In this document: one piece after another, positions 1-64,000 of the stretch | How positions within the stretch are numbered: position 1 is the stretch's first letter | How the letters are laid out: each line of letters opens with the position of its first letter | From: Elusimicrobiota bacterium | GTDB taxonomy: Bacteria > Elusimicrobiota > Elusimicrobia > F11 | NCBI GenBank assembly: GCA_044221725.1 | Contig: JBGAON010000003.1 | Coordinates: forward strand, 480,001 to 544,000 | DNA length: 64,000 bases | Direction: 5' to 3' | Notes under the pieces: model-generated | Database searches by the model: none | Told to the model about the DNA's origin: nothing | Seen by the model: the letters and a program-made list of their open reading frames with translations, nothing else | Translations under genes and position numbers: made by a program

Positions 1-871
1 CACTCCCGCTTCCAGCGCCATAACCGTTTCCGCCCGATCCAGCGGCGCCACTTCCGGAACCCGTGGATCCCGCCGGTCCACCGACCGAAGCGCCGCCCAT
101 CGCCAATCCTCCGCTCGAACCGCCGCCGTGCGACGAACTACTGCCCGAGAAGCCGCCGCTTGATGCGGATCCTTTCGGCGCAAAAGCCTTTGTCTGGAGT
201 GCCGGCCCGGATCCGGGCCCGCCGCTCAACGAGCGCACGGCTGAACTTGTTTTGTTTCCGGTCTCGACCGGAATCGCGTTCACGTTCACCAATTGATCTT
301 TCGCGTTCGAGTCGATGATCTTAAACGGCATATCTTTCTGCGCGACTTTGAATTTGTTTTCCTTGAGATTCGGTTCGGACTTTTGGAAATTTCCTTTCGA
401 AGGCTGAACCAGCACCTGCTGCGTTTGTCCTTTCGAAATATCGAGTTCGTCCTTCTTCGCAAGGCCGTCGAAACCTTTCTTTTGAAACGGTTTGTCCGTC
501 AAAGCGTCGGGTTTGTTCCAGGCCGGCTTGGCCGGTTCAACGGGAACCGCTGTTTGTTGGCCCATCGCGACTTCGGATTTCGCGCCCGGGCGTTCGCCCC
601 TCACCAACGATTTCACCTTCGAGAAGAAACTTTGTTTTGGTCCGGTTCCACCGCCGGCCGGCTCGTAGCTCGGGATGTCGGACCGGAAATCCACATTCAC
701 CAGCATATCACCCATTCCACCATTCCCACTTTCGGGCAGCGACAGCATTCCGCCTTTCCACAGCAACAACGTTGAGTGCACCGCGAGCGCGAATACCAAG
801 CACGCGAAATCACGGCCCGAGAAATCAAATTTTATGCCGGTGGATGGAATTCCGTTAATGGGTTGCATCAT
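1..871 (-). CDS. TonB/TolA-family energy transducer (partial, runs off left edge)
   Basis: Not in the ORF track; translated by hand. ATG ATG CAA CCC at 871 overlaps the exbD stop. N-terminal TM segment with His (FACLVFALAVHSTLLLW), then a Lys/Pro-rich and a Gly/Ser-rich linker, open to position 1. Lies directly downstream of exbB-exbD-exbD. Confidence 0.75.
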   Translation of the reverse strand, partial: MMQPINGIPSTGIKFDFSGRDFACLVFALAVHSTLLLWKGGMLSLPESGNGGMGDMLVNVDFRSDIPSYEPAGGGTGPKQSFFSKVKSLVRGERPGAKSEVAMGQQTAVPVEPAKPAWNKPDALTDKPFQKKGFDGLAKKDELDISKGQTQQVLVQPSKGNFQKSEPNLKENKFKVAQKDMPFKIIDSNAKDQLVNVNAIPVETGNKTSSAVRSLSGGPGSGPALQTKAFAPKGSASSGGFSGSSSSHGGGSSGGLAMGGASVGGPAGSTGSGSGAAGSGGNGYGAGSGS

Positions 872-1295
872 TGGTTGGCTCCAATTTCCCCGCTCGTTGC
901 GTGGTGGCAATGGCGACCGCGCGATTTCCGACATACCGGTTGACGGTGCGCAGGAAATTTTCGACGTTTCCGTACGGCAAATTCTTGTCGGCGCGCACGA
1001 TCACAACAATGTTTTCTTTTCTATCGCGCAGCTTTGCAACAAGTGCACGTGGCAAGTCTTTCCATTGAACGATATCCGTGTCGATCGAAATTGAACCATC
1101 GGATCCGAGACTTACGGTAATATTTTGATCTTTGGTTTCTTTGGTCATCGCTTCCGGCAACTCCACCGGAATATTCGGCAAATTCATGATGGGGCTCATC
1201 AACAGAAGAATCACGAGCAATACCAGCGTTACGTCGATCACCGGAATAATGTTGACGCCCGAAATGGCTTCTTCGCTTATGTTGACACGTTTCAC
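855..1295 (-). CDS. exbD: ExbD/TolR biopolymer transport protein
   Basis: INIIPVIDVTLVLLVILL TM motif with the conserved Asp; C-terminal VIVRADKNLPYG. Confidence 0.9.
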   Translation of the reverse strand: MKRVNISEEAISGVNIIPVIDVTLVLLVILLLMSPIMNLPNIPVELPEAMTKETKDQNITVSLGSDGSISIDTDIVQWKDLPRALVAKLRDRKENIVVIVRADKNLPYGNVENFLRTVNRYVGNRAVAIATTQRAGKLEPTNDATH

Positions 1296-1756
1296 GATGC
1301 GCCATCCTTGTGCGGCACGAGCGACAAACTTACGGCCCCGCTCTGACGCACGAGATCCAAAATGCGGACCACGTTCTGATATTTCACGTCGGGTTGTGAC
1401 GAAATTAAGACCGTTCGGTCTTTTCTACCACCGAGATTTTGCTGCAAAACGCGGAACAATTCGTATTCGGTAGCGATGGCCTGACTATTAACGGTGAATC
1501 CATTGCTTTTAATATCCACGAAGATCGGTTTCTCTGAAATTGTGGAACTGGACTTTGAAGCGACGGCTTGTGCGGCTTGAACCTGAATCATTGATTGAAG
1601 CGCCATCGGAGAAATGACCATCAATATGATCAGCAATACCAAGGTCACGTCCGCCAATGGGACGATGTTGACCTCGTTTAATTCGCCGTCTTCTTGGTTA
1701 GCGGAGCTTTGCACGGATTTCGCTCGGTTTCGGCTGCGCTGGCTTGTCGCCCGCAT
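1292..1756 (-). CDS. exbD: ExbD/TolR biopolymer transport protein (second paralog)
   Basis: EVNIVPLADVTLVLLIILMV motif; VLISSQPDVKYQNVVRILD. Confidence 0.9.
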   Translation of the reverse strand: MRATSQRSRNRAKSVQSSANQEDGELNEVNIVPLADVTLVLLIILMVISPMALQSMIQVQAAQAVASKSSSTISEKPIFVDIKSNGFTVNSQAIATEYELFRVLQQNLGGRKDRTVLISSQPDVKYQNVVRILDLVRQSGAVSLSLVPHKDGAS

Positions 1757-2378
1757 CTTCGCCGCCGTAGATTTGAATAATCAGTTCGTGCGCCGCGTTG
1801 TTCAAACGAACACCAATGCCGCGCATCTTGATGGTGAAGTAGTTGTAGAAAAGAGCTGCAGGAACGGCGACGATAATGCCGGCCGCCGTGGAAACAAGCG
1901 CTTCCGATATACCCGCCGCGACGATGTTTGCGCCACCCGATCCCGAACGTCCCAAATCGGCGAACGCTTGCATAATTCCGGTGACGGTTCCCAAAAGGCC
2001 AACAAGAGGCGAGATAAAAGACAGAGTTGAAAAGAGTCCAAGGCGTTTCCGCAGTCTTTCGATTTGGCTTTCTTTCGCGATTTGAACGAGATCTTCGTTA
2101 TCAGCGCGGGATAGATGCGTCGAGCTGATGGCAACCAAGAACGTTTGTGCAAAAACATTGTTCGACTGTGCGCACAGGTTTCGTGCGTCGTGCAAGCGGC
2201 CCGAGGCCACGCTGTTCTTCACGCGGTGCCAAAACTCTTCGCTCCACCCGGTGTGAGCCATGAAAAACCAGAGGCGTTCCAGCAAAAATGTCATCAGCAA
2301 CACCGAGAAGAAAAGAAGTGTTGTGATGATCGCTGGATTTACTTTCAATATTCCCATGAATCCCAATTCTTTTAACAT
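1698..2378 (-). CDS. exbB: ExbB/TolQ/MotA proton channel protein
   Basis: SPLVGLLGTVTGIMQAF and GISEALVSTAAGIIVAVPA signature; three hydrophobic segments; GGAGG RBS upstream. Confidence 0.92.
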   Translation of the reverse strand: MLKELGFMGILKVNPAIITTLLFFSVLLMTFLLERLWFFMAHTGWSEEFWHRVKNSVASGRLHDARNLCAQSNNVFAQTFLVAISSTHLSRADNEDLVQIAKESQIERLRKRLGLFSTLSFISPLVGLLGTVTGIMQAFADLGRSGSGGANIVAAGISEALVSTAAGIIVAVPAALFYNYFTIKMRGIGVRLNNAAHELIIQIYGGEDAGDKPAQPKPSEIRAKLR

Positions 2379-2404
2379 GTTGTTCCCTCCAGTTTTTTTC
2401 GAAA

Positions 2405-5386
2405 TTATTTGGCTTCGGATCGCAGGGTCTTCGCGCGATCGATCGCCGCTTGTTTCCAGTCCGGGTTTGAGCTGTTGCTCGCTATGTCTTCGTACACCGA
2501 TATGGAATCATCAACTTTGCCAAGTTCCTGATACAGTTCCGCGAGAGTGACCATCCCCGTCAGTCGCACCTCGTTCGAGCGTGGACCTTTCGCGCGGAGT
2601 TTTTCGTACATCGCGAGTTCTTGGTTCGGCATCTTCATGATCCGGTAAAGTTTTGCTTGAGCGACATACGAAGTGAACGATTCGTCGGCGTCGTCGGGAA
2701 TCATCTGGTAACTCTTTAGCGCCACTTCATAATTTTTCATTTCCTCGTTCGCGGCGCCCATGTCGAGAAGTACCTTGTTCCGTTGGGGATCGTTAGGAAA
2801 GCGTTCCAGGAAGCGTTGTTGCGCGGCGAGGGCTTGGGCCGGTTGATTCATCTTTTTGTAGCAAAGAGGAATGTTAACGAGAGCGTCACGCGCCAATCCA
2901 CCGTTGGGATCGGCTTCGAGCGTGTCGTTAAACGTAATCACCGCTTCGCGATAGTTCTCAACCTGGAAGTAGCTCACGCCCAAACGGAACAGCGCTTGCA
3001 CGCGGTTCGGACTGTCCGGGAAATTTAGCACGAAGTTTTTGTAAGCGGTAACCGCGTTCGGGTATTCTTCGAGAGCGAAGTGCGACTCGGCCATATAATA
3101 ATAGGACTGTGCCGCTTGTTTTGATTCCGGAAATTCTCCAACGAGCTTGCGGAAATATTCAAGCGCTTGTTTGTATTGCTTGTTGTTGAAAGCATCGGCA
3201 CCCGATTGCCAATAAATGTCGGCCGTGAGTTTGCTCTTTGGGAATTTTTCGGTCAAGCTCGCGAGATCACCCGATCCTTTGGCTTCGCGGTAATGCGCCA
3301 TTTGCAAAAGTTCAAGCACGTCCTTTGCTTTCGGATCTTTCGGATAATTGTTCAAGAATTCTTGCAGTCGTTTGGATGCCAATTCGAACTGGCCCTGGTT
3401 GTAATAGCACTGCGCAATTTGAATGCGCGCGTCTTTCACGTTTTCGGATTGCGGATATTTGTCGATCAACAATTGGAATTGTTTGCCGGCCTCGTCGTAT
3501 TTTCCAAGACCGAATTGGGTTTTCGCGATTTCGTACACCGCTTTTGGCGCGAGCGGATGGTTCGAGTAGTTGGTCGCCAGTTTCTGCCAGCGCGCAATTG
3601 CTTCGGTGTAATATTCGAGACGATAGAAGCTTTGCCCGCCCTGAAATAACGCGTCGGGAACCATCGGATCGTCCGGGTAACGGTTCACGAACTCGTCAAA
3701 ATACCCCATCGCCTTGTCGTACTTCTTTTGCGTAAAAAGAACTTGAGCGGTATCCATGAGCACGGATTTCTTAACTTCTTTGCTCTTGAGATTCTCCGCC
3801 ATCGCCAACGCCCGCTCGTGCGCGACACCGGCTTCGTCAAATTGTCCTTTTCGCGCCAACGAAGCGGCGACGCCGAGCATCGCGTAGGCCAGCTTCGGCG
3901 TATCTTTATAATTGTCGACGATCAGTTGATAGTTGCGTTGCGCGGCATCAAATTGATTGAGTGCGTAGTAGGCTTCGGCCACCCACAAATAAGTTTCGGC
4001 CTGCCAACGCGTGGGGCTTACGGGCGCTACTTTTAATTGCGAGTTGAGAGACGTCACAATCTCCGCCAGCTGGTTGTTTTGGAAATAAGACGTCCCCATC
4101 AAGTAGAGTGCTTTTTCCGAATGGATTGAATTTCCAAACTGATCCAAAACGATTTGATACTCGGCGTTCGCTTCCACGAATTTCTTCATGCGTTGCAGGC
4201 AGATTCCCTTGAGAAGGTGGGTTTTGGCAGCCAGTTCTCCCCACGGATATTCTTTGAGAAATTTCTCCGCGCGCGCAACGGCCGTATCGTCTTGTTTCTG
4301 CTCGGCCATGCACCAAACAATCTTGTATTGCGAATCCATGCGCAGTTCGTGCGCTTCAGAAATTTGGCTGAAGAACGAAATCGCTTTCCCGTAGTCGCCG
4401 AGGCGCAGCGCCATTTCTCCGAGCATGTAGATGCCGTACGGCAAATTTACATCGTCTTCGAACCCTCTGACGAGTTCTTCCCACTTAAGACCGGCTTCCT
4501 GAAAACGGCCCAGATGAAATTGAATGCACGCCATCCGGTGCAACGCGTACGGGCGAAGTGGGCTCAATTTGAATTTGTCGTAGACCTTGCGAAAGCTGTC
4601 ATAAGCCAAATTCAGTTCGTTTACTTTGTAATAGGCTTCGGCCATCTGGAGTTGGGCTTTGTCGGCCCAGAATCCGGTCGGATCTTCCTCATAAACGTCC
4701 TTAAACATTTGGGACGCCGCAATTGTTTGTCCAAGCATGCGCAAAACGACGCCATGATAATAACGGGTCCCCAAATCGTCTTTAATCAGTGAAAACATAT
4801 CGAGCGCGTCTTGGAGTCGGTTGCGCTCCATGTACAATAGGCCCAGCGGTGTGACCGCGGCCGGATTTGATTTGTACTTCGGGTACGATTGCAGAAGTTC
4901 GACCAGCATGTTTTCGGCTTTTTCATGGCTGTTTAAAGCGATCAGCGATAACGCCCAGCCAAGCAATGCTTCGGATCGCAAAATCTTCGGTGCTTTGTTT
5001 TTGACGACCGTGAAGTGATCGATCGCGTTCAAATACTTTTTCATGTTGAATTCGCAATGACCAAGTCGCAACTCCGCGTTCATCGCTTCGTAGGTGCCGG
5101 AGTATTTTTTCGTAACAACTGTATATTCGTCAGCGGCTTCCGGATATTTCTTCAGGGAAAATTTTATTTCGCCGAGCGCGAAACGCGCTTGTGCCGCGAG
5201 ACGGTGGCCCGGGAATGTTTTTAAGAAGCCTTCGTATTCTTGCGCAGCGCTATCGAGGCGACCATTTTGGAAAGCAAGAGAGGCGATTTTGAATTGTTGG
5301 AGAGGATCAACCGAAACTGCAAAAGATGGTACGGCGCTATTTGCCACGAGGCAAACGATGCCTAAGAGCTGAGCGAGTTGTTTCAT
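2405..5386 (-). CDS. Large secreted tetratricopeptide-repeat protein (CpoB/BamD-like TPR pairs)
   Basis: Signal peptide followed by a continuous array of TPR helices with recurring '(Y/F)P.S..A..A.Y..G' turns over ~990 aa. Confidence 0.88.
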   Translation of the reverse strand: MKQLAQLLGIVCLVANSAVPSFAVSVDPLQQFKIASLAFQNGRLDSAAQEYEGFLKTFPGHRLAAQARFALGEIKFSLKKYPEAADEYTVVTKKYSGTYEAMNAELRLGHCEFNMKKYLNAIDHFTVVKNKAPKILRSEALLGWALSLIALNSHEKAENMLVELLQSYPKYKSNPAAVTPLGLLYMERNRLQDALDMFSLIKDDLGTRYYHGVVLRMLGQTIAASQMFKDVYEEDPTGFWADKAQLQMAEAYYKVNELNLAYDSFRKVYDKFKLSPLRPYALHRMACIQFHLGRFQEAGLKWEELVRGFEDDVNLPYGIYMLGEMALRLGDYGKAISFFSQISEAHELRMDSQYKIVWCMAEQKQDDTAVARAEKFLKEYPWGELAAKTHLLKGICLQRMKKFVEANAEYQIVLDQFGNSIHSEKALYLMGTSYFQNNQLAEIVTSLNSQLKVAPVSPTRWQAETYLWVAEAYYALNQFDAAQRNYQLIVDNYKDTPKLAYAMLGVAASLARKGQFDEAGVAHERALAMAENLKSKEVKKSVLMDTAQVLFTQKKYDKAMGYFDEFVNRYPDDPMVPDALFQGGQSFYRLEYYTEAIARWQKLATNYSNHPLAPKAVYEIAKTQFGLGKYDEAGKQFQLLIDKYPQSENVKDARIQIAQCYYNQGQFELASKRLQEFLNNYPKDPKAKDVLELLQMAHYREAKGSGDLASLTEKFPKSKLTADIYWQSGADAFNNKQYKQALEYFRKLVGEFPESKQAAQSYYYMAESHFALEEYPNAVTAYKNFVLNFPDSPNRVQALFRLGVSYFQVENYREAVITFNDTLEADPNGGLARDALVNIPLCYKKMNQPAQALAAQQRFLERFPNDPQRNKVLLDMGAANEEMKNYEVALKSYQMIPDDADESFTSYVAQAKLYRIMKMPNQELAMYEKLRAKGPRSNEVRLTGMVTLAELYQELGKVDDSISVYEDIASNSSNPDWKQAAIDRAKTLRSEAK

Positions 5387-5426
5387 GTTTTCTGTCCCCT
5401 CTTCTTCAATACTGCGACAGTACGGC

Positions 5427-6917
5427 TTACTTCGTAGGTTCGGTTACCTCGGGCTGCGCTTCCGCGGGTTGCGTCGCTTCAGCGGGCGCGGCTTCTGGTT
5501 GCGTTCCTACACTGCTATTGTCTTGCTTGGCCGGTGTTTCGACCGGAGCTGAAATTGGTGTTGCGCTCATCGCTTTTTCAGCGGCCGCATCTTCTTTGGT
5601 TTTTGCGGTCAGTTCTGTTTCACGCGCGCCGTTCAGTTGAAGGCTCATATCGATCACTTCTTTGCGATCGTGATCTGGCAACGCGAGTTTCAGGTCGCCG
5701 TCGTTCTCCCATGTCTTTCCGTTCTTGTAATTGACTTGGAAGTGATAGGCATACATTCCGTCAACAACCGGTTCGCCGATCGCGTTTTTCGCGTCCCAAA
5801 CAATTTTCTCTGGCGGACGCAAGTCGCCTTCCAGGCGGCGCACTTCTTTGCCTTCGGCGTTGTTGATGGAGAGACTCCAACGAGCGACCGTTTGGGCTGG
5901 CACGTCGGTCTTAAACGCTACCTGGTTTTCAAAACCACTCAACGGATACACCGCACGACCCTCTTTCATTGGAGGTTCTATGCCCGTTTTATAAATGTTG
6001 TGCCATGCCCACGTGATGGACACTTTATTAAAGGCTCCAAGATCGGTATCGCTAAACGCATAGTCAATTCTGAACTTTTTGATATTCGCTCCTACACCAA
6101 GAGTGTAACTGCGATTCGCGTTGTAGCCAGTCCTTAACGAAAAAAATCTGTTCACGGCCCATTCGGCACCGGCGGCGTACTGGTTATCTTCATGACTTAC
6201 TCTGCTCATGTCGAAGGTCAGCGTGAGTCGATTTCGGAAAACGTCCGTGGCCGCTCCAAATCGGGTCACCGGGCGAAATACATCTTCTTCGGTTTGCAGT
6301 TTGATGCCCGGCTCGTTGAAATTCGCGAACATCGCGCCAACGCTCAAAAACCGAAACGGTTTGTACATGAAGCCCGCGTCCATCGCGAGCGTGTTGCCAG
6401 AAAGTCCACCCACCTTTTGTTGAATGAATTTCGCGTTCACGCCCGCGGAAATACGCTGCGTGAGCTTGTGCGCATACGAGGCCAGCACCGCATTGTTGCT
6501 CAAAGCCCCGTTCGAATCGGTTTCATTGTTGAAATTGTCGCGCAACGAGTATCCGTTCGAGAGCAACATTGCATCGGACAACGCCAATGCACCCCATTTA
6601 TCGCCCAGGGGATTGGCTGTCGCAAAATAGTTGTAGCTCGAATCCAAATAAAGGGGAGCGTGCATCAGCATCAGTTGGTGTTCGTCCATATACGCTAGAC
6701 CGGCGGGATTGAAGTAAGGGGCGGACGCGTCATCGGCCAAACCCGTGAAAGCTCCGCCCATCGCCAACGAACGAGCACCCGCACCAATGTTGAAAAGGTC
6801 GGAGGCTTGGCCATAGGTTGCGGCCGCGTTTAGAGAGCTTAGATGGCTGGCTAATGTCAGCACAATCAAGCTTGCTTTTAGCACTGTTTTTGGCGTTAGG
6901 GATTTCATTGCGTTCAC
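5427..6917 (-). CDS. PorV/PorQ (UPF0164)-family outer-membrane beta-barrel with C-terminal FlgD-Ig-like domain and Ala/Pro/Glu/Thr tail
   Basis: GAGARSLAMGGAFTGLADDASAPYFNPAGL N-terminal signature; amphipathic strands ending LRTGY...RIDYAF; then INNAEGKEVRRL...IVWDAKNAIGEPVVDGMY. Confidence 0.85.
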   Translation of the reverse strand: MNAMKSLTPKTVLKASLIVLTLASHLSSLNAAATYGQASDLFNIGAGARSLAMGGAFTGLADDASAPYFNPAGLAYMDEHQLMLMHAPLYLDSSYNYFATANPLGDKWGALALSDAMLLSNGYSLRDNFNNETDSNGALSNNAVLASYAHKLTQRISAGVNAKFIQQKVGGLSGNTLAMDAGFMYKPFRFLSVGAMFANFNEPGIKLQTEEDVFRPVTRFGAATDVFRNRLTLTFDMSRVSHEDNQYAAGAEWAVNRFFSLRTGYNANRSYTLGVGANIKKFRIDYAFSDTDLGAFNKVSITWAWHNIYKTGIEPPMKEGRAVYPLSGFENQVAFKTDVPAQTVARWSLSINNAEGKEVRRLEGDLRPPEKIVWDAKNAIGEPVVDGMYAYHFQVNYKNGKTWENDGDLKLALPDHDRKEVIDMSLQLNGARETELTAKTKEDAAAEKAMSATPISAPVETPAKQDNSSVGTQPEAAPAEATQPAEAQPEVTEPTK

Positions 6918-6920
6918 CTA

Positions 6921-9900
6921 TTATTTCGCCACCAAAATCTTCGTTTTCATCCTTTGACCGGTGGCACCGACTTTAACGACCACTACATATCCTCCATTTG
7001 CAACGGTCGTGCCGTCATCGTTAATACCGCGCCAAATCACACGGTTATCCGTGCGTGCTTCGCCACCTTGCTGACCAGCATCAATTGTCTGGTGCCAAAC
7101 TTTTTGACCAAACAAGTCATAGATGTCCACGTCCACGCTGGACGCCGATGCCAACGGATACTGAATCGTTATGAAGTTGTCCCCGTTCGAACTCTTCGGA
7201 TTAAACGGACTCGGGTATCCGACGAGCTTGTCCGATAGTTGATAGGTAAGAATGTCGAGTGTGTGCGGCCCACCGTTCGTAACCAACTCACTTACTTTGT
7301 TCACACAGGTCGGATCGACATTCGGGTAGCACACGTCGGAATACCAACGGAAATCGTATGTCTTTGTGGTCGAGAAGCCTGTTGCACCGCTGCTCGGGTT
7401 GTAGGTCTGATACGGGCCACCATCAAGGCTGTAATAGGTGGACACAACACCACCGGCGCTCACCTGCAAACCCGTGAGATCGATAAACCAAGGCGTGTTC
7501 ACGGGGATGCGATTTCCGCCCAAGGTCAACGCACGTCCCGGGCCACCGTTGATACCGAGAATGTTCACCTTAAATTCTTTCGCGAATCCACGATTCGGAC
7601 GATCCAAATCAAGAATGCGAACCGTGATGAGCCCGTTCGCGTTCGGCAAGGCGCTGAAGGTCACTTTCAGTTCGCCGTTCGCATCGGTAAGCGCCACGAG
7701 TTCGTTGCTTTCGCTGTTCATCCTCAACTGACCAGGAATGTCCGCCGATAGCGAAACCTTCTGGTTTGGAATGAGGTTTCCGAACGTGTCCTTGAAGGTC
7801 AGCGTCTCGTCGTCACTCGTTCCGGCCAAAAACTGAATCGGGTCTTTAACGTCAACGGTGACGAGTGCGCCCGGATTGATTTTGATGGCGGCTCCCGAAA
7901 AATAGTATTGCTGAGTCGGAACCGGTGGTGGGTCAAAAACCGTGGTGTTGTCGGCCAAGCGCAAATAGATCGTTTCAGCGCGATTGTATGTGGCGGACAC
8001 CGTGATTTTTCCGTTCACGACGTTCACGAGGTTTGGCACGAACGTGCCGCCCGCTGGAAGTCCCGACACCGACACAAACGCTTCGAGCGGAAGGCCCGTG
8101 CGATTCATGTTTTTGATTTCGGTTCCGGTGTCGGAATCGATCGCTTGGATCGTAAAGTTAAAAAGTTTGTTCACTTCGCTTTCCGCCGGAATATCGCGGA
8201 ACTGATAGGTGACCGCGCGCGGAATAAAACTGATCACATTGCTCACGCTTTCGTTGTCTCCGGTCAAATCTTTCACGCGCAAACGAATGCCTTCCGCAAT
8301 CGTGTACCGTTGATTTGTAATGGTCACGTTGCCCGCGACAAGGTTGGCTGAAGTGACATCCAATGTTCCGGTCGCTTTCGACCCGTCCACTTGCAGCGCT
8401 TCAATCGTGATGGGGCCAAAGGCCGGAACCACCGCTCCAGCACTGTTGCGCAACGAAATGGTCATGCTGAAGGCTTGGCCGGTAAACTGTGTGGCTGGCA
8501 CAGCGATATCGAAGAAAGTTCCGATGACAGGAACGTCGACTTTTTGCGATACGATCGTTCCGTTGTTGTCGTCGCGAACGATGACTGGAATCGTGCCTGC
8601 TTTATTGAATGTAATGGCGGTCGCAGTTTGACCGCCCGCCAGCGGAGCATCCTGCGGGACTGGCGCATTTAAGAATGCGAGCGCGTCCGTCGATTCAAAA
8701 TGGATTTTCCCACCGTTGAACGAATCGACGGTGTTCGCGAATTGGTCGGTTCCTTTCACTTGGAACACCACCGACAGCTTTCGGTCTTGCTGATTTGGCG
8801 TGCCAGTTTTTCCGGTCGGGTTTGCCGTTACCCCCGGCGTGTGAGTCTCGCCGGGCGCGATGATAATGAGTTTTTTGTAGGAATCCGGACTCAATGTGAT
8901 TGCGTTGCTGTTCCGAGGAACAATTGTCCATCCCGCCAAATTAAGATTCGATGCTTTCAGTACGATCGCTTCGGCTTTTGTGTAAGCGACGTCGATCGCG
9001 CAAATACCGTTCACGAGGCTCGCGCTTGAGACGGACAACGTTCCGTCTGCCGTCGGAAAAAGAAGTGATGTCGCTTCCAATCCGACCGTGTGGTTGTAAA
9101 GTGGGCTTTTGATCAGCGTGTCGGTGCTTCGGTCGCGCAGTTCGATGCGTGCACGGAATGTGCTCGGTGGGCCTACGATACCGGTGGCCGGGACAGAGAC
9201 GGTGTATTTTAGGCCGCTCGGTTGAACATCGATAAGGTTTGAGAACGCGATACGACCGAAGTTGTCACGGACTTTGATTTTAATTCCCTCTACATACTGG
9301 TAGTTCAGATCATTAATTACGACGACGCCGTTGTTCGTCACAAACTGGCGTTCGCTTCCATCGGGTGTGAACTGCCCTGTTGCTGGCGTACCGTCGGGCA
9401 ACACCGCGCTCAGGAAGACCGTTTGGCTGTATCCGTTCACCGGAATTCCATTCATCTGGAGCGAAATGGTAACAGCACCGAAATTTGAGCCCGCGACCGC
9501 TGTCGCCGGAGATTGAATGTTGTAGGTCGGGCCCGGAACGACGTGGATCGTCACTTGTCCGAACGTCTTCGTGAGATCGTTCTGGTCAAGAGCTTTAAGC
9601 GTGTAAAAGCCTTCGCTACCGAACAGGACGCTGCGCGTGTGGGTTCCGGTTTGGATCGTGCGAGGCGTGGGGCCGTTCTGCGTGTTATTGGGCGGTAAAT
9701 AAATTGTGTTTGTTGGTGACGAAACGAACAGAACATCACCGCCGGAAAATTGCACCGGGTTGTAATAGTTATCGACGGAGAGAATGGTCACGGTGTTTGC
9801 CACGCTTACCATTTGATCGGATGGCGGGAACCCCGCTTTCTTTCCGCCGGTCGCTTCGTTTCCCGGGTCCGGCAATTCGCCGGGCGCGATAATTTGCAAG

Positions 9901-12791
9901 CGCGAGTACGGTCCTGCGAGCCCTTGAATTGTGCTCGAGCTGGCCGTCACACCGCCCGCGGTAATATCCGTTGCGGTCAGTGTGTGAATCACTGCGGCTT
10001 TCAAAACAAGCGTTGTACTGAATTCGCCGAGCGCCAGATCTCCCTGCGCGGGGCTAAATTGCGCGTAGGAATCGCTCGCGAAGGCGACTTTCTGCGACGA
10101 GATTGTTGTTAATTGGTTGAAATACTGATCGCAAGCGACGGCGCGAACCGTGATGGCCGTTCCAACCGAGCGTGGAGCATTTGCGCCAGTTTTTCCCCAT
10201 GTTGTTCCGGGCGCCGCTACCTCGTCGGGACCCAGCAGCAACAATTTTTTATATCCGAGCGAATTCGGAAGAACCTTAAATGAATTGCTCGTGCTGGTTG
10301 TGCCGCCCCATTGCATGACGATTTTGACGGCGTTGTTCGCCGCGAAGCAGGTGATCGGACCATTGTAGATACCGCCGGACATCGATACGGTCGCTGGAGA
10401 CATCGTGCCCACGCCGGTTGTTGCCGACAAATTAATGGAATTGTTGAAATTGTTGATGATCTGATTGAACTGATCTTCTGCTTGAATCAAAACGTTGAAC
10501 GGAACGCCCGCCTCTTTGTCGGTATTGCTAGCGAGAGTGAAACGGAAGTGATCGACGTTTCCCGGACCTACCGGAATGGAAACACTCTGGAAAAGATTGG
10601 CGTTTCCGGCATCTTCGACGCGCACTGCTGAATTTTCGCCGAGCGACACGCTAACCGTGCGGTTGCTGGCGGCCATTGAAACGGATTGGCCCAACGTAAT
10701 TCCGCTGATGAAACTTGCAGCGTTGCTTGGCGTGATAGAGAAGCGCGTATTGGCGTACGGCGGATTCTGTAGCGGATTCCAGTATTGATCGGTGAGATAC
10801 GCGGTCATGTTGAACGCGATACCAGCGCCTTGCGTTGACGGCACTCCTTCTTTTCCATTTGCGAAAAATGAACCGGGGCGTAATGTTTCGCCGGGCGCTT
10901 CAAACGCGACACGATTGTAGGCGCCTGCGGAGACAGTTACCGTCGAGCTCAAGAAATCTTGCGGGGAAAAATTTGTGGTGGCGCGAAATTGCTTGTTGAG
11001 GCCCGCGGTACGCATGCTCACGCGGAAAGACGTGTCAAACGGCGGTGTCTGATACGTGAGTTCACCCCCGATCGGGAACGTGACGGTCGGATCGGCTGGG
11101 TGCGTCGCCGTGATATATGAGCTCGGAACCAAGCTCGACAACGTAATAGGAGTTCCCGTAATCGCAGGACCGGTAACCACATTCCAGTGCGCATCGGTCA
11201 AGCGAGCTTCGACAACCAACTGGTCGCCGGCCACGATGGTCGGCGGCGTGCCGCTGTTGCCGGGATACGTTCCAGGCGTAAACGTTTCTCCGACGAGCAC
11301 GCCGGGTTTCCCCAAAATTGTCATATGGACTTTGCTGAGGGCACCGGTCCGGACTTCGAATTGGTTGCTGTACGTTCCGACGCCAAATTGATCCTCAAAG
11401 TGCAAATCGACAACTTGGCTGCGTTTCGTAACGTTCAAATTAACGGTCGCGATACCGGCGACGAAGTTCACGACGTTGTCCGGAACGATTGTGGACGGGT
11501 TTGTATCCGCCCAAAGAACATTTTCTTGCACCGGCGGGCCGCTGATGCGCGCCGACAATTTTGCGCCCGGAAGAGCACCGTAGAGACTGGTGAGCAGAAT
11601 TCCACCGGACCGCGCTTCGATTTGAATCGTGATGACATCATCGGTTGTGAAGATCTGCCCCGGATTTGGTTGCACCGTAAACGCGTATGTGTTCGTCGCA
11701 CCGGGTGCCACCGGAACCACGGATTGATCCGCTTGGGCGGACTGTCCATTTGGGGTGGCTGTAATCGTACGCGTTCCGTTCGTGTTAAAAACAAAGCGGT
11801 TCGGTGCCGGTTGGCCACCGGCGATTTGTAGCGGCGGCGTTGTGAGACTTTGGGTGGGCGGTAAATAACTCGGCGCCACGGTGTCCGTCGGTTCCGACGA
11901 TGTGAATCCCATGCTGAGACTGACCGCTGAATAAATAGGATTGTAGAAAGCATCGACCGGCCAAATGGTGACAAGTCCTACCGGAACCGCGGCGACCTGA
12001 GTTCCAACCGTTCCACTTTTACCGATGCCGGGCGTCAGCGTTTCTCCTGGAAAAAGCATTGTGACTTTGGAATAAGCCCCCGGCGTTAAATTGAACAATG
12101 GACTCGTGTACGTTGGCGCGGGCACAGGGCCCGGCACGTTGAAACCGGTCAATCCGGAAATTGTCAGTGAAACTTTGTTGTTCATATCGCCGGCTTTTGT
12201 TGTGACGATGGCGGTGGCGATGCCATTTCCCGTCACGAAAGCGTTGCCGTCCACCGGTGTCAAAATACCCAAAGCGCTGCTGTCGACGATTTGAACCGGG
12301 TCCTCGAAATAAGAAACGAAGATTCCGTTCGCATCGAGCGGCGTGATCTGAATCGTGTAAGAAGTGTTTGCCGTAATCGACGGAATGGTGGGCGTGATCT
12401 GAAAGGTTGTCGGATACCGTTGCAGCGAGGCAGAAACCGTCGTGAAAATTGAGGGATCGTTTTTGTTTGTCACCGTCAGGTTTACATTGCCGGGAGCCTG
12501 ATGAAAGCGAATCGTGAAAATAAGTTTTCCGGTCGCATCCACTTTGTATTCGTTGGGCCCCACTTGCACACCGTTTCCGACGAAGATATCGCACGAAGCC
12601 AACGCGCCCGACGTTTGCAAAAATACGTTGTCGAAAAGCGCGGGTGAGGAAACGATTTGCAATTGATAGTCGCGCCCTTGAACGAGATTGAGCGGACGCC
12701 CATCGGTGCGCGTGATCGTGTAACCGGCGAACGCCGAGCTGACCGCCGACAGGAGGATTCCTCCAACAAAAGATAGAAGTTTGCGGTTCAT
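6921..12791 (-). CDS. Giant secreted Ig-repeat protein (1956 aa) with T9SS-like/FlgD C-terminal sorting domain
   Basis: Signal peptide; Thr/Val/Gly-rich beta repeats; C-terminus YPSPFNP...IYDLFGQKV...WRGINDDGTTVANGGY...KTKILVAK. Confidence 0.85.
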   Translation of the reverse strand: MNRKLLSFVGGILLSAVSSAFAGYTITRTDGRPLNLVQGRDYQLQIVSSPALFDNVFLQTSGALASCDIFVGNGVQVGPNEYKVDATGKLIFTIRFHQAPGNVNLTVTNKNDPSIFTTVSASLQRYPTTFQITPTIPSITANTSYTIQITPLDANGIFVSYFEDPVQIVDSSALGILTPVDGNAFVTGNGIATAIVTTKAGDMNNKVSLTISGLTGFNVPGPVPAPTYTSPLFNLTPGAYSKVTMLFPGETLTPGIGKSGTVGTQVAAVPVGLVTIWPVDAFYNPIYSAVSLSMGFTSSEPTDTVAPSYLPPTQSLTTPPLQIAGGQPAPNRFVFNTNGTRTITATPNGQSAQADQSVVPVAPGATNTYAFTVQPNPGQIFTTDDVITIQIEARSGGILLTSLYGALPGAKLSARISGPPVQENVLWADTNPSTIVPDNVVNFVAGIATVNLNVTKRSQVVDLHFEDQFGVGTYSNQFEVRTGALSKVHMTILGKPGVLVGETFTPGTYPGNSGTPPTIVAGDQLVVEARLTDAHWNVVTGPAITGTPITLSSLVPSSYITATHPADPTVTFPIGGELTYQTPPFDTSFRVSMRTAGLNKQFRATTNFSPQDFLSSTVTVSAGAYNRVAFEAPGETLRPGSFFANGKEGVPSTQGAGIAFNMTAYLTDQYWNPLQNPPYANTRFSITPSNAASFISGITLGQSVSMAASNRTVSVSLGENSAVRVEDAGNANLFQSVSIPVGPGNVDHFRFTLASNTDKEAGVPFNVLIQAEDQFNQIINNFNNSINLSATTGVGTMSPATVSMSGGIYNGPITCFAANNAVKIVMQWGGTTSTSNSFKVLPNSLGYKKLLLLGPDEVAAPGTTWGKTGANAPRSVGTAITVRAVACDQYFNQLTTISSQKVAFASDSYAQFSPAQGDLALGEFSTTLVLKAAVIHTLTATDITAGGVTASSSTIQGLAGPYSRLQIIAPGELPDPGNEATGGKKAGFPPSDQMVSVANTVTILSVDNYYNPVQFSGGDVLFVSSPTNTIYLPPNNTQNGPTPRTIQTGTHTRSVLFGSEGFYTLKALDQNDLTKTFGQVTIHVVPGPTYNIQSPATAVAGSNFGAVTISLQMNGIPVNGYSQTVFLSAVLPDGTPATGQFTPDGSERQFVTNNGVVVINDLNYQYVEGIKIKVRDNFGRIAFSNLIDVQPSGLKYTVSVPATGIVGPPSTFRARIELRDRSTDTLIKSPLYNHTVGLEATSLLFPTADGTLSVSSASLVNGICAIDVAYTKAEAIVLKASNLNLAGWTIVPRNSNAITLSPDSYKKLIIIAPGETHTPGVTANPTGKTGTPNQQDRKLSVVFQVKGTDQFANTVDSFNGGKIHFESTDALAFLNAPVPQDAPLAGGQTATAITFNKAGTIPVIVRDDNNGTIVSQKVDVPVIGTFFDIAVPATQFTGQAFSMTISLRNSAGAVVPAFGPITIEALQVDGSKATGTLDVTSANLVAGNVTITNQRYTIAEGIRLRVKDLTGDNESVSNVISFIPRAVTYQFRDIPAESEVNKLFNFTIQAIDSDTGTEIKNMNRTGLPLEAFVSVSGLPAGGTFVPNLVNVVNGKITVSATYNRAETIYLRLADNTTVFDPPPVPTQQYYFSGAAIKINPGALVTVDVKDPIQFLAGTSDDETLTFKDTFGNLIPNQKVSLSADIPGQLRMNSESNELVALTDANGELKVTFSALPNANGLITVRILDLDRPNRGFAKEFKVNILGINGGPGRALTLGGNRIPVNTPWFIDLTGLQVSAGGVVSTYYSLDGGPYQTYNPSSGATGFSTTKTYDFRWYSDVCYPNVDPTCVNKVSELVTNGGPHTLDILTYQLSDKLVGYPSPFNPKSSNGDNFITIQYPLASASSVDVDIYDLFGQKVWHQTIDAGQQGGEARTDNRVIWRGINDDGTTVANGGYVVVVKVGATGQRMKTKILVAK

Positions 12792-13156
12792 GGCCGCACC
12801 TCCACCGCTTCTTCCACATATCTTTGGGTGTCGGGATTTTTGTCATCCGTCAAAACGCAAACCGTGTAAGAACCGATGAACGCAGCGTGCAACGTAATTT
12901 TTCCAATGCCGTCACGCAGGGTAACGCGGTTCGGTTCACCAACACCACGACGCCGCAATTCAACAAGGACTGTTTCGTTCGTCTTGAATTTTTTTCCGTC
13001 TTTGAGCGCGGTTATTTCCACCGGAAGATCGGATTTAAGTGAGATCGATTTCGGAACCGCAACTTTAAAGCTTTGAATTTCGCTGGCGTGGATCGAGAGA
13101 ATTCCAAAAAAAACGACGGCCGCGCACGTAGCTATAATTTTTGTGAATCGTTTCAT
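12788..13156 (-). CDS. Small secreted protein, probably a single Ig-like domain; first gene of cassette-1 operon
   Basis: AAGGAGG RBS before ATG AAA CGA (MKRFTKII) at 13156, preferred over the track start at 13177; signal peptide; stop overlaps the next start (ATGA). Confidence 0.7.
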   Translation of the reverse strand: MKRFTKIIATCAAVVFFGILSIHASEIQSFKVAVPKSISLKSDLPVEITALKDGKKFKTNETVLVELRRRGVGEPNRVTLRDGIGKITLHAAFIGSYTVCVLTDDKNPDTQRYVEEAVEVRP

Positions 13157-13283
13157 CGTTGCGTCCTCCTTGCACATTTCTCTCGATCGTTCGAGTAAAT
13201 CCCTGAAAACCTTAAATCACAATGTGTTTTTGGTCACAGGTTTGCCTTCCAAATGTCACCGAAACTTGTGACATAAGCTCGTG

Positions 13284-13299
13284 TGCAATGTTCATGCCA
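13284..13299 (-). promoter_or_regulatory. sigma54 (-24/-12) promoter
   Basis: Minus strand TGGCATG-AACA-TTGCA matches TGGCACG-N4-TTGC(A/T) with exact spacing, ~130 bp upstream of the cassette-1 operon. Confidence 0.7.
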
Positions 13300-13408
13300 C
13301 GAATTAGCGACAGGAATCGTGTTGGTTTAGCGCGGTGATTTAGGAACGAGGGGCGAGGTTTGCGGACGAATTTTGCCGGGATGCGCGCGATGTTAAGACG
13401 GAAAAATC

Positions 13409-14332
13409 TTAGTGATCGCGGGTGACGACGAAATCGGTGAGGAGGTGCAGAACCTGGGCGGATGTGCCAAACGAGGCGAGAGCCGCATGCGCTTTTTTTG
13501 CAAACTTCAGAGCATGCAATTTCGATGAATCGAGTCCGAAAATTTCTGGGTAAGTGAGCTTTTTATTCGCACGGTCACTTCCTCTCTTGCCGAGTTTCAC
13601 CTTGTCCCCTACCACGTCGAGAATATCGTCGGTAATCTGAAAAATGAGACCCAGGCAATGCCCGTAGCGTTCCATGGCGGACACTTGTTTTCTGTTTCCC
13701 CCAGCCACAAGGGCGCCGGCCATAAGGCTTCCTTGGATGAGCGCCGCGGTTTTTTTGCGATGAATATAATCGAGTAATGCTTCCGGCGATCGAAATTCGG
13801 AATCTTTAAGATTTTTCCACCGGCCCTTGTCCGCTTTGATATCGGCAACTTGACCGCCAACCATGCCCCGGCTTCCGGCCGCCTGCGCGACGATCTTCAC
13901 GGCCTCGAGTGCACGCCGCGGCTCAATATTTTTTTTCTGCGAATTCTGAGCCAAAAGCTCGAATGCCCGAGTAAGCAGCGCGTCTCCGGCGAGAATTGCA
14001 ATGTCTTCACCGTAGACTTTGTGGTTCGTCGGCTTTCCGCGGCGAAGGTCGTCATTGTCCATGGCCGGCAAGTCATCGTGGATGAGCGAATACGTGTGAA
14101 CGAACTCCAGCGCACATGCCGTTTCTATAACGTCCGATGCTTTTCCCCCGCAGATTTCCGCGGCAGCGATAACGAGGATGGGGCGTAAGCGTTTTCCTCC
14201 GGCCATAACGGAATAGCGCATCGCATCGTGAATGATTGCGGGTTTGTCGGTGACACGGGGCAAAAAACGCAGCAGCGCCGTGTCGATGACTTTTCCATGC
14301 CGCCGAAAATAGCGGTCGAGCTCGGGTGTCAC
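13409..14332 (-). CDS. ispA: Farnesyl/geranylgeranyl diphosphate synthase
   Basis: GGKRLRP, HTYSLIHDDLPAMDNDDLRRGKPTNH, GQVAD, KKT, FQITDDILD motifs. Confidence 0.93.
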   Translation of the reverse strand: MTPELDRYFRRHGKVIDTALLRFLPRVTDKPAIIHDAMRYSVMAGGKRLRPILVIAAAEICGGKASDVIETACALEFVHTYSLIHDDLPAMDNDDLRRGKPTNHKVYGEDIAILAGDALLTRAFELLAQNSQKKNIEPRRALEAVKIVAQAAGSRGMVGGQVADIKADKGRWKNLKDSEFRSPEALLDYIHRKKTAALIQGSLMAGALVAGGNRKQVSAMERYGHCLGLIFQITDDILDVVGDKVKLGKRGSDRANKKLTYPEIFGLDSSKLHALKFAKKAHAALASFGTSAQVLHLLTDFVVTRDH

Positions 14333-16038
14333 AGAACTGACTCGTAGATATGTTTTGTGTCGGCCACCGTACGTCGAACGTCCACTTGTGAGGTGACAGC
14401 AATAGCCGCCCGCACGATTTTGACCGCCGCACTGGTATCGCTCATCTTTCGATTAAAAGCTTCAAGAGCCTCGAGAAGGCCGAGGGCTGTCGGTTCGCCT
14501 TTAACGTACGGGATATAGAAGCCATTAACGTGGTCGGCTTCTTTCTCGATTCCTTCAAAAAAAACAAATTCCGGTACGGCACCATCGGCCGTGGCCAGCA
14601 CGGCGGCTCCGTTCATCTGCGCTTTCATGAAGCCGGTGGCCGATGCTTCGCGCGTGTCATCGGCCAGCATGATCGTACCGTCGACACCCTGATAAATCGT
14701 CGGCGCGTCCCACACGTTGAAGTTATCGATTGTAACGATTCGGTTCTGAAGACCTGGATCTTTCTCGAGGATATCCAACAAATCATAGACGATATCTTGT
14801 GCGTGATTGTCTTGCTGGTGCACCCGGCCGCCCACGAGAATCAACACATTCAGCGCATTGAATCGCGCCCGCCAATCGGGGTTCTTCAGCATTTTTACGA
14901 GCAGGTCCAGTCGTTTGTAGGGCGTGATACGGCGCGTCCATGCGATCACAAACCGATTTTCCGATTCCTTTGCCCAGTTCGGCCAAAGGTGACAGTGACG
15001 CCACGCCCAATCGAGCAGCGCTTTCTTTTTGGATTTTTTGATTTCAAGAAGCTGGGCATCGGCCAGCTGATCCGGGTTTGCGAATTCGGCAATCTGCCAA
15101 TCGGCCTTCCGTACGCCGTTCGTCACGTACTGAATTTTGTTTTTGAATTCGTGAAGCGACGGCATCGCTTTCATCACATCGCCGTGTTTCTTTGCGACAC
15201 CAAAAACAGCGTCGCAGGTGCCGACGAGCATGCTCGTAACATCGAGGCTTTTTTTCTGATCGTTCCAGCCCGGTTTGTTCAGGTAAATTTTTGGATCAAT
15301 TTTGACCAAATCCAGTGTGTGCTGATCCCAAATTGGATGCGCGTATTCCAACGGGGTGTGGTCGTTGAATATATATTTCGTGTGTGAGAAAAATGAATCG
15401 TTTTGGAACGAGTCTATGGCAAGTCTATCGTGTGCAAATATTGTCGGCGTCTCGCTAAGAACAATGATGTTCGGTTTCTCATTTAATTTTTTGCACAACG
15501 CCAAAGCACCGCGACCGACGAGCCAACTTTGTTTCAATCGCGTTTCGTGCGCCCACACGTGCGGATTTGTTGCCGTAAGATTGGTTGGCGCGTCTTTTGG
15601 CCCTGGATACACGATATCCGTGATGTGCGGAGCCGCGAGAAAATAAACCGTGGATTTTCCGTAATTCAGCTTCCAGACCGTGACATCAACGAGCTGGCCG
15701 TCGAACATTGGGAGCGCAAAGCCGAGCGACGTCGGTGTCAGCGAGGCGCGCAACGCGTTTCCAACGTTGCGCTTTTGAAGATTGATTTGTCCCCATTCGT
15801 GCCAGGCTTGGGCCCAAACGGTGTCGTATAACAGGCTTACGCCGACGACATTTAATCCGGCTTCGCCTTGCTCAAAAATGCGTTCGCGGAGCAAAGGACC
15901 GATGCCGCCCACCGATGTCGACATGGCGCACTCACGCGCTTTTTCGGCACCAAACCGCTTCGCGATATCATCGAGAAAAAATTTCGGAAGCGCCATTTCC
16001 ATGGCAACTTCTACAATCAGCGTCTTGTCGTCCAACAT
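14329..16038 (-). CDS. Alpha-glucan (glycogen/maltodextrin) phosphorylase, GT35, short divergent form
   Basis: GGIG, HTP, VTNGV, RRITPYKR and REASATGFMKAQMNG (PLP-lysine motif, cf. EASGTSGMK). Confidence 0.8.
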   Translation of the reverse strand: MLDDKTLIVEVAMEMALPKFFLDDIAKRFGAEKARECAMSTSVGGIGPLLRERIFEQGEAGLNVVGVSLLYDTVWAQAWHEWGQINLQKRNVGNALRASLTPTSLGFALPMFDGQLVDVTVWKLNYGKSTVYFLAAPHITDIVYPGPKDAPTNLTATNPHVWAHETRLKQSWLVGRGALALCKKLNEKPNIIVLSETPTIFAHDRLAIDSFQNDSFFSHTKYIFNDHTPLEYAHPIWDQHTLDLVKIDPKIYLNKPGWNDQKKSLDVTSMLVGTCDAVFGVAKKHGDVMKAMPSLHEFKNKIQYVTNGVRKADWQIAEFANPDQLADAQLLEIKKSKKKALLDWAWRHCHLWPNWAKESENRFVIAWTRRITPYKRLDLLVKMLKNPDWRARFNALNVLILVGGRVHQQDNHAQDIVYDLLDILEKDPGLQNRIVTIDNFNVWDAPTIYQGVDGTIMLADDTREASATGFMKAQMNGAAVLATADGAVPEFVFFEGIEKEADHVNGFYIPYVKGEPTALGLLEALEAFNRKMSDTSAAVKIVRAAIAVTSQVDVRRTVADTKHIYESVL

Positions 16039-16086
16039 GAAGGCGTGAACGATATCAAAATCAGAGTTTGTGTTCTTTGCTAAGGG

Positions 16087-17193
16087 TTAGCGCAGGTGAT
16101 CCCAATAGGATTCTTCTTTCATTGGAAGGATAAGAATTACCCGGTCGTTTGGAACGTCGAAGACCTCAGAAATTTTTTCCTCTTTTCGTTCGGGGCCAAA
16201 CCACGTGGAAAGCGTCAGCATCTGAGTGTTGCCGAGTTCTCCGAACGGCGTGATCGCGTAGTCGAGACTAAATTGGCGAAATTGAAGTCCGAGCCCGCCG
16301 GTCAGGCCGCTCACATTGGCGAGATTTCCCCGGTTTGTTTCGCTGGTCTGGTTGTTCGTGATACTCGTGGCGAGCTGCGCCAAATAACCAGCGCGCAACA
16401 TCACGTTGTTCGTGGCAAAAAGCTGCGTGCCAAGCGCTAATTCCGTTTGATGCGAATACGGCTTGTGATGGACGTCCGCGAGCAGAACGATCGGGTTCGA
16501 AAGACGATACGCGGTGCCAACCGACAAGGTCAGCGGCAACGCGTATTGTTCATCCACAAATTTCATTTGCGGCCCCAAATTTCGCACGCTCATTCCAAGC
16601 GACATCCGGTTAATTGGCGTCGCCGATAAGAATCCCAAGTCAACCGCGAATCCATCCGCTTCATGGCCCGCTAACTCCTGTCGAATCACTTTTAACTGCG
16701 TTCCCATCTGCATGCGCCCAAAGTTGTGCGCGTAGGCTGCCCCCAGCGCAAGATCAGAGGCCGAAAGCGAACCGGTTTTGTTGCGCTGATCATCGTAGCG
16801 GTCCTGGTCCGTGTAGGACAAATGAATCAGATCGAGACCCCAAGAGCTGGCGCCGGATCGGCTGGGAATAATGGCGCCCAAATGGTCGAGGTTCGTTTCG
16901 GAAAATTGATCTTGATGGGAAAGGGAAAGGCCCAGGGTTGGGTGCGGAAGCTGAGTTGCGCCGCGAAGATTGACAATCCCGGCCGGGTTCCAGTTCAGCG
17001 CGTTGATACCGTGGGCGAGGGCGGTGTAAGCCTGTCCCAATCCTGCCGGCTCCGCTCCAATCGGAATTTTTAGAAAATCGGCGCTCGTATCCACCCCGGC
17101 ACGAGCCACCGACAAAAGAGGAAAGACAGGCGCCAAAAAAATCGCCGCCCGCGCAACCCGCCAGAATCTATGCCGAACCGAATCCCGTTTCAT
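16087..17193 (-). CDS. PorV/PorQ-family outer-membrane beta-barrel (cassette 2)
   Basis: SADFLKIPIGAEPAGLGQAYTALAHGINALNWNPAG; C-terminal LDYAITPFGELGNTQMLTL. Confidence 0.87.
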   Translation of the reverse strand: MKRDSVRHRFWRVARAAIFLAPVFPLLSVARAGVDTSADFLKIPIGAEPAGLGQAYTALAHGINALNWNPAGIVNLRGATQLPHPTLGLSLSHQDQFSETNLDHLGAIIPSRSGASSWGLDLIHLSYTDQDRYDDQRNKTGSLSASDLALGAAYAHNFGRMQMGTQLKVIRQELAGHEADGFAVDLGFLSATPINRMSLGMSVRNLGPQMKFVDEQYALPLTLSVGTAYRLSNPIVLLADVHHKPYSHQTELALGTQLFATNNVMLRAGYLAQLATSITNNQTSETNRGNLANVSGLTGGLGLQFRQFSLDYAITPFGELGNTQMLTLSTWFGPERKEEKISEVFDVPNDRVILILPMKEESYWDHLR

Positions 17194-17230
17194 CTTGAAC
17201 GCCCGCCAAGCCGTGGACGGTGTTACAAGA

Positions 17231-17275
17231 ATGTTACGTGCTCTTCGATTAAAACCGCTTTAACTTCAGATTAAG
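17231..17275 (-). promoter_or_regulatory. Putative OmpR-family (PmrA/QseB-like) triple box plus -10
   Basis: Minus strand CTTAAT-N5-GTTAAA-N5-TTTAAT, 11 nt, then TAACAT; upstream of the PorV gene at 17193. Confidence 0.6.
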
Positions 17276-17300
17276 TTTTAGAGAAGATTCGCAAACGGGG

Positions 17301-19148
17301 CTATTTCACAACACTGAATCGAAACCGTCGGCGGGCGGGTTCTTTATCGCCAAGTTGGTTGGTCACGACGCCGATGTACACGCCGGATTTGAAGGTTTGG
17401 GGGTCCAATTTAATTTCGTAGGCCGGTTTTCCCCCAACAAAAGTCAGCTCCGAATCAAGATGCGGATTGGAATACACCAGCGCTCCGGCCACATCGTAAA
17501 TGCGTACCGAAAGATTGTCCGACTTTTCGCTCGTTTCGATGTGCAATGTTGGAATCGCGCCGTTCGTGGTCGGGTTTGGAAACACGTACACTTCTCCGAG
17601 CGAAGGCGTCGGATTGACGACGGTCGCAAACGCGCGGTAATAACCAAAAGTTGTTGCTTGGAACGTGATGCCGGTTTCTTGGGAACGCTGGCGGGGCGCC
17701 ACGCTCCACGTCAGCCCATCCGACGAAAAATAAACTTGTGGATCCGCAAGCCCGTCCAGTGCCGGCAGAACGAACGTGCTTGATTTGGTTGCGAGGTTCC
17801 CGCCCCGAGGAGACGCGACCAATTCGACCTTCTGCTCTTCATTGCAAACTGGAATTGCGCCAGCGGAATGCAAGAATTGCTGGTTGAGTTGAACTTCGTT
17901 TCCGTTGTTCGGCGCGAAGATGAGGAGAGGGCCAATCGCCCGCAGTCCATTCGACATCGCGAATTTTTGAGAACCCACACCCACGGCGCTCTCCGCTGAC
18001 AGCGTAGACACAGCTGCCTCCAGACACGCCGTTCCCGATGGATTCGGTGAACTACTGCCGGACGGATTTGGAGACGTCGACGGATTTCCGGAAGGGTTCG
18101 GGCTTACCGATCCACTCGGTGTTGGAAACGGACTTCCGCTTCCTGATGGGTCCGGAGATACGCTTCCGGAAGGAAACGGTGACCCGCTAGGATCGGGAGA
18201 TCCTGAGGGGTCTGGGCTTTCCGACGGATCTGGACTGCCGGATGGGTCCGGGCTGCCCGAAGGATCGGGGGTGCCGGACGGATCAGGGGTGCCAGAGGGA
18301 TCGGGCGTGCCGGACGGATCGGGGGTGCCGGACGGATTCGGAGTTCCAGAAGGATAAGGCGTTTCGGGCGGCGGTACGCAGCCACCGGGGGCACCGAATC
18401 CGGCCCCACCACCGGAATATCCTCCGCCTTCGCATCCGGGCGGTGTCGGCGTGGGGGATTGTGGCGGCTTGCAGAAATCCGGAGTAGCAAACCGTTGCCG
18501 GCCCGTAATATTGAACAAACCGTTGTAAAGAAGCACCTCTATGTAACACGCGCCGCTCGGATCCACGGGGGCGTCGCCCGCGTAGTAACCATCAGCGTCC
18601 ACGGCTATGGTTCGCCAGATTGTTTTGTTGGTTCCTATAAAAGGTTCATCTTTGTGAAGTTCAACTTGGTCAAACGCGATTTCAGGGCCCATGAATTTAG
18701 CGCCCGTGTTAATCGCGTTGCGATCGTAATACCCGAGATCATTATCGTCGTTAGCGTACGGCGCCTTTCCACTCTGCTTTTCGACAGCGCGCAGAAAAAC
18801 TCTTAGATAAGGAACTGGTCGCGGATTCGGTAACGTCGTGCACGCGTTGTATCCGACCCCGATACTGATCATGTACTTGCCCGCGGGCGTCCGACGAAAA
18901 TCTTCAAGAGTGATGCGGGCGCGCTGAAAGCACCAATTTTGAACATCGAGTTGGTTCGGCACCGTGACAGGACCGCAACGTTCCGGATTCGAGCCATTCG
19001 TGACGAGCTCACAGTCGGCCTGGAGTTCCGATAAGGTAAAAAATGCGAACGCCATACCAGTGAGCGTGATGGCGATGATTTTGGTCGGAAATATTCGCAT
19101 TTTCATCGTTTTTAAAATTGTACCATCAAATTCCGTCAGTTTCATCAA
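17301..19148 (-). CDS. Secreted Cys-rich protein with PDPSG(S/T) repeat linker and T9SS-like C-terminal domain
   Basis: Signal peptide (likely start MKMRIF ~19106); C-terminus VYVFPNP...IYDVAGALV...SGVYIG...RFRFSVVK. Confidence 0.8.
   Translation of the reverse strand: MMKLTEFDGTILKTMKMRIFPTKIIAITLTGMAFAFFTLSELQADCELVTNGSNPERCGPVTVPNQLDVQNWCFQRARITLEDFRRTPAGKYMISIGVGYNACTTLPNPRPVPYLRVFLRAVEKQSGKAPYANDDNDLGYYDRNAINTGAKFMGPEIAFDQVELHKDEPFIGTNKTIWRTIAVDADGYYAGDAPVDPSGACYIEVLLYNGLFNITGRQRFATPDFCKPPQSPTPTPPGCEGGGYSGGGAGFGAPGGCVPPPETPYPSGTPNPSGTPDPSGTPDPSGTPDPSGTPDPSGSPDPSGSPDPSESPDPSGSPDPSGSPFPSGSVSPDPSGSGSPFPTPSGSVSPNPSGNPSTSPNPSGSSSPNPSGTACLEAAVSTLSAESAVGVGSQKFAMSNGLRAIGPLLIFAPNNGNEVQLNQQFLHSAGAIPVCNEEQKVELVASPRGGNLATKSSTFVLPALDGLADPQVYFSSDGLTWSVAPRQRSQETGITFQATTFGYYRAFATVVNPTPSLGEVYVFPNPTTNGAIPTLHIETSEKSDNLSVRIYDVAGALVYSNPHLDSELTFVGGKPAYEIKLDPQTFKSGVYIGVVTNQLGDKEPARRRFRFSVVK
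18030..18360 (-). repeat. In-frame 18-bp tandem repeat encoding P(D/N/F)PSG(T/S)
   Basis: About 11 consecutive hexapeptide units (e.g. + strand cggacggatcgggggtgc) followed by degenerate SPNPSG units. Confidence 0.9.
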
Positions 19149-19193
19149 AGTCTAGCCTGGCAGACCTTAAAAACGCCTTAAGAAATGGTTAAG
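19149..19193 (-). promoter_or_regulatory. Putative OmpR-family (PmrA/QseB-like) triple box plus -10
   Basis: Minus strand CTTAAC-N5-CTTAAG-N5-TTTAAG, 11 nt, then TAGACT; same geometry as 17231..17275. Confidence 0.65.
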
Positions 19194-19297
19194 GTTTGAG
19201 GTGAGTTGGAAAAAATCCAGCTTTTCCGTGTTAGAATAGCCGTCCCCCCGGCAAGCGAACTCCAAACAACCAATTTCGTAGTTAAGTTATCCAATTT

Positions 19298-20158
19298 ATG
19301 AAAAGAGAACAAAGGAACATACTGCGGTCATCCGCTATCTTGATGGCCGCTTTCTTAATCGTGAGCTTCGGCGGAGCCTCCATTGTTGGCCCGCTGCCGG
19401 CGGATGTCGCTCGTCCGGTCCAAGTGGACCAGCTCGGAACTCAGTCTGTTCGAGACCTGCAGCGGCTTGGGTTATTAAGCTCGCTGTCTCAGGAGTCCGT
19501 TGAGGAATTGCTCTCCTACCAGTCTCAATCCGGAAAATCCCTTGCCCAGATCCTTCACGATCCGAAATGGGTGCAACGGTTGGGCCTCTCCGCTGATACG
19601 TTCAAAGCCACTTGGTACGCCGCCAACCCCTATGATCTGTTGCCCATCGATTTGCAAACAGCGATTCGACAAACCCAGCAACCCTTTGAAAGCCGAAGAC
19701 ACATCAACAAATGGTTAAAAGCGATGAATGCGCCGGAGCGTTGGAAAGATGCGATCGATCTCGCGCTTATCGAAACCACTCCGATTAATCTTTGGCGGGC
19801 GTCGCGAGGTCAAAAGCCGTATGCAAAGAACGGGCAGTACCTCCAGCCGATTGTCGTGGAAAAGGAATCGGGCGTGTTTGATGTGAGAGACGGTCACATC
19901 GCGACGGATCCTCGTTATATCCCGACAAACTCGCGAGTTATCTTGCTGGTACGGATTAACGGCCAAGATCGGATTCTAAGGGTAAAAGCAGCAGACATTG
20001 GTGAGGCGATCAAAGGTCAGCATGTGGATTTGCCGATCGCGATTAAGCCGCGGTATGGAAAAAATCATTCGATTCGGTTTCCGGGCGAGTATATTCGCAA
20101 CCCCACCGTCATCATTTTGACGCCGTCGCGGAAAGTCAGTCGAGGTCGAACGGCGTAA
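19298..20158 (+). CDS. 3D-domain (MltA-like, Asp-Asp-Asp) cell-wall protein
   Basis: N-terminal signal/TM; IATDPRYIP...AADIGEAIKGQHVDL carries the three Asp residues of the 3D domain. Confidence 0.75.
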   Translation: MKREQRNILRSSAILMAAFLIVSFGGASIVGPLPADVARPVQVDQLGTQSVRDLQRLGLLSSLSQESVEELLSYQSQSGKSLAQILHDPKWVQRLGLSADTFKATWYAANPYDLLPIDLQTAIRQTQQPFESRRHINKWLKAMNAPERWKDAIDLALIETTPINLWRASRGQKPYAKNGQYLQPIVVEKESGVFDVRDGHIATDPRYIPTNSRVILLVRINGQDRILRVKAADIGEAIKGQHVDLPIAIKPRYGKNHSIRFPGEYIRNPTVIILTPSRKVSRGRTA

Positions 20159-20441
20159 GCGGTTTTTCTTTCAGTCCTTCCTTTTTAACCTTCTCAACTT
20201 CTTTCTTAAATATATCGTCGCGTCGCTTTTTCTTCTCTTCAAGATTGTTTTTTGTTTGATCGAGCAAGGCTTCGCGCTTTTTCTTGTCTTCTTCGAGTTT
20301 GCGCAGTGCGGCGGACATTTTGTCTTCGCCAGGTTTGTTTTGTTGCGACGCGTCCCACTTGTGAAGAACGTCCCCGGTTTCCCCATCAACTTCGAGAAGG
20401 GTTTTGCAGCATGGGCAATTCACGTAAAACGATCGCGCCAT
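20136..20441 (-). CDS. Conserved hypothetical protein with N-terminal CPCC motif and charged helical tail
   Basis: VNCPCCKTLLEVD; Lys/Glu-rich helix; ends PFDLD; last gene of the eno-ftsB run. Confidence 0.75.
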   Translation of the reverse strand: MARSFYVNCPCCKTLLEVDGETGDVLHKWDASQQNKPGEDKMSAALRKLEEDKKKREALLDQTKNNLEEKKKRRDDIFKKEVEKVKKEGLKEKPLTPFDLD

Positions 20442-20443
20442 GG

Positions 20444-22080
<1,637 letters not shown>

Positions 22081-23286
22081 TTATTTTGTGCGGCCCGAAT
22101 TGGTCAGCGTTTCAAAAACGGAGCGCAGAATTTGTACACAGCGCATTAAATCTTTCTGCGAAATAAAATACGGCGGTAAAAATCGCAGCACGTTGCCTTG
22201 AGTGCAATTGATCAACAGCCCTCTTTCGCGAGCCAAGCCAACATACGGGTCGCCACTTTCGGTTAACTCCATTCCAAACATCAAACCGAACGAGCGAATC
22301 GTCTTCAGTTGAGGGAATTGCTGAAAGCTGGAGAGGGCCTTGTGGAGTGTCTCGCCGGTTTTTTTAATCGATCGAAGCGCTCGAGGCGGCAGGAGTTTTA
22401 ATACTTCAAGAGCGGCGGCGCAAGCAACCGGGTTTCCGCCGAACGTTGAGCCATGGAGACCCGGTACCATGAGATCGGCCACGCGCGGAACCGACAGCGT
22501 CGCGCCGAGCGGCAGCCCGCCCGCGAGCCCTTTGGCGAGCGTGACGATGTCGGGCTTTGCTCCGTAATGTTCAAACGCAAAAAATTTTCCCGTCCTTCCC
22601 ATCCCGGATTGCACTTCATCGAGGATCAGCAACAAATTATTTTTTTCGCAGAGTTCCGCGACATCGGTCATGAACTCATCCGACGCGATGTTGATACCGC
22701 CTTCGCCTTGAACGGGCTCGAGCATAATAGCGATCGTATTTTCGTTTACGAGTTTTCGCGTGGCGTCGAGATCGTTGTACGGTGCTTTTGAGAATCCGGC
22801 GGGCAACGGCTCAAACACATCGTTCGAGCGTGTGCGGCCCCAACTCGCCGTTGTTGTTGCCAGTGTACGACCATGAAATGCGTTTTCAAACGTGATGATA
22901 TCGCGACCGGGTTTGTTGTTTTTTGTCGCCCACAAGCGTGCGAGTTTGATCGCGAGTTCGTTTGCTTCAGCGCCAGAATTCGAAAAGAACACACGCGAGC
23001 CCTTGTAGCGAGCCGTTAATTCACGGGCGAGGTTCGATTGCGGTTCCGTGTAGAAATAATTGGAGCTGTGCAGTAGCTTCGCTGCCTGCTTTTGCACCGC
23101 GCGCACGACGTTTGGATTGTTGTGCCCAACGCCGCACACCGCGAGGCCGGAATAGAAATCCAAATATTTTTTTCCTTTGCTGTCCCAGACATAGCTGTCT
23201 TTTGCTTTCGCGATCAACAACGGTTGGCGTTTGAACGTGTAAAGAAAATGCTTAAGTTCTTTGTCCAGATACGGATTTACGGACAT
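22081..23286 (-). CDS. argD: Acetylornithine aminotransferase
   Basis: FSNSGAEANE, FHGRT, EPVQGEGG, DEVQSGMGRTG, TLAKGLAGG, HGSTFGGNP; adjacent to argB. Confidence 0.92.
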   Translation of the reverse strand: MSVNPYLDKELKHFLYTFKRQPLLIAKAKDSYVWDSKGKKYLDFYSGLAVCGVGHNNPNVVRAVQKQAAKLLHSSNYFYTEPQSNLARELTARYKGSRVFFSNSGAEANELAIKLARLWATKNNKPGRDIITFENAFHGRTLATTTASWGRTRSNDVFEPLPAGFSKAPYNDLDATRKLVNENTIAIMLEPVQGEGGINIASDEFMTDVAELCEKNNLLLILDEVQSGMGRTGKFFAFEHYGAKPDIVTLAKGLAGGLPLGATLSVPRVADLMVPGLHGSTFGGNPVACAAALEVLKLLPPRALRSIKKTGETLHKALSSFQQFPQLKTIRSFGLMFGMELTESGDPYVGLARERGLLINCTQGNVLRFLPPYFISQKDLMRCVQILRSVFETLTNSGRTK

Positions 23287-24026
23287 ATCTTGGTTCCCGA
23301 TTTGAAGTCGATTCCTTTCTTGCCGTTCAAAATATCGACTTCCCCCACACCGCTTTTTATTCCGACGCGTGCCGACTGGACCTTCGGAATCATTCCGCCC
23401 GTAATGACCGCGTCGGAAATCAGTTTGTCGATTGTGCCTGTGCGCAGAACCGGGATTGTTTTCTTTTCATGATTCAGAACGCCCGATATGTTCGTTAAAA
23501 ATACCAAGTTCGCTGCACGCAGCTGAACGGCGAGCGCGCTCGCCACATCATCGGCGTTGATGTTAACGGGGTTTCCGTTCGGGTCGGATCCCACCGATGA
23601 AACGACCGGAAGAAAATCTTTTGAAAGCAGAGCGGTCAACAAAGCGACATTGTATTTCGATGGCTTCGCCGCGCGGCCCAAATTTTTCATCGGAATGGCG
23701 GTGACAAGCCCGCCATCACGGCATGAGAGTCCCACGGCGTTCGCCCCGCCTTTCGTGAGCTCGGCCGCGAGTCCCTTGTTAATTTCCCCGCTGAGGACAC
23801 GTTCCACGACCACCATCGCTTCAGGCGATGTGAAACGACGTCCATTCACAAACTTGGTCGGAATTTTATTTTTGTTAAGTTCTTGTTCGATTTGCGGCCC
23901 GCCGCCGTGCACAAAAACAACCGGCTGACGACGCGCCACGCGCGCGAGATCCGCCAAAATTTTTTTTCTGATGGGCCCGGGCAGCAACAATTCGCCGCCG
24001 GCTTTAATAATCCAAGGACGTTTCAT
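23277..24026 (-). CDS. argB: Acetylglutamate kinase
   Basis: IIKAGG, VHGGGPQI, NINAD, LTNISGV, GGMIPKV. Likely start MKRPW at 24026 (ATGA overlap with the nuclease stop). Confidence 0.92.
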   Translation of the reverse strand: MKRPWIIKAGGELLLPGPIRKKILADLARVARRQPVVFVHGGGPQIEQELNKNKIPTKFVNGRRFTSPEAMVVVERVLSGEINKGLAAELTKGGANAVGLSCRDGGLVTAIPMKNLGRAAKPSKYNVALLTALLSKDFLPVVSSVGSDPNGNPVNINADDVASALAVQLRAANLVFLTNISGVLNHEKKTIPVLRTGTIDKLISDAVITGGMIPKVQSARVGIKSGVGEVDILNGKKGIDFKSGTKICP

Positions 24027-24748
24027 GATGGTTTGAAGTTTTTGCAGCGCCGGCCAAATTCGCAGCGCTTGCACGACGCGTGGTTTGGCGTGAAATCACC
24101 GCTTCGAATCTTTTCGGCGGCGGTCGTTATTAGGTTTTGAATCTCCTCCAGTTGAGTCTGCGACCGTTGTGTTTCAATCGCGGATCCGGACGATAGAAAA
24201 TAATAAGTGAGTTTGAGCGATGAAACTCCAAGCGTCTTCGCGAGTCCCAGCGCGTAAAACGACATTTGGCGGTCCGAGGCCACGCGCTCTTTCGACCAGG
24301 TTTCGGTTCCGGTTTTGTATTCGATGATTTCGTAGCGACCGTCGGCGTGTTGGTCAATGCGGTCCACGGTTCCTTTAAAGTGAATATCGTTTCCAAAATC
24401 GATATCGAAATTTTTTTCGGTCGCAAAAACTTTCGACGTTCGTTTTGCATCGATCTTGAAAAAATTTTCAAGGATCATTTTTCCGCGCTCGTACGCTTCG
24501 ATCGTTTGCTGCGGGGAACCAAAACCTTCGTTTACCCAGTGCTGATCAAAAATTTCAAAAAGGCGATCCAGTGAACGTTCGGTATTGTCATCGGAAAGGT
24601 ACACGGCCAGCGTGCGGTGCAGCGATTGTCCGAAAGCGGCGGGAGCTTTTGGGCCGGCGCGCCAGCCTTCGTTGTAAACCAAGTGATACATCCACGGGCA
24701 GCGTTCGTAGGTTTGGACGCGCGAATACGAAATCTCAACGGATGACAT
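24023..24748 (-). CDS. PD-(D/E)XK nuclease, RecB/AddB/Cas4-like, with putative 4Fe-4S cysteines
   Basis: ISYSRVQTYERCP, GQSLH, GTVDRID...IIEYKTG, QMSFY, C-terminal CKRCEFGRRC. Confidence 0.85.
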   Translation of the reverse strand: MSSVEISYSRVQTYERCPWMYHLVYNEGWRAGPKAPAAFGQSLHRTLAVYLSDDNTERSLDRLFEIFDQHWVNEGFGSPQQTIEAYERGKMILENFFKIDAKRTSKVFATEKNFDIDFGNDIHFKGTVDRIDQHADGRYEIIEYKTGTETWSKERVASDRQMSFYALGLAKTLGVSSLKLTYYFLSSGSAIETQRSQTQLEEIQNLITTAAEKIRSGDFTPNHASCKRCEFGRRCKNFKPS

Positions 24749-24754
24749 GAGACT

Positions 24755-25318
24755 TTAGTTCATCGGAACGAGAAAGCTGAGTCTGCTGTCGCCGTAGTCT
24801 TCCTGGCGTTTGAGTTCCCATTTTTCGGAGGAACCGACAATTTCTTTTTTGTGGTGCTGAGCGATCACAAGACCGCCTTTCGCTAGCAATTCGTAGCGGA
24901 CAATGTTATCGAGCGTCGGTTGCACAAGCGCCAATGGCTTTTTCTCGGCGTCCTTGTAGGGAGGTCCCATAAAAATCAAATCGTAAGGTTTCGGAAGAAC
25001 CGACAAATCGCCGGTCGCATTCAAGCGAAACACCGTTGCTTTGTCTGTCATCTTGAACGCAGCGATGTTGTCATGAACGACCGTCACGCATTGAGGTTCT
25101 TGTTCGATGAACACCACGGACGCCGCGCCCTGCGAGACCGCTTCCAGTCCCACCGCCCCTGTGCCTGCGTAAATGTCTAGAAATCGCGCGCCTTGCATGC
25201 GCGGACGCAATATATCGAACAGGGATTTTTTGATACGAGCGAGAATCGGGCGGACGAGTGGATTGTTTGGAAGTGTGCGAAGGACGCGCCCGCGGGCGTG
25301 TCCACCAAGAATTTTCAT
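24755..25318 (-). CDS. rsmD: 16S rRNA m2G966 methyltransferase RsmD family
   Basis: MKILGGHARGR, VRP, LDIYAGTGAVGLEAVSQGA, FMGPPY, YGDS. Confidence 0.88.
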   Translation of the reverse strand: MKILGGHARGRVLRTLPNNPLVRPILARIKKSLFDILRPRMQGARFLDIYAGTGAVGLEAVSQGAASVVFIEQEPQCVTVVHDNIAAFKMTDKATVFRLNATGDLSVLPKPYDLIFMGPPYKDAEKKPLALVQPTLDNIVRYELLAKGGLVIAQHHKKEIVGSSEKWELKRQEDYGDSRLSFLVPMN

Positions 25319-25337
25319 CGTACCTCTAATAATAATA

Positions 25338-25410
25338 TGGAGCTGATCGGGATCGAACCGACGACCTCCTGCATGCCATGCAGGCGCTCTCCCAGCTGAG
25401 CTACAGCCCC
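25338..25410 (-). tRNA. tRNA-Ala(GGC), CCA not encoded
   Basis: GGGGCTGTAGCTCAGCTGGGAGAGCGCCTGCATGGCATGCAGGAGGTCGTCGGTTCGATCCCGATCAGCTCCA; G3:U70 pair; anticodon GGC. Confidence 0.96.
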
Positions 25411-25481
25411 GTAACTTTCGGTAGTCCCATCAACTATCATAATTGAGTGGGGCAACCTCAAGGGGCAACGGATATAACATA

Positions 25482-27530
25482 TTACTGACTTTCGACGTAA
25501 GGGAGGTTTAACGGGCCCGCTTGGCCGGCGTCAATGCGGTTCGTTTGATCTTCGATCGTAGGATCGAGCAAATCAATAAACGGTGTGACCTGACCGGAAG
25601 CGCCTCCGCCGAAATTTCGCTCGGTCGGGTTAACGAGAACGGACACAGGCAGTGGCTCTTCTTGCCGCTTTGTATTTTCGGTGCCCAGCAAACCGGCTGA
25701 AACTCTCCACCGTTTTGGATCGCCGCGCAACAATGTTCGCGGAAATGAAATCGAAAAAGTGTTCCCGTGCGATGTCACGGATTTGAGCGAAAGTAAACGC
25801 GGATTGCTGCCCGGTATCGCTTGATAGAGCGCAGCGCAGTTCGCCGATAACGCCACGCTGTATTCCCATGCTGCTTCTCTCATGAGGAGCGTATTTCCCC
25901 GGCGCCGCAACGCGTTGGTGCTGCCCGCGTCCGTTAATCGATTCACGTCGATATAAAAATCGAGCAGGGGCACGATGTTCGTTGGGTTGTTCGAAAAATT
26001 TTCAGCAACGTTGACGCGAAGCGTGATATCCGATTCGTCCCACGAAACCGATACCTGGCGCAAATCAAACATTCCCTTCGGATAGGCGCCTACCGGGTAA
26101 ACGTACTTTCCATTCCCGTTATCGTCACCTTTCGGGTCATTCCACGCAATATTCTGCGCTCCCTCCTCGAAAAACGGTTCATCGCTTTGCTGGGGTCTTG
26201 CGGTCGTCTTTTGCCAAGATCGTGCGGCGAACCACGTGTTAAGATTTGTTGGAACGGGTGTTTCGCACAAACGATAAATGTTCGCGAGTGTCGCCAAAAA
26301 GTTTCGTTCCCCGGAAGGTTTCTCGCCCGTATTGTTTGTGTTTGGATCATCGGAGCCAATGTTCAGCAAAAACTCGCCGCTTTCGGCCGTGCACATTTCT
26401 TCAATGGCGGCATCCAAACGTTGAAGCTTTGCGTGACCGGATCGCTGATACGTATCGATCACCTTTCGTGCGTCCGCCAGTGCGGCCCACGCCCGTTTTT
26501 GTTGCGGTAGGGAAACCCATGGCCCATAGTCGTTCGCAAAAGGGTCCGCTGACTTCGCAAGTTCAAACTCGTCGCGAAGCGGCTCGACGAAGAGTTGGGC
26601 GGTCGACGTGGCCAATTCGGTGTGCTTCGCCAAACCTTTCGCTAAGTACTCAAGAAAATATTGATCCGTTTTCGGATCTTCGAGCGACTCCGTATTAATA
26701 AGGACGAACGGATGTTCCATTGCCCACGCCGCGGTATGCTCGGCCCACGACCGGCCACCAACGGTCATCTCGTCAATCACGGGAGCCTTCGGCGGAACCA
26801 ATAACGCGATTCCGCCATAAAACCGGATACCCCAATTTTCGCTCGGGCGTCCCATGACCCAATTCATTCGAAATCGTTTGAGAGTCTCGACGACGTCTTC
26901 GGACAAACTTTGATGCGGTGGATAAAAACCGGTTGGTAACGCCGAGAAACGTTTCTGATATTTACCGCTGCCCCGCGCGATTTGAGCGGCGATATCTTCG
27001 GGCCACGCAAAATTGAATCCCCACTTGGCGACTTTTTCACCAGCGATTTGCAGATTGCCGAGAAGCGGTAGCATCGGCTCGTTCTCGAGCGCAAGTGCGA
27101 TTTCAATTTGCTTCGAACTCTGCAGTACCGCGAACTGCGATAGCAACGCACGGCGGCTCGCATCATCGAAATAGTGCGCCGGAAATATCAGGGTGAGGTG
27201 CAGGTCGTGATGCACTTTAAGAAAATCCAGCAACTTTTGTGGTTCTCCGTCCGGATGGGCGACGACAAAAACGGTGATGGATTTAAACGGTGACGGAATC
27301 TCGGTTGTCTCCGCCGCTTTGTTCGGGGCGGGCGACGGCGTTGCCTTTGGTGTCGTCACGCTATCGGGCGTTTTTGATTTTTTCTTTGGAGTCAATTCTG
27401 GGCGACGCGCGGCGGCCCAGATTCCCACCGTTGCAAAGAAGAACAGCAAGAATAAAGATTTTCGCGATCCAAAAATCAGAGACGTGCGTGCCAGCAAAGG
27501 CGGGACCAACATGACGCCGGCAGTATACAA
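25482..27530 (-). CDS. Membrane-anchored GH57-like (amylopullulanase-type) protein with C-terminal glucodextranase DOMON-like domain
   Basis: N-terminal TM; SKQIEI...EPMLPLL...DIAAQIARG...YQKRF...PTGFYPP resembles the GH57 core; WNDPKGDDNGNGKYVYP...GMFDLRQV...LDFYID resembles Glucodextran_C. Confidence 0.7.
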   Translation of the reverse strand: MYTAGVMLVPPLLARTSLIFGSRKSLFLLFFFATVGIWAAARRPELTPKKKSKTPDSVTTPKATPSPAPNKAAETTEIPSPFKSITVFVVAHPDGEPQKLLDFLKVHHDLHLTLIFPAHYFDDASRRALLSQFAVLQSSKQIEIALALENEPMLPLLGNLQIAGEKVAKWGFNFAWPEDIAAQIARGSGKYQKRFSALPTGFYPPHQSLSEDVVETLKRFRMNWVMGRPSENWGIRFYGGIALLVPPKAPVIDEMTVGGRSWAEHTAAWAMEHPFVLINTESLEDPKTDQYFLEYLAKGLAKHTELATSTAQLFVEPLRDEFELAKSADPFANDYGPWVSLPQQKRAWAALADARKVIDTYQRSGHAKLQRLDAAIEEMCTAESGEFLLNIGSDDPNTNNTGEKPSGERNFLATLANIYRLCETPVPTNLNTWFAARSWQKTTARPQQSDEPFFEEGAQNIAWNDPKGDDNGNGKYVYPVGAYPKGMFDLRQVSVSWDESDITLRVNVAENFSNNPTNIVPLLDFYIDVNRLTDAGSTNALRRRGNTLLMREAAWEYSVALSANCAALYQAIPGSNPRLLSLKSVTSHGNTFSISFPRTLLRGDPKRWRVSAGLLGTENTKRQEEPLPVSVLVNPTERNFGGGASGQVTPFIDLLDPTIEDQTNRIDAGQAGPLNLPYVESQ

Positions 27531-27570
27531 CTATATTTATGCCGTCATTCCCGAATGACTTTATCGGGAA

Positions 27571-28494
27571 TTAAAACTTCATGTGCGCGGCGTAGCGAAA
27601 CGTATTTCCGAAATCGCCAAACGGAACCCACGCAAAATCCAAATCCAAACGACCAAATCCAAGTCCCCCGCCCAGAGTTAAACCGGCGGCGCCTGCGTCG
27701 GTGACGGTGGAGTTGTAACCGGTGCGCAGCGCAAAACGGTTTTTGGAACCAATGTCATGGCGATATTCGAGTCCAACACCAAATCCGGGGTCGTTATCGC
27801 GGAACCACCGCCCGTCGGCGGTCACTAGCAAATTCTGTCGCAGGAAAGTCGTCGCGACGCCGGCATCAACCATGAGTGGAAGCGGATCGGATTCGTTCCG
27901 GAATTCAACCGCTTGACCAAAGTTTTTAACGGCGAGGCCGAGCGATACGGGTTTTTCTTGCAGGCGTTTAATTACTCCGACGTCGCCGGCCCACGTGCCT
28001 GCGGAGGCGGCGTCGATCGACTGACTGATGTACCGGGCCGTAACACCGAGCGACGTGAGCGGTGTCAAATTGTGCCCATAGGAGAGCGCGTAGGCGGCGT
28101 CCATGGCTTTGAAGTCTCCGTTGTGCGTCTCGTCGGAGCCACGACGCTGAATATCTTCGACCTTTAGAGTCGACGCCGCAAACGCGAGCGCGCCGTGATT
28201 CGTCGGATAACAAAACGCTCCGAAATCGTAATTTGCATCGGCAATCCACTGCGTGTGCATCGCCGCAAATTCGGGACGCGCAACATCGGCGATGCCGGCC
28301 GGATTAAACGTCACCGAGTTCACATCTTCCGAAACCGCCACGAACGAATCCCCCATCGCCGTCGGACGGGCCCCCGCGCCGATTTTCAAAAATTGCGCGG
28401 CGGATGTTCCGACGTTTTTGTTCGTCGCAAAAACAAGTTGCGAACCAACCATCACGAGAGTGCTTGCGATGATGAGTTTCAGTGCCCGCATCAT
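27571..28494 (-). CDS. PorV/PorQ-family outer-membrane beta-barrel (cassette 3)
   Basis: GTSAAQFLKIGAGARPTAMGDSFVAVSEDVNSVTFNPAG; ends DFAWVPFGDFGNTFRYAAHMKF. Start ATG 28494 overlaps the upstream stop (ATGA); the track start at 28599 is too early. Confidence 0.88.
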   Translation of the reverse strand: MMRALKLIIASTLVMVGSQLVFATNKNVGTSAAQFLKIGAGARPTAMGDSFVAVSEDVNSVTFNPAGIADVARPEFAAMHTQWIADANYDFGAFCYPTNHGALAFAASTLKVEDIQRRGSDETHNGDFKAMDAAYALSYGHNLTPLTSLGVTARYISQSIDAASAGTWAGDVGVIKRLQEKPVSLGLAVKNFGQAVEFRNESDPLPLMVDAGVATTFLRQNLLVTADGRWFRDNDPGFGVGLEYRHDIGSKNRFALRTGYNSTVTDAGAAGLTLGGGLGFGRLDLDFAWVPFGDFGNTFRYAAHMKF

Positions 28495-31400
28495 TTCAGC
28501 ACCGCCATCTTGATAAACCGCTTTTCCGAACCGACCGTCACGTGGCCGAGGTAAATTCCCGAAGCGACCTTTGTGCCGTGATCGTTCGTTCCGTCCCATT
28601 CAACATACGTGTGGGTACCGCCGGTGATGGTTCCCGCATCGATCGTTCGAACGAGTTCCCCCGCGATGTCGTAAATCTCGATCTTGGCCGATCCCGACAC
28701 CGTGGTGGGCGCGCTGATTTTGATCATCGTTCCCTGAATTGATTGCGACGCGCTGCTCGTGCCCGGATCCTGCAGCGTGACCGGTTTCATGTTCAGATCA
28801 AACGGATTTGGAAAATTAAAAATTTCGAGGTCGCCCGAATACCCGCCGCCGTGCACGATCGAAACACTGGATTCGAGTACGGTAAAGATCGAAGCGTGCC
28901 CAACTTCGACGGTAATCGTATGGTTCGTGCGATCCACGCGGCGATTCGTGTTCTCTATCGTGTACACACCCTGAGATTCGTTGAAGTAATAAACATTAAT
29001 GAGATCGGGATTCGCCGATTCGTCGTATTTCAATGTGAGCGATGGTTTGTTGTTGCGATCGAACACGTGACTGACGCCGGCCGGCAAAAAGATGTCATAG
29101 AAAGAGCTAAAGGGGTTCACTGACGGTGAGTCTTCAAGCGCTTTAATAGCGCGGTACATTCCTTCCGGATACGCCTTCGCTCCGAGCTGAGACGCGACGG
29201 CCATCGCCCCGATGCCGCGACGCCGCGTCGGCGAATGCAAAGCGGAGAGCGAAACCTGTCCATTGATACCCGTTACATCATCGGCGGACTGCATTTTCAT
29301 TATCAAACTTTCGTTTGAGCACGCGTTTGCTGGCACACTAAAGCCGGCGCCGTCGGGCAACGAAAGGTCCGCGCCGACGAGGCAATTCACTTCGTTTGTT
29401 TGTTGGGCGAGAATGCCGAGCGGTTGTTTGAAGCTGTCGGACACGTTGTAGTTGTCGCCGGTTTTTGGATTAATTTCGTCGGTGTTGAACGATGCATCAA
29501 ACTGCACGTAGTCGTTGCCGGTTTCGTTTCCGAGCGTGTAGGTGTAATTTGCGCCGTACCGGTCCGCGCTGAACGAATCGCCGGTCAGTGTGCCATTCCC
29601 TTTCGATATCGTCACAAACTGACTGAGATCGTTGTCCGCGTCGGACTTGTTGCGGAATTTTTGATTGCAAGCAAAGCGTGCGGAGATTTCGCTTTTCTCC
29701 GGAATCTTCAAGATGAAGTTCGCGGTGAGTTTTGGCTCGGATACCGCGTACGATAGATCAAGCGACGTGTCGGTGGCGGGCATTTCAAAGCTGTCTTTCA
29801 ACACTTTGGCGCGTCCCGATTTGTCGAGAGCGATGATTTTGTAAATCGTGTTCGCTTGCAGTCCATAGAACGTGTAACTGTCGACGTTTTCCACAGTGTC
29901 GTACGAGATTTTCGAAAGATTCGCGCGGTAGGTGTTTTTCAGCGAATCAACCGCGCGCAAATCGTCAATGTCGGTCGTTGTCGGCAGGTCGTTGCTTGTT
30001 GTTCGAATTTTGCCCGACAAGTTTGCACCGCCCGCCACAAGCGAGATCGTCCCTTGGTCGCTCACTTGACCGTTGATAACGATATTGGCCAGGCGTTTCG
30101 GCTGATGGTTCTTTGCAATGAAATCGAAATCGAATCGCCCCGTTGGAATATTGAGATTAAAACTGCCATCCGGGTTCGACAAAAATTCGTAGGTTTTCTT
30201 CTGGTTGCGCGGCGTCACAAGAATGCTCACGCCCGGTCGGTCCGCGTTGGCGCCGTAACCGGCCACCAACGATTGGTTTGACGAAGAGACAATCTGTCCT
30301 TTGATCGAACTTTTCACGCTCTGTAACGCCAGCGAGAGATTCGCGATCTGGCTGTCGGATTTGATATCGATCGAAAGACTCTGCGCTTCGGTAAACAACG
30401 GATTGGAATCCGTATTGCCGAGTGGATTTGCGATAAAGTCGTAGTAACGCACCGCATCCGAAGAAAGATTTTCAAATTTGAAAACGCCGACGTCGTTCGT
30501 AAACGTCTGAAGAGGTGAAATTGTTTTTGCCAGAGATTGATAGGCAAGAACCGGAATGTGAGGCAGCGTTGCTCCATTCTCATCCACGACCGTTCCAGAA
30601 ACCAGTTTCCCCTGTTTCAATGTTACGACACCGAGATCCACCACTTCGCCACCGGACGCAATGCGCGCGTGCAACAGCACCGGCAAGAAAGATTTTCCTT
30701 GGTCGTCTTGCGAAAGCGATGCTGGCGGTTGAATTGAAATATCGTAATCGAGATTCGGAAGAATCGACGCTTTGTATTTACCGTCGGTGCTGTCCAGTTC
30801 CATATTGATGATCTGGCCGCGCGTTGTCACGCGCACCGTGGAGTTTTTCGGCAACAACAAATCCTTGTTCGTGGATGTAACCAATGTTCCGAATTTGTTC
30901 GCGAGCGTCAGTTGAACAAGCCCCGCGTTCGAAAGCGCCAGCGTGGCTGATTTTGTGTCGGAAGCATTCAAAAGATTCACGACAACGGGTTTTGCCGTGT
31001 ACTTTGCCGGCGTGTTTTCGTCTTTGATCGACAACACGTAATCGCCGATGCGCAGATTCGAAAACGTAACGCTCGCTGATTTCCCTACCACCGAAATGGA
31101 TTTTTCCTGGATGACTTTCTTAAGCGCTGCATCAACGAGTTGAACTTTCAATTGATAGCTTGTTTCCGTGTCGGGCGTGGTAACCGCGACCGCAATGTCG
31201 CCGCCTTTTTGGATCGTAAAGTCTTGCGCGACGTTGGCGATTGGCGAGACGATCACGGACGATAACGGAAGGTCCGGTTTGCCATCGGCGTCGATATCTG
31301 GGTTGACGCTCACCAAATAGGAATTTCCCTTTTCGAGTCCATCAATCGAATACGTCCCGTTCGTTGTGTTGATGACGCCCCATTTAAATTTCGTTGGATT

Positions 31401-34400
31401 AAGAATTTGGCCCGCGATTGTTGGAAGTGGATCGGTTGTTCCGTCCGGATTTAAGAGCTGCGCTTGCACGCGCACGCTCGAGACCGATTGGTCGCCGGCG
31501 GTGGTATGGAACAAACTGTTCGTGCTGTTCGCGGCGATGTTCGCGAGCGAATCGTATGGCGGGGCCGCCGTCGTGCGAACGGTTCCGGCAATCGAGTAAT
31601 AAGACACCGCATTCAGATCAATTGAGACGTTCGTCGTTTTCCCGTTGGTGATGAACACGTCTTTGTTGCGTGAGGCGCCAGAGGCCGGATCATAAACGGA
31701 CAAGTTGTATTTGCCGTTGCTCAAATTCGAAAACGTAAATTGATTGCCGCTAATCGTGGGATTGCTGCGGTAATCCGCATCCTTATAGAGATAGGTGTAC
31801 ATGCTGTTCAGCGAAGAACCCACGGGACATGACACCGCTCCGACGAGAACACCCGAGTCCTGCGCGAAGCCAACGTTCAATGAACCAATCGATGACGCAA
31901 CCGTGAGCTTGAACGGTTGGGCACCGATCGGCGAAAAGCCTGACAAAGGATCAAAGAACACGTCGTACGTGCCGTTTGATAGACCAAGCACCGTTGCGGC
32001 ATAGGATGTATTCGAAGCGTTCGTGTTCACGTAAATGCTTTGGAAGCCGTAGGACCCGCCGTTCGTGTAACGCATACGAACTTGGAATTTCCCGTCCAAC
32101 GATCCGTCGTTTGAATCAAGCAGAGTCGTATTGCCCGCGAAGTCTAGATTCACGGTGCCCTGGCCACCTTTGTCGAGCGTGACATCCTGAGTGACGTCCG
32201 CGCTCGCGATGGTTGCCGTAATTGTCTGCGGACTTAGGCCGGGTACGTCGAACGTCACCAAATAAGTGCCCGCGTCCAGATCAAGCAAGCTGTACGAAAC
32301 GCGCGATTCCCCAACCGGAATGTACGCGGAGGCCCATTTTGTTGGATACCCGTTGACGAACGTGTTCGTGTTGGAGTCTTTGATTCCCGCCGCAATGTTT
32401 ACGTTGTAGCCGTACGGATTCGAAACGCCGTTGCTCAAATTCACGAAACCAGAAAGTCCTTTTTTCGGCGTGAGGCTCACGTTCCAGGTGTACGTCTCCC
32501 CATCGGCCAGCGTGTAGGTGAGCGGCGCCGTCGTGAATCCGGGCAATTCCAAACGAAGCGTGTAAGAAACGCCCGCTTTCAAATAAATGGACGGCTGATC
32601 GGTTCCAAATCCATTGTCGCCCGTGGTGCGCCCGTAAGCGAAATGCAACGTGTTCCACAATTCGTTGGCGCCCGTCGCAATGGTGTTTGCGATGGAATTG
32701 TCTTTCGTTCGGATGGAGCCCCACAGATCCATGAACGCGTTTGTGCGCGTCGCGTTCACGATTATGCGCGCCAATGGGGCTATCAAAATGTTTCCGAGAT
32801 TTTGGTTTGTTCCGTCGAAGCTAAACGTAATGTCTTTGGTCTCGAACCCTTGTTTTTCGATATGCATCGCGTACTGACCCGGAATCAAGCTGCCCACTTC
32901 GAACGTTCCATCCGACAATGTTTGTACCGAGCGATAGGTTGGACCATAAAGATTGATGTTCACGCCTTGAAGCGGCGTCGCGTTCGACTTGTTCTTTAGC
33001 GTTCCTTGCACACCGGTGGATTGGATTGAGAACGAGAGGCTTGTGTCCGTTGCGCCCGCTGCTTTGATGCGCAGCTGATAATTGCCCGATGTGGCGTTCC
33101 CTGTGTTCGGATAATAAAGTGTTCCGTTCCACGCCATGCGCACGTTTTGTCCGTAGCCCCACAGCGTTGCAAGAATCGTCGTGAAATTGTCCTTCGAAAT
33201 TTCGATGGTCGATGAAATATTTTGCGCGACTTGATAATTGATAAAGATCGAGTCATCGACGCCATCCCCGTTGGGTGTCATCGCGACATTGGTTTTCGTG
33301 CCCGTATTTCCTGTGTCGATTGAAATGTTGGACAACACGGACCCGTTGACCAACGGATACACGGTCATGAAATTTTCGGAGCTGTACGAACCGCTGTTCA
33401 GGTCCAAGTACGAAATTTTTAAACCGCGCGTTTGCGTGTCCGACGCCTGGAGTTGGTAATAAATTGAGAGGGTGTTTTGCCCGCTCGGAAAAACAACAGT
33501 CTTATTCGAGGCGCCGGCGCTCATATCGCTCGAAGCCGAGATGAGCGCCGTTGAATCAGCCGAATACGAATAAGTCGCGTTGTCCCATTTCACGGCCGTC
33601 ACTTGAATGTTGGTCGCCGAACCCAAATTCGCAAGTTGACCGCAGGTGCTCTTGCCCTGCAATTTCACGGTGGTCACTTGTCCGATTTGCGCAAACGTTT
33701 CGTAGTTTTCAAACCCGAGCCAGTTCGCCACTCCCGCCACCAAATTAACTGTCGGAGACGCAGCGATTTCGGTCGGAAGGCCGCACGCGTTCGCTTGACT
33801 CAGCACACGGATCGGAACATTGTTCTGTATGTCGCAGGTGTAGCTTCGGGCTTTCATGTTGAGCGTAATTGTGTCCCGCTGATTCAGTGTCCCCGTCACG
33901 CCGATGTCGATCAGTTGACCGTTGGCGGTGAGTGTCAGCGTGACGGACTGGTTTGACGTTGTTGCCGTCACATAGCCCGACATGCTTGAGGAATAAGTTT
34001 GCGGATACGCCCAGCCATCGGGAACGCGCACCGAAATTTTTCCGCCACTTAAAATTCCGCGGGAGCCCACCGTGAACGTGAGTGTCATGTTCGTATCGGT
34101 TGAGGTCGGCATCGACGCCGGGCTCACGATGGCCGTTCCTTCTCCATCACCGGCCGATGCGGAACAACCGCCAAACGCGACCGCCGAAGGGCTGTTCGAA
34201 AGCCCACCTGTGTTGAACGCTTCATCGCGCGCGCGAACAGAGAAGAAATAATTTACGCCAGCGGACAAACCATTAAGCGTTATCGATCGCTGGGTACCGG
34301 CAACCGCTGGAATAATAGGAGTAGCGTTGACCGGCGGGGCGGAAATGTCGATGGCGTTCATCCAATCGTTTTCGGTAATAATCGGATTCGGTGCGTATTT

Positions 34401-37400
34401 GATCGCGACAGACGTGGCCGTTCCGGTATTCCCGTCGTCACCAGTCGAGGCCCACGAAAGATTTACCGAGCCCTGAACTTGGCCACTTGCGGCCGTTAGG
34501 TTTTGAATAGAAGCGGGCGGCGTGAAGTCGCTGCCCGCGCCACCGGTTGCTCCGCTAACAAAGAAATCGACCACGGAGGGCGACGAGAGCAAACCCGCGT
34601 TGTCAACCGCTTGAACGGTGATCTGGTAATGACCATTGTTCCAATACGGCAAATTCGTGTACGACCAATAATTGTTCATGTAATTCGAATCCGTGAAGTG
34701 CGCCGCTGACATCCACGATTGAGAGGTCGGCGCCCAGTGCAGATTCAAATTTAAATCGGTGATATCCACCTGCACTTTTGAAACACTTTGATCGTCGTTG
34801 GCGCTGCCGCTGATTATCGTGAGATTGGACGGTGCGTACACTTGGGCGTTTACGAGGGAATAAATGGCAACCGTTGGCGGCGCATTCGATCCTCCGGCCG
34901 CTCCCGAAATGGTGATGTTGTGGGACGCTTGGGTTTCCTTGCTGGCAATATCTTTGGCTTTTGCAGTGACGATGTAGGTGCCCGCTGACCACATTGCCAT
35001 GGGAACCGTGACCGCCCAAGATGCGGCACCGTTCGCGCGAATAAAAGAATCGCCCGAACGCCACAGACCGCCGTCCCATGTGTAACCATCGCTGTTGCGC
35101 GTAATCCTTACGTCCACGTGATCGACACCGGTGTCGTCGGTGGCATTACCCGAAATTGACGTTAACTGGTCCGGCGAATAGCTCGCGTTGTTGGCCGGTT
35201 GATAAATCGAGACCGTTGGTGGCGTCGCATCGCCGGCGCCGGCGCCCGCACCATAGACGGTGAAATTTGTAATTTTTGTGGCCAGATTTCCGGATTGATC
35301 CGTTGCATTTACTTCCAGCGCGTAACCGCCGTTCGTGTAAATTGATGAGGGAACCGTGTAGCTGAAATCGATTCCGGTGCCATTGTTTGTGAATGTGGGG
35401 TACAACAAATACTTTGTGCTCGAAGCAAACGCGTTTCCGTTGTAGTACATCACCGTGCTTGTGTTTTTAAGAGCGAGCGTGATGTTGGAAATTCCAAACG
35501 CGTCGGCGGCTCGTCCGGATATCGTTGTGAATGAGTAGGGCGTTTGGTTTGCGTTGTCGGCCGGATTGTAAACGTAGATTTCTGGTGGCACGGTGTCGGC
35601 GGCTCCTCCACCGCTGATGCCCGAGACCGTGAATTGGTTCGAAACCGTTGTGAGATTGTTCGCGCCGTCGCGAATTTGCAGGAAGATGGTGAATGTGTCG
35701 TTCTTCCATGCGTTGATCGGGACCGCCCAGTTCCACGGAGAAACCGTGCCCACATTTTGTGTGACCGGCGTCGCGCTGGTCCAACTGTTTCCATTGAAGT
35801 AGTTGTTGCTGCTGTCACGCATCCACACCAAAACCTCGGAAACTTGATTGTTGTCGGCCGCCGTGCCGTTCAAATTTGCCAGCGTGGACGCCGAAGTGTA
35901 ACTCGCACCATTCGCGGGAACCAAGATCGCTCCCGTCGGAAGAATCGCGTCGGAAACGGGTCCGCCCGCGCTTTGCGCCGTGAACGTGACGGTTTGACTT
36001 TGGGTGTTGTTCGATGTGTCCTTGGCGCGGGCTTCCAACAGATACGCGCCGTTCGTTAAAGCGGCGGCTGGCAGCGAAAACGTCCAATACGCCATGCCGT
36101 TTGTCGGCAAATAGGTTTGCACGCCCGCATTAAATCCCACTCCGTTGTAGTAAAGGTTTGTGGAAAGCTGTTTAACACTCACTTCGACCATTTGAAGTCC
36201 CACCGCGTCGCCGGCATTTCCATTTATGGTTAGTATTGTTGGATCGGAAATGGAACCGTCCACGGGATTCGTGATGGTGACGTACGGCGGAACCGTGTCT
36301 CCGGCTTGTGCCGAATTAACCGTGAAATTCGAAATGGCGTACGAGATGTTGTTGTTCCCGTCGCGCGCTTTGGCTTTCAATCGGTATTGATGCCCGCTCA
36401 CCCACTTGTTCGACGGAATGCTCGTGAAATACCACGGGTTTGGGTTGGGCATGATGAGAAAGTTTTCGGTGAGATTGTTGAAGTCTGCCATGGCGGTATC
36501 CCAATATTTGTTGATGGTCACATCAAGAATGGAAGCGCTTGCCTCCACATAGCTGCGATCATCGTTGGCGTTTCCGCTCATAGTGACGAGCGAGGCCGGT
36601 GCCTGCGTGCTTCCGTCCGTTGGAAAATAAATGGAAATAGTTGGATAAACGAAGTCGGCGCCGCCACCGCTCGACACGGAAAAATTGGCGCTTTGAACAC
36701 CTTGGTTGTTCGAAAAATCGGCAGCGGTTAAGCTCATGGCATAATTTCCGGATTGAGAAAAAGCCGAGACGGGCATTGTGAACTGCCAAAATCCGGGTGT
36801 CACGTTGTTAAAAATCGGACCGGCAATCCAGGTGTTGCTGTTATTGTTCCAATCGAGGTTGTCCGCCAAGCGCGTGATACGAACTTTGGCCCAACTCACG
36901 CCCACGTTGTCGCTCACGTTTCCCGAGAGCAGTGTTAACTGACTATCGGTGTAGGTGCCCGCATTTGATGGATAATAAATCACGACGCTCGGGGGCGTGC
37001 TCTCAACGTCGGCGACCGGTGTTATTTGCGATGTTGCCGACGCTTGATTTCCACTGGCGTCGGTCGCCGTTACGGTAATCGTATAAAGACCACCGGTGCT
37101 CCAAGTGACCGCGCCTCCGTTGAAATTCCAGCTTGCGGTGCCGGTCGCCGGATTTGAAATTTGTTGCGCGCCGCTCCAATAATTACCGTTGGAATTCCAC
37201 CAGCCGGCTGGACCTTGAATCATGATCTGAACGTTTTGGACGCTGACATTGTCGGCCGCCGTTCCCGAAATTGTTGCCAAAGAGGAGATGGTTGGGTTGC
37301 TGCCATTTGTGGGCGCGTCGATTTGGACGGTTGGAGCCGTTGAATCACCGCTTCCCCCACCGATCGTAAAATTGATGTTCGGGGTGATCTGAGAATTGTT

Positions 37401-38864
37401 CGATGTGTCCATGGCGGTCGCTGTTAAAGAATAGGATCCGGTTTGCGACCAGGCGGAAAGCGGCGTCGTCAGTTGCCAAAATGCAAGACCGCTTGGCACG
37501 TTGTTGATCGGACCGGACACCCAGGAAACCGAGTTGTTGTTCCAGTACAATCCGTCGCTTAATCGCTTAATCGTGATGTTCACCTGCGACAGGCCCACGG
37601 CGTCCGCCGCGGATCCGGAAATTAGCGTCAATTGCGAACCGGTGTAGTCTCCACCGTTTGTGGGCGAGTATACGAGGATGGTGGGTGGGGTCGTATCTGC
37701 ACCGCCGCTGCCGGTCACGCTGAAATTGATAGCACCCGACGTCGCATTGTTGTTCGATGTATCCATCGCTTTTGCGGTCACCGTGTAGTTTCCGGTTTGC
37801 GACCACGCCGACATCGGCAGCGCCGTGCTCCAGTTGGACAACGGCGGCGTCGCAAAATTATCAACGGGGCCGGCGACCCAGGCGTTTGTATTGACGTTCC
37901 AATACAGATTGTCGGACAGCCGTTTTATTTGAAGCGTCACTTGCGATAACGCGACGTCATCGCTTGCTGAGCCGGATAAACTCGTCAATTGCGAAGCGGT
38001 GTAACTTCCACTGTTCGCTGGTGTGTACACCATGATGAGAGGTGACGTTGAATCGTTGCCGCCGCTGCTTGTGATGTTGAAATTTACGACAGCCGATATC
38101 GTTACATTGTTTGAAGTGTCTTTCGCTTTCGCCTTGAAAGTGTAGCTTCCGTTTTGTGTCCACGCTCCAATCGGCAGAGTGGTATTCCAGTTCGCGAGTC
38201 CATTCGCCACGTTGTCGATCGGGCCAACAACCCAATTGTTCGAACCCACGCTCCAATACAAATTGTCCGAAAGCCGTTTGATTTCAAAAGTGATTTGCGA
38301 CAGCGCAACGTTATCCGCGCCTGTTCCAGATATTCCCGTGAGTTGTGATGCGGTGTAACTGGCATTGTTTGCTGGCGTATAGACGTTTACTGTGGGCGGC
38401 GTGCTGTCGCCACCGCCACTGGTGATGCTGAAGTTGACGTTGCTCGATAGCGTGGCGTTGCTTGAAGTGTCGGTCGCCGTGGCGGTCAACGAGTAGTTCC
38501 CGACTTGAGACCACGCGGAAATTGGCATCGTGAGATTCCACGTTCCGAATGGTCCACTCGCAGAATTGTTCACCGGAGTCGATCCCCACGTGGAATTTCC
38601 AGAATTCCAAAACAAGTTGTCCGACAGGCGTTTAATTTTCACCGTGACAGAGGCCAACGCCACGTTGTCGTTTGCGTTACCGGAAATGCTCGTTAGTTGC
38701 GATGAGGTGTAACTGGCGTTGTTGGCTGGAGAGTACACGCTGATGGTGGGCGCAATTGTGTCGATCGCTGAAGCCAGTGCTGCAGAAAATAAAAACAATC
38801 CACCCAGAACAACCTTGGGCAGAATGCGTCCCCGAGCGATCCCCTCTTTGATTCGCATTTTCAT
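28491..38864 (-). CDS. Giant surface protein (3457 aa): 12 Ig-like repeats, FN3, carboxypeptidase-regulatory-like repeats, ZU5-like region, T9SS-like/FlgD CTD
   Basis: Signal peptide; DxxPPT...SG.A.D repeats; WASTGDDG FN3; C-terminus FNFPNPF...IYDIAGELVRTI...EWDGTNDHGTKVASGIY...KMAVLK. Confidence 0.88.
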   Translation of the reverse strand: MKMRIKEGIARGRILPKVVLGGLFLFSAALASAIDTIAPTISVYSPANNASYTSSQLTSISGNANDNVALASVTVKIKRLSDNLFWNSGNSTWGSTPVNNSASGPFGTWNLTMPISAWSQVGNYSLTATATDTSSNATLSSNVNFSITSGGGDSTPPTVNVYTPANNASYTASQLTGISGTGADNVALSQITFEIKRLSDNLYWSVGSNNWVVGPIDNVANGLANWNTTLPIGAWTQNGSYTFKAKAKDTSNNVTISAVVNFNITSSGGNDSTSPLIMVYTPANSGSYTASQLTSLSGSASDDVALSQVTLQIKRLSDNLYWNVNTNAWVAGPVDNFATPPLSNWSTALPMSAWSQTGNYTVTAKAMDTSNNNATSGAINFSVTGSGGADTTPPTILVYSPTNGGDYTGSQLTLISGSAADAVGLSQVNITIKRLSDGLYWNNNSVSWVSGPINNVPSGLAFWQLTTPLSAWSQTGSYSLTATAMDTSNNSQITPNINFTIGGGSGDSTAPTVQIDAPTNGSNPTISSLATISGTAADNVSVQNVQIMIQGPAGWWNSNGNYWSGAQQISNPATGTASWNFNGGAVTWSTGGLYTITVTATDASGNQASATSQITPVADVESTPPSVVIYYPSNAGTYTDSQLTLLSGNVSDNVGVSWAKVRITRLADNLDWNNNSNTWIAGPIFNNVTPGFWQFTMPVSAFSQSGNYAMSLTAADFSNNQGVQSANFSVSSGGGADFVYPTISIYFPTDGSTQAPASLVTMSGNANDDRSYVEASASILDVTINKYWDTAMADFNNLTENFLIMPNPNPWYFTSIPSNKWVSGHQYRLKAKARDGNNNISYAISNFTVNSAQAGDTVPPYVTITNPVDGSISDPTILTINGNAGDAVGLQMVEVSVKQLSTNLYYNGVGFNAGVQTYLPTNGMAYWTFSLPAAALTNGAYLLEARAKDTSNNTQSQTVTFTAQSAGGPVSDAILPTGAILVPANGASYTSASTLANLNGTAADNNQVSEVLVWMRDSSNNYFNGNSWTSATPVTQNVGTVSPWNWAVPINAWKNDTFTIFLQIRDGANNLTTVSNQFTVSGISGGGAADTVPPEIYVYNPADNANQTPYSFTTISGRAADAFGISNITLALKNTSTVMYYNGNAFASSTKYLLYPTFTNNGTGIDFSYTVPSSIYTNGGYALEVNATDQSGNLATKITNFTVYGAGAGAGDATPPTVSIYQPANNASYSPDQLTSISGNATDDTGVDHVDVRITRNSDGYTWDGGLWRSGDSFIRANGAASWAVTVPMAMWSAGTYIVTAKAKDIASKETQASHNITISGAAGGSNAPPTVAIYSLVNAQVYAPSNLTIISGSANDDQSVSKVQVDITDLNLNLHWAPTSQSWMSAAHFTDSNYMNNYWSYTNLPYWNNGHYQITVQAVDNAGLLSSPSVVDFFVSGATGGAGSDFTPPASIQNLTAASGQVQGSVNLSWASTGDDGNTGTATSVAIKYAPNPIITENDWMNAIDISAPPVNATPIIPAVAGTQRSITLNGLSAGVNYFFSVRARDEAFNTGGLSNSPSAVAFGGCSASAGDGEGTAIVSPASMPTSTDTNMTLTFTVGSRGILSGGKISVRVPDGWAYPQTYSSSMSGYVTATTSNQSVTLTLTANGQLIDIGVTGTLNQRDTITLNMKARSYTCDIQNNVPIRVLSQANACGLPTEIAASPTVNLVAGVANWLGFENYETFAQIGQVTTVKLQGKSTCGQLANLGSATNIQVTAVKWDNATYSYSADSTALISASSDMSAGASNKTVVFPSGQNTLSIYYQLQASDTQTRGLKISYLDLNSGSYSSENFMTVYPLVNGSVLSNISIDTGNTGTKTNVAMTPNGDGVDDSIFINYQVAQNISSTIEISKDNFTTILATLWGYGQNVRMAWNGTLYYPNTGNATSGNYQLRIKAAGATDTSLSFSIQSTGVQGTLKNKSNATPLQGVNINLYGPTYRSVQTLSDGTFEVGSLIPGQYAMHIEKQGFETKDITFSFDGTNQNLGNILIAPLARIIVNATRTNAFMDLWGSIRTKDNSIANTIATGANELWNTLHFAYGRTTGDNGFGTDQPSIYLKAGVSYTLRLELPGFTTAPLTYTLADGETYTWNVSLTPKKGLSGFVNLSNGVSNPYGYNVNIAAGIKDSNTNTFVNGYPTKWASAYIPVGESRVSYSLLDLDAGTYLVTFDVPGLSPQTITATIASADVTQDVTLDKGGQGTVNLDFAGNTTLLDSNDGSLDGKFQVRMRYTNGGSYGFQSIYVNTNASNTSYAATVLGLSNGTYDVFFDPLSGFSPIGAQPFKLTVASSIGSLNVGFAQDSGVLVGAVSCPVGSSLNSMYTYLYKDADYRSNPTISGNQFTFSNLSNGKYNLSVYDPASGASRNKDVFITNGKTTNVSIDLNAVSYYSIAGTVRTTAAPPYDSLANIAANSTNSLFHTTAGDQSVSSVRVQAQLLNPDGTTDPLPTIAGQILNPTKFKWGVINTTNGTYSIDGLEKGNSYLVSVNPDIDADGKPDLPLSSVIVSPIANVAQDFTIQKGGDIAVAVTTPDTETSYQLKVQLVDAALKKVIQEKSISVVGKSASVTFSNLRIGDYVLSIKDENTPAKYTAKPVVVNLLNASDTKSATLALSNAGLVQLTLANKFGTLVTSTNKDLLLPKNSTVRVTTRGQIINMELDSTDGKYKASILPNLDYDISIQPPASLSQDDQGKSFLPVLLHARIASGGEVVDLGVVTLKQGKLVSGTVVDENGATLPHIPVLAYQSLAKTISPLQTFTNDVGVFKFENLSSDAVRYYDFIANPLGNTDSNPLFTEAQSLSIDIKSDSQIANLSLALQSVKSSIKGQIVSSSNQSLVAGYGANADRPGVSILVTPRNQKKTYEFLSNPDGSFNLNIPTGRFDFDFIAKNHQPKRLANIVINGQVSDQGTISLVAGGANLSGKIRTTSNDLPTTTDIDDLRAVDSLKNTYRANLSKISYDTVENVDSYTFYGLQANTIYKIIALDKSGRAKVLKDSFEMPATDTSLDLSYAVSEPKLTANFILKIPEKSEISARFACNQKFRNKSDADNDLSQFVTISKGNGTLTGDSFSADRYGANYTYTLGNETGNDYVQFDASFNTDEINPKTGDNYNVSDSFKQPLGILAQQTNEVNCLVGADLSLPDGAGFSVPANACSNESLIMKMQSADDVTGINGQVSLSALHSPTRRRGIGAMAVASQLGAKAYPEGMYRAIKALEDSPSVNPFSSFYDIFLPAGVSHVFDRNNKPSLTLKYDESANPDLINVYYFNESQGVYTIENTNRRVDRTNHTITVEVGHASIFTVLESSVSIVHGGGYSGDLEIFNFPNPFDLNMKPVTLQDPGTSSASQSIQGTMIKISAPTTVSGSAKIEIYDIAGELVRTIDAGTITGGTHTYVEWDGTNDHGTKVASGIYLGHVTVGSEKRFIKMAVLK
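34540..38765 (-). repeat. Twelve ~118-aa Ig-like (Big-type) tandem domains within the 3457-aa gene
   Basis: Units start DTIAPT, DSTPPT, DSTSPL, DTTPPT, DSTAPT, ESTPPS, DFVYPT, DTVPPY, DAILPT, DTVPPE, DATPPT, SNAPPT; the first four are the most alike (KRLSD.L(Y/F)W). Confidence 0.85.
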
Positions 38865-38873
38865 GAACGATTA

Positions 38874-38907
38874 AGAGTAAGGGCAGGCGATGACAAAGCC
38901 GTGACAA
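38874..38907 (-). promoter_or_regulatory. Pho-box-like direct repeat plus -10
   Basis: Minus strand TTGTCAC-GGCT-TTGTCAT (7-4-7), exactly 10 nt, then TACTCT, 9 nt before the ATG at 38864. Confidence 0.55.
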
Positions 38908-38986
38908 TAATAAGAAGAAGTAAGGATTTTTGTGTTTCTAAAGATAACGGATTGGGTTGATTTTTAGAGGTGATTTTTGGAGGAAA

Positions 38987-39907
38987 TTAGAACTGCATTT
39001 TCGCGGCGTATCGGAACGTATTTCCGAGATCTCCGAACGGAATCCACGCGAAGTCGAAGTCAAATTGCTTGTATCCGAGGCCGGCTCCGACAGACATTCC
39101 GTTCGCGCCACCCGGGTCCGTGTTCGCCGAGTTATACCCGATGCGCCCCGCGTATCGAATTTTTCCGAAAATGGCGTTCCGCCATTCTGTTCCAAGTCCA
39201 AACTTTATGCCAGTGTCTCGAATGTGGCGCACGTCGCCGAGCACCAACAGTCGATCTTCGAGGAGGCGCACCGTGGCGCCACCATCCAACGTTAATGGAA
39301 GCGGATCCGATTCTTCTTGGAATTTAACCTTCGTTCCAAAATGCCGAATCGCGAAACCGACGGAAACCGGATGCTCCTCGAAACGTTTCAGAATGCCCAC
39401 ATCACCGGCCCACGCACTGGCGGAGGTGCTGTCAATCTGTTCGCGGATCCAGCGCATGTTCCCGCCAATGCCGAAGGTTTCCCCAAGCGAGTGTCCATAC
39501 GAAATGGTGTAAGCCGCATCCTGATTTTCAAACGTACCGCTTGATGATTCGTCGACGTCGCGACGAGTTAACGCGTCGGTTTGTAACGTGGCGATGGAGA
39601 GACCCACCGTTCCGTGTTTCGTCGGTTGCACGTAGGCACCAAAATTGTAATTGAGCCCCTGAAAATATTGGGTGTGCATCGCCATAATTTCCGCTTTTTG
39701 CAAAAGTCCGAGACCGCCCGGGTTGTAATAGAGGGCATTGACGTCGTCAGCAGCGCCTACAAACGCGTCGCCGAGCGCGGTCGGCCGAGCGCCGGCACCG
39801 ATTTTTAGAAACTGAGCACCGGAAGTCCCCGCCTTTTTCCCGCTCGCATAAACATTGCTGATGGCGAACAGCAGCACCGGGAATATCAAAAACCTCGACC
39901 GGATCAC
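38987..39907 (-). CDS. PorV/PorQ-family outer-membrane beta-barrel (cassette 4)
   Basis: GTSGAQFLKIGAGARPTALGDAFVGAADDVNALYYNPGG; ends DFAWIPFGDLGNTFRYAAKMQF. GTG start at 39907 overlaps the upstream TGA. Confidence 0.88.
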   Translation of the reverse strand: MIRSRFLIFPVLLFAISNVYASGKKAGTSGAQFLKIGAGARPTALGDAFVGAADDVNALYYNPGGLGLLQKAEIMAMHTQYFQGLNYNFGAYVQPTKHGTVGLSIATLQTDALTRRDVDESSSGTFENQDAAYTISYGHSLGETFGIGGNMRWIREQIDSTSASAWAGDVGILKRFEEHPVSVGFAIRHFGTKVKFQEESDPLPLTLDGGATVRLLEDRLLVLGDVRHIRDTGIKFGLGTEWRNAIFGKIRYAGRIGYNSANTDPGGANGMSVGAGLGYKQFDFDFAWIPFGDLGNTFRYAAKMQF

Positions 39908-42900
39908 TTCAGCACCGCCATTTTGAAAAATTTCTCGTTCCCGCCATCGACCGTGAATCGGCCGATGTAGGTGCCGGACGCCACCGGTTCGTCGTGATCG
40001 TTTCGTCCGTCCCATTCGAGATAGTTGTGAGCTCCGCTTGTGAGAGGTGTGTGCAGCGTTCGGACCAATTCCCCCGCCACATCAAAAATTTGGATTTGCG
40101 CGGTTCCGGCGATTGTTGTTGGAATGCTCATCTTCAACATCGTGCCGTTGATCGACTGAGATGCGCTGGCCGTGCCCGGGTTTTGCAACGTGACCGTCTT
40201 TTGTTTCAGATTAAAAGGATTCGGGAAATTAATGATGGCAAGTTCTCCCGTGTATCCGCCGCCGGTAATAATCGATGCGCTTGAACCGAGAATCGTGAAC
40301 ACCGACGCGTGCGCGATATCGGCGCACACGCGCGTGTTGTCGGTGTCGACCGCTTTGTTCGTGCTCTCGAGCACGTACTCGTTCGTGGCGCTGTTGTAGT
40401 AGTAGATGTTTAAGACCGAAGGGTCCGGCACGCTCGAATCGTAGGTAAGACAAATTCGTGCGCTCTTGCCTTCCGGAAAGAAATGGCTTACGCCCGCGGG
40501 CAAGAACACGTCATAGAACGAACTGAGTGGTGATACATCGAGTGTTTTGAGGCGTGACATGGCCGCTGCCATTTCGGACGGATAGGACTTCATACCAAGT
40601 CTTCCGGCCACGTCCAGCGCACCAAGCCGAGAGCCGCGCAACGCCGACGATGACAATGCGCTTTGTGTCGCGGCCGCTTTGAGAACCACATCGGCCGTGG
40701 CCGTGTCATCGTCTCCAAGAAATCCTGCCGACGCCGTGAAGCTCGAACCGTCGTTCGCCTGAGAAAGGTCGACCTTCCCGCCGTTCGCGTTCGTCAATGT
40801 CACTGTGTTTTGGCGCGCAATCCCAACGAAGAAAGTGAAGGGACCGTTAATGGTGTGATTGGTACCCGTTTTATCGTCTACAGAAACGAACGTACCATGA
40901 ACCGTAATGACAAAAGAAGAATCGCCTGCGCCCGGCGTGTACGTGGCTTGCGCTTGTCTCCGATCCGATGAAATTGTCGGAGCCGAAAGTGTTCCTGCGC
41001 CAGTCGTGAGCGTGAACAGTTCGTTGTCATCTTTGACGCCGTTGCTGTCGAGATCGGTGTCTGAATTCCTCAATGTGTCATCAAATTTATAGATGATCGT
41101 AAACGTGCCATCGTTATTCCTTATTGATTGTGCGAGACCGCCCGGCGTCGGTGTTTGGAACGTGAGATCCAGTGACGTGTCGCTCTTCAACGTTACATTC
41201 GTCGCGAGACTAATAATCGTGTTCGAATCATCGAAACCGACAATCGTGTAGGCTTTGTTCGGCTGCATACCAGCAATGGCATAGGAAAGGAGATTTCCGG
41301 AGGCATCGTTCACCATTTTTGCAATGGAAATCTCGTTAAAGTTGTCTCGTACGGCCAAAACGCTCTCGAGCTCTTTTTGGCTGACCGAATCTCCGTTCGA
41401 TTTCGTAATTTTTCCTGACAGCGTGTACCCGGCCGGAAGGGTGAGCGTTCCGAGATCCACGGCCTGGTTTGGTGCGACGGTGACGTTCCGTTTCGCCACG
41501 CTGCCGTAACCGCGTGAAAGAATGAACAGGTCATAAACGCCGGCCGCGAGACCCGTTACATTCATTTGACCGTCGCCCGAAACCGCGTCAAACAAATCGC
41601 CGAGAGGGTTGTCTTGCGGTTTGTCGGGAAGGTGATTTAGGATTACGTAGGCCCCCGGAAGATTGTCGTCGCCTTCCTCGCCAAACGGAACCAACATTTG
41701 GCCGCCATCAGAAGTCCCCACGTGCGCGGTAATTTTGCTTGTAGCGGGTTGAAGAGTGAAATCCACGTTCGTGATGTTCTGAGTGTCGATGGGACCGCGG
41801 ATAACTTGTCCGTAGCGGCCCAGTCCTGTGTCGCCGATGTAGCGTGTATCAAACGGATCGGGGCGTCTCGCGGCCGTGAACAAATAGTAGCGCTCGTCGG
41901 CTGAATCGATTCCGTGAAACGCATACTTGCCGCTGTCATTCGTGAACGTTTCGAGATTGTTGTCATCGTTGTGACCGTTGCGGCGCGCGCCCTGCGCCGT
42001 GATACGAACGTTTGGAACCGGGTTCCCAGATGAGTCCCGAACGGTGCCCGTAATTTGAATTCCTTCGTCCAGTGAAATAAAGCCCAGATCCTTCGTTTCT
42101 CCTTCGGAAACAGTGATTCCGCTTTTTGTAATTGGCACGAACTGCTTTTTGCCGGCCGCGATATCGGCCTCGGTTGGCGGCGCAAACGCGCGAACCAATA
42201 TATCGTAGGTGCCCGGGTTAACCGCCACGTTGAAATAACCGTTGCTATCAATGAGCGGCATCTGCGATGAGCCATAGCCGCCCGGAATTTGGGGGTTGCT
42301 GCGCGCTTCCACATGCAGATCGGTTGTGAAATACTGCGAATAGTTGGACGCCGATATTACAACGCCGGATTTTTTAATTTGGAATCGTCCTTTGATGAGC
42401 CCGGAATTAACCAGTTGGATTTCCTTGTTTGTGAGATCGGAGGCCAGGACGGTAACGGATTGATCTTTTGAAGAATATTTTTGCGGATAACTATCGCGAA
42501 CCGTGAGAACATAATTCCCGGGGCGAACTTTGTCGAGCGAGTAACCAACCGAGTTGCCGGTCAAATTGACCGTGTTTTGCGTCAGGAGATTTCCGTTGCT
42601 GTCCATGAGCATCACGTTCAATTGGCGTCCCGTCTCGGTCTGGCCGCCGCCCAATCGAACGGTGCCGCTCACTTTGTAACCGTCGGAGACCGTCATGTCT
42701 TTGCCTATGAGATTTTGATTTGAAATGTACGCGATGATTTGTGTTTCGCTGACCTCGTTGTGGTCCGATAAATCGCCATCAATTTCACCGTTCGTGGTAA
42801 GGCGATAGGAGCCGGGAGCAAGTCCACTGATGGTGTAATCCCCATTCGCATCATAGAAACCAACGAACGTTTCTTTTGGATCGTAAAAGATTGAATTTGC

Positions 42901-45900
42901 GTTTCCGTTGGAACGGGGATTGAAGTTTCGTCCACGCAGTTGAGTGGCAACAACGCGATTTGCATTTAGGGTCCCTTGCCCGGATGGCGTTTGAGTTTGG
43001 GTCGGCGTGGAGCTATTAACGATATAGGAGATTGTGTACGGATTGCTGGCGGTGGATGTCACGCGTCCGGAAATCGAATAGGTTTGGCCGGAAAGGTCCA
43101 GATCACGTTTCGTCGTTTGACCGTTCGTGATTTGCACGCTCTGGCTCACCACGAGTTTCGTGAACGGATAACGTGCCCGCACCGTGTAGAAGTCCGTTCC
43201 TAGTCCGCTGATCTCATAGTTACCGCTGCCGTCCGGTGTGGCGGTCGGACGCTGACCAAAATTATTGAATCCGAGCGCTTCAATTTCAACGGTGCCGTAA
43301 TCACTCCTTCCGGACGGCAATGTGATTTTTCCCGAAATCTTTCCAGAGAATTGCTCCAGCATGAGATTGACCGATCCGCTTCCCCCGGAAACGATGATCG
43401 AGGGCCCGCTTGGCGGATTTAATCCGAAGCCGGGTTCGTAAATGAACATGTTGTAAGTGCCGTCTTCGAGACCTTTTATTTGGAAGCCCCCATTTGTTTG
43501 CGTTGCGTTCGTGGGAAGTTGAATCTGTGTGTAATTTCCGAAACCACTTGCAGGCGAAAAAATGTTGATTGGGACACTAAACAAACCGTCGGAAGTCCCG
43601 TCGAGCGAATCGAGAATCGTTGAATCGCCTTTCACCGTGAGTGTCCCTGTTACTGTTCCACCTTGGCTCAATGTGGGAAAGTCAGCGGCTGGGAATGTCA
43701 CGTCGCTTCCGGTCACGGTCACGTTAATCTTCTTGCGAATAAAACCTTGTGCCCATGTCGAAAGCACGTAGGTTCCATTGGCCAATCCGAAAATGCGATA
43801 GGTCCCGTTCACGTCGCCCGGAGGGATATAAACACCGCCATAAATTCTTTTTGAGAAATCGTTGTCATCGGGATTCAAGTCGGAGTTCGCATCCATAGCG
43901 GCTTCGACGGACACCCAAAGCCCTTGGGCATTGGAGCCGGTCGGCAACGTGATTTTTCCTTCGACGGTGGGTTGGCGAACCAACGTGCGTGTCATGTGCG
44001 TTACGCCGGTCCCAGGGAGCGTGATATTAAACGTATCCAGCGCGTGGCTGGGTACTTCCAAGGTGACTTTGTAGGCGACACTCGGTTCAAGGTAAAGATC
44101 CGTGAACGAGGTCGGAGTGACATTGTAATCATCGCCAGCGTCGGAGACTGTTTTTCCCGAGCGGAAACGAACGGTTCCGTACGCTTGCTTCGAGTAATCC
44201 GAATTGTTGGCGCGTGCGTTACCGGTGATATCCGGAAGAGCCGCATTCGCTGGACGCGTTACCGATAAGCGCAATATAGCGGCTTGCGTCAGCGTGATGG
44301 TCGGCACGGTCGCAATGACGCCGTCTGTTACGGTAACGGTTGTTTCCTTATATATGTATCCGGATTTGAAAAACCGAAGAGTGTAGTTGCCGGCGCCAAT
44401 TCCGTAAATCGTGTAGTTGCCCGATGGAAGCGTGCGTGTGTAACGGTTCGTTGGTCCGTACATCTGTACGTCGACGGCATCGGGATTAACGGCTGAAATT
44501 GTTCCTTGCACGCCCGCCGATTGGAGCGTGACCGCACACGTTTCGTCTTTTATGGAAGAGCCGACCAAGATGCGAACCGCGTACGTGGCCGGTTGGGCGA
44601 TGCTGGGCGGCGATCCTGGCAGCGGGTCCGCAAATCCGTCCCAGCTGGTTCGAATGCTGGTTCCGTATCCGTACACCGTTTTTGCGATCGTAACGAAATT
44701 GTCGCTTGAGAAGAAAACGCGCCACGACAGATCTTGCGGCAGTGTGAAATTGATATAGGCGCGTTCGTTTTTGCCCGGATCAAATGTGACGCTTTTTTGT
44801 GTGGCGAGATAGGTTCCCTTGTCGACGGAGCTGTTCGTAATTCCGCCGTTGATGGGGTGGACGTTCGCCATATAGTTCGAATTTCCGAACACCGATTGCA
44901 GTTGAACGTATTTCTGTTCGTTGGCGGCCACATTGTTCGTGCGGTAGTGGTACGTCTTCCGGGTTGCCGGGGGCGACAGGCTGTCCGACAGGCTAATCGC
45001 GCTTGGCGAAAACGCTGCGTTCGTGGAAAGTTCGGCGGTTGTATCCGACGTTTGTCCTCCACCGATATATCTGACAGCGCTAAGGTTGATTGAAATCGGG
45101 TTAGCGGCGGCCACGTTATTTCCGCAGCCATCTTTCACCGCAATATCGAACGCGGCGTCGGTGTTTAGCGGTGTCACAATCTCAAAGGGTTCGAAATTCA
45201 AAAATGTGGGTTGGCCTGAGTTAAGAACCATGCTTCCATTGAAAGATGACAGCGCGACATCGGTACCGCAGGTTTGATAACGCGATGAGACGCGGAATGT
45301 GGTTGTTGTCGGCGTTTGGCACGTTTGTGCCGCGTAAAAGATTTTTACGACGTCACCGGAATTTAATTGACCGCTAATGACCGTCAAAATTATTTTTTGT
45401 CCGTTAAGCGAGAGTTGCAAAGTGGCGGTGCCGCTCGTTGTGGCCCACGAGACAAGACCAGGGAAACTGTACCCCGATCCGGTGGCCGTGCTCGGCGCGG
45501 CATAAAAGTCTGGAATCTGCATGACAATGCGGCCGCCCAACTGGATTCCGGCCAAAGCAACGGTGTAGGTCATCGTCGTTTGCACAAGCTGCCCAATGTG
45601 CATCGTAAGCGGCGCCAATACGGCCGAGCCCGCTCCGTCGTTTGCGTTCAGTCCGCACGGCGGCCGCGCCTGCACGGTAGTTCCATTCGATAGAGTGGAA
45701 CGGTTGCCGCTAGAATCCTCGCATTTGATTGAAAATGAGTAGTCCGCCCCCGGTTGTAGATTGGTCAGGTTGAAGGTTGCTTCGGTGGATCCTGGGGTGG
45801 AAGGATTGGGCGCAGCCAAATTCAGCGGAGGTTCTTCGATGCGCTGAGCGGCGGAAAATTCTGAATCCGTGGATATCGGTGTGCTGTTCGTGCGGTACTT

Positions 45901-46089
45901 GATGATGTAGCGCGACGTGGCGGTTGCGCTACTGCTTAAGTCGGGCACCGCCCAGTTAAGGGCGACCGATCCTTCGGTGGTTCCAGGGCTCGCAGTTAAA
46001 TTGTTGATAGCGTTGGGTGTGGCGTTTGCCATTCCCACGCAAAAAAAAAGACTCAGTGTTAAACCGGTTGAACGTACGTTAGTAATCAT
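39904..46089 (-). CDS. Giant surface protein (~2060 aa), paralog of the C-terminal two-thirds of the 3457-aa protein
   Basis: Signal peptide, FN3 (NNLTASPG...VALNW), carboxypeptidase-regulatory-like repeats (GTVRDSSGNPVPNVRI), C-terminus INFPNPF...EWDGRND...VASGTY...KMAVLK. ATG 46089 preferred (track start 46101). Confidence 0.88.
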   Translation of the reverse strand: MITNVRSTGLTLSLFFCVGMANATPNAINNLTASPGTTEGSVALNWAVPDLSSSATATSRYIIKYRTNSTPISTDSEFSAAQRIEEPPLNLAAPNPSTPGSTEATFNLTNLQPGADYSFSIKCEDSSGNRSTLSNGTTVQARPPCGLNANDGAGSAVLAPLTMHIGQLVQTTMTYTVALAGIQLGGRIVMQIPDFYAAPSTATGSGYSFPGLVSWATTSGTATLQLSLNGQKIILTVISGQLNSGDVVKIFYAAQTCQTPTTTTFRVSSRYQTCGTDVALSSFNGSMVLNSGQPTFLNFEPFEIVTPLNTDAAFDIAVKDGCGNNVAAANPISINLSAVRYIGGGQTSDTTAELSTNAAFSPSAISLSDSLSPPATRKTYHYRTNNVAANEQKYVQLQSVFGNSNYMANVHPINGGITNSSVDKGTYLATQKSVTFDPGKNERAYINFTLPQDLSWRVFFSSDNFVTIAKTVYGYGTSIRTSWDGFADPLPGSPPSIAQPATYAVRILVGSSIKDETCAVTLQSAGVQGTISAVNPDAVDVQMYGPTNRYTRTLPSGNYTIYGIGAGNYTLRFFKSGYIYKETTVTVTDGVIATVPTITLTQAAILRLSVTRPANAALPDITGNARANNSDYSKQAYGTVRFRSGKTVSDAGDDYNVTPTSFTDLYLEPSVAYKVTLEVPSHALDTFNITLPGTGVTHMTRTLVRQPTVEGKITLPTGSNAQGLWVSVEAAMDANSDLNPDDNDFSKRIYGGVYIPPGDVNGTYRIFGLANGTYVLSTWAQGFIRKKINVTVTGSDVTFPAADFPTLSQGGTVTGTLTVKGDSTILDSLDGTSDGLFSVPINIFSPASGFGNYTQIQLPTNATQTNGGFQIKGLEDGTYNMFIYEPGFGLNPPSGPSIIVSGGSGSVNLMLEQFSGKISGKITLPSGRSDYGTVEIEALGFNNFGQRPTATPDGSGNYEISGLGTDFYTVRARYPFTKLVVSQSVQITNGQTTKRDLDLSGQTYSISGRVTSTASNPYTISYIVNSSTPTQTQTPSGQGTLNANRVVATQLRGRNFNPRSNGNANSIFYDPKETFVGFYDANGDYTISGLAPGSYRLTTNGEIDGDLSDHNEVSETQIIAYISNQNLIGKDMTVSDGYKVSGTVRLGGGQTETGRQLNVMLMDSNGNLLTQNTVNLTGNSVGYSLDKVRPGNYVLTVRDSYPQKYSSKDQSVTVLASDLTNKEIQLVNSGLIKGRFQIKKSGVVISASNYSQYFTTDLHVEARSNPQIPGGYGSSQMPLIDSNGYFNVAVNPGTYDILVRAFAPPTEADIAAGKKQFVPITKSGITVSEGETKDLGFISLDEGIQITGTVRDSSGNPVPNVRITAQGARRNGHNDDNNLETFTNDSGKYAFHGIDSADERYYLFTAARRPDPFDTRYIGDTGLGRYGQVIRGPIDTQNITNVDFTLQPATSKITAHVGTSDGGQMLVPFGEEGDDNLPGAYVILNHLPDKPQDNPLGDLFDAVSGDGQMNVTGLAAGVYDLFILSRGYGSVAKRNVTVAPNQAVDLGTLTLPAGYTLSGKITKSNGDSVSQKELESVLAVRDNFNEISIAKMVNDASGNLLSYAIAGMQPNKAYTIVGFDDSNTIISLATNVTLKSDTSLDLTFQTPTPGGLAQSIRNNDGTFTIIYKFDDTLRNSDTDLDSNGVKDDNELFTLTTGAGTLSAPTISSDRRQAQATYTPGAGDSSFVITVHGTFVSVDDKTGTNHTINGPFTFFVGIARQNTVTLTNANGGKVDLSQANDGSSFTASAGFLGDDDTATADVVLKAAATQSALSSSALRGSRLGALDVAGRLGMKSYPSEMAAAMSRLKTLDVSPLSSFYDVFLPAGVSHFFPEGKSARICLTYDSSVPDPSVLNIYYYNSATNEYVLESTNKAVDTDNTRVCADIAHASVFTILGSSASIITGGGYTGELAIINFPNPFNLKQKTVTLQNPGTASASQSINGTMLKMSIPTTIAGTAQIQIFDVAGELVRTLHTPLTSGAHNYLEWDGRNDHDEPVASGTYIGRFTVDGGNEKFFKMAVLK

Positions 46090-47296
46090 AAGTGAATCCA
46101 AATTGGTACTCGGCGTTATGATAGTTGTACTGATAAACCTGTTCGTAATTGTTGTTGGATTTACTTTGACCGAAGCTTGTCGTGGTTTTTACTCGGAAAT
46201 TGCGGGACAACGGATAACTGAATCCGAGGTTCAAGTTTTGTTCGATCAAGCTTAGTTTCTCATTCATGTACGTACCGTTCTGACTTTGAATCACGCGTGA
46301 CGTGTAATTGCGATGCGAATAACTGTAGCCAAGATCAATGAGCATCGGCGCTTCGAGTTTGCTTCCAAACGCAAACGTGAGCTGGGTTCCAATCGCGTTC
46401 TGCGCATAATCGTAATAGTTGCCGACAAATTGAGTTTGCGTCGCGTCATAATGGTTCTGATTTGAATCCAAGCTCGTGTATCCGTAGAACACCGATGTAA
46501 CTAAACGCGTGCGCTGAATCGGAGCGAACACGCGATCAAGTGAAATATTGTTTCCGATGAACAGGTCCTTTCGCTTGGTTTCTGTGAGAAGTCCCGTCAC
46601 GGCCACGACATGTTGATCGGTATAATCGCGTGGCGATAAAAATGTTTGCAGCGAACCGGTCATTTTCCAGAAAAGAGGCGTGCGCATGCGCAAGGAGAAC
46701 AAATGAATCCGGTTGTCCAAAACATTTGTGCCCGCAAACTCGCGCGCATTGTCGGAGCTTTGGCCGGATTCCAGAGAAACATAGTTAGGAAATCGCACGA
46801 ACGAGAAGTCGTAACCCAAGCCAATCGAGGCTTTTTTGCCCCAATGGCGTTCAATTTCTGTCCCGACATTCATGATTCGATAGTCGTAAAGTCCATGATT
46901 CCAGGTTTCATCCACGGTTTCGCGAAACCACTTAAATCGGTATCCGGCGTTCTCTTTGAAACTCCAGTTGTCGTTTAGATTGTGAACACCTTTTACGTTC
47001 ACGCCGTTTTCCCACGTGTCGTGAAAAAATGTGTTTCCGCCGGCCAACTCTTCGGCGCTGCGCGTGCCACGATAATTCGTTTGCAACGTCGGAAGAACGC
47101 TAAAGCTATTTGAAAACCGCACGGCCGGTACAAACGTCAAAGCCAGGTTGCCGGCCAGGTCGCTCTTGTTTCCATCGAAATACCACTGGCCCGTTGAAAA
47201 CAAACCGTTTACCACCGGAATGTACGTGGTTCCACTGCGTGCGAATTGTGCCGAGCTTATTCCAAGCAAAAACATCAGTACCGAGCGTGCCTTCAT
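46079..47296 (-). CDS. Outer-membrane beta-barrel protein of unknown family
   Basis: Signal peptide; many alternating aromatic strands; C-terminal BAM-type signal YQFGFTYDY. Confidence 0.75.
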   Translation of the reverse strand: MKARSVLMFLLGISSAQFARSGTTYIPVVNGLFSTGQWYFDGNKSDLAGNLALTFVPAVRFSNSFSVLPTLQTNYRGTRSAEELAGGNTFFHDTWENGVNVKGVHNLNDNWSFKENAGYRFKWFRETVDETWNHGLYDYRIMNVGTEIERHWGKKASIGLGYDFSFVRFPNYVSLESGQSSDNAREFAGTNVLDNRIHLFSLRMRTPLFWKMTGSLQTFLSPRDYTDQHVVAVTGLLTETKRKDLFIGNNISLDRVFAPIQRTRLVTSVFYGYTSLDSNQNHYDATQTQFVGNYYDYAQNAIGTQLTFAFGSKLEAPMLIDLGYSYSHRNYTSRVIQSQNGTYMNEKLSLIEQNLNLGFSYPLSRNFRVKTTTSFGQSKSNNNYEQVYQYNYHNAEYQFGFTYDY

Positions 47297-47312
47297 TTCC
47301 CCTCTTCGCAGA

Positions 47313-48956
47313 CTATTGAATCAAGCCTGATTTGGTTCCAATCCGCGGATCGATCACAAGACGAATCGACCGCGAACCCATTTCCGTCGATGTAAAATTC
47401 TGTTGGTAATTCCACTGTTGAAGTTCTTCTTTGTATTCGGCGCTCGTGGGTGCGCCGCTAAACTCGCTGGCGGCGGCAATGCTCCCTTGATCGTCGATGA
47501 TGTAGTTGTCGTAAACGAGTTTTGATCCGTCGGAATAAAACAAACTTAGTCGGTTATAAAGTTGGCTTGTGCCGTTCGGATATTCGCTGATGGTGGTAAT
47601 CGGTGAATTTGAAAACGTGGCGTCCAAATCGACGGCGAGCGTGTTCGTGACGCCGGACTTTTTCGCGTACGCTGTTTTTGACGTCGTGTTCACGAACATT
47701 GAATAATCGTTGTAGCGGGACTTCCAATACGTATCACCCGAGGCCAAGTTGTGGTAGCTGCCCGACACCGAATCGAGGACAGCGATTTGCAGCGCCTCGT
47801 CTTTGTTGGCGGCCGACACAATCGAAAAGGAGTCCCGAATCGGGTTGTAGATTTTGTACGAACCGTCGGACTGAAGCGCTGCTGCTTCAATCGTGCGCGT
47901 GTGGGAAGTATCCGCGTTGTCGGTCAGCGTGTAATTCGTTCCGTCGTAATCGATTTTTACGAGGTGGCCGCCCGTGGCGCTGTCGCGAACGTTATCGACG
48001 GTGTTGGAAGCGTAGGTTTCGTAGTCCGTGAGATAATAGTCCGGCGCGGTTGTTCCCAGCTTTCCGCCGATTTGTTTCAGCGCAACGGAAATATCATCGG
48101 GAAGATTTTGGTTGAACGTGCCCTTGTAAGTGTAATAATCGAAACGGGTTGGACGTTCGTTGAGCACGACCAGCTTAAATTGATCCGCGCGCGGTCGCGT
48201 GATGTAGGACTCGACGCGCACGCGCGTTCCATCGACGTCCACCAGAGATTTCCCTTCCTGGTAGTCTGCCTGGCGTGATTCCTCGGCCGCCATCGAGACT
48301 ACGTTTTCTTTCACCCGAGCGATCTGGACTTCGTTGTGCACGAGTTCACGGTCCATTGGAATTCCGCCGGAGCGGATTGGGTTTCCGATTTCCCCTTCGA
48401 GTCCGAATCGAATTTTCTCCCCCGGATTCAAAAGTATTTCACTCGAAAGCGCCCCGAGTTTCGAAACGCCGACTTGACCTTCGTTCACCTCAACGTTCAT
48501 CTCTTCGCCGTTTTCGGAAACTTCGACTTCGAAGTCCGTACCGCGCACGCTGGCCACGCCGACCGGTGTTGTTATTTGAAAATTATTTCCTCCTTTAACT
48601 TTGGCCACAATCGCACGGATACGTCCGCGCAACAGCTTGATTGTTTTTTGAACACTGGAAAGTTTTTCGACCTCTGCCTGGGAGTTTTGAAGCAGCAAGA
48701 CGCGGCTGCCATCGGCGAGCTTTACTTTTGCGACGGATCTTTTTCCGGTGCGGATTTTATCGTCTTGAGACAAGGTGGCTTTCGTTTGCGCTTTCTTCCA
48801 ACTGTTCGTTCCGGCTTTAAATACATCGACTTGACGAGTAACGGCTTCCACGCGGCCGGTGATGGGTTTGGCGGCGGGCGCGGAATCTTTGGATGGCTCC
48901 GCAAAGACGGAATAGGCCAAGGTTGAGATCAGAAGTCCAACAGCAAATTTTTTCAA
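47313..48956 (-). CDS. Secreted FecR-domain protein with long C-terminal extension
   Basis: Signal peptide; DKIRTG...LADGS...LLRGRI...ITTPVGVASVRGTDF...VNEGQV...LNPGE (FecR beta domain); ~350-aa unassigned tail. Confidence 0.82.
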   Translation of the reverse strand: MKKFAVGLLISTLAYSVFAEPSKDSAPAAKPITGRVEAVTRQVDVFKAGTNSWKKAQTKATLSQDDKIRTGKRSVAKVKLADGSRVLLLQNSQAEVEKLSSVQKTIKLLRGRIRAIVAKVKGGNNFQITTPVGVASVRGTDFEVEVSENGEEMNVEVNEGQVGVSKLGALSSEILLNPGEKIRFGLEGEIGNPIRSGGIPMDRELVHNEVQIARVKENVVSMAAEESRQADYQEGKSLVDVDGTRVRVESYITRPRADQFKLVVLNERPTRFDYYTYKGTFNQNLPDDISVALKQIGGKLGTTAPDYYLTDYETYASNTVDNVRDSATGGHLVKIDYDGTNYTLTDNADTSHTRTIEAAALQSDGSYKIYNPIRDSFSIVSAANKDEALQIAVLDSVSGSYHNLASGDTYWKSRYNDYSMFVNTTSKTAYAKKSGVTNTLAVDLDATFSNSPITTISEYPNGTSQLYNRLSLFYSDGSKLVYDNYIIDDQGSIAAASEFSGAPTSAEYKEELQQWNYQQNFTSTEMGSRSIRLVIDPRIGTKSGLIQ

Positions 48957-49015
48957 TCCAAGCTCCTTGTTCGCCCAGCACGGGCGGATTAGGGGTGAGC
49001 TCGTGCACCGTCTAA

Positions 49016-49044
49016 AATGTAGAGGAGGTAGAAGGGGCTTTCAA
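49016..49044 (-). promoter_or_regulatory. sigma70-type promoter for the FecR-barrel-giant protein-PorV operon
   Basis: Minus strand TTGAAA-17 nt-TACATT; AAGGAG RBS before TTG 48956. Confidence 0.55.
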
Positions 49045-49081
49045 GGACTTTGAAAAGAATGAAATTGTTAAGACAGACTGA

Positions 49082-49888
49082 TTATTTGACGCGATTTGTT
49101 CGAAAAAGTTGATGGGCGTTGCGGGTGGTGATCTCGGAAAGTTTTTCTGCCTCAATGTTCAAATGCGCTGCTAAACGATCGCCGATAAGAGGCAGATACG
49201 CCGGTTCGTTTCGCTGCCCACGATAATTTTGCGGTGGAAGATACGGACTGTCCGTTTCTATCACAAGATGGTGCGGGGCAATGCCGGCCAGGGCGTCGCG
49301 CAGAGACTTTGCGCTCGGATAGGTTATCGGTCCGTCGACGCCGAGATAGAAACCGAGCGAAATCAATTCTTCGGCGTTCGCGCGATCGCCCGAAAAACAA
49401 TGCACGACGCCCGGAGAAAATTCTCTGCTCGGATTCGCAAAATATTCCCGTAGGATCGGCATGAGGTCGCTGTAAGCTTCCCGGCAGTGGATGATAAGAG
49501 GCTTGTGGGTCTCAATTCCAAGTTCGATGGCCCTACGAAACGCTTTGATCTGATCAATCGGCGGAATTGGGCATTTGGCGTAATCCAGGCCGACTTCGCC
49601 GATGGCCAAAAATTGCGGATGGCCCGTGAGCGTTTTTAGTTGGGCCCATAGATCGGGTGAGGCCTTGTCGGCGTAATAGGGGTGGAGGCCGGCCGCCCAC
49701 CAGACCTTGTTCGGATATTTCTCAGCGAGAGCTTTGGCTTTTGGCCATTCGTCGGGACCATCGGCAATCTCGACGATCGCCGACAATCCCGATGAAAAAG
49801 CGCGTTCGATAACCGCATCGCGGTCAGCGTCGAATTTCGAATCGCTGAGGTGCGCGTGCGTTTCGAACCAAATGGGTCCGTGGTTCAA
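49082..49888 (-). CDS. tatD: TatD-family hydrolase/DNase
   Basis: ETHAHL, GLHP, AIGEVGLDY, IIHCRE, VVHCFSG, IETDSPYL, RNEP. Likely TTG start at 49888 overlapping the FKBP stop. Confidence 0.92.
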   Translation of the reverse strand: MNHGPIWFETHAHLSDSKFDADRDAVIERAFSSGLSAIVEIADGPDEWPKAKALAEKYPNKVWWAAGLHPYYADKASPDLWAQLKTLTGHPQFLAIGEVGLDYAKCPIPPIDQIKAFRRAIELGIETHKPLIIHCREAYSDLMPILREYFANPSREFSPGVVHCFSGDRANAEELISLGFYLGVDGPITYPSAKSLRDALAGIAPHHLVIETDSPYLPPQNYRGQRNEPAYLPLIGDRLAAHLNIEAEKLSEITTRNAHQLFRTNRVK

Positions 49889-50361
49889 TTGATGCTGAGC
49901 AGCTCCACGTCGAAATGAAGTTCCGAGTTGGGCGGAATGACATTTCCGGCTCCACGTTCTCCATAACCGAGCGCTGGCGGAATGATCAGTGTTCGTTTTC
50001 CTCCCACTTTCATGGTGGAAACACCTTCGTCCCAACCTTTGATCACTTGGCCCACGCCAATGACGAACGTGAACGGTTGCCCCCGATCGACCGAGCTGTC
50101 AAATTTGGTGCCATCTTTCAGCGTGCCGGTGTAATGCACCGTAACGCGTTGGCCGGTTTTGGGTGATGGACCGGTACCGACCTTTGTATCGATATATTCA
50201 AGACCCGTGGATGTTTTCATAATTTTTCCTTTGTTGGTGGCTGGGGCAGGCGTTGGAACTTTGCTAGGCGAAGACGGTTGAGTCTCGAGTGAACGCGAGA
50301 CCGCTGGCGAAAAAAATAACGCAGCGGTCAACGCAACGGCAGCAACGGACAACGATCTCAT
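49885..50361 (-). CDS. Exported FKBP-type peptidyl-prolyl isomerase
   Basis: VTVHYTGTL..GTKFDSS, GQVIKGWDEG, IIPPALGYG, IPPNSELHFDVELL; signal peptide. Confidence 0.95.
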   Translation of the reverse strand: MRSLSVAAVALTAALFFSPAVSRSLETQPSSPSKVPTPAPATNKGKIMKTSTGLEYIDTKVGTGPSPKTGQRVTVHYTGTLKDGTKFDSSVDRGQPFTFVIGVGQVIKGWDEGVSTMKVGGKRTLIIPPALGYGERGAGNVIPPNSELHFDVELLSIN

Positions 50362-50405
50362 TGGGACCTCCAGTTGGGATTTTTTAGCGTAAGAACGATA
50401 GGAAA

Positions 50406-50897
50406 TTACGGGAGCGTTTGCAGGTGTTTAAATTCGAGAAGCAAACCATCGTCAATATTAACGAGAAGGTCCGTTCGTTCTGGCTTTTTGCACATTGTGA
50501 AGAACGCGCATTCCGCGCCGACGCAGGCATTTAGCGAGTGTTGCTGGATGCGTTGTTCACAATCGATGTAATGGTTGGACATTTTTGTGAGTCGCTCGAT
50601 CCACGCGGGTTCGAGGTTCAGGAATTCCAATCCATGCAAATACTGGCGATCTTTTGGAATCATGTGCCGAATTGTTGTTTTGGATTTCAAAACCGAGTGG
50701 TCCGGAAACGTGATCGAAAGATTTGCGTCCGTTCCTTGCGGAATGATTTGACCGATAAGCATTGAAATTCCACCGGCCGAGAGGTCAATGAGTTTTCCTT
50801 TGATCGGTTTTCCGATGTAAGGCGGAAAAGGCGTCAGCGTAACCGGTCGATTAATGAACGCGGTTGCGGAAAATCGCTTATGTTTGCGTCGTTCCAT
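50406..50897 (-). CDS. PilZ-domain (c-di-GMP receptor) protein
   Basis: ERRKHKRF (RxxxR) and IDLSAGG (DxSxxG), HGLEF. Confidence 0.85.
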   Translation of the reverse strand: MERRKHKRFSATAFINRPVTLTPFPPYIGKPIKGKLIDLSAGGISMLIGQIIPQGTDANLSITFPDHSVLKSKTTIRHMIPKDRQYLHGLEFLNLEPAWIERLTKMSNHYIDCEQRIQQHSLNACVGAECAFFTMCKKPERTDLLVNIDDGLLLEFKHLQTLP

Positions 50898-51011
50898 GCT
50901 GCAAATATAGCTGCTGAGAAAGATAAATCCGTGATATCACGGTGACGGTTTTGTGGCGAAAAAGTTAATCTTTCAAAACTTTGTTGGGTAAAACATTAAG
51001 GAGGAAGAAAA

Positions 51012-51629
51012 ATGCTGAGTATTAAGAAATGGGTTGTAATGACAGTGTGTTTGGTAGCTGGTGTGAGTGGTGTGCGTGCGGCCACTTACGAGATTGATCC
51101 GTCTCATTCGCAAGTGGGTTTCCGCATCCGTCACATCGTCTCGAGGGTTCGCGGCAGCTTCAATGATTTTTCAGGCAAAGTCGATTTCGATCAGAAAAAA
51201 CCGGAATCTCTTGCCGCCAACGTTGTGGTTAAGACGGCAAGCGTGAACACAGCCAACGAAAAAAGAGACGAACACCTTCGCAGCGCCGATTTCTTCAATG
51301 TTCAGAAATATCCCGAAATGACATTCAAAACAACGAGCGTAAAATCAACCGGCGACGGCAAACTGGATATCACTGGGGACCTTACGATGCTCGGAGTGAC
51401 GAAGCCGGTGGTTTTGCACACCGATGTGTTGGGCGTCGGAAACGATCCGTGGGGCAACGAACGGGTTGGTTTTAGCGCGACAGGGACACTGAACCGGAAA
51501 GACTACGGAATGGTTTTCAATATGGGAGACAAAGGCGGCATGGTCATTGGAGACGATGTGGAAATCTTGCTTGAGGTTGAAGCGGTGAACAAACTGGCAG
51601 CAAAGCCCGCGCCCGCAAAAAAGAAATAA
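51012..51629 (+). CDS. yceI: YceI-family exported lipid/polyisoprenoid-binding protein
   Basis: YEIDPSHSQVGF, RDEHLRSADFF, GDLTMLGVTKPV, DPWGNER. Confidence 0.93.
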   Translation: MLSIKKWVVMTVCLVAGVSGVRAATYEIDPSHSQVGFRIRHIVSRVRGSFNDFSGKVDFDQKKPESLAANVVVKTASVNTANEKRDEHLRSADFFNVQKYPEMTFKTTSVKSTGDGKLDITGDLTMLGVTKPVVLHTDVLGVGNDPWGNERVGFSATGTLNRKDYGMVFNMGDKGGMVIGDDVEILLEVEAVNKLAAKPAPAKKK

Positions 51630-51631
51630 TT

Positions 51632-52018
51632 CTAGGAGAGTAAGGTTTTGACGGCGGCGATGAACTCATCGCCCTGGAACGGTTTGTTCATAAAAGCGCT
51701 CGCGCCGAGATTGTTGGCAAGCCCCAGGTCGGTTTTTTTATCGACCGCCGTCATGATCATGATTTTTGGAAATTGATTTTCCTTCTTCTCTTTCCGTAGC
51801 CGTTCTGCCAAATGCTCCATGAACATGTATCCATCCATGCGCGGCATGTTCAAATCCAAAATCACGAGATCGATGTTGCGTTCCGTCAAAATTTTCAAGC
51901 CGTTCACGCCGTTGTTTGCGGTGATCACGTCATAGCCGCGCCCTTCGAGCATTTCTTCCATCGCTTCAGCGACAATATCTTCATCGTCAACCACCAAAAT
52001 TGTTTTCGTCTTTTTCAT
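51632..52018 (-). CDS. Single-domain response regulator (receiver only)
   Basis: ILVVDDE, LDLNMPRMDG, MTA, NKPF. Confidence 0.92.
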   Translation of the reverse strand: MKKTKTILVVDDEDIVAEAMEEMLEGRGYDVITANNGVNGLKILTERNIDLVILDLNMPRMDGYMFMEHLAERLRKEKKENQFPKIMIMTAVDKKTDLGLANNLGASAFMNKPFQGDEFIAAVKTLLS

Positions 52019-52064
52019 ACATTATCTGTAACGGCAGAACGGGTGGTTGTCAACAGCAAAAACT

Positions 52065-53579
52065 TTATTTCGGACGAGTCCCCAAGCGCATAAAGAGAGG
52101 ATCGCCCTTTTCGACGCGCTGTTCGTTCGCTCGAAATTTCGGCAGTTCCCCTTTCGCAAACGACGTGAGGAGCGATTTTCCCTCTTCCGTGATGGAACCC
52201 GTTTCGCCGAGACGCTTCCACATTTCTTCAGTTTTCGTTGGCATGAAAGGGTGTAGAAAAACGGCGAGTGTTTTTAATACGCACAGGCACTCGCACAAGA
52301 TGTTGCCGAGTTTTTCTTTTTGTTCGACGCTCAACTTCCACGGCGCTTGTTCATCGATGTACTTGTTCGTTCGCATCATGACACCGAACAGCGTTTCGAG
52401 CACGGTACCGAAGTCCAGCGCGTTGTAGCTCGCGGTAATCGATTGGGTGAGAGCGGCCATATCCGAAAGGATTTCGCTTTTGGAAAGCGACACCGGAATA
52501 TGTCCGTCAAAGTTTTTCGTAAGCAACGTTGTGGTTCGTTGGAAAAGATTTCCGAGATTGTTAGCCAATTCCGCGTTGTAGCGATTCAGTAGGGACTTTT
52601 CCGAGAAATCACCATCCGCGCCGAACGGCACTTCACGCAACAAAAAGTATCGAAACGCGTCGACGCCATAAATCTCCGACATCTGAACAGGGTTTACCAC
52701 GTTCCCCAGTGATTTTGACATCTTCGTTCCGTCCACGGTCCACCAACCGTGCGCGAAAACCTTTTTGGGCAGCGGCTTGCCGAGCGCGAGCAACATCGCT
52801 GGCCAAATGACGGTGTGAAACCGGAAAATTTCCTTGCCCACAAAATGAATGTCCGCGGGCCAGGCTTCCTGCGGCGGCGCAGAAATATAATTGAGCAAAG
52901 CGTCGAACCAGACGTAAACGGTGTGTGAAGGGTCGGAGGTGATGGGCACGCCCCAGCTAACGCGCGTGCGTGATACGGAAAGATCTTTGAGGCCGCCCTT
53001 CACGAAGTTGATAATTTCGTTTGCGCGATGTTTCGGTGAAAGGAAGCCCGGGTTTTTTTGATAGTGATCGAGCAATGCGGATTCGTACTTCGAAAGATGG
53101 AAGAAGTAACTTTCTTCTTTTAGTTTCTGAACGTCGCGCCCGCAGCTCGGACATTTTTTATCGACGAGTTCGGATTCGGTGAAATAGGTCTCATCATGAA
53201 CGCAATACCAGCCTTCGTAAGTCCCTTTCGTGATATCGCCGGTGGTTTTCAGCTTTTCAAACACCTGTTGCACGACCGTTTTGTGGCGCGTGTCGGATGT
53301 TTGAATAAAGTCATCGTAGGAGATATTGAGCGTTTTCCAAACGGATCGATATTCGTTCGCAATGCGGTTCACAAACTGCTGCGGTGTCTCGCCGGCCTTC
53401 TCGGCGGCGGTCGCGATCTTTGCACCGTGTTCATCGGTCCCGGTTAGGAAAAAAACTTTTTCTCCGGACAACCGTTTCCAGCGCGCCAAAACATCGGCCG
53501 CAATCGTCGTATAAGCGTGGCCGATGTGGGGCACGTCGTTCACATAATAGAGTGGCGTTGTTAAATAAAACGGTTTCAT
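52065..53579 (-). CDS. metG: Methionine--tRNA ligase (short form)
   Basis: TTPLYYVN..PHIGH, GTDEHG, DLSVSR, YVWFDAL, KMSKS. Confidence 0.96.
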   Translation of the reverse strand: MKPFYLTTPLYYVNDVPHIGHAYTTIAADVLARWKRLSGEKVFFLTGTDEHGAKIATAAEKAGETPQQFVNRIANEYRSVWKTLNISYDDFIQTSDTRHKTVVQQVFEKLKTTGDITKGTYEGWYCVHDETYFTESELVDKKCPSCGRDVQKLKEESYFFHLSKYESALLDHYQKNPGFLSPKHRANEIINFVKGGLKDLSVSRTRVSWGVPITSDPSHTVYVWFDALLNYISAPPQEAWPADIHFVGKEIFRFHTVIWPAMLLALGKPLPKKVFAHGWWTVDGTKMSKSLGNVVNPVQMSEIYGVDAFRYFLLREVPFGADGDFSEKSLLNRYNAELANNLGNLFQRTTTLLTKNFDGHIPVSLSKSEILSDMAALTQSITASYNALDFGTVLETLFGVMMRTNKYIDEQAPWKLSVEQKEKLGNILCECLCVLKTLAVFLHPFMPTKTEEMWKRLGETGSITEEGKSLLTSFAKGELPKFRANEQRVEKGDPLFMRLGTRPK

Positions 53580-54508
53580 TTTTCCCCTTCAATTTTTAAA
53601 TAAAGATTTTGCAAAACGAGTTTCGGTGGCACGTGTCGATCAATCTGTTGCCGTGCGGCCAGCATGGCTTCCAATCTTTTTGTTTGCGACACGTCGCCGG
53701 ATGACAGCTTTTTTTGTGCTGCTTCAATCAAATGAATCACGGCCAGTTCCGCGTTTTTGCGGCCCTCTTTTCTCCAGTTGGTTGTCGCTAGCATCTCAAA
53801 AAATTCGTCCAGCGTATAATCCGAAAGATCCGCGAATTTTTCCGAATCATCGTTTTTTATTTGGACCGCTTTCTGGAACGATCCGGCCGAGCGTTCCGCA
53901 AAATCAAACGCGTTGGATTCGGATACCGCGTGCTCATTTTCGAGCCACTCAGCGAGAACTTTCACCGGAAGCGGGCGAAAACGAAGCACCGCGCAGCGCG
54001 ACAGCACGGTGGCCGGCAGAGCGTGCTCATCGTTGGCAATCAAAACAATTTGAGCATGATGCGGCGGTTCTTCCAGAAGCTTGAGAAGTGCATTCGCCGA
54101 CTCGTTCGTGAGACGGTGAGCTTCATCAATGATCACGATACGTCGATGACTCTCAAACGGTTTCAGATTTAAAAATCTATCAATGTGCCGAACCGTTTCG
54201 ATTTTTATCGCTGTCTGAGCTTCCGGCTTTTCCCGAATTAACAATGCTTGCGCGATCCGGTCAACGAACAAAACATCGGCATGATTGTTTTCGGCCACTT
54301 TCTTGCAGGCGGCACAACCGTCGCACCGACGAAGGCCGGCGTCATCCACGCGAGGATTTAAGCACGTGAAACATTTGGCCAATTCCAACGCGCAGCTGCG
54401 TTTCCCGATTCCGTCGATGCCGACGAAAAGCAGGCTGGGGCTCAAGCGGTCGCGCTTAATGCCTTCCGTTAAGTAATGAAGGACGTGCGGCTGCCCCAAT
54501 ATTTCCAC
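53576..54508 (-). CDS. holB: DNA polymerase III delta' subunit
   Basis: GIDGIGK, zinc-module Cys cluster, IIDEAH, ANALLKLLEEPP, TVLSRC; tmk-holB-metG synteny. Confidence 0.9.
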   Translation of the reverse strand: MEILGQPHVLHYLTEGIKRDRLSPSLLFVGIDGIGKRSCALELAKCFTCLNPRVDDAGLRRCDGCAACKKVAENNHADVLFVDRIAQALLIREKPEAQTAIKIETVRHIDRFLNLKPFESHRRIVIIDEAHRLTNESANALLKLLEEPPHHAQIVLIANDEHALPATVLSRCAVLRFRPLPVKVLAEWLENEHAVSESNAFDFAERSAGSFQKAVQIKNDDSEKFADLSDYTLDEFFEMLATTNWRKEGRKNAELAVIHLIEAAQKKLSSGDVSQTKRLEAMLAARQQIDRHVPPKLVLQNLYLKIEGEK

Positions 54509-55127
54509 GTAGACTCCTTGAAATAATTTCTCGTATGCGCCGCTGCGTTTGTTCTATTGATTCTTGCACGGCCACAACCTTCACGCGGCGAGGCTCTTTT
54601 TTTGCGACGGCCAAATACCCGAGCCGAACTTTTTTCTGAAATTCGACGCCTTCGTTTTCGAGCCGATCGGTGAACGATTTTACTTTCTTCGCCCGGGCCA
54701 ATCCGCGGGCCGGCGGAAGGTCAAGAAGAATGGTTAGCTGCGGTGTTAGGCCATTTGTTGCAATTTTGTTGAGCAGCGTTGCTTTTTGACCCAAGCCGCG
54801 TGCGTAACCTTGATAAGCTTCGGTCGCGTCGGTGAAGCGATCGCATAACACGACCTTTTTTTGCTCGAGAGCGGGTTCGATTATCTTTTTAATATGCTCG
54901 ACGCGCGCGGCTTGATACAGCATCAATTCCGTGACGTTTTCCATTTGAATGTTCGGATCCAGTAGCAACGCACGGATGCGCTCCGAAACGGCTCCGCCGC
55001 CTGGTTCCCGGGTGGTAATTACATCGTAACCGGCATTCGATAACCATTCGGCGGTGAGTTTAAGCTGCGTCGATTTTCCGACCCCGTCGGTCCCTTCGAA
55101 CGTAATAAAAAATCCCTTTTTGATCAT
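54456..55127 (-). CDS. tmk: Thymidylate kinase
   Basis: FITFEGTDGVGKST, TREPGG, LCDRF, AYQG. Confidence 0.96.
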   Translation of the reverse strand: MIKKGFFITFEGTDGVGKSTQLKLTAEWLSNAGYDVITTREPGGGAVSERIRALLLDPNIQMENVTELMLYQAARVEHIKKIIEPALEQKKVVLCDRFTDATEAYQGYARGLGQKATLLNKIATNGLTPQLTILLDLPPARGLARAKKVKSFTDRLENEGVEFQKKVRLGYLAVAKKEPRRVKVVAVQESIEQTQRRIREIISRSLRGNIGAAARPSLLNGRH

Positions 55128-55177
55128 AGACGAATGGTATCAAAAAGGTGCAATCAGGCCGGTTCAAGAGAAACAAG

Positions 55178-56461
55178 CTACCAGGTGGTACGAATTTCGT
55201 CCCAAGAAGCACGGCTAATTGTGGCGCTTTGGTACAAAATGTTGTTCCCGACGGCGCTGTCGTAATAGACAGTGGTCGTATTAACGGTGAGAGAACCGTT
55301 TACAAACAAGGCGCCCACTATAATGGAGTTTCCTCCCGCGTTTTGGAGATCGCCTCCCGTGTAAAGAAATCCGTGCATTCCACAATTGGCGATCGAATAT
55401 GTTCCGCCGTTCGTCCAACCTTTTGAAGTCCAGTATGTGGTTCCCGCCGTACTGTATTGGTATTCGTTTTGCGCCGTTGCGGGAACCGTGGCAACGAACG
55501 TTGTGTTCTTGGCGTTGAAATCCACATCTCCGACAGCCACGAGCGCCCGGACATTGAGCCATGAATTGTTTGGGAAAGAGGTAACCGCTCCTTCGGTGAA
55601 GATGACACAGGTTGCGCAGGTCAGCGTGTAATTCCCGCCGCCCGACGCCACGTCAATTTTAACGTTAACCGCCCCAGAAGAAGGATTCGTGCGGTAATAA
55701 CCCGAGTCGCATCCATTGGGACCAAGTGCGTGTTCAGCGGCGCCACTTCCCGAGCCTTTGCGTAGCGGCGGGACACAACTGTTCAATGCAAGAGCTCGAT
55801 AGGAATTCAAGTCGATTGTGGGAGCCGTTCCCAGGTTGTAATACGATGCATAATCGTAGGTGCTCCAGTTATCGCCGGGCATCGCTCCGTTCGGAGATGT
55901 TGGATCGGTATCGTATCCGCTTATTCCACCAGCCGAATATTTTCTTGGATAACGATTGGCGGGCGTGCTTGTAATTGAATTGTAAGCAACCACCGGTCCC
56001 CACTCAACATTCAAGTTCGGTTTCCAGTTAAGGCCTCCGACGACGGACAACGCCCCTGCTACCGTGCCTTTCGAATAGATTCCTCGGATCGCGCGCACAT
56101 CCGTGGTGTTGGTGGTAAGTCCTTTCGATGTTACCGTCACTTGTCCGGACAACGGGCCCGCCGTGAACAGAATTTTGTATTGGCCGCCGTCGACATCGGT
56201 GTAAGTGACGTCGTTGTTGTAACCACTGATGGCGGTGCCGGCAATAGCCTGAGACCAAATTGTGTCCGATTCCCGAAGTTTCCAGGCACCGCGGTCTTGT
56301 CCAGCTTCGGCCAGTTGGAACGCTGTTGTTTTTTTTGCGTTCCCCTGCGCATCTTTCGAATCTTTTTGCATCAGTTTGATTAGCGTGGGAACCAAAATCG
56401 CGAGCAACGTTAAAGCGAGGACAATTGTGGCAAGCGCAAAACCATTCCGCTTTTTCATCAT
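55178..56461 (-). CDS. PilX/GspK-like minor pilin (427 aa)
   Basis: KKRNG|FALATIVL prepilin-like N-terminus lacking Glu5; AFQLAEAG motif; ends SWDEI; third gene of the pilin run. Confidence 0.75.
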   Translation of the reverse strand: MMKKRNGFALATIVLALTLLAILVPTLIKLMQKDSKDAQGNAKKTTAFQLAEAGQDRGAWKLRESDTIWSQAIAGTAISGYNNDVTYTDVDGGQYKILFTAGPLSGQVTVTSKGLTTNTTDVRAIRGIYSKGTVAGALSVVGGLNWKPNLNVEWGPVVAYNSITSTPANRYPRKYSAGGISGYDTDPTSPNGAMPGDNWSTYDYASYYNLGTAPTIDLNSYRALALNSCVPPLRKGSGSGAAEHALGPNGCDSGYYRTNPSSGAVNVKIDVASGGGNYTLTCATCVIFTEGAVTSFPNNSWLNVRALVAVGDVDFNAKNTTFVATVPATAQNEYQYSTAGTTYWTSKGWTNGGTYSIANCGMHGFLYTGGDLQNAGGNSIIVGALFVNGSLTVNTTTVYYDSAVGNNILYQSATISRASWDEIRTTW

Positions 56462-56958
56462 TAGTTCATGATCCTCACTTTTTCTATGGCCATTTGCAGA
56501 GTTTTTGTTCCACCCTGGTAGGTCGAACCTTCGTACGTGACGGATACCGAAAGAATGGACGCGTCATCGGTACGAGGGTAATTGAATGCAATAAACGAGA
56601 GCCCCGACGCCACGGCTTTCGTGCTGCCGCCTACCACATAATAAAGCGATTTGTTCGATTGAAAGTACTTGATGTTGCGGCCATCGACGGTTGAGAACGA
56701 AATGCTTGATGTTGGGGGTTGCCCAGATTCTTGCGAGATGTTAATGGAAGACGCATACGCCTGGCGCAAACTCTGATTGATTTGCGAAAGAGAATCGCGC
56801 GCAGCTCGTTGTGTTTCGATTCGAGCGTTGTTCACTCTAAAGAAGCGCGTAATGTTAATCAACAAATTCGGAACGACCATGCCAAGAATGCCAATGATGG
56901 CCACCGCAATCATCAGTTCGACCAACGTGACACCTTTTTGTTGAGATCGTGTTACCAT
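56461..56958 (-). CDS. Type IV minor pilin (PilW/GspJ-like)
   Basis: QQKG|VTLVELMIAVAIIG prepilin cleavage/methylation motif. Start ATG 56958 (the track start at 57054 is upstream). Confidence 0.85.
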   Translation of the reverse strand: MVTRSQQKGVTLVELMIAVAIIGILGMVVPNLLINITRFFRVNNARIETQRAARDSLSQINQSLRQAYASSINISQESGQPPTSSISFSTVDGRNIKYFQSNKSLYYVVGGSTKAVASGLSFIAFNYPRTDDASILSVSVTYEGSTYQGGTKTLQMAIEKVRIMN

Positions 56959-58873
56959 GTGAGTGCCACCGTCGCGGAGCCGCCGGCTGCGATGGTCGCG
57001 GAACTGCTCACCTTTGTTGTTGTCGGGGTGTTCCCCGCGTATGTCGTGTACCATGCGTACAAATTGTAAGTGCCGGCTCGTACGGAAACGCGGTAATTCC
57101 CATCGCCATCGCTTGAATCCGAATAATAAATGACAGATCCGGAGCGAAGCGATGAGTCAAACGCAGGTGGATTGGAATCGATTGTGGTAGGACTTGCGAC
57201 CGCCACAATGAGCACGCCTGTTGTAATTGGAACGGTTCCTTTTTTTACGGTTCCGGAAATCGTTCCAAAGGCATTTGATACCGTAATAGTCCCAGCGAAC
57301 ACCGTCGAGTTTGCAACGACAGTTTTCGTGAAGCTCAGTGGGCTCGGCGTTTCTCCGGTTTCAAGCTGCGGTGATAGAACATACGAACCAACTGGCAAAT
57401 CCGAGAAATTGAAATAGCCCTGGGAATCGGTGATCGCGGTGCCGAATTGTTCGCCGTTGATCGTGGATGTCGCGATGATCGGCACGCCGGGGAGCGCGTC
57501 CGTACCATTGGTTGTGACCCAGCCCCTAATTTTTCCCCCTTGGTAGAGAACAATATCTGGTACGTCGGTGGCAATGCCTGCGTTTACGACCACCCCCGAA
57601 GCACTTTCCATCGTGTACTGAGAGATCGCATTCGCTGAGTTGGCGACAATCGTGTAGGTTCCGATGGCGAGGGACATTCGATAATAACCGTTTGTGTCTG
57701 TCGTATCATTTCCACCCGAGGTTGTGATCGGTATGAGATTGATGGGGACGTTGCCGCTTGTGACAACTCTTCCGCTCGCGTATCCAAAAGTGGTTGACGA
57801 AATTATAAGTATGTTTCCGAGTGAAGTGGTGGCGGCATTGGTAACGCTGATTGCACTTTCTCTCGAATAGGACCATCCATTGGTTGAAATCAAAATCGAC
57901 CAGGTTCCGGTTGCCACGGACGGCACGGCAAATCCGCCGGTCGATGTCGCCACGCGGGAAGAAGACAATCCATCATCCATAAAAACAAGCGCACCGGCCG
58001 CTGGAGTTCCGCTTTGCGGAAGCTCCGAAATCGATGTGTTTTGTGGCGTGGCATTTAACGCGTTGTTGTGAAAAACCCAGTCCGAGGAATTGTCGTTGGA
58101 ATCGTAACCATTGCCTTTTGTGATGTCAGCGCCGCCTGGCAGCGACATTGTGGTTTCCGTTGATCCCGGAAGAGCTTTGCGCTCCACAGTTTGGTTCGTG
58201 TCCAACCCATCAATTCCAGCGCCAAGATTTAGTCCATTTCCTTCAACAATCGTAGCGGGTCCATAGGGAGCACTTCCGTTTCTACCCCACCCGATCGCAT
58301 CGACCTTGGTGCTCGCCGTTTCATAAACACCGTTCGACACAATTTCGATTCCACCGGATTCGGATTGAGGAATCCGATTTGTGGGTGAGTTGTAATACGC
58401 ATCCGCGGACACACCATTGATCGTTGGATAGCTGGCTAACATGTAGTACTTGTGCGGATACAAGGTGTTGTTCACAAAAGATGTTTGCGTCGTGTTATTG
58501 AGTTGCGTGACCGCGTTGTTTGACGCTTTCACGTAACTAATGTCGTAAGCCCCCAGCATCGTGAAAGTGGATTCGGTCGGATTGTAGATATCCACGTATT
58601 CTTTCGTATCGTCGCCACCCACGGAAGCGCATACATGCGCAAGCACAAGATGATTGAGAACATAAGCGGTCCCCGAAACGGTTCCAGATCCCATCGCCAC
58701 GAGAGGAAAGTTAACCGTCTGCGTCGCGCCCGAAGCAACGGTGGAAGTTTGCACACCGGAAAAATATCCTGGTTTCGTCGCGCGCAGTTGGTACACACCG
58801 GACGTCACACTGATGCTGTAGTTTCCGGCGGAATTTGTGTTCGCTCGCCACAGTGGATTTTGCAACGTTACCA
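56952..58873 (-). pseudogene. 3' fragment of IS-interrupted PilV-like pilin-adhesin (carboxypeptidase-regulatory-like repeats plus lamin-tail-like domain)
   Basis: Open frame from the TSD to the stop at 56952; TNSAGNYSI, TDTNGYY, TDSQGYF, SDGDGNY repeats; HLVLAHV...EYVDIYNP (LTD-like). Joins in frame to 60292..60873. Confidence 0.85.
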
Positions 58874-60291
58874 GGCCCCGTCCCGCCTGATGTAGAAAAA
58901 TAAAAAAGCGTATGCTCCGTGATGGGTAAATCACTGCCTGTGAAGGCAAAAGGAGACATACGCTTATGAAGGATTGTAACCGATGCACGGCGGAGAAGAA
59001 AGCGGGATTGTTGGCCGGGAAAGACGCGTTGGAGGAAGCCATCCAACGAGACGTTCGAGAAAAGATTGAGCGCGTGCTTCAAGAGGAAGTCGATGCTTGT
59101 TTGGGTGCCGGGGCCTACGAACGGGTGACAGCACGAATGGGCTACCGCCACGGGACGAAGGAGCGCGACATCAGCACGTCGGCGGGGCGGTACAAGTTGA
59201 ACGTGCCGCGAGCGCGTTTATTCGACGAGAACGGCGGCGAGGAGGAGTGGCATTCGCACATTCTTCCGCGCTACGCCAAGCGGTCGAAATCGATTGACCG
59301 CGCTCTGATCGGAATGTATCTGGGCGGTGTGAACACGCGGCGAGTCAAAGCGGTGCTCAGGCCGCTGTTGCGTGGGACGCCGTTATCGAAGAGCGCGATC
59401 AGCCGTTTGGTGAGCCGGTTAACGTCGGCGTTCAAGGAATGGCAGAAGCGACCGTTGGCAGCGTGGAAATTCCAGTACGCGTATCTGGACGCGATCTACG
59501 TGAAGAGCCGGTTTAATGGGCGGGTAAGTTCGGTGCCGATCCTAGCCGTGATTGGTGTGAGCGCTCGAGGTGAGAAAGTGTTGCTCTCGTTGTCGGCCAA
59601 AGGATCGGAAAGTTCGGAAGCGTGGCAAGGCGTGCTGGACGATCTGGCGATGCGGGGACTGAAGAAACCAAAGCTGGTCATTATCGACGGTGGTCAAGGA
59701 TTGAGAACCGCCGTCGAGCATGTTTGGCGGTCGGCGGACGTGCAACGATGCGCGGTGCACAAACTGCGCAATCTGCTCAGCCACGCGCCGAAGCAGGCGC
59801 ACGACGAGATTCGCGACGACTTTCACGCGATCGTTTACGCGGAAGACTTCGATAAAGCAGGAACCGCGTACGACACGATGGTGAAGAAGTGGCGCAAGCA
59901 GGGGGCGGCGGTGGCGGAAAGCCTGGAAGAAGCAGGAAAGGAGTTGTTGACGTTCTTCCGCTACCCGCAAAGCCAATGGAAGGCGCTCCGGACAACCAAC
60001 ACCATCGAGCGGCTGAATCTGGAATTCCGTCGTCGGGTCAAGACGCAGGCTTCATTTCCGACGCAGGAGGCCGCCTTGATCTTGATGTTTGGGTTGGTGG
60101 CTGGTGGGATCGTGAAAATGCGCCGTATCGACGGAGCTGAAGACATGTTTCAATCGGCTTCTCCGATGCGGCCAAATCCGGAGGCCATGGTGGTTGAAAA
60201 AAAAGAAATGTTAATGGCGGCTTGATCGACTAAAATGCAGCAACCCATCCGTCGAGTATTACGCTATTTCTACACAGGCAGGGACGCGGCC
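58874..60291 (+). mobile_element. IS256-family insertion sequence (1418 bp) with imperfect terminal inverted repeats and 8-bp TSD
   Basis: Left end GGCCCCGTCCCGCCTGATGTAGAAA; right end reverse-complement GGCCGCGTCCCTGCCTGTGTAGAAA; CGTTACCA duplicated at 58866..58873 and 60292..60299. Confidence 0.95.
58966..60225 (+). CDS. IS256-family DDE transposase
   Basis: YRHG, VPRAR, MYLGGVNTR, YLDAIY, IIDG..GL, QRCAVHKLRN, RTTNTIERLN.EFRRR. Confidence 0.96.
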   Translation: MKDCNRCTAEKKAGLLAGKDALEEAIQRDVREKIERVLQEEVDACLGAGAYERVTARMGYRHGTKERDISTSAGRYKLNVPRARLFDENGGEEEWHSHILPRYAKRSKSIDRALIGMYLGGVNTRRVKAVLRPLLRGTPLSKSAISRLVSRLTSAFKEWQKRPLAAWKFQYAYLDAIYVKSRFNGRVSSVPILAVIGVSARGEKVLLSLSAKGSESSEAWQGVLDDLAMRGLKKPKLVIIDGGQGLRTAVEHVWRSADVQRCAVHKLRNLLSHAPKQAHDEIRDDFHAIVYAEDFDKAGTAYDTMVKKWRKQGAAVAESLEEAGKELLTFFRYPQSQWKALRTTNTIERLNLEFRRRVKTQASFPTQEAALILMFGLVAGGIVKMRRIDGAEDMFQSASPMRPNPEAMVVEKKEMLMAA

Positions 60292-60873
60292 CGTTACCAC
60301 CGTAACATTTTGAATCGGCGTGCCGCCGCCGGACAGCGTTGCACTGCCACTGAACGTCGAGTCGATTTTTAGTCTGTTCGGATTGTCTCTGAGATTCGTA
60401 ACGGACACTTTTTTCCACGCCGTGCCTTCTTGCCAAATCACGTATGAGGTGATGAGTTTCAGTCCGGTGTCCGCGTCCCACCAATCGTTTGTGCTGAGCG
60501 TGCCGGTGCTCTCGGTAACTTTCTGAACGAGCACGCGGCGCTTAAAACGGATTTGGCCGACGGTCAATGTCTCTTCGGTGTAATAGCCGGAGTCGTAACT
60601 AAAACTTCCCAAACCCGTTTCGCTTGCGGTAACGGCGGCCGTTGTGGCCAGCAGTCGGTAATAAGAAAGGTTTTTCAGCGTTTCGATTTTCTCTTGGGCG
60701 AGGTTTACCGCGAGCGTACGCGTTTTCGAAACTTTCACCGCCTTGGTAACACTGCCCATGACCCCAACGAATGAGAGAACACCGATCGTGAGAATCACCA
60801 TGCCGATCACAATTTCCAAAAGTGTCAAACCGGCAGCGCATTTAAATTTCGGGCCCATCATTAATAGAAGCAT
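60292..60873 (-). pseudogene. 5' fragment of IS-interrupted PilV-like pilin-adhesin
   Basis: AAG|LTLLEIVIGMVILTIG prepilin motif; AVNLAQEKIETLKN PilV-like helix; frame runs into the IS end and stops at 60259. Confidence 0.87.
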
Positions 60874-60977
60874 GGCCGATGATTCATCCGAGATCCATGG
60901 GAAATGAAAGAATCCCTGTGACTTTTATCTCAAAATAATTAAAAAACATTGCAAAAGATTAGAAATCGATAAAGCTT

Positions 60978-61598
60978 TTGATGGAGAATCTGGGGGTGAA
61001 TATGGCAGAAGAATCAGCCGGAAATCGTAGCGTTAGCCGAATACTGGGCCAGTACATCGTCAAGTATGGCTTCCAATTTAAATTTAGTCTGATTTTCCTT
61101 GGAATTATTGGCGCGGCTTGTTTTCTCATTTGGATGGAAGGTTCCATGGCCATTGAACGAATGCTGGCCTCGGGCGCGGTAACCAACGAAGATGTCATTG
61201 CCCAATTGCGGCTCATCAGCACGATCATGGGAAAGACATCCCTGCTCGTCGGCGCGGTCGCGTTTGGCTTGGCGCTCATTCTCTCGCATTACATTGCGGG
61301 ACCCGTCTATCGGTTTGAAAAAACGTTTGAAGAAATGCGCAATGGAAACTTAGGAATGTACGTGCGTCTGCGCAAAAAAGACGCGTTTCACGAAACGGCG
61401 GATTTGTTTAATCAAGCATTAACAAGTCTGAGAAACAAACTGCAGAAAGAACGTGAAACGAATGTGGCGGCGCTCCATCAGAGCGCGCAAATTCTCGCGG
61501 ACAGCGGCCAAGCGAAAGAATCCGAAATCATTCGAAAATTGGCTGATGAAATGCAGAAAAACCCGGTCTTCATAAAGCTTTCCCCTCCTCAAAAATAA
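60978..61598 (+). CDS. Two-TM HAMP-domain membrane protein without catalytic domain
   Basis: Two hydrophobic segments, then SHYIAGPVYRF...MRNGNL...LRKKDAFHETADLFNQ (HAMP), short coiled tail. Confidence 0.75.
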   Translation: MMENLGVNMAEESAGNRSVSRILGQYIVKYGFQFKFSLIFLGIIGAACFLIWMEGSMAIERMLASGAVTNEDVIAQLRLISTIMGKTSLLVGAVAFGLALILSHYIAGPVYRFEKTFEEMRNGNLGMYVRLRKKDAFHETADLFNQALTSLRNKLQKERETNVAALHQSAQILADSGQAKESEIIRKLADEMQKNPVFIKLSPPQK

Positions 61599-61634
61599 AA
61601 AACCCTCAACCGCCGAAGCGATCGAGGGTTTTTT
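61597..61634. terminator. Bidirectional intrinsic terminator
   Basis: AAAAAACCCTC-aac-CGC-cgaa-GCG-atc-GAGGGTTTTTT between convergent genes. Confidence 0.8.
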
Positions 61635-61654
61635 AAAACGTCAATTCGTGAAAT

Positions 61655-61876
61655 TTATCGGCGGACCATTTTGGCGCGTGAAACGTCGCCTTGTTTGTCC
61701 AAGAAATACAAAAATCCTTTCTCTTTTTTCAGCCCCAACTTTGTTACTTTCTGTGGCTTGCCACCTTTCTTTCCGCCTCGTGCCATTTTCGCGCGAGAGA
61801 TGTCGCCTTGCTTATCGATGAAATACAGGAAACCGTCTTCCCGTTTTACGCCGGCTTTCGCCACTTTTTGAGCCAT
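61655..61876 (-). CDS. Small basic protein made of two ~30-aa internal repeats
   Basis: QKVAKAGVKREDGFLYFIDKQGDISRAKMAR / QKVTKLGLKKEKGFLYFLDKQGDVSRAKMVR; strong AAGGAGGT RBS; own terminator. Confidence 0.85.
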   Translation of the reverse strand: MAQKVAKAGVKREDGFLYFIDKQGDISRAKMARGGKKGGKPQKVTKLGLKKEKGFLYFLDKQGDVSRAKMVRR

Positions 61877-62020
61877 GAGTTAGGACCTCCTTGGATTTTT
61901 GCGTCGATACAAATTGTTTTGCGACGGTAGAGTACATGAGCACAAAATTCAAGTCAAGGAAAAACTAATTTTTTATCGACGAGGATAAGTCGAAGCTCCG
62001 TCGAGTGCTATGATTCGGAA

Positions 62021-62563
62021 ATGAAAACGTTTGTGGCGATCGGCGCAAATCTTGGAGCCCGGCGCGCGACACTGTCGCGCGCCGTCGGAATGCTCGGATG
62101 CCTTCCGAAGACGAACGTTGAAAAAGTTTCTCCTCTCTATGAAACGGAGCCGGTCGGTGGTCCCCGGCAACCCGCGTATCTAAACAGTGTCGTTCAAATC
62201 CACACGGGCCTTGCCCCGCTTCTCTTGATGCGCAAATTGTTGTCGATTGAAAAAAAACTGGGGCGTGTGCGCCGCGTAAAATGGGGGCCGCGTGCAATAG
62301 ATCTTGATCTGTTGGCGTACGGCGAAAAAGTGTTCGCGTCGCGACGATTGGTGGTTCCTCACCCGCGTTATCACGAACGCCGTTTCGTTCTTGTTCCTTT
62401 TTGTCGCGTCGCGCCCGAATTCGTTCATCCGGTGCTCCGGCTGTCGAACAGAAAACTGCTCGCAAAATTGACGGTCCGGGGGCAAAGAGTTACGATCGCG
62501 GCCCAGTGGAACGGAACACGATTCTCTCCCTCCAAGAAAAGAAAAAGAAAAAAATCCCTATAG
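62021..62563 (+). CDS. folK: 2-amino-4-hydroxy-6-hydroxymethyldihydropteridine diphosphokinase
   Basis: AIGANLG, SPLYETEPVG, YLNSV, KWGPRAIDLDLL, VPHPR..ERRFVLVP. Confidence 0.94.
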   Translation: MKTFVAIGANLGARRATLSRAVGMLGCLPKTNVEKVSPLYETEPVGGPRQPAYLNSVVQIHTGLAPLLLMRKLLSIEKKLGRVRRVKWGPRAIDLDLLAYGEKVFASRRLVVPHPRYHERRFVLVPFCRVAPEFVHPVLRLSNRKLLAKLTVRGQRVTIAAQWNGTRFSPSKKRKRKKSL

Positions 62564-63306
62564 TCGCGCTGACTTGTTACGACGCAGCTTCCGCGCGTCT
62601 CATCGATCAAATGGGCGTGGACGTTGCGCTCGTTGGTGATTCGCTGGCCAACACACGGCTGGGTTATCCGAACACGCTGCCGGTCTCCATCGATGAAATG
62701 GTCCATCACACAAAAGCAGCAGCGCGCGGCGTGCAGCATTCTTTTCTTGTGGCCGATATGCCGTTTCAATCGTACGAAGCTGCGCCCTGGCAAGCATCGG
62801 TGGCGGCCGGACGTTTCATAAAAGAGGGCGGGGCGCAAGCCGTGAAAGTCGAAGGCGGGCAACGTGTGGGGCCCTCGATCGAAGCGATTCTCCGCGCCAA
62901 TATCCCTGTTATGGGGCATCTTGGACTCACGCCCCAATCGGTGCACCCCCAAAGTGGGTATCGGGTACAGGGCCGGGGCGCCCGGGAAGCCGCTAATATA
63001 ATAGGAGCTGCGAAATATCTGGAGAAAATCGGGGTTTTCGCGCTCGTTTTAGAAGGAATTCCCGCGGAATTGGGTCGAAAAATAACCAAAATCCTTAAGA
63101 TTCCCACCATCGGGATTGGGGCCGGTTCCGATTGTGATGGGCAGATTCTTGTTTTTGATGATGTGGTGGGACTTTCAGAGGGTCCGGGTCCGAAGTTCGT
63201 GAAGGCCTATGGCAACGCGCGCGCGGTCATGCGCCGTGCAATAAAACACTACGCGGACGATGTTCGCGAGAAGCGCTTCCCCACCGACCGGCACTCTTAC
63301 CATTGA
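62506..63306 (+). CDS. panB: 3-methyl-2-oxobutanoate hydroxymethyltransferase
   Basis: LTCYD, LVGDSL, VADMPF, AVKVEGG, MGHLGLTPQS, IGIGAG..CDGQILV. Likely GTG start at 62506. Confidence 0.95.
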   Translation: MERNTILSLQEKKKKKIPIVALTCYDAASARLIDQMGVDVALVGDSLANTRLGYPNTLPVSIDEMVHHTKAAARGVQHSFLVADMPFQSYEAAPWQASVAAGRFIKEGGAQAVKVEGGQRVGPSIEAILRANIPVMGHLGLTPQSVHPQSGYRVQGRGAREAANIIGAAKYLEKIGVFALVLEGIPAELGRKITKILKIPTIGIGAGSDCDGQILVFDDVVGLSEGPGPKFVKAYGNARAVMRRAIKHYADDVREKRFPTDRHSYH

Positions 63307-64000
63307 AAATTATCCATTCCATTGAGGGATTTCGCCGCTGGCGAAATTTGGTTTCCTCTCGCCGATCGGTTGGCTTTGTTCCAACCATGGGCGCGCTCCA
63401 CGCGGCGCATCTGTCGCTCGTGAAAAGATCGAAACGAGAAAACGACTTCACGGTGGTTTCGATCTTTGTGAATCCCACGCAGTTCGGTCCCAAAGAAGAT
63501 TTCTCAAAATATCCGCGTCCATTCCAAGCCGACAAGAAGATGTTGACGCGTTTGGGCATCGACGTGTTGTTCCATCCAACGCCGCACGAGATGTACCCAA
63601 ACGGAAACTCCACGCGCGTGCGCGTGAGCAACCTGACGGATACGTTGTGCGGTTCGCCAACATCGCGCGGTCCGGAACATTTTGTTGGCGTGGCCACCGT
63701 GGTCGCAAAGCTGTTCAATATTGTTCGTCCCACGAGAGCGTATTTCGGAATGAAAGACTTTCAGCAGGTGCGTGTCATTGAACAAATGAACGAGGACTTG
63801 GACCTTGGCGTGAGGATTGTGCGCTGTCCCACAATGCGAGAGCCCGACGGACTCGCAATGTCGAGCCGCAATTTGTACTTGTCGGTGAGCGAACGCGCGC
63901 AGGCGCCGCGGCTTTACCGTGCTTTACAGCTGGGGGCAAAACTCTTAACATCCCGCGCTAGAATGGGCCCTCGAGCGGTGGTTACCAAGCTCCACGAACT
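63303..64000 (+). CDS. panC: Pantoate--beta-alanine ligase (partial, runs off right edge)
   Basis: Not in the ORF track. TTG at 63303 overlaps the panB stop; translates GFVPTMGALH..H, VSIFVNPTQF, HFVGVATVV.KLFN, YFGMKDFQQ, REPDGLAMSSRN. Confidence 0.93.
   Translation, partial: MKIIHSIEGFRRWRNLVSSRRSVGFVPTMGALHAAHLSLVKRSKRENDFTVVSIFVNPTQFGPKEDFSKYPRPFQADKKMLTRLGIDVLFHPTPHEMYPNGNSTRVRVSNLTDTLCGSPTSRGPEHFVGVATVVAKLFNIVRPTRAYFGMKDFQQVRVIEQMNEDLDLGVRIVRCPTMREPDGLAMSSRNLYLSVSERAQAPRLYRALQLGAKLLTSRARMGPRAVVTKLHE

Follow-up and report, generated by a model that had tools for sequence, protein, structure and literature searches.

An operon joining a PorV-family barrel and a tailed cargo to a Ton-type motor in Elusimicrobiota and other phyla

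A 64,000-nucleotide stretch of DNA from an Elusimicrobiota genome (the window) carries genes for a giant tailed surface protein, a PorV-family barrel, a long TPR protein and an ExbB-ExbD-ExbD-TonB motor, which raises the question of what this motor drives. To our knowledge, type IX secretion has been described as specific to the Bacteroidota and as dependent on the GldLM motor with its moving track, by which carriers are drawn off SprA; the sequence-only reading of the locus had proposed that the Ton-type motor replaces GldLM, energizing export or movement of the adhesins. One recent paper infers, in the part of its text available to us, that type IX secretion arose within Bacteroidota gliding (PMC12635249). 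The genes are given in table 1, all on the minus strand at the positions of the ORF list.

Table 1. Genes of the operon. Positions refer to the window, unless given for the source contig (G000:C5).
Feature	Length (aa)	Position	Strand	Remarks
First ORF of the run	129	12788..13177	-	Hydrophobic N-terminus; not a conserved member
Surface cargo	1956	6921..12791	-	Signal-like N-terminus, 7 repeats, sorting tail
PorV-family barrel	496	5427..6917	-	C-terminal FlgD-Ig tail, predicted periplasmic
Secreted TPR protein	993	2405..5386	-	YbgF/BamD-type repeats; predicted periplasmic scaffold
ExbB/TolQ-family motor subunit	226	1698..2378	-	Assigned by family models and tree
ExbD/TolR-family subunit 1	154	1292..1756	-	Membrane Asp kept
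ExbD/TolR-family subunit 2	146	855..1295	-	Membrane Asp kept here
TonB-like force transducer	457 in all	1..934 plus 440 bases beyond the left window edge	-	Full span G000:C5:479561-480934
Gene 8	314	G000:C5:478613-479557, wholly outside the window	-	FlgD-Ig domain plus OmpA/MotB/Pal-like fold

The ORF positions bear out the tightly packed run that had been claimed: From the 129-aa ORF through gene 8, the gaps are, in order, -4, 3, 40, 26, -59, -4, -80, and 3 bp, the overlaps of 59 and 80 bp possibly being artefacts of early starts set by the ORF finder. The small secreted protein counted as part of the run is present as an ORF but is not conserved, having no match in 40 relative loci and no paralogue elsewhere in the source genome. 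Beyond the left window edge, the TonB-like gene runs on to its TonB_C domain and is followed by gene 8 and, 123 bp on, by an unrelated aminotransferase-like gene; as the sequence-only reading expected, neither a TonB-dependent receptor nor tolB/pal stands directly downstream, and the copies in this genome lie elsewhere. A scan, which is a weak test, likewise gave no promoter-like site in the gap that separates porV from the TPR gene, and promoter and terminator sites across the operon were fewer than in shuffled sequence. Rfam gave 0 matches on the 18-kb locus, and the RNA matches (three metatranscriptome runs and one unlabelled) are short contigs of low depth that cannot show transcription or co-transcription.

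As predicted, the genes for cargo, PorV, TPR, and motor stay linked across several uncultured phyla, far beyond chance. Among the 80 best of 397 relatives, 34 share the cargo-PorV-TPR start and 26 the exact order cargo-PorV-TPR-ExbB-ExbD-ExbD-TonB-gene 8 (3 of these 26 loci come from genomes already counted). By record title, the exact-order loci include Krumholzibacteriota, Eisenbacteria, WOR-3, Stahlbacteria, and TA06, and a Cloacimonadota locus shows the same order plus one extra gene. No description of the eight-gene operon was found in the literature searched. In 201 Elusimicrobiota genomes, the six-gene motor cassette is encoded by 34 and the form with cargo and PorV by 9. The cassette thus often stands without cargo and PorV (both are present in 8 of 40 relative loci), indicating that its job needs no adjacent cargo; the second cassette of the source genome (C3:282291-289222) has neither. 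Cargo-free cassettes are frequently found 3' of a gene that we take, from its sequence, to be threonyl-tRNA-synthetase-like, and some cassettes bear a further multi-FlgD-Ig/OmpA gene.

The motor parts of a Ton system are present: ExbB (MotA_ExbB, 98 bits), ExbD with its membrane Asp (77 and 67 bits for the two subunits), and a TonB-like protein with an N-terminal anchor bearing the conserved His53, a long Gly/Ser-rich linker, and a TonB_C domain (TonB_C 25.2 bits, cut-off 24.6; TIGR01352 30.7 bits, cut-off 27.1). In six relative loci, the second ExbD lacks the membrane Asp and the first retains it, a pattern that a mixed ExbD dimer would permit. Phylogenetic analysis of ExbB (58 rows) revealed one clade (100/99) uniting the two cassettes of the source genome; because the backbone of this tree is unresolved, we claim no order of events.

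Many TPR models match the 993-aa protein, whose repeats score best on YbgF/CpoB and which reaches 84 of 250 bits on the PorW/SprE model. The structural model of gene 8 (pLDDT 81.5) shows a low-confidence N-terminal region of ~120 aa, followed by a FlgD-Ig domain and an OmpA/MotB/Pal-like fold, with Foldseek matches to OmpA-like, MotB, TssL, and FlgD domains (E 1e-4 to 1e-3). No OmpA Pfam model matched, and wall binding is therefore only predicted. In the ESM Atlas, gene 8 falls into clusters without names, most often from Elusimicrobiota and Krumholzibacteriota. Predicted as a complex, gene 8 and the C-terminal domain of the TonB-like protein scored 0.12 against a mark of 0.32, a result not weighed either way. 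Read by eye against one receptor of the source genome, the N-terminus of gene 8 carries a TonB-box-like motif; this likeness, judged also against typical motifs, is a lead only.

The barrel of the operon passes the PorV_fam model NF033709 (125 bits, cut-off 90) and stays far under the cut-off of the strict PorV model NF033710 (37.8 bits, cut-off 250), and is therefore a member of the PorV family and not an orthologue of PorV; it gave no PDB match. The source genome has 25 PorV-family matches, 20 of them above the NF033709 cut-off, and of its 27 PorV-like ORFs only that of the operon carries the conserved Ig tail, which matches gene 8 (probability 98.3, E 1.3e-14). The close type of tailed PorV (at least 150 bits) occurs in the same nine Elusimicrobiota genomes that have the full operon, leaving 25 of the 34 cassette genomes without it. 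Distant FlgD-tailed PorV barrels (69-90 bits) are present in genomes without a cassette, and one genome (G009) encodes two additional pairs of cargo and tailed PorV, with no cassette seen adjoining them on its short contigs.

The tail of the cargo stays below the cut-offs of CHU_C (18.8 bits) and FlgD_ig (23.7 bits) and matches a profile built from 24 tails of the source genome, which encodes 24 related tailed cargos, most of them adjoining a PorV gene. A profile of the orthologues' tails gave weak matches to FlgD and to PG93, which we take to be PorZ. The cargo orthologues form one family of 450 to 2,000 aa built on one Ig-like repeat of ~100 aa. For a 455-aa orthologue of the WOR-3 type, tandem all-beta domains are predicted (pLDDT 88), and Foldseek returned only unspecific beta-sandwich matches (TM at most 0.26); among 61 repeat copies, the best Pfam match was Big_1, in 7.

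A repeat profile made from Ton-operon cargos only matched 2 of the 11,198 ORFs of the source genome: the operon's own cargo and a 7,987-aa cargo ahead of PorV, FliF-FliG, MotA, and MotB. These two are also the closest to a motor gene among the 24 tailed cargos (5.2 and 8.4 kb; the next lies at 15.6 kb). In at least 15 other genomes, counted by eye among the matches listed (150 of 793 repeat matches), a giant protein with the repeat is encoded up to ~21 kb upstream of a FliG match and in the same orientation. The repeat also occurs away from motor loci: of 14 repeat-bearing cargos fetched (12 chosen because no FliG match lay near them, and 2 serving as checks), 9 have no motor gene nearby, 3 have one, and 2 are cut by contig ends. 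Searched against a general protein library, the profile gave 12,385 matches, many covering just part of the repeat. The repeat occurs with either motor, Ton-type or FliG/MotAB, in 51 of 52 genomes; we give this no weight, since 50 of these 52 genomes are PorV-rich in any case and related genomes are not independent.

Of the type IX secretion parts beyond the carrier, the source genome encodes a 1,799-aa ORF (C4:344418-349817) that, judged from profile comparison, is a divergent SprA homologue: It matches TIGR04189 with E 1.6e-31 (108 bits, below the cut-off of 200), and a 21-sequence profile gave SprA as its sole PDB match (E 1.8e-36, in collinear stretches); the sequence alone, without the profile, matched nothing. 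An assignment of this barrel, which lies beside lptF/G-like genes, as LptD was dropped after the profile result. For the GldL/GldM motor and GldN, no match above cut-off was found in the source genome, and the GldM_1st cut-off was reached in 0 of 75; very divergent copies of GldL/M/N are possible, because none of 14 control genomes gave a positive control.

With the linkage conserved, a SprA homologue present, GldL/M/N unmatched, and the motor residues kept, the proposal that a Ton motor stands in place of GldLM is supported in part. Its general form would have the cassette replace GldLM/GldKN and free every carrier-cargo pair of the cell from the SprA-like translocon, with the cargo and PorV of this operon as fixed machine parts like PorU-PorV. 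This would suit the finding that all 34 cassette genomes are PorV-rich, that no cassette genome is among the 20 SprA-negative genomes listed (4 more exist), and that a SprA-like gene is encoded by 40 of the 42 operon genomes outside the Elusimicrobiota. However, 177 of the 201 Elusimicrobiota genomes have a SprA-like gene, far more than have the cassette, and 20 SprA loci, judged from sequence starts, adjoin lptF/lptG-like or housekeeping genes and not the cassette. The cassette is also missing from 42 of 76 PorV-rich genomes, 17 of which, with SprA and 10/10 scored PorV matches, have a single ExbD, these absences being counted in the Elusimicrobiota. Given the 42 genomes without cassette and the second cassette without cargo, the motor does not appear to be a general GldLM substitute in this phylum. 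The rarity of the form with cargo and PorV also disfavours such a role for all CTD adhesins, which we consider quite improbable.

The CpoB-like repeats and the Pal-like fold of gene 8 would fit a Tol-like tether, in which the motor loads gene 8 onto the wall or releases it there and so secures the outer membrane, the tailed PorV serving as the anchor in that membrane and the cargo being a passenger; so would the many cargo-free cassettes, with their frequent synthetase-like neighbour, and the further multi-FlgD-Ig/OmpA gene in some of them. We hold this to be unlikely: Elsewhere, the genome encodes tolQ-R-A-like genes (C4:453405-455239) as well as pal-cpoB-tolB-like genes (C5:317200-319849; TolB, at C5:318659, above cut-off), no TolB was found in cassette loci, the wall binding of gene 8 is only predicted, and the retention of one cargo family across phyla would be left unexplained. 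An ordinary Ton system energizing scattered TonB-dependent receptors, with cargo and PorV as neighbours by history, seems very improbable. None of the four receptors of the source genome has a recognised tonB gene adjoining, and 30 of the 34 cassette genomes encode receptors, as do all 42 operon genomes of other phyla; yet the cassette is missing from 78 of the 108 Elusimicrobiota genomes with receptors, four cassette genomes (92-99% complete) show no receptor, only 1 of 120 flanking loci gave a receptor-like match (31.6 bits), and the constant presence of TPR, PorV, cargo, and gene 8 would have no explanation.

We give about an even chance to the remaining reading, that the motor exerts force on one dedicated PorV carrier-adhesin pair and not on all such secretion; a dedicated partner is suggested because the Ig tail is unique to this PorV and the cargo repeat is found in only one other protein of the genome. 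Movement of an adhesin, as in the sequence-only proposal, would fit a single pair of this kind. The ion motor of ExbB, two ExbD, and the TonB-like protein would pull via the TPR protein and the predicted wall-anchored gene 8, and the pull would reach the PorV-family barrel and the surface filament predicted to ride on it. The two ExbD may form a mixed dimer inside an ExbB pentamer, the TonB C-terminal domain may grip gene 8 or the TPR protein, and the TPR protein may extend to the PorV tail. As in type IX secretion, the cargo would exit by way of the SprA-like pore, attached to its own barrel, and remain on the surface; the force would free carrier and cargo from the translocon and afterwards position, tension, or move them at the cell surface, and the remaining cargo-barrel pairs would draw on another energy source. 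In the available parts of the respective papers, pulling a carrier-substrate pair off SprA is described to require energy (PMC10994853), and carriers are described to serve the cargo to which they are genetically linked (PMC12618676). As a tentative possibility, this type IX-like display without GldKLMN could extend to giant adhesin-carrier pairs that plug into interchangeable motors (Ton-type, or a flagellum-free FliF-FliG/MotAB) moving or retracting the adhesin.

As far as the accessible portions of the cited texts go, the Bacteroidota secretion and gliding system comprises SprA, carrier barrels (PorV, SprF/PorP), the GldLM motor, and the GldKN track (PMC10994853, PMC12635249, PMC12618676). 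The source genome shares with it a SprA homologue, barrels of the PorV family, cargos that end in an Ig-like tail, the pairing of most cargo genes with one adjoining barrel gene, and a carrier on which a pull from the periplasm is predicted. It differs in having no GldL/M/N match and an ExbB/ExbD/TonB-family motor that shares an operon with the carrier; this carrier bears an Ig tail and is free of cysteine, in contrast to SprF and PorG with their disulfide bonds to GldK, and SprA is ~1,800 aa here versus 2,403 aa. Myxococcus Agl-Glt (core aglRQS plus gltC/D/E/G) similarly clusters a TolQ-like, two TolR-like, and a TonB-like protein with periplasmic TPR proteins, delivering force to outer-membrane barrels and a surface adhesin (as covered in the parts at hand of PMC3169522, PMC11761067). 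Here, one TPR gene replaces three (GltC/D/E), no FHA domain was found on the transducer, a PorV-family barrel and a tailed Ig-repeat cargo take the place of GltA/B/H and CglB, and gene 8 is added; the likeness to Glt is one of gene content, with the TonB-like protein reaching 19.3 bits on the AgmX/PglI C-terminal model (cut-off 40). The TPR-tolQ-tolR-tolR-vWA cassettes, in the accessible text of PMC12204202, also combine TPR, a tolQ-like gene, a differing tolR-like pair, and a His-bearing transducer, which ends in vWA there and in TonB_C here; the term PorV is absent from the main text of that paper. With Tol-Pal (TolQRA, TolB, Pal, CpoB) and Ton (ExbBD-TonB plus receptors), the operon shares the motor families, a conserved-His transducer, CpoB-like repeats, and a Pal-like fold, but it has two ExbD and the 993-aa TPR protein, lacks TolB and receptor, and stands apart from the tol and pal-cpoB-tolB genes of the genome.

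In the Elusimicrobiota and other phyla that gave no GldL/M/N match, homologues of SprA, barrels of the PorV family, and tailed cargos are widespread, and an operon with a Ton-type motor includes one fixed carrier-cargo pair. Should this motor act on the carrier, TonB-type force transducers would gain a new output, and the eight genes would offer a compact system for asking how force reaches an outer-membrane carrier; the parallel MotAB/FliG locus, which shares the cargo repeat, makes motor swapping testable. If the motors are indeed interchangeable, this would point to an unrecognised form of surface motility or prey handling, and SprA-type export would not be tied to the gliding tracks of the Bacteroidota.

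The window corresponds to positions 480001-544000 of contig C5 in the host genome (G000; 2.82 Mb, 94% complete), and the gene run recognized in the sequence-only reading was borne out, from the 129-aa ORF to the TonB-like ORF. Intergenic gaps along the run are -4, 3, 40, 26, -59, -4, -80, and 3 bp, and profile searches confirmed PorV (NF033709, above cut-off), TPR, ExbB, both ExbD, and TonB_C. The TonB-like gene runs past the left edge of the window and encodes 457 aa in all; 3 bp past it begins a further gene of 314 aa, here gene 8, whose close homologues carry the source label Elusimicrobia. Only unrelated genes lie beyond it, with no receptor or tolB/pal, which the sequence-only reading had named as refuting if found immediately downstream; across 120 flanking loci there was one weak receptor-like match and one TolB-like match, the latter on the opposite strand.

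Gene 8 is predicted to comprise an N-terminal stretch of ~120 aa (low confidence), then an Ig domain of the FlgD type and a domain resembling OmpA/MotB/Pal; a conserved motif in its N-terminus resembles a TonB box, which we treat as a lead only. The Ig tail of the operon PorV, present on 1 of 27 PorV-like ORFs of the host, is homologous to the Ig domain of gene 8. The TonB-like proteins retain the anchor His and have a distinctive C-domain. Both ExbD proteins of the host operon have the membrane Asp, whereas in six relative loci the second lacks it and the first retains it; this confinement of loss to the second copy fits a mixed ExbD dimer. In the cargo a ~100-aa repeat, for which Pfam offers no good match, is present seven times, and a short cargo orthologue is predicted to fold as beta domains in tandem.

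The gene order proved to be conserved across genomes, as had been proposed for checking. From 201 Elusimicrobiota genomes, 40 of the 41 best non-self gene 8 matches were fetched (contig G003:C59 was left out). ExbB, ExbD, and TonB precede gene 8 in 39 of these 40 loci, with a long TPR gene upstream in 37 of the 39 (contig ends cut the other two); cargo and PorV stand ahead of the TPR gene in seven of the 40, plus an eighth spanning a contig break. The 129-aa first gene is not conserved and has no match in the 40 loci. A scan with the TonB C-domain, run on one genome per species, yielded 397 relatives; among the best 80 loci are 26 with the exact order cargo-PorV-TPR-ExbB-ExbD-ExbD-TonB-gene 8 (three from genomes already counted) and 34 with the cargo-PorV-TPR start; lineages given in the record titles are Krumholzibacteriota, Eisenbacteria, WOR-3, Stahlbacteria, TA06, and Cloacimonadota. 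Among the other-phylum operon genomes, an SprA-like gene is present in 40 of 42. One locus (L079) is titled Saccharimonadaceae, a label that may be wrong; its operon gene sizes agree with those of the Eisenbacteria loci. In rearranged cassettes (L024, L031, L035, L094, L193) tailed and PorV genes still adjoin the TPR gene or gene 8. Some cargo-less cassettes have a tandem FlgD-Ig/OmpA gene of 1,000-1,080 aa between the TPR gene and exbB, and Spirochaetota clusters in the ESM Atlas include proteins of similar make-up.

Features of the window and host genome, and relatives' loci sharing a trait
Feature	Location	Strand	Details
Gene 8	G000:C5:478613-479557
Alpha-glucan phosphorylase-family ORF	window 14329-16038	minus	569 aa; below NCBIfam cut-offs
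Second cargo-PorV pair	window 16087-19148	minus	615-aa tailed cargo, then 368-aa PorV-family gene
Two further cargo-PorV pairs	window 27571-46101	minus
3,457-aa cargo	window 28491-38864	minus	then 342-aa barrel
2,065-aa cargo	window 39904-46101	minus	then 342-aa barrel
SprA homologue (L004)	G000:C4:344418-349817		1,799 aa
Paralogous cassette (L003)	G000:C3:282291-289222		TPR-ExbB-ExbD-ExbD-TonB-gene 8; no cargo or PorV
tolQRA-like set	G000:C4:453405-455239
pal-cpoB-tolB-like genes	G000:C5:317200-319849		apart from tolQ-R-A-like genes
FliF-FliG fusion, MotA, MotB (L005)	G000:C3:233852-267724		7,987-aa cargo, PorV-TPR, FliF-FliG, two unknown genes, MotA, MotB
FliF-FliG fusion, MotA, MotB (L006)	G000:C5:182557-187338		two MotB genes
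Tailed cargo, 13,689 aa	G000:C3:407319-448388		no repeat
Tailed cargo, 8,766 aa	G000:C5:215703-242003		no repeat
Second ExbD Asp to Asn, Thr, or Ala; first intact	L011, L013, L016, L019, L045, L046
Tandem FlgD-Ig/OmpA gene	L040, L042, L045, L115, L127, L129, L146, L195

The host encodes 25 PorV-family matches, 24 tailed cargos, the majority adjoining a PorV gene, and an SprA homologue. The 615-aa cargo has tandem repeats rich in Pro/Ser/Gly, its partner barrel scores 140 bits to NF033709, and their operon contains no motor gene; immediately ahead of the Ton-motor operon, the phosphorylase-family ORF overlaps a gene for a polyprenyl synthetase. Five MotA/ExbB-family genes were found: the operon ExbB, one in the paralogous cassette, one in the tolQRA-like set, and one in each of the two MotAB sets with FliF-FliG fusions. 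The ExbB of the paralogous cassette clusters with the cargo-linked Elusimicrobiota type (support 100/99). The Tol-Pal-like system is split over two sites. No flagellin was matched in the host, with controls detected. GldM, GldL, and GldN gave no host match above cut-off, nor did GldM_1st across 75 genomes, searches in which control genomes gave no positive control.

The proposal of the sequence-only reading that the motor may replace GldLM for the CTD adhesins was not supported as a general rule in Elusimicrobiota, and we consider a general substitute improbable. SprA-like genes, as a rule divergent from a pair of genes that we take to be lptF/lptG-like, were detected in 177 of the 201 Elusimicrobiota genomes, among them small genomes in which PorV genes number one or two; PorV-family genes occur in 181, and full-length gene 8 (about 120 bits with the whole profile covered, our own threshold) in 34. 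Among 76 PorV-rich genomes (at least seven PorV matches, about ten candidates scored per genome) the cassette, the six genes from TPR to gene 8, is present in 34 and absent from 42, of which 38 have FliG_C (70 of 201 overall), and 17 genomes with SprA and ten PorV matches have a single ExbD; the cassette is therefore not a universal energizer in Elusimicrobiota. The host's four receptors all lie away from the operon. Service to ordinary receptors is very unlikely: receptor distribution does not track the cassette, which is absent from 78 of 108 receptor genomes, with no visible receptor in 4 of 34 cassette genomes. Since the genomes are kin, counts are given without statistics.

A close tailed PorV is present in 9 of the 201 Elusimicrobiota genomes, precisely those with the full operon; one of the Elusimicrobiota genomes (G009) has two extra cargo-tailed PorV pairs on short contigs where no cassette is visible. 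A repeat profile built solely from Ton-operon cargos matched 2 of 11,198 host ORFs, the operon cargo and the 7,987-aa cargo (27 copies) that opens L005. In all of 20 FliG-fusion loci of relatives, which were chosen by frame length, the gene directly before the fusion is a PorV; 18 of them have an upstream tailed gene, and in eight the fetched DNA contains MotA-MotB. By eye, at least 15 other genomes among the matches listed have a repeat-bearing giant upstream of a FliG match, at a distance of up to about 21 kb. Fourteen further repeat cargos, 12 chosen because not near FliG, had a motor nearby in three cases, none seen in nine, and cut contigs in two. These motor-less cargos, and the absence of the close tailed PorV from 25 of 34 cassette genomes, count against exclusivity. 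The bolder reading, motor swapping, we regard as possible but doubtful.

We put at about even chances that the Ton-type motor drives the operon's own barrel and cargo, exported via an SprA-like pore. The cargo would leave through this pore bound to its own barrel, as carrier barrels take cargo out in Bacteroidota (PMC10994853, PMC12618676); the motor would act through the TPR protein on the periplasmic tail of the barrel, while gene 8 would serve as an anchor in the wall and may be what TonB contacts. These contacts are all inferred. A Tol-like envelope tether, which the OmpA/MotB/Pal-like domain of gene 8 would suit, seems unlikely. The operon system failed the Tol-Pal test, as it did the type IX energy-chain test, and is therefore classed as neither.

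In its outer module the system is like the carrier-cargo pairs of type IX secretion, and in motor layout it is similar to the Agl-Glt core complex (PMC3169522, PMC11761067) and to TPR-tolQ-tolR-tolR-vWA cassettes (PMC12204202). Neither the operon nor any SprA/PorV system of these phyla was found described in the literature searched (main texts, few subscription papers); the supplements of PMC12204202 may list motor operons, this one among them. The eight-gene operon is a real, apparently undescribed envelope machine spanning phyla, with a function that we infer. Type IX secretion has been inferred to originate within Bacteroidota gliding (PMC12635249), and the distribution of SprA and PorV across these phyla bears on that origin.

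Follow-up and report, generated by a model that had tools for sequence, protein, structure and literature searches.

In the published mechanism of the T9SS, energy from the PorLM motor releases carrier and cargo from SprA. The system has been described as one of the Bacteroidota and the FCB superphylum (PMC11205867, PMC12618676, PMC10994853). According to these accounts substrate C-terminal domains (CTDs) dock onto PorV at its extracellular loops (PMC10994853), all type A CTDs of the Bacteroidota are said to share one PorV, and type B cargo of F. johnsoniae (SprB with SprF) needs an adjacent dedicated barrel both for secretion and for final placement (PMC12618676). In P. gingivalis a surface protein that retains its CTD is described as being held by a barrel of the PorV/PorQ family (PMC10947112).

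Here we analyze a window of 64,000 nucleotides from an uncultured Elusimicrobiota bacterium (GTDB F11; assembly GCA_044221725.1, contig JBGAON010000003.1, positions 480,001-544,000 of the forward strand; genome completeness 93.9%, ~2,400 called genes), and within it the region 5427..46089. As in the PorZ-PorQ and PorU-PorV pairs of the P. gingivalis attachment complex, a protein predicted to retain its CTD is coupled here to a PorV/PorQ-family barrel, and our CTD profile matches the C-termini of the solved chains 5m11 and 6za2. However, P. gingivalis has two such pairs, which are machinery attaching other cargo to A-LPS, while this genome has about 20 and the proteins predicted to be held are the cargo itself (giant Ig-repeat proteins, a subtilase); moreover, no PorU catalytic domain was found in this genome, and the barrels fall below the PorV and PorQ equivalog cut-offs. 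The logic of one cargo with one adjacent barrel is that of the type B pair SprB-SprF of F. johnsoniae, but the barrels here are of the PorV/PorQ rather than the PorP/SprF family, and the CTDs are FlgD_ig/type-A-like, with CHU_C scores below 27. With the SprA-PorV-substrate translocon of F. johnsoniae (6H3I, 8GL6) the system shares the PorV fold, a predicted position of the CTD on the outer loops, and a SprA homologue, although the SprA-like protein is only 1799 aa long and below the family cut-off, and the PorL/M motor, the PorK/N ring and PorU were not detected. FadL/TodX importers, which have no known CTD partner, likewise form barrels of 14 strands whose lumen takes up an N-terminal segment, but they rank below PorV in the fold search, and their Toluene_X profile stays below its cut-off here. 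Our literature search retrieved no paper describing a T9SS-type system in Elusimicrobiota.

Results

Four cassettes of secreted protein and barrel

An earlier note on this DNA had claimed that four large secreted proteins with a common tail of ~100 aa are each followed by the gene of a PorV/PorQ-family barrel; the ORFs, the NF033709 profile and the CTD alignment bear this out in all four cases (Table 1). The cargo ORFs all lie on the minus strand, each with a barrel ORF directly downstream. For c4 the listed ORF spans 39904-46101 (2065 aa), and 46089 is the first ATG inside it; the ORFs of b3 and b4 span 27571-28599 and 38987-40015, with likely starts at 28494 and 39907, respectively. The genes c3 and b3 overlap in ATGA and c4 and b4 in GTGA, while c1 and b1 are 3 nt apart and c2 and b2 107 nt apart. 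Both overlapping junctions are bridged by RNA-library contigs, which derive from one study and may include DNA carry-over. The c4-b4 and c3-b3 cassettes are part of a larger conserved operon with two genes that the earlier note had not listed, those of the FecR-domain protein and of a second barrel, p405. In the loci of relatives, homologues of p405 are found as 16 ORFs directly upstream of cargo or barrel, and those of the FecR-domain protein as 12 ORFs adjoining them.

Table 1. Features of the four cassettes and of the two genes preceding c4 (positions in the window).
Feature	Position	Strand	Remarks
FecR-domain secreted protein, 547 aa	47313..48956	-	Pfam FecR 72.2 bits; opens the c4-b4-c3-b3 operon
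p405, outer-membrane beta-barrel, 405 aa	46079..47296	-	overlaps the c4 start by 11 nt; without Pfam family
Cargo c4, ~2061 aa	39904..46089	-	signal peptide, fn3 and CarboxypepD_reg repeats; CTD 39907-40245; FlgD_ig 28.8 bits
Barrel b4, 306 aa from GTG start	38987..39907	-	NF033709 164.8 bits
Cargo c3, 3457 aa	28491..38864	-	signal peptide; Big_7, Big_13, CarboxypepD_reg, fn3, DUF4625 repeats; CTD 28494-28832; FlgD_ig 43.4 bits
Barrel b3, 14-strand, 307 aa	27571..28494	-	NF033709 161.6 bits; model pLDDT 86.5
Cargo c2, 615 aa	17301..19148	-	signal peptide; N-terminal part without known family; CTD
Barrel b2, 368 aa	16087..17193	-	NF033709 140.4 bits; ~40 aa tail past the barrel
Cargo c1, 1956 aa	6921..12791	-	signal peptide; weak Big_1 and CBM_4_9 matches; CTD; FlgD_ig 23.7 bits
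Barrel b1, 496 aa	5427..6917	-	NF033709 125.2 bits; extra FlgD_ig-like domain (~321-404), then Pro/Glu/Ala/Thr-rich tail

The tail domain of the cargo

The C-termini of c1-c4 align as a single domain of the form (F/Y)PNP(F) ... I(Y/F)D..G..V ... (A)SG.Y ... K, which comparison with the published CTD profiles characterizes as FlgD-Ig/type-A-like. The cut-off of Pfam FlgD_ig (PF13860, 27) is exceeded by c3 and c4, with c1 below it and c2 giving no match. The type A cut-offs (TIGR04183, 23; Por_Secre_tail, PF18962, 27) are reached by none of the four cargoes, the sole match being c2 with 20.5 and 26.5 bits, respectively; c2 also matches the model of the PorZ C-terminus (24.8 bits), and PF18962 gives 24.1-26.0 bits for three more CTD ORFs of the genome. 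The type B model (CHU_C, PF13585) scores 18.8-21.8 bits in the four cargoes, below its cut-off of 27. On a self-built CTD HMM c4 scores 88.4 bits (the match ending 1 aa before the C-terminus), c1 67.7 (3 aa before) and c2 45.5, and the c3 CTD can be aligned with 20 others from homologous cassettes, one being that of c4 and 19 coming from the loci of relatives. The internal CTD-like domain of b1 reaches 58.6 bits on the same HMM and 25.2 on FlgD_ig. When the CTD profile is compared with solved chains, FlgD comes first (E = 7e-6), and the only other chains matched are PorZ (5m11, E = 5e-4) and PorU (6za2, E = 1e-3), both at the C-terminus that they retain.

Family and fold of the barrels

All four barrels pass the cut-off of the PorV/PorQ family (NF033709, 90), which is reached or exceeded at 20 places in the genome. 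They do not reach the cut-offs of PorV proper (NF033710, 250; 37.8-74.3 bits), of PorQ proper (NF033711, 220; 52.3-116.2 bits, highest in b2 with 116.2) or of PorV2 (NF052325, 325; 51.9-76.1 bits). Among them only b1 matches the PorP/SprF shuttles, failing TIGR03519 (24.1 bits, cut-off 90.55) and passing the Pfam model alone (PF11751, 26.6 bits, cut-off 22.3). The Toluene_X profile of the FadL/TodX importers (PF03349, cut-off 29.7) gives 16.2 bits for b1 and no match for b2-b4; one barrel paralogue elsewhere in the genome comes to 29.4 bits, and weak Pfam matches to UPF0164 occur among the barrels. In the structural model of b3 the N-terminal segment lies in the lumen of the barrel. A Foldseek search with this model places PorV of F. 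johnsoniae at the top of the PDB matches (8gl6_F, E = 1.7e-13, TM = 0.75; 6h3i_F), with FadL appearing later (E = 2e-9, TM = 0.58), in agreement with the earlier suggestion that the barrels are PorV-like. Paralogous barrels in the genome bear OmpA+FecR, LysM or TPR tails.

Pairing of cargo and barrel in the genome and in relatives

The immediate neighbour of 18 of the 20 barrels that pass the cut-off is a CTD ORF (14 upstream, 4 downstream), and for one more a CTD ORF lies ~1 kb upstream, bringing the count to 19/20. Since the genome has 27 CTD ORFs in ~2,400 genes, the chance expectation is about 2% per barrel, and the observed adjacency is thus far above chance. Conversely, 22 of the 27 CTD ORFs adjoin a barrel; one of the five that do not encodes 13,689 aa. 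One cargo elsewhere in the genome is a subtilase. The arrangement extends to relatives and other phyla, where 62 of the 83 barrels in 79 loci follow a CTD ORF, and in a second sample so do 12 of 14 b2-like barrels of other Elusimicrobiota. One cargo with one barrel, as the earlier note had proposed, is therefore the rule in this genome as well as in relatives, and the adjacency is conserved.

The co-variation of CTDs and barrels, which had been put forward as a check of cognate recognition, can be read in more than one way. Pairwise identities of barrels and CTDs do correlate over 20 pairs (Mantel r = 0.47, matched by 1 of 10,000 permutations), and the nearest neighbours of barrel and CTD concur in 7 of the 20 pairs, but the Mantel signal can stem from cassette duplication alone.

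A predicted complex of b3 with the CTD of c3

The predicted interface between CTD and barrel comes from one pair, the neighbouring b3 and c3 CTD, which is the only pair folded. The model of this complex has a score of 0.94, versus 0.00 for the best of three controls; 116 of 157 solved complexes attain this mark, as do 2 of 215 mismatched pairs, counts that are rough because self-made alignments were used. The runs share at least 99% of contacts, with a partner pLDDT of at least 93. In the predicted pose the CTD caps the outer mouth of b3 and contacts all seven loops together with the conserved N-terminal segment GTSAAQFLKI, the loops being assigned to the outside from the strand order in the b3 model. 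Since a PorV-CTD complex has already been solved (8GL6), the score may come from resemblance to that structure and not from binding by this pair. The interface is a mix of family-wide conserved residues and residues that vary among paralogues: mean conservation of interface and remaining residues is 0.38 and 0.41 for the barrel, and 0.45 and 0.36 for the CTD (p = 0.07). By this comparison of sequences, interface residues are neither more conserved nor more variable than the rest, and favour neither generic nor specific recognition.

SprA-like protein and other T9SS components

Elsewhere in the genome there is a SprA-like protein of 1799 aa that matches the SprA/Sov family in three colinear stretches (TIGR04189, 108.5 bits, E = 1.6e-31), below the cut-off of 200. 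Canonical SprA proteins in five FCB genomes score 589-1845 bits and are 2157-2693 aa long, so that the Elusimicrobiota form is ~500 aa shorter. Its neighbours in the ESM Atlas (~1800 aa) bear SprA_N, and a sequence search of the PDB gave no match for it. Of 121 Elusimicrobiota genomes, 115 have the protein; among the other six, four show no PorV-family match or a single weak one, suggesting that loss of the SprA-like gene tends to go along with loss of PorV-family genes. From sequence, it is a candidate for the translocon.

The earlier idea of a system outside the canonical T9SS set stands only in part. A SprA homologue is present, in this genome and almost throughout the phylum, but no complete canonical T9SS was found elsewhere in the genome. 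As for PorU, all nine NF033707 matches in the genome are confined to model positions 986-1094, which is PorU's own CTD, and its catalytic domain was not found. Searches of the genome for the PorL/PorM motor gave a best E of 0.03 with TIGR03513 and no match with TIGR03517, the best PF12081 match (20.6 bits) falling in an OmpA-family protein; GldN/PorN was found neither with public nor with self-built profiles. Among 14,174 ORFs, profiles made from five complete Bacteroidota gldKLMN operons retrieved no L, M or N candidate even at E <= 10. The absence of PorL, PorM and PorN is nonetheless only weakly established, because the public models likewise failed on FCB genomes that have SprA: TIGR03517 and PF12081 have no match in the five that carry canonical SprA, and TIGR03517 matched in just 6 of 26 Bacteroidota. 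The GldK model gives 140.8 bits (cut-off 350) on one FGE-sulfatase protein, for which it is the best NCBIfam match; nothing like L, M or N lies next to this PorK-like gene, and it went unmatched when the two closest relatives were searched.

Discussion

These results are best read in terms of dedicated barrels that act as carriers and anchors within a sortase-less T9SS-like pathway, an interpretation that we regard as probable. The cargo, ending in its FlgD-Ig/type-A-like CTD, would be exported by Sec and then cross the outer membrane CTD first through the SprA-like pore, as in the T9SS of Bacteroidota. The neighbouring PorV/PorQ-family barrel is predicted to bind the CTD on its extracellular loops, and would thereby carry the cargo out and anchor it at the surface. 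Since no PorU sortase was found, the CTD would not be cut off and the barrel would stay in place as an anchor, a condition that can be likened to PorQ-PorZ and PorV-PorU in Porphyromonas. Paralogous barrels with periplasmic OmpA, LysM or TPR tails may link these anchors with the cell wall or with partners in the periplasm. A pathway of this kind would explain how proteins as long as 13,689 aa could be presented at the surface of these bacteria.

A wider synthesis is possible, although as a whole we consider it doubtful. Elusimicrobiota would run a sortase-less T9SS-like pathway without detectable PorLMKN, in which a short SprA pore passes every cargo to its own PorV-type barrel as a permanent surface anchor; PorU-PorV and PorZ-PorQ of the Bacteroidota would be relics of this one-cargo-one-barrel state, and release would draw its energy from a source different from PorLM, for which the FliG-like/MotA-like genes that adjoin giant-cargo cassettes are a candidate. 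That the pathway is ancestral is speculation. A phylum-wide system made up of a SprA homologue, dozens of PorV-type barrels and CTD cargo, in which neither motor nor ring nor sortase can be detected, would extend what is known of the range of T9SS machinery and serve as a naturally minimal form in which to ask what parts are essential, while some 20 natural pairs in one genome would make the choice of CTDs by PorV-type barrels testable.

The barrels might instead be transient carriers only, which pull the CTD from the SprA-like pore and let go, the cargo being freed or attached by other means. This is the published role of the Flavobacterium shuttles, PorV for type A and SprF/PorP for type B cargo (PMC10994853, PMC12618676); the predicted interface and that of the solved translocon occupy the same side of the barrel, and the subtilase cargo could work as a free enzyme. 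We nevertheless find this unlikely: the search for a PorU-like peptidase that could remove the CTD came up empty, the CTDs have their closest likeness in PorU and PorZ, two proteins that remain attached, and the peptidoglycan-binding (OmpA/LysM) or TPR tails of several paralogous barrels suit fixed anchors better than mobile shuttles. Less probable still is that the T9SS is an ordinary one, its motor, ring and sortase genes escaping detection because they are too diverged or lie in unassembled sequence, with the PorV paralogues as a lineage-specific expansion. The narrowness of the public GldK/L/M/N models, which failed in the five FCB genomes with canonical SprA, the incomplete assembly of the genome and the PorK-like match all speak for it, but the operon-derived profiles came back empty for L, M and N, the PorK-like gene is isolated and unmatched in the two relatives searched, the PorU matches are limited to the CTD, and the SprA-like protein is shorter than any of the canonical ones compared. 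It is hardly credible that the barrels import hydrophobic compounds in the manner of FadL and simply have surface-protein genes as neighbours. Their fold is FadL-like in the broad sense, and they have weak matches to Toluene_X and UPF0164; this reading is disfavoured by the ranking of PorV ahead of FadL, by a Toluene_X score of 16.2 against the required 29.7, by an adjacency conserved across phyla, and by the confidently predicted interface with the CTD.

A further alternative, which we judge very improbable, is that each barrel exports its neighbour by itself, much as in two-partner secretion or Slam systems, or that the FecR-domain protein and p405 do so for c3 and c4, with the SprA-like protein doing something else. 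It would account for the strict one-to-one pairing with translational coupling, and no known T9SS motor was found; in addition, p405-like clusters give a distant Atlas lead to SlipAM (19% of members, in one cluster), and the pair of FecR and p405 genes is conserved upstream of c3/c4-type cassettes. On the other hand, folded Ig-repeat proteins do not fit through a plugged PorV-like barrel of 14 strands, SprA-like genes tend to disappear along with those of the PorV family, and p405, being single-copy in this genome, cannot serve the other ~18 cassettes. The model of p405 (pLDDT 87.7) is an all-beta barrel whose Foldseek matches are generic ones only, to porins and AlgE (TM <= 0.47).

Cargo and barrel genes in the window and in the genome

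The earlier note had singled out four large genes of the window as coding for secreted proteins with a common C-terminal domain (CTD), each followed by a PorV/PorQ-family barrel; these are referred to here as cargo c1 to c4 and barrels b1 to b4, a cargo gene and its adjacent barrel forming a cassette. Closer analysis bears this description out: all four cargo frames are open on the minus strand, their C-termini align as one domain of ~100 aa, and the four downstream genes pass the family model NF033709 with 125-165 bits, for a cut-off of 90. The cargo N-termini are signal-peptide-like. All four barrels score below the PorV, PorQ and PorV2 equivalog cut-offs, and the tails are borderline throughout with the curated CTD models: c3 and c4 are over the cut-off of FlgD_ig, which c1 narrowly misses, c2 is narrowly under that of Por_Secre_tail (type A), and CHU_C (type B) gives a weak score with all four. 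Cargo and barrel genes overlap by 4 bases in c3/b3 (ATGA) and c4/b4 (GTGA), and are separated by 3 nt in c1/b1 and by 107 nt in c2/b2. The repeats that make up c3 and c4 (Ig-like, fn3 and CarboxypepD_reg) would fit adhesin or surface-layer proteins.

Positions of the features discussed (window coordinates unless a contig is given)
Feature	Location	Strand	Remarks
c1	6921-12791	-	1956 aa
b1	5427-6917		
c2	17301-19148	-	615 aa
b2	16087-17193		
c3	28491-38864	-	3457 aa
b3	27571-28494		
c4	39904-46089	-	~2061 aa
b4	38987-39907		
p405	46079-47296	-	405 aa; confident predicted beta-barrel, no recognisable family
FecR-domain protein	47313-48956	-	upstream of c4-b4-c3-b3, no sizeable gaps
ORF before c1	12788-13177	-	129 aa
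Genes after b1	1292-5386	-	
Gene after b3	25482-27530	-	682 aa
Transposase-adjoining genes	55178-59042; 58966-60225	-; +	
SprA-like protein	contig 4: 344418-349817		1799 aa
SprA-like locus	contig 4: 339761-350517		L008, L090
Giant ORF	contig 3: 407319-448388		13,689 aa; CTD-ended, no adjacent barrel gene
Giant ORF	contig 3: 209236-233301		8021 aa
Giant ORF	contig 5: 215703-242003		8766 aa
Strong barrel without CTD ORF	C5:131375-132700		
Weak barrel-like cluster	contig 3: 384661-392621		
First FliG/MotA region	contig 3: 233852-267000		
Second FliG/MotA region	contig 5: 182557-185841		
~1200-aa CTD proteins (FCB phyla)	L055, L062, L073, L074, L077-L079, L081, L082, L084, L088		

In the whole genome (2.82 Mb in 5 contigs, 93.9% complete) the PorV/PorQ family model matches 25 places, 20 of them at or above its cut-off, while our own CTD HMM, started from the tails of c1 to c4 and refined iteratively on ORFs of the genome, finds 30 domains in 29 ORFs, 27 of them at most 15 aa from the C-terminus. 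Among the 20 strong barrels, 14 have a CTD ORF immediately upstream and 4 immediately downstream, one sits ~1 kb behind the 8766-aa CTD protein, and a single one, on contig 5, has no CTD ORF beside it. Seen from the cargo side, a barrel is adjacent to 22 of the 27 CTD ORFs, the five orphans including the largest of the giant ORFs. Cargo-barrel pairing is the rule throughout the genome. The cargo includes a subtilase, and is thus not exclusively adhesin-like. On contig 3 a 424-aa CTD protein is clustered with a weak barrel-like ORF, a 1325-aa ORF and two small ORFs.

Conservation in relatives

The four window barrels were scanned against one genome per species. The closest loci are found in Elusimicrobiota MAGs, with a best identity of 66%, and with 54-55% for a record under the title Candidatus Obscuribacterium magneticum; weaker relatives occur in Zixibacteria, Latescibacterota, KSB1, Calditrichota, Ignavibacteria, Gemmatimonadota and Bacteroidota. 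Adjacency in relatives, which the earlier note had set as a test, is kept: in the 79 loci fetched, a CTD-ended ORF precedes 62 of 83 barrel ORFs, lies only downstream of 2, and is on neither side of 19. Several of these 19 are at the edge of the locus, and five (L024, L026, L030, L036, L042) are directly preceded by a homologue of p405, the outer-membrane beta-barrel encoded upstream of c4. In a second sample, drawn from other Elusimicrobiota genomes by similarity to b2, the CTD ORF is upstream in 12 of 14 loci. PorV-family matches are present in 119 of 121 Elusimicrobiota genomes: they are few in genomes of 1-1.7 Mb, and number at least 16 scored, and up to 61 candidates, in those of 2-4 Mb.

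A conserved CTD protein of ~1200 aa also precedes a PorV-family barrel in MAGs of Ignavibacteria, Calditrichia, KSB1 and Bacteroidota. Its identification as PorU was discarded, as none of five proteins tested (L038, L055, L073, L081, L088) has a catalytic match; no Pfam family was recognized in the four that were scanned (L038, L055, L073, L081).

The c4-b4-c3-b3 operon begins with the FecR-domain protein, followed by p405. Homologues of both occur upstream of orthologous cassettes in the fetched loci of relatives (16 ORFs for p405, 12 for the FecR protein); both are single-copy in the genome, and therefore are not general machinery. The p405 profile has zero matches among PDB sequences and a fold search returned generic barrels only; an Atlas lead relating it to SlipAM (19% of one cluster) was not confirmed. 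A scan of 27000-46999 for promoters and terminators yielded sites no commoner than in shuffled sequence. Metatranscriptome contigs, from four libraries of one study, span much of 27401-47400, with 111 of 121 pieces at 99% identity or more to the window and the other 10 at 95-99%. Single contigs bridge c3/b3 (28274-28533) and c4/b4 (39637-40156; 39660-40021), in agreement with co-transcription, these contigs being without strand or level and possibly including DNA carry-over.

Relationship between barrel and CTD

Over 20 pairs of the genome, a set without the orphan barrel or the weaker barrel-like ORFs, the more alike two barrels are, the more alike their CTDs tend to be (Mantel r = 0.47 for the identities, a value reached by 1 of 10,000 permutations); in 7 of the 20, barrel and tail share their nearest paralogue. 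Duplication of whole cassettes could by itself produce this correlation, and the comparison of interface with non-interface positions among the paralogues gives no clear signal either way. The tail of c3 has 42-63% identity with its counterparts in most orthologous cassettes from other genera and, c4 excepted, at most 44% with its own paralogues; the paralogue lineages are therefore old and stably paired.

The model of b3 (pLDDT 86.5, 14 strands) answers the question, raised in the earlier note, of whether these barrels might be FadL-type importers: its best match is PorV of the F. johnsoniae translocon (8gl6_F, E 1.7e-13, TM 0.75; also 6h3i_F), with FadL behind (E 2e-9, TM 0.58). One pair was folded as a complex, consisting of residues 24-307 of b3 and the last 113 aa of c3; it scored 0.94 in three runs, for a best value of 0.00 in three controls. 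Of 157 solved complexes 116 attain the mark of this pair, as do 2 of 215 mismatched pairs, which are rough counts as our own alignments were used. Contact agreement between the runs was at least 99%, and partner pLDDT at least 93. On the CTD side the predicted interface comprises the conserved FPNPF, IYDIAGELV and VASGIY motifs and the C-terminal KMAVLK; on the barrel side, the N-terminal GTSAAQFLKI segment and seven stretches, which would be the seven extracellular loops, assuming a 14-strand order and periplasmic termini. Substrates are described as binding PorV on the same extracellular-loop face in the solved translocon (PMC10994853). Because a PorV-substrate complex had already been solved, the result for b3 and c3 shows likeness to it, not binding by this particular copy.

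Translocon, sortase and motor

The genome encodes a single SprA-like protein, which aligns with the SprA/Sov model over three colinear segments (108.5 bits, E 1.6e-31; cut-off 200). Its nearest ESM Atlas clusters contain proteins of ~1800 aa, with SprA_N in 20-86% of the members; a phmmer search of PDB sequences gave no match. For comparison, canonical SprA in five FCB genomes has 2157-2693 aa and scores 589-1845 bits. The SprA-like protein is present in 115 of 121 Elusimicrobiota genomes, with signs of co-loss: the six without it have 6, 2, 1, 0, 0 and 1 PorV-family matches. Its gene is divergent from lptF/lptG and ahead of a comF-like gene, a synteny with lptF and the comF-like gene that is kept in all three relatives checked. 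Just past lptG come genes for a small TPR protein and for a 475-aa barrel that is a weak PorV-like/TraF_2 match. Matches to the PorU sortase in the genome are restricted to the CTD of the PorU model itself.

Public models of GldL, GldM and GldN find nothing credible in the genome; a weak GldM_1st match was dismissed as an OmpA-family protein. GldK is the best NCBIfam match of one FGE-sulfatase protein (140.8 bits, for 350), which lacks L-, M- or N-like neighbours and is unmatched in the two closest relatives searched. These negatives are weak, because the public models also missed GldM in the five FCB genomes with canonical SprA: TIGR03517 and PF12081 have zero matches there, GldK reaches at most 90 bits, at loci of unrelated sugar metabolism that were rejected as ring genes, and TIGR03517 matched only 6 of 26 Bacteroidota. 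We therefore built our own K, L, M and N profiles from five complete Bacteroidota gldKLMN operons of TIGR03517-matching genomes. Against the 14,174 ORFs of the genome the L, M and N profiles, which very diverged homologues could escape, gave no match at E ≤ 10, and the K profile matched nothing but the FGE-sulfatase protein already mentioned (117.7 bits).

Proposed mechanism and comparison with known systems

According to the pathway that we propose, the cargo would leave the cytoplasm by Sec, as its N-termini suggest, and would cross the outer membrane through a putative pore formed by the SprA-like protein; its CTD would then settle on the outer loops of the neighbouring gene's barrel, as predicted for b3. 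As no PorU was found that could remove the tail and join the cargo to lipopolysaccharide, the barrel would stay as the anchor of the cargo. There is a known likeness in PorZ on PorQ and PorU on PorV, which are described as keeping uncleaved CTDs (PMC10947112). A retained anchor fits the resemblance of the CTD to PorZ and PorU, whose C-termini are, apart from FlgD, the only solved chains matched by its profile. It also fits the C-terminal extensions of the paralogous barrels, presumably periplasmic, which carry TPR (five barrels), LysM (one) or both OmpA and a FecR-like domain (one): a tail that binds peptidoglycan is more to be expected of a fixed anchor than of a free shuttle. An extra FlgD_ig-like domain is present in b1.

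In the published T9SS, motor energy is reported to be needed to release carrier and cargo from SprA (PMC10994853). On contig 3 the gene for a 630-aa FliG_M/FliG_C/TPR protein comes after the cassette of a 7987-aa CTD cargo and a barrel-TPR protein, and a MotA-family gene lies 5 kb beyond it; on contig 5 a second FliG_C and MotA pair comes after a weak barrel-like ORF. As candidate rotor and stator, these genes offer a lead to a possible substitute for the motor.

One adjacent barrel per cargo is already the arrangement of type B CTDs and their PorP/SprF shuttles, while type A CTDs are reported in the same source all to share a single PorV (PMC12618676). Unlike the type B pairs, the ~20 pairs described here have barrels of the PorV/PorQ family and type-A/FlgD-like tails; with respect to the canonical T9SS, the SprA-like protein is ~500 aa shorter, and sortase, motor and ring were not found. 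No literature on T9SS parts or PorV pairs in Elusimicrobiota was found in a search of papers available without subscription.

Other genes of the window

The ORF that precedes c1, overlapping its start by 4 nt, has a signal-peptide-like N-terminus. Directly downstream of b1, and separated by 40 and 26 nt, come genes for a 993-aa TPR protein (TPR_6, YfiO-like) and for ExbB/TolQ-family and ExbD/TolR proteins; the group is possibly a Tol-Pal/CpoB-like cluster, or else an energiser tied to the first cassette. The gene 40 nt after b3 codes for a protein with GH57 and Glucodextran_C, an SLH-like binding module. Finally, the neighbours of a Mutator-family (IS256-like) transposase are genes for a CarboxypepD_reg-repeat protein of 696 aa and a prepilin-type N-methylation protein, and a 427-aa ORF that belongs to no family.
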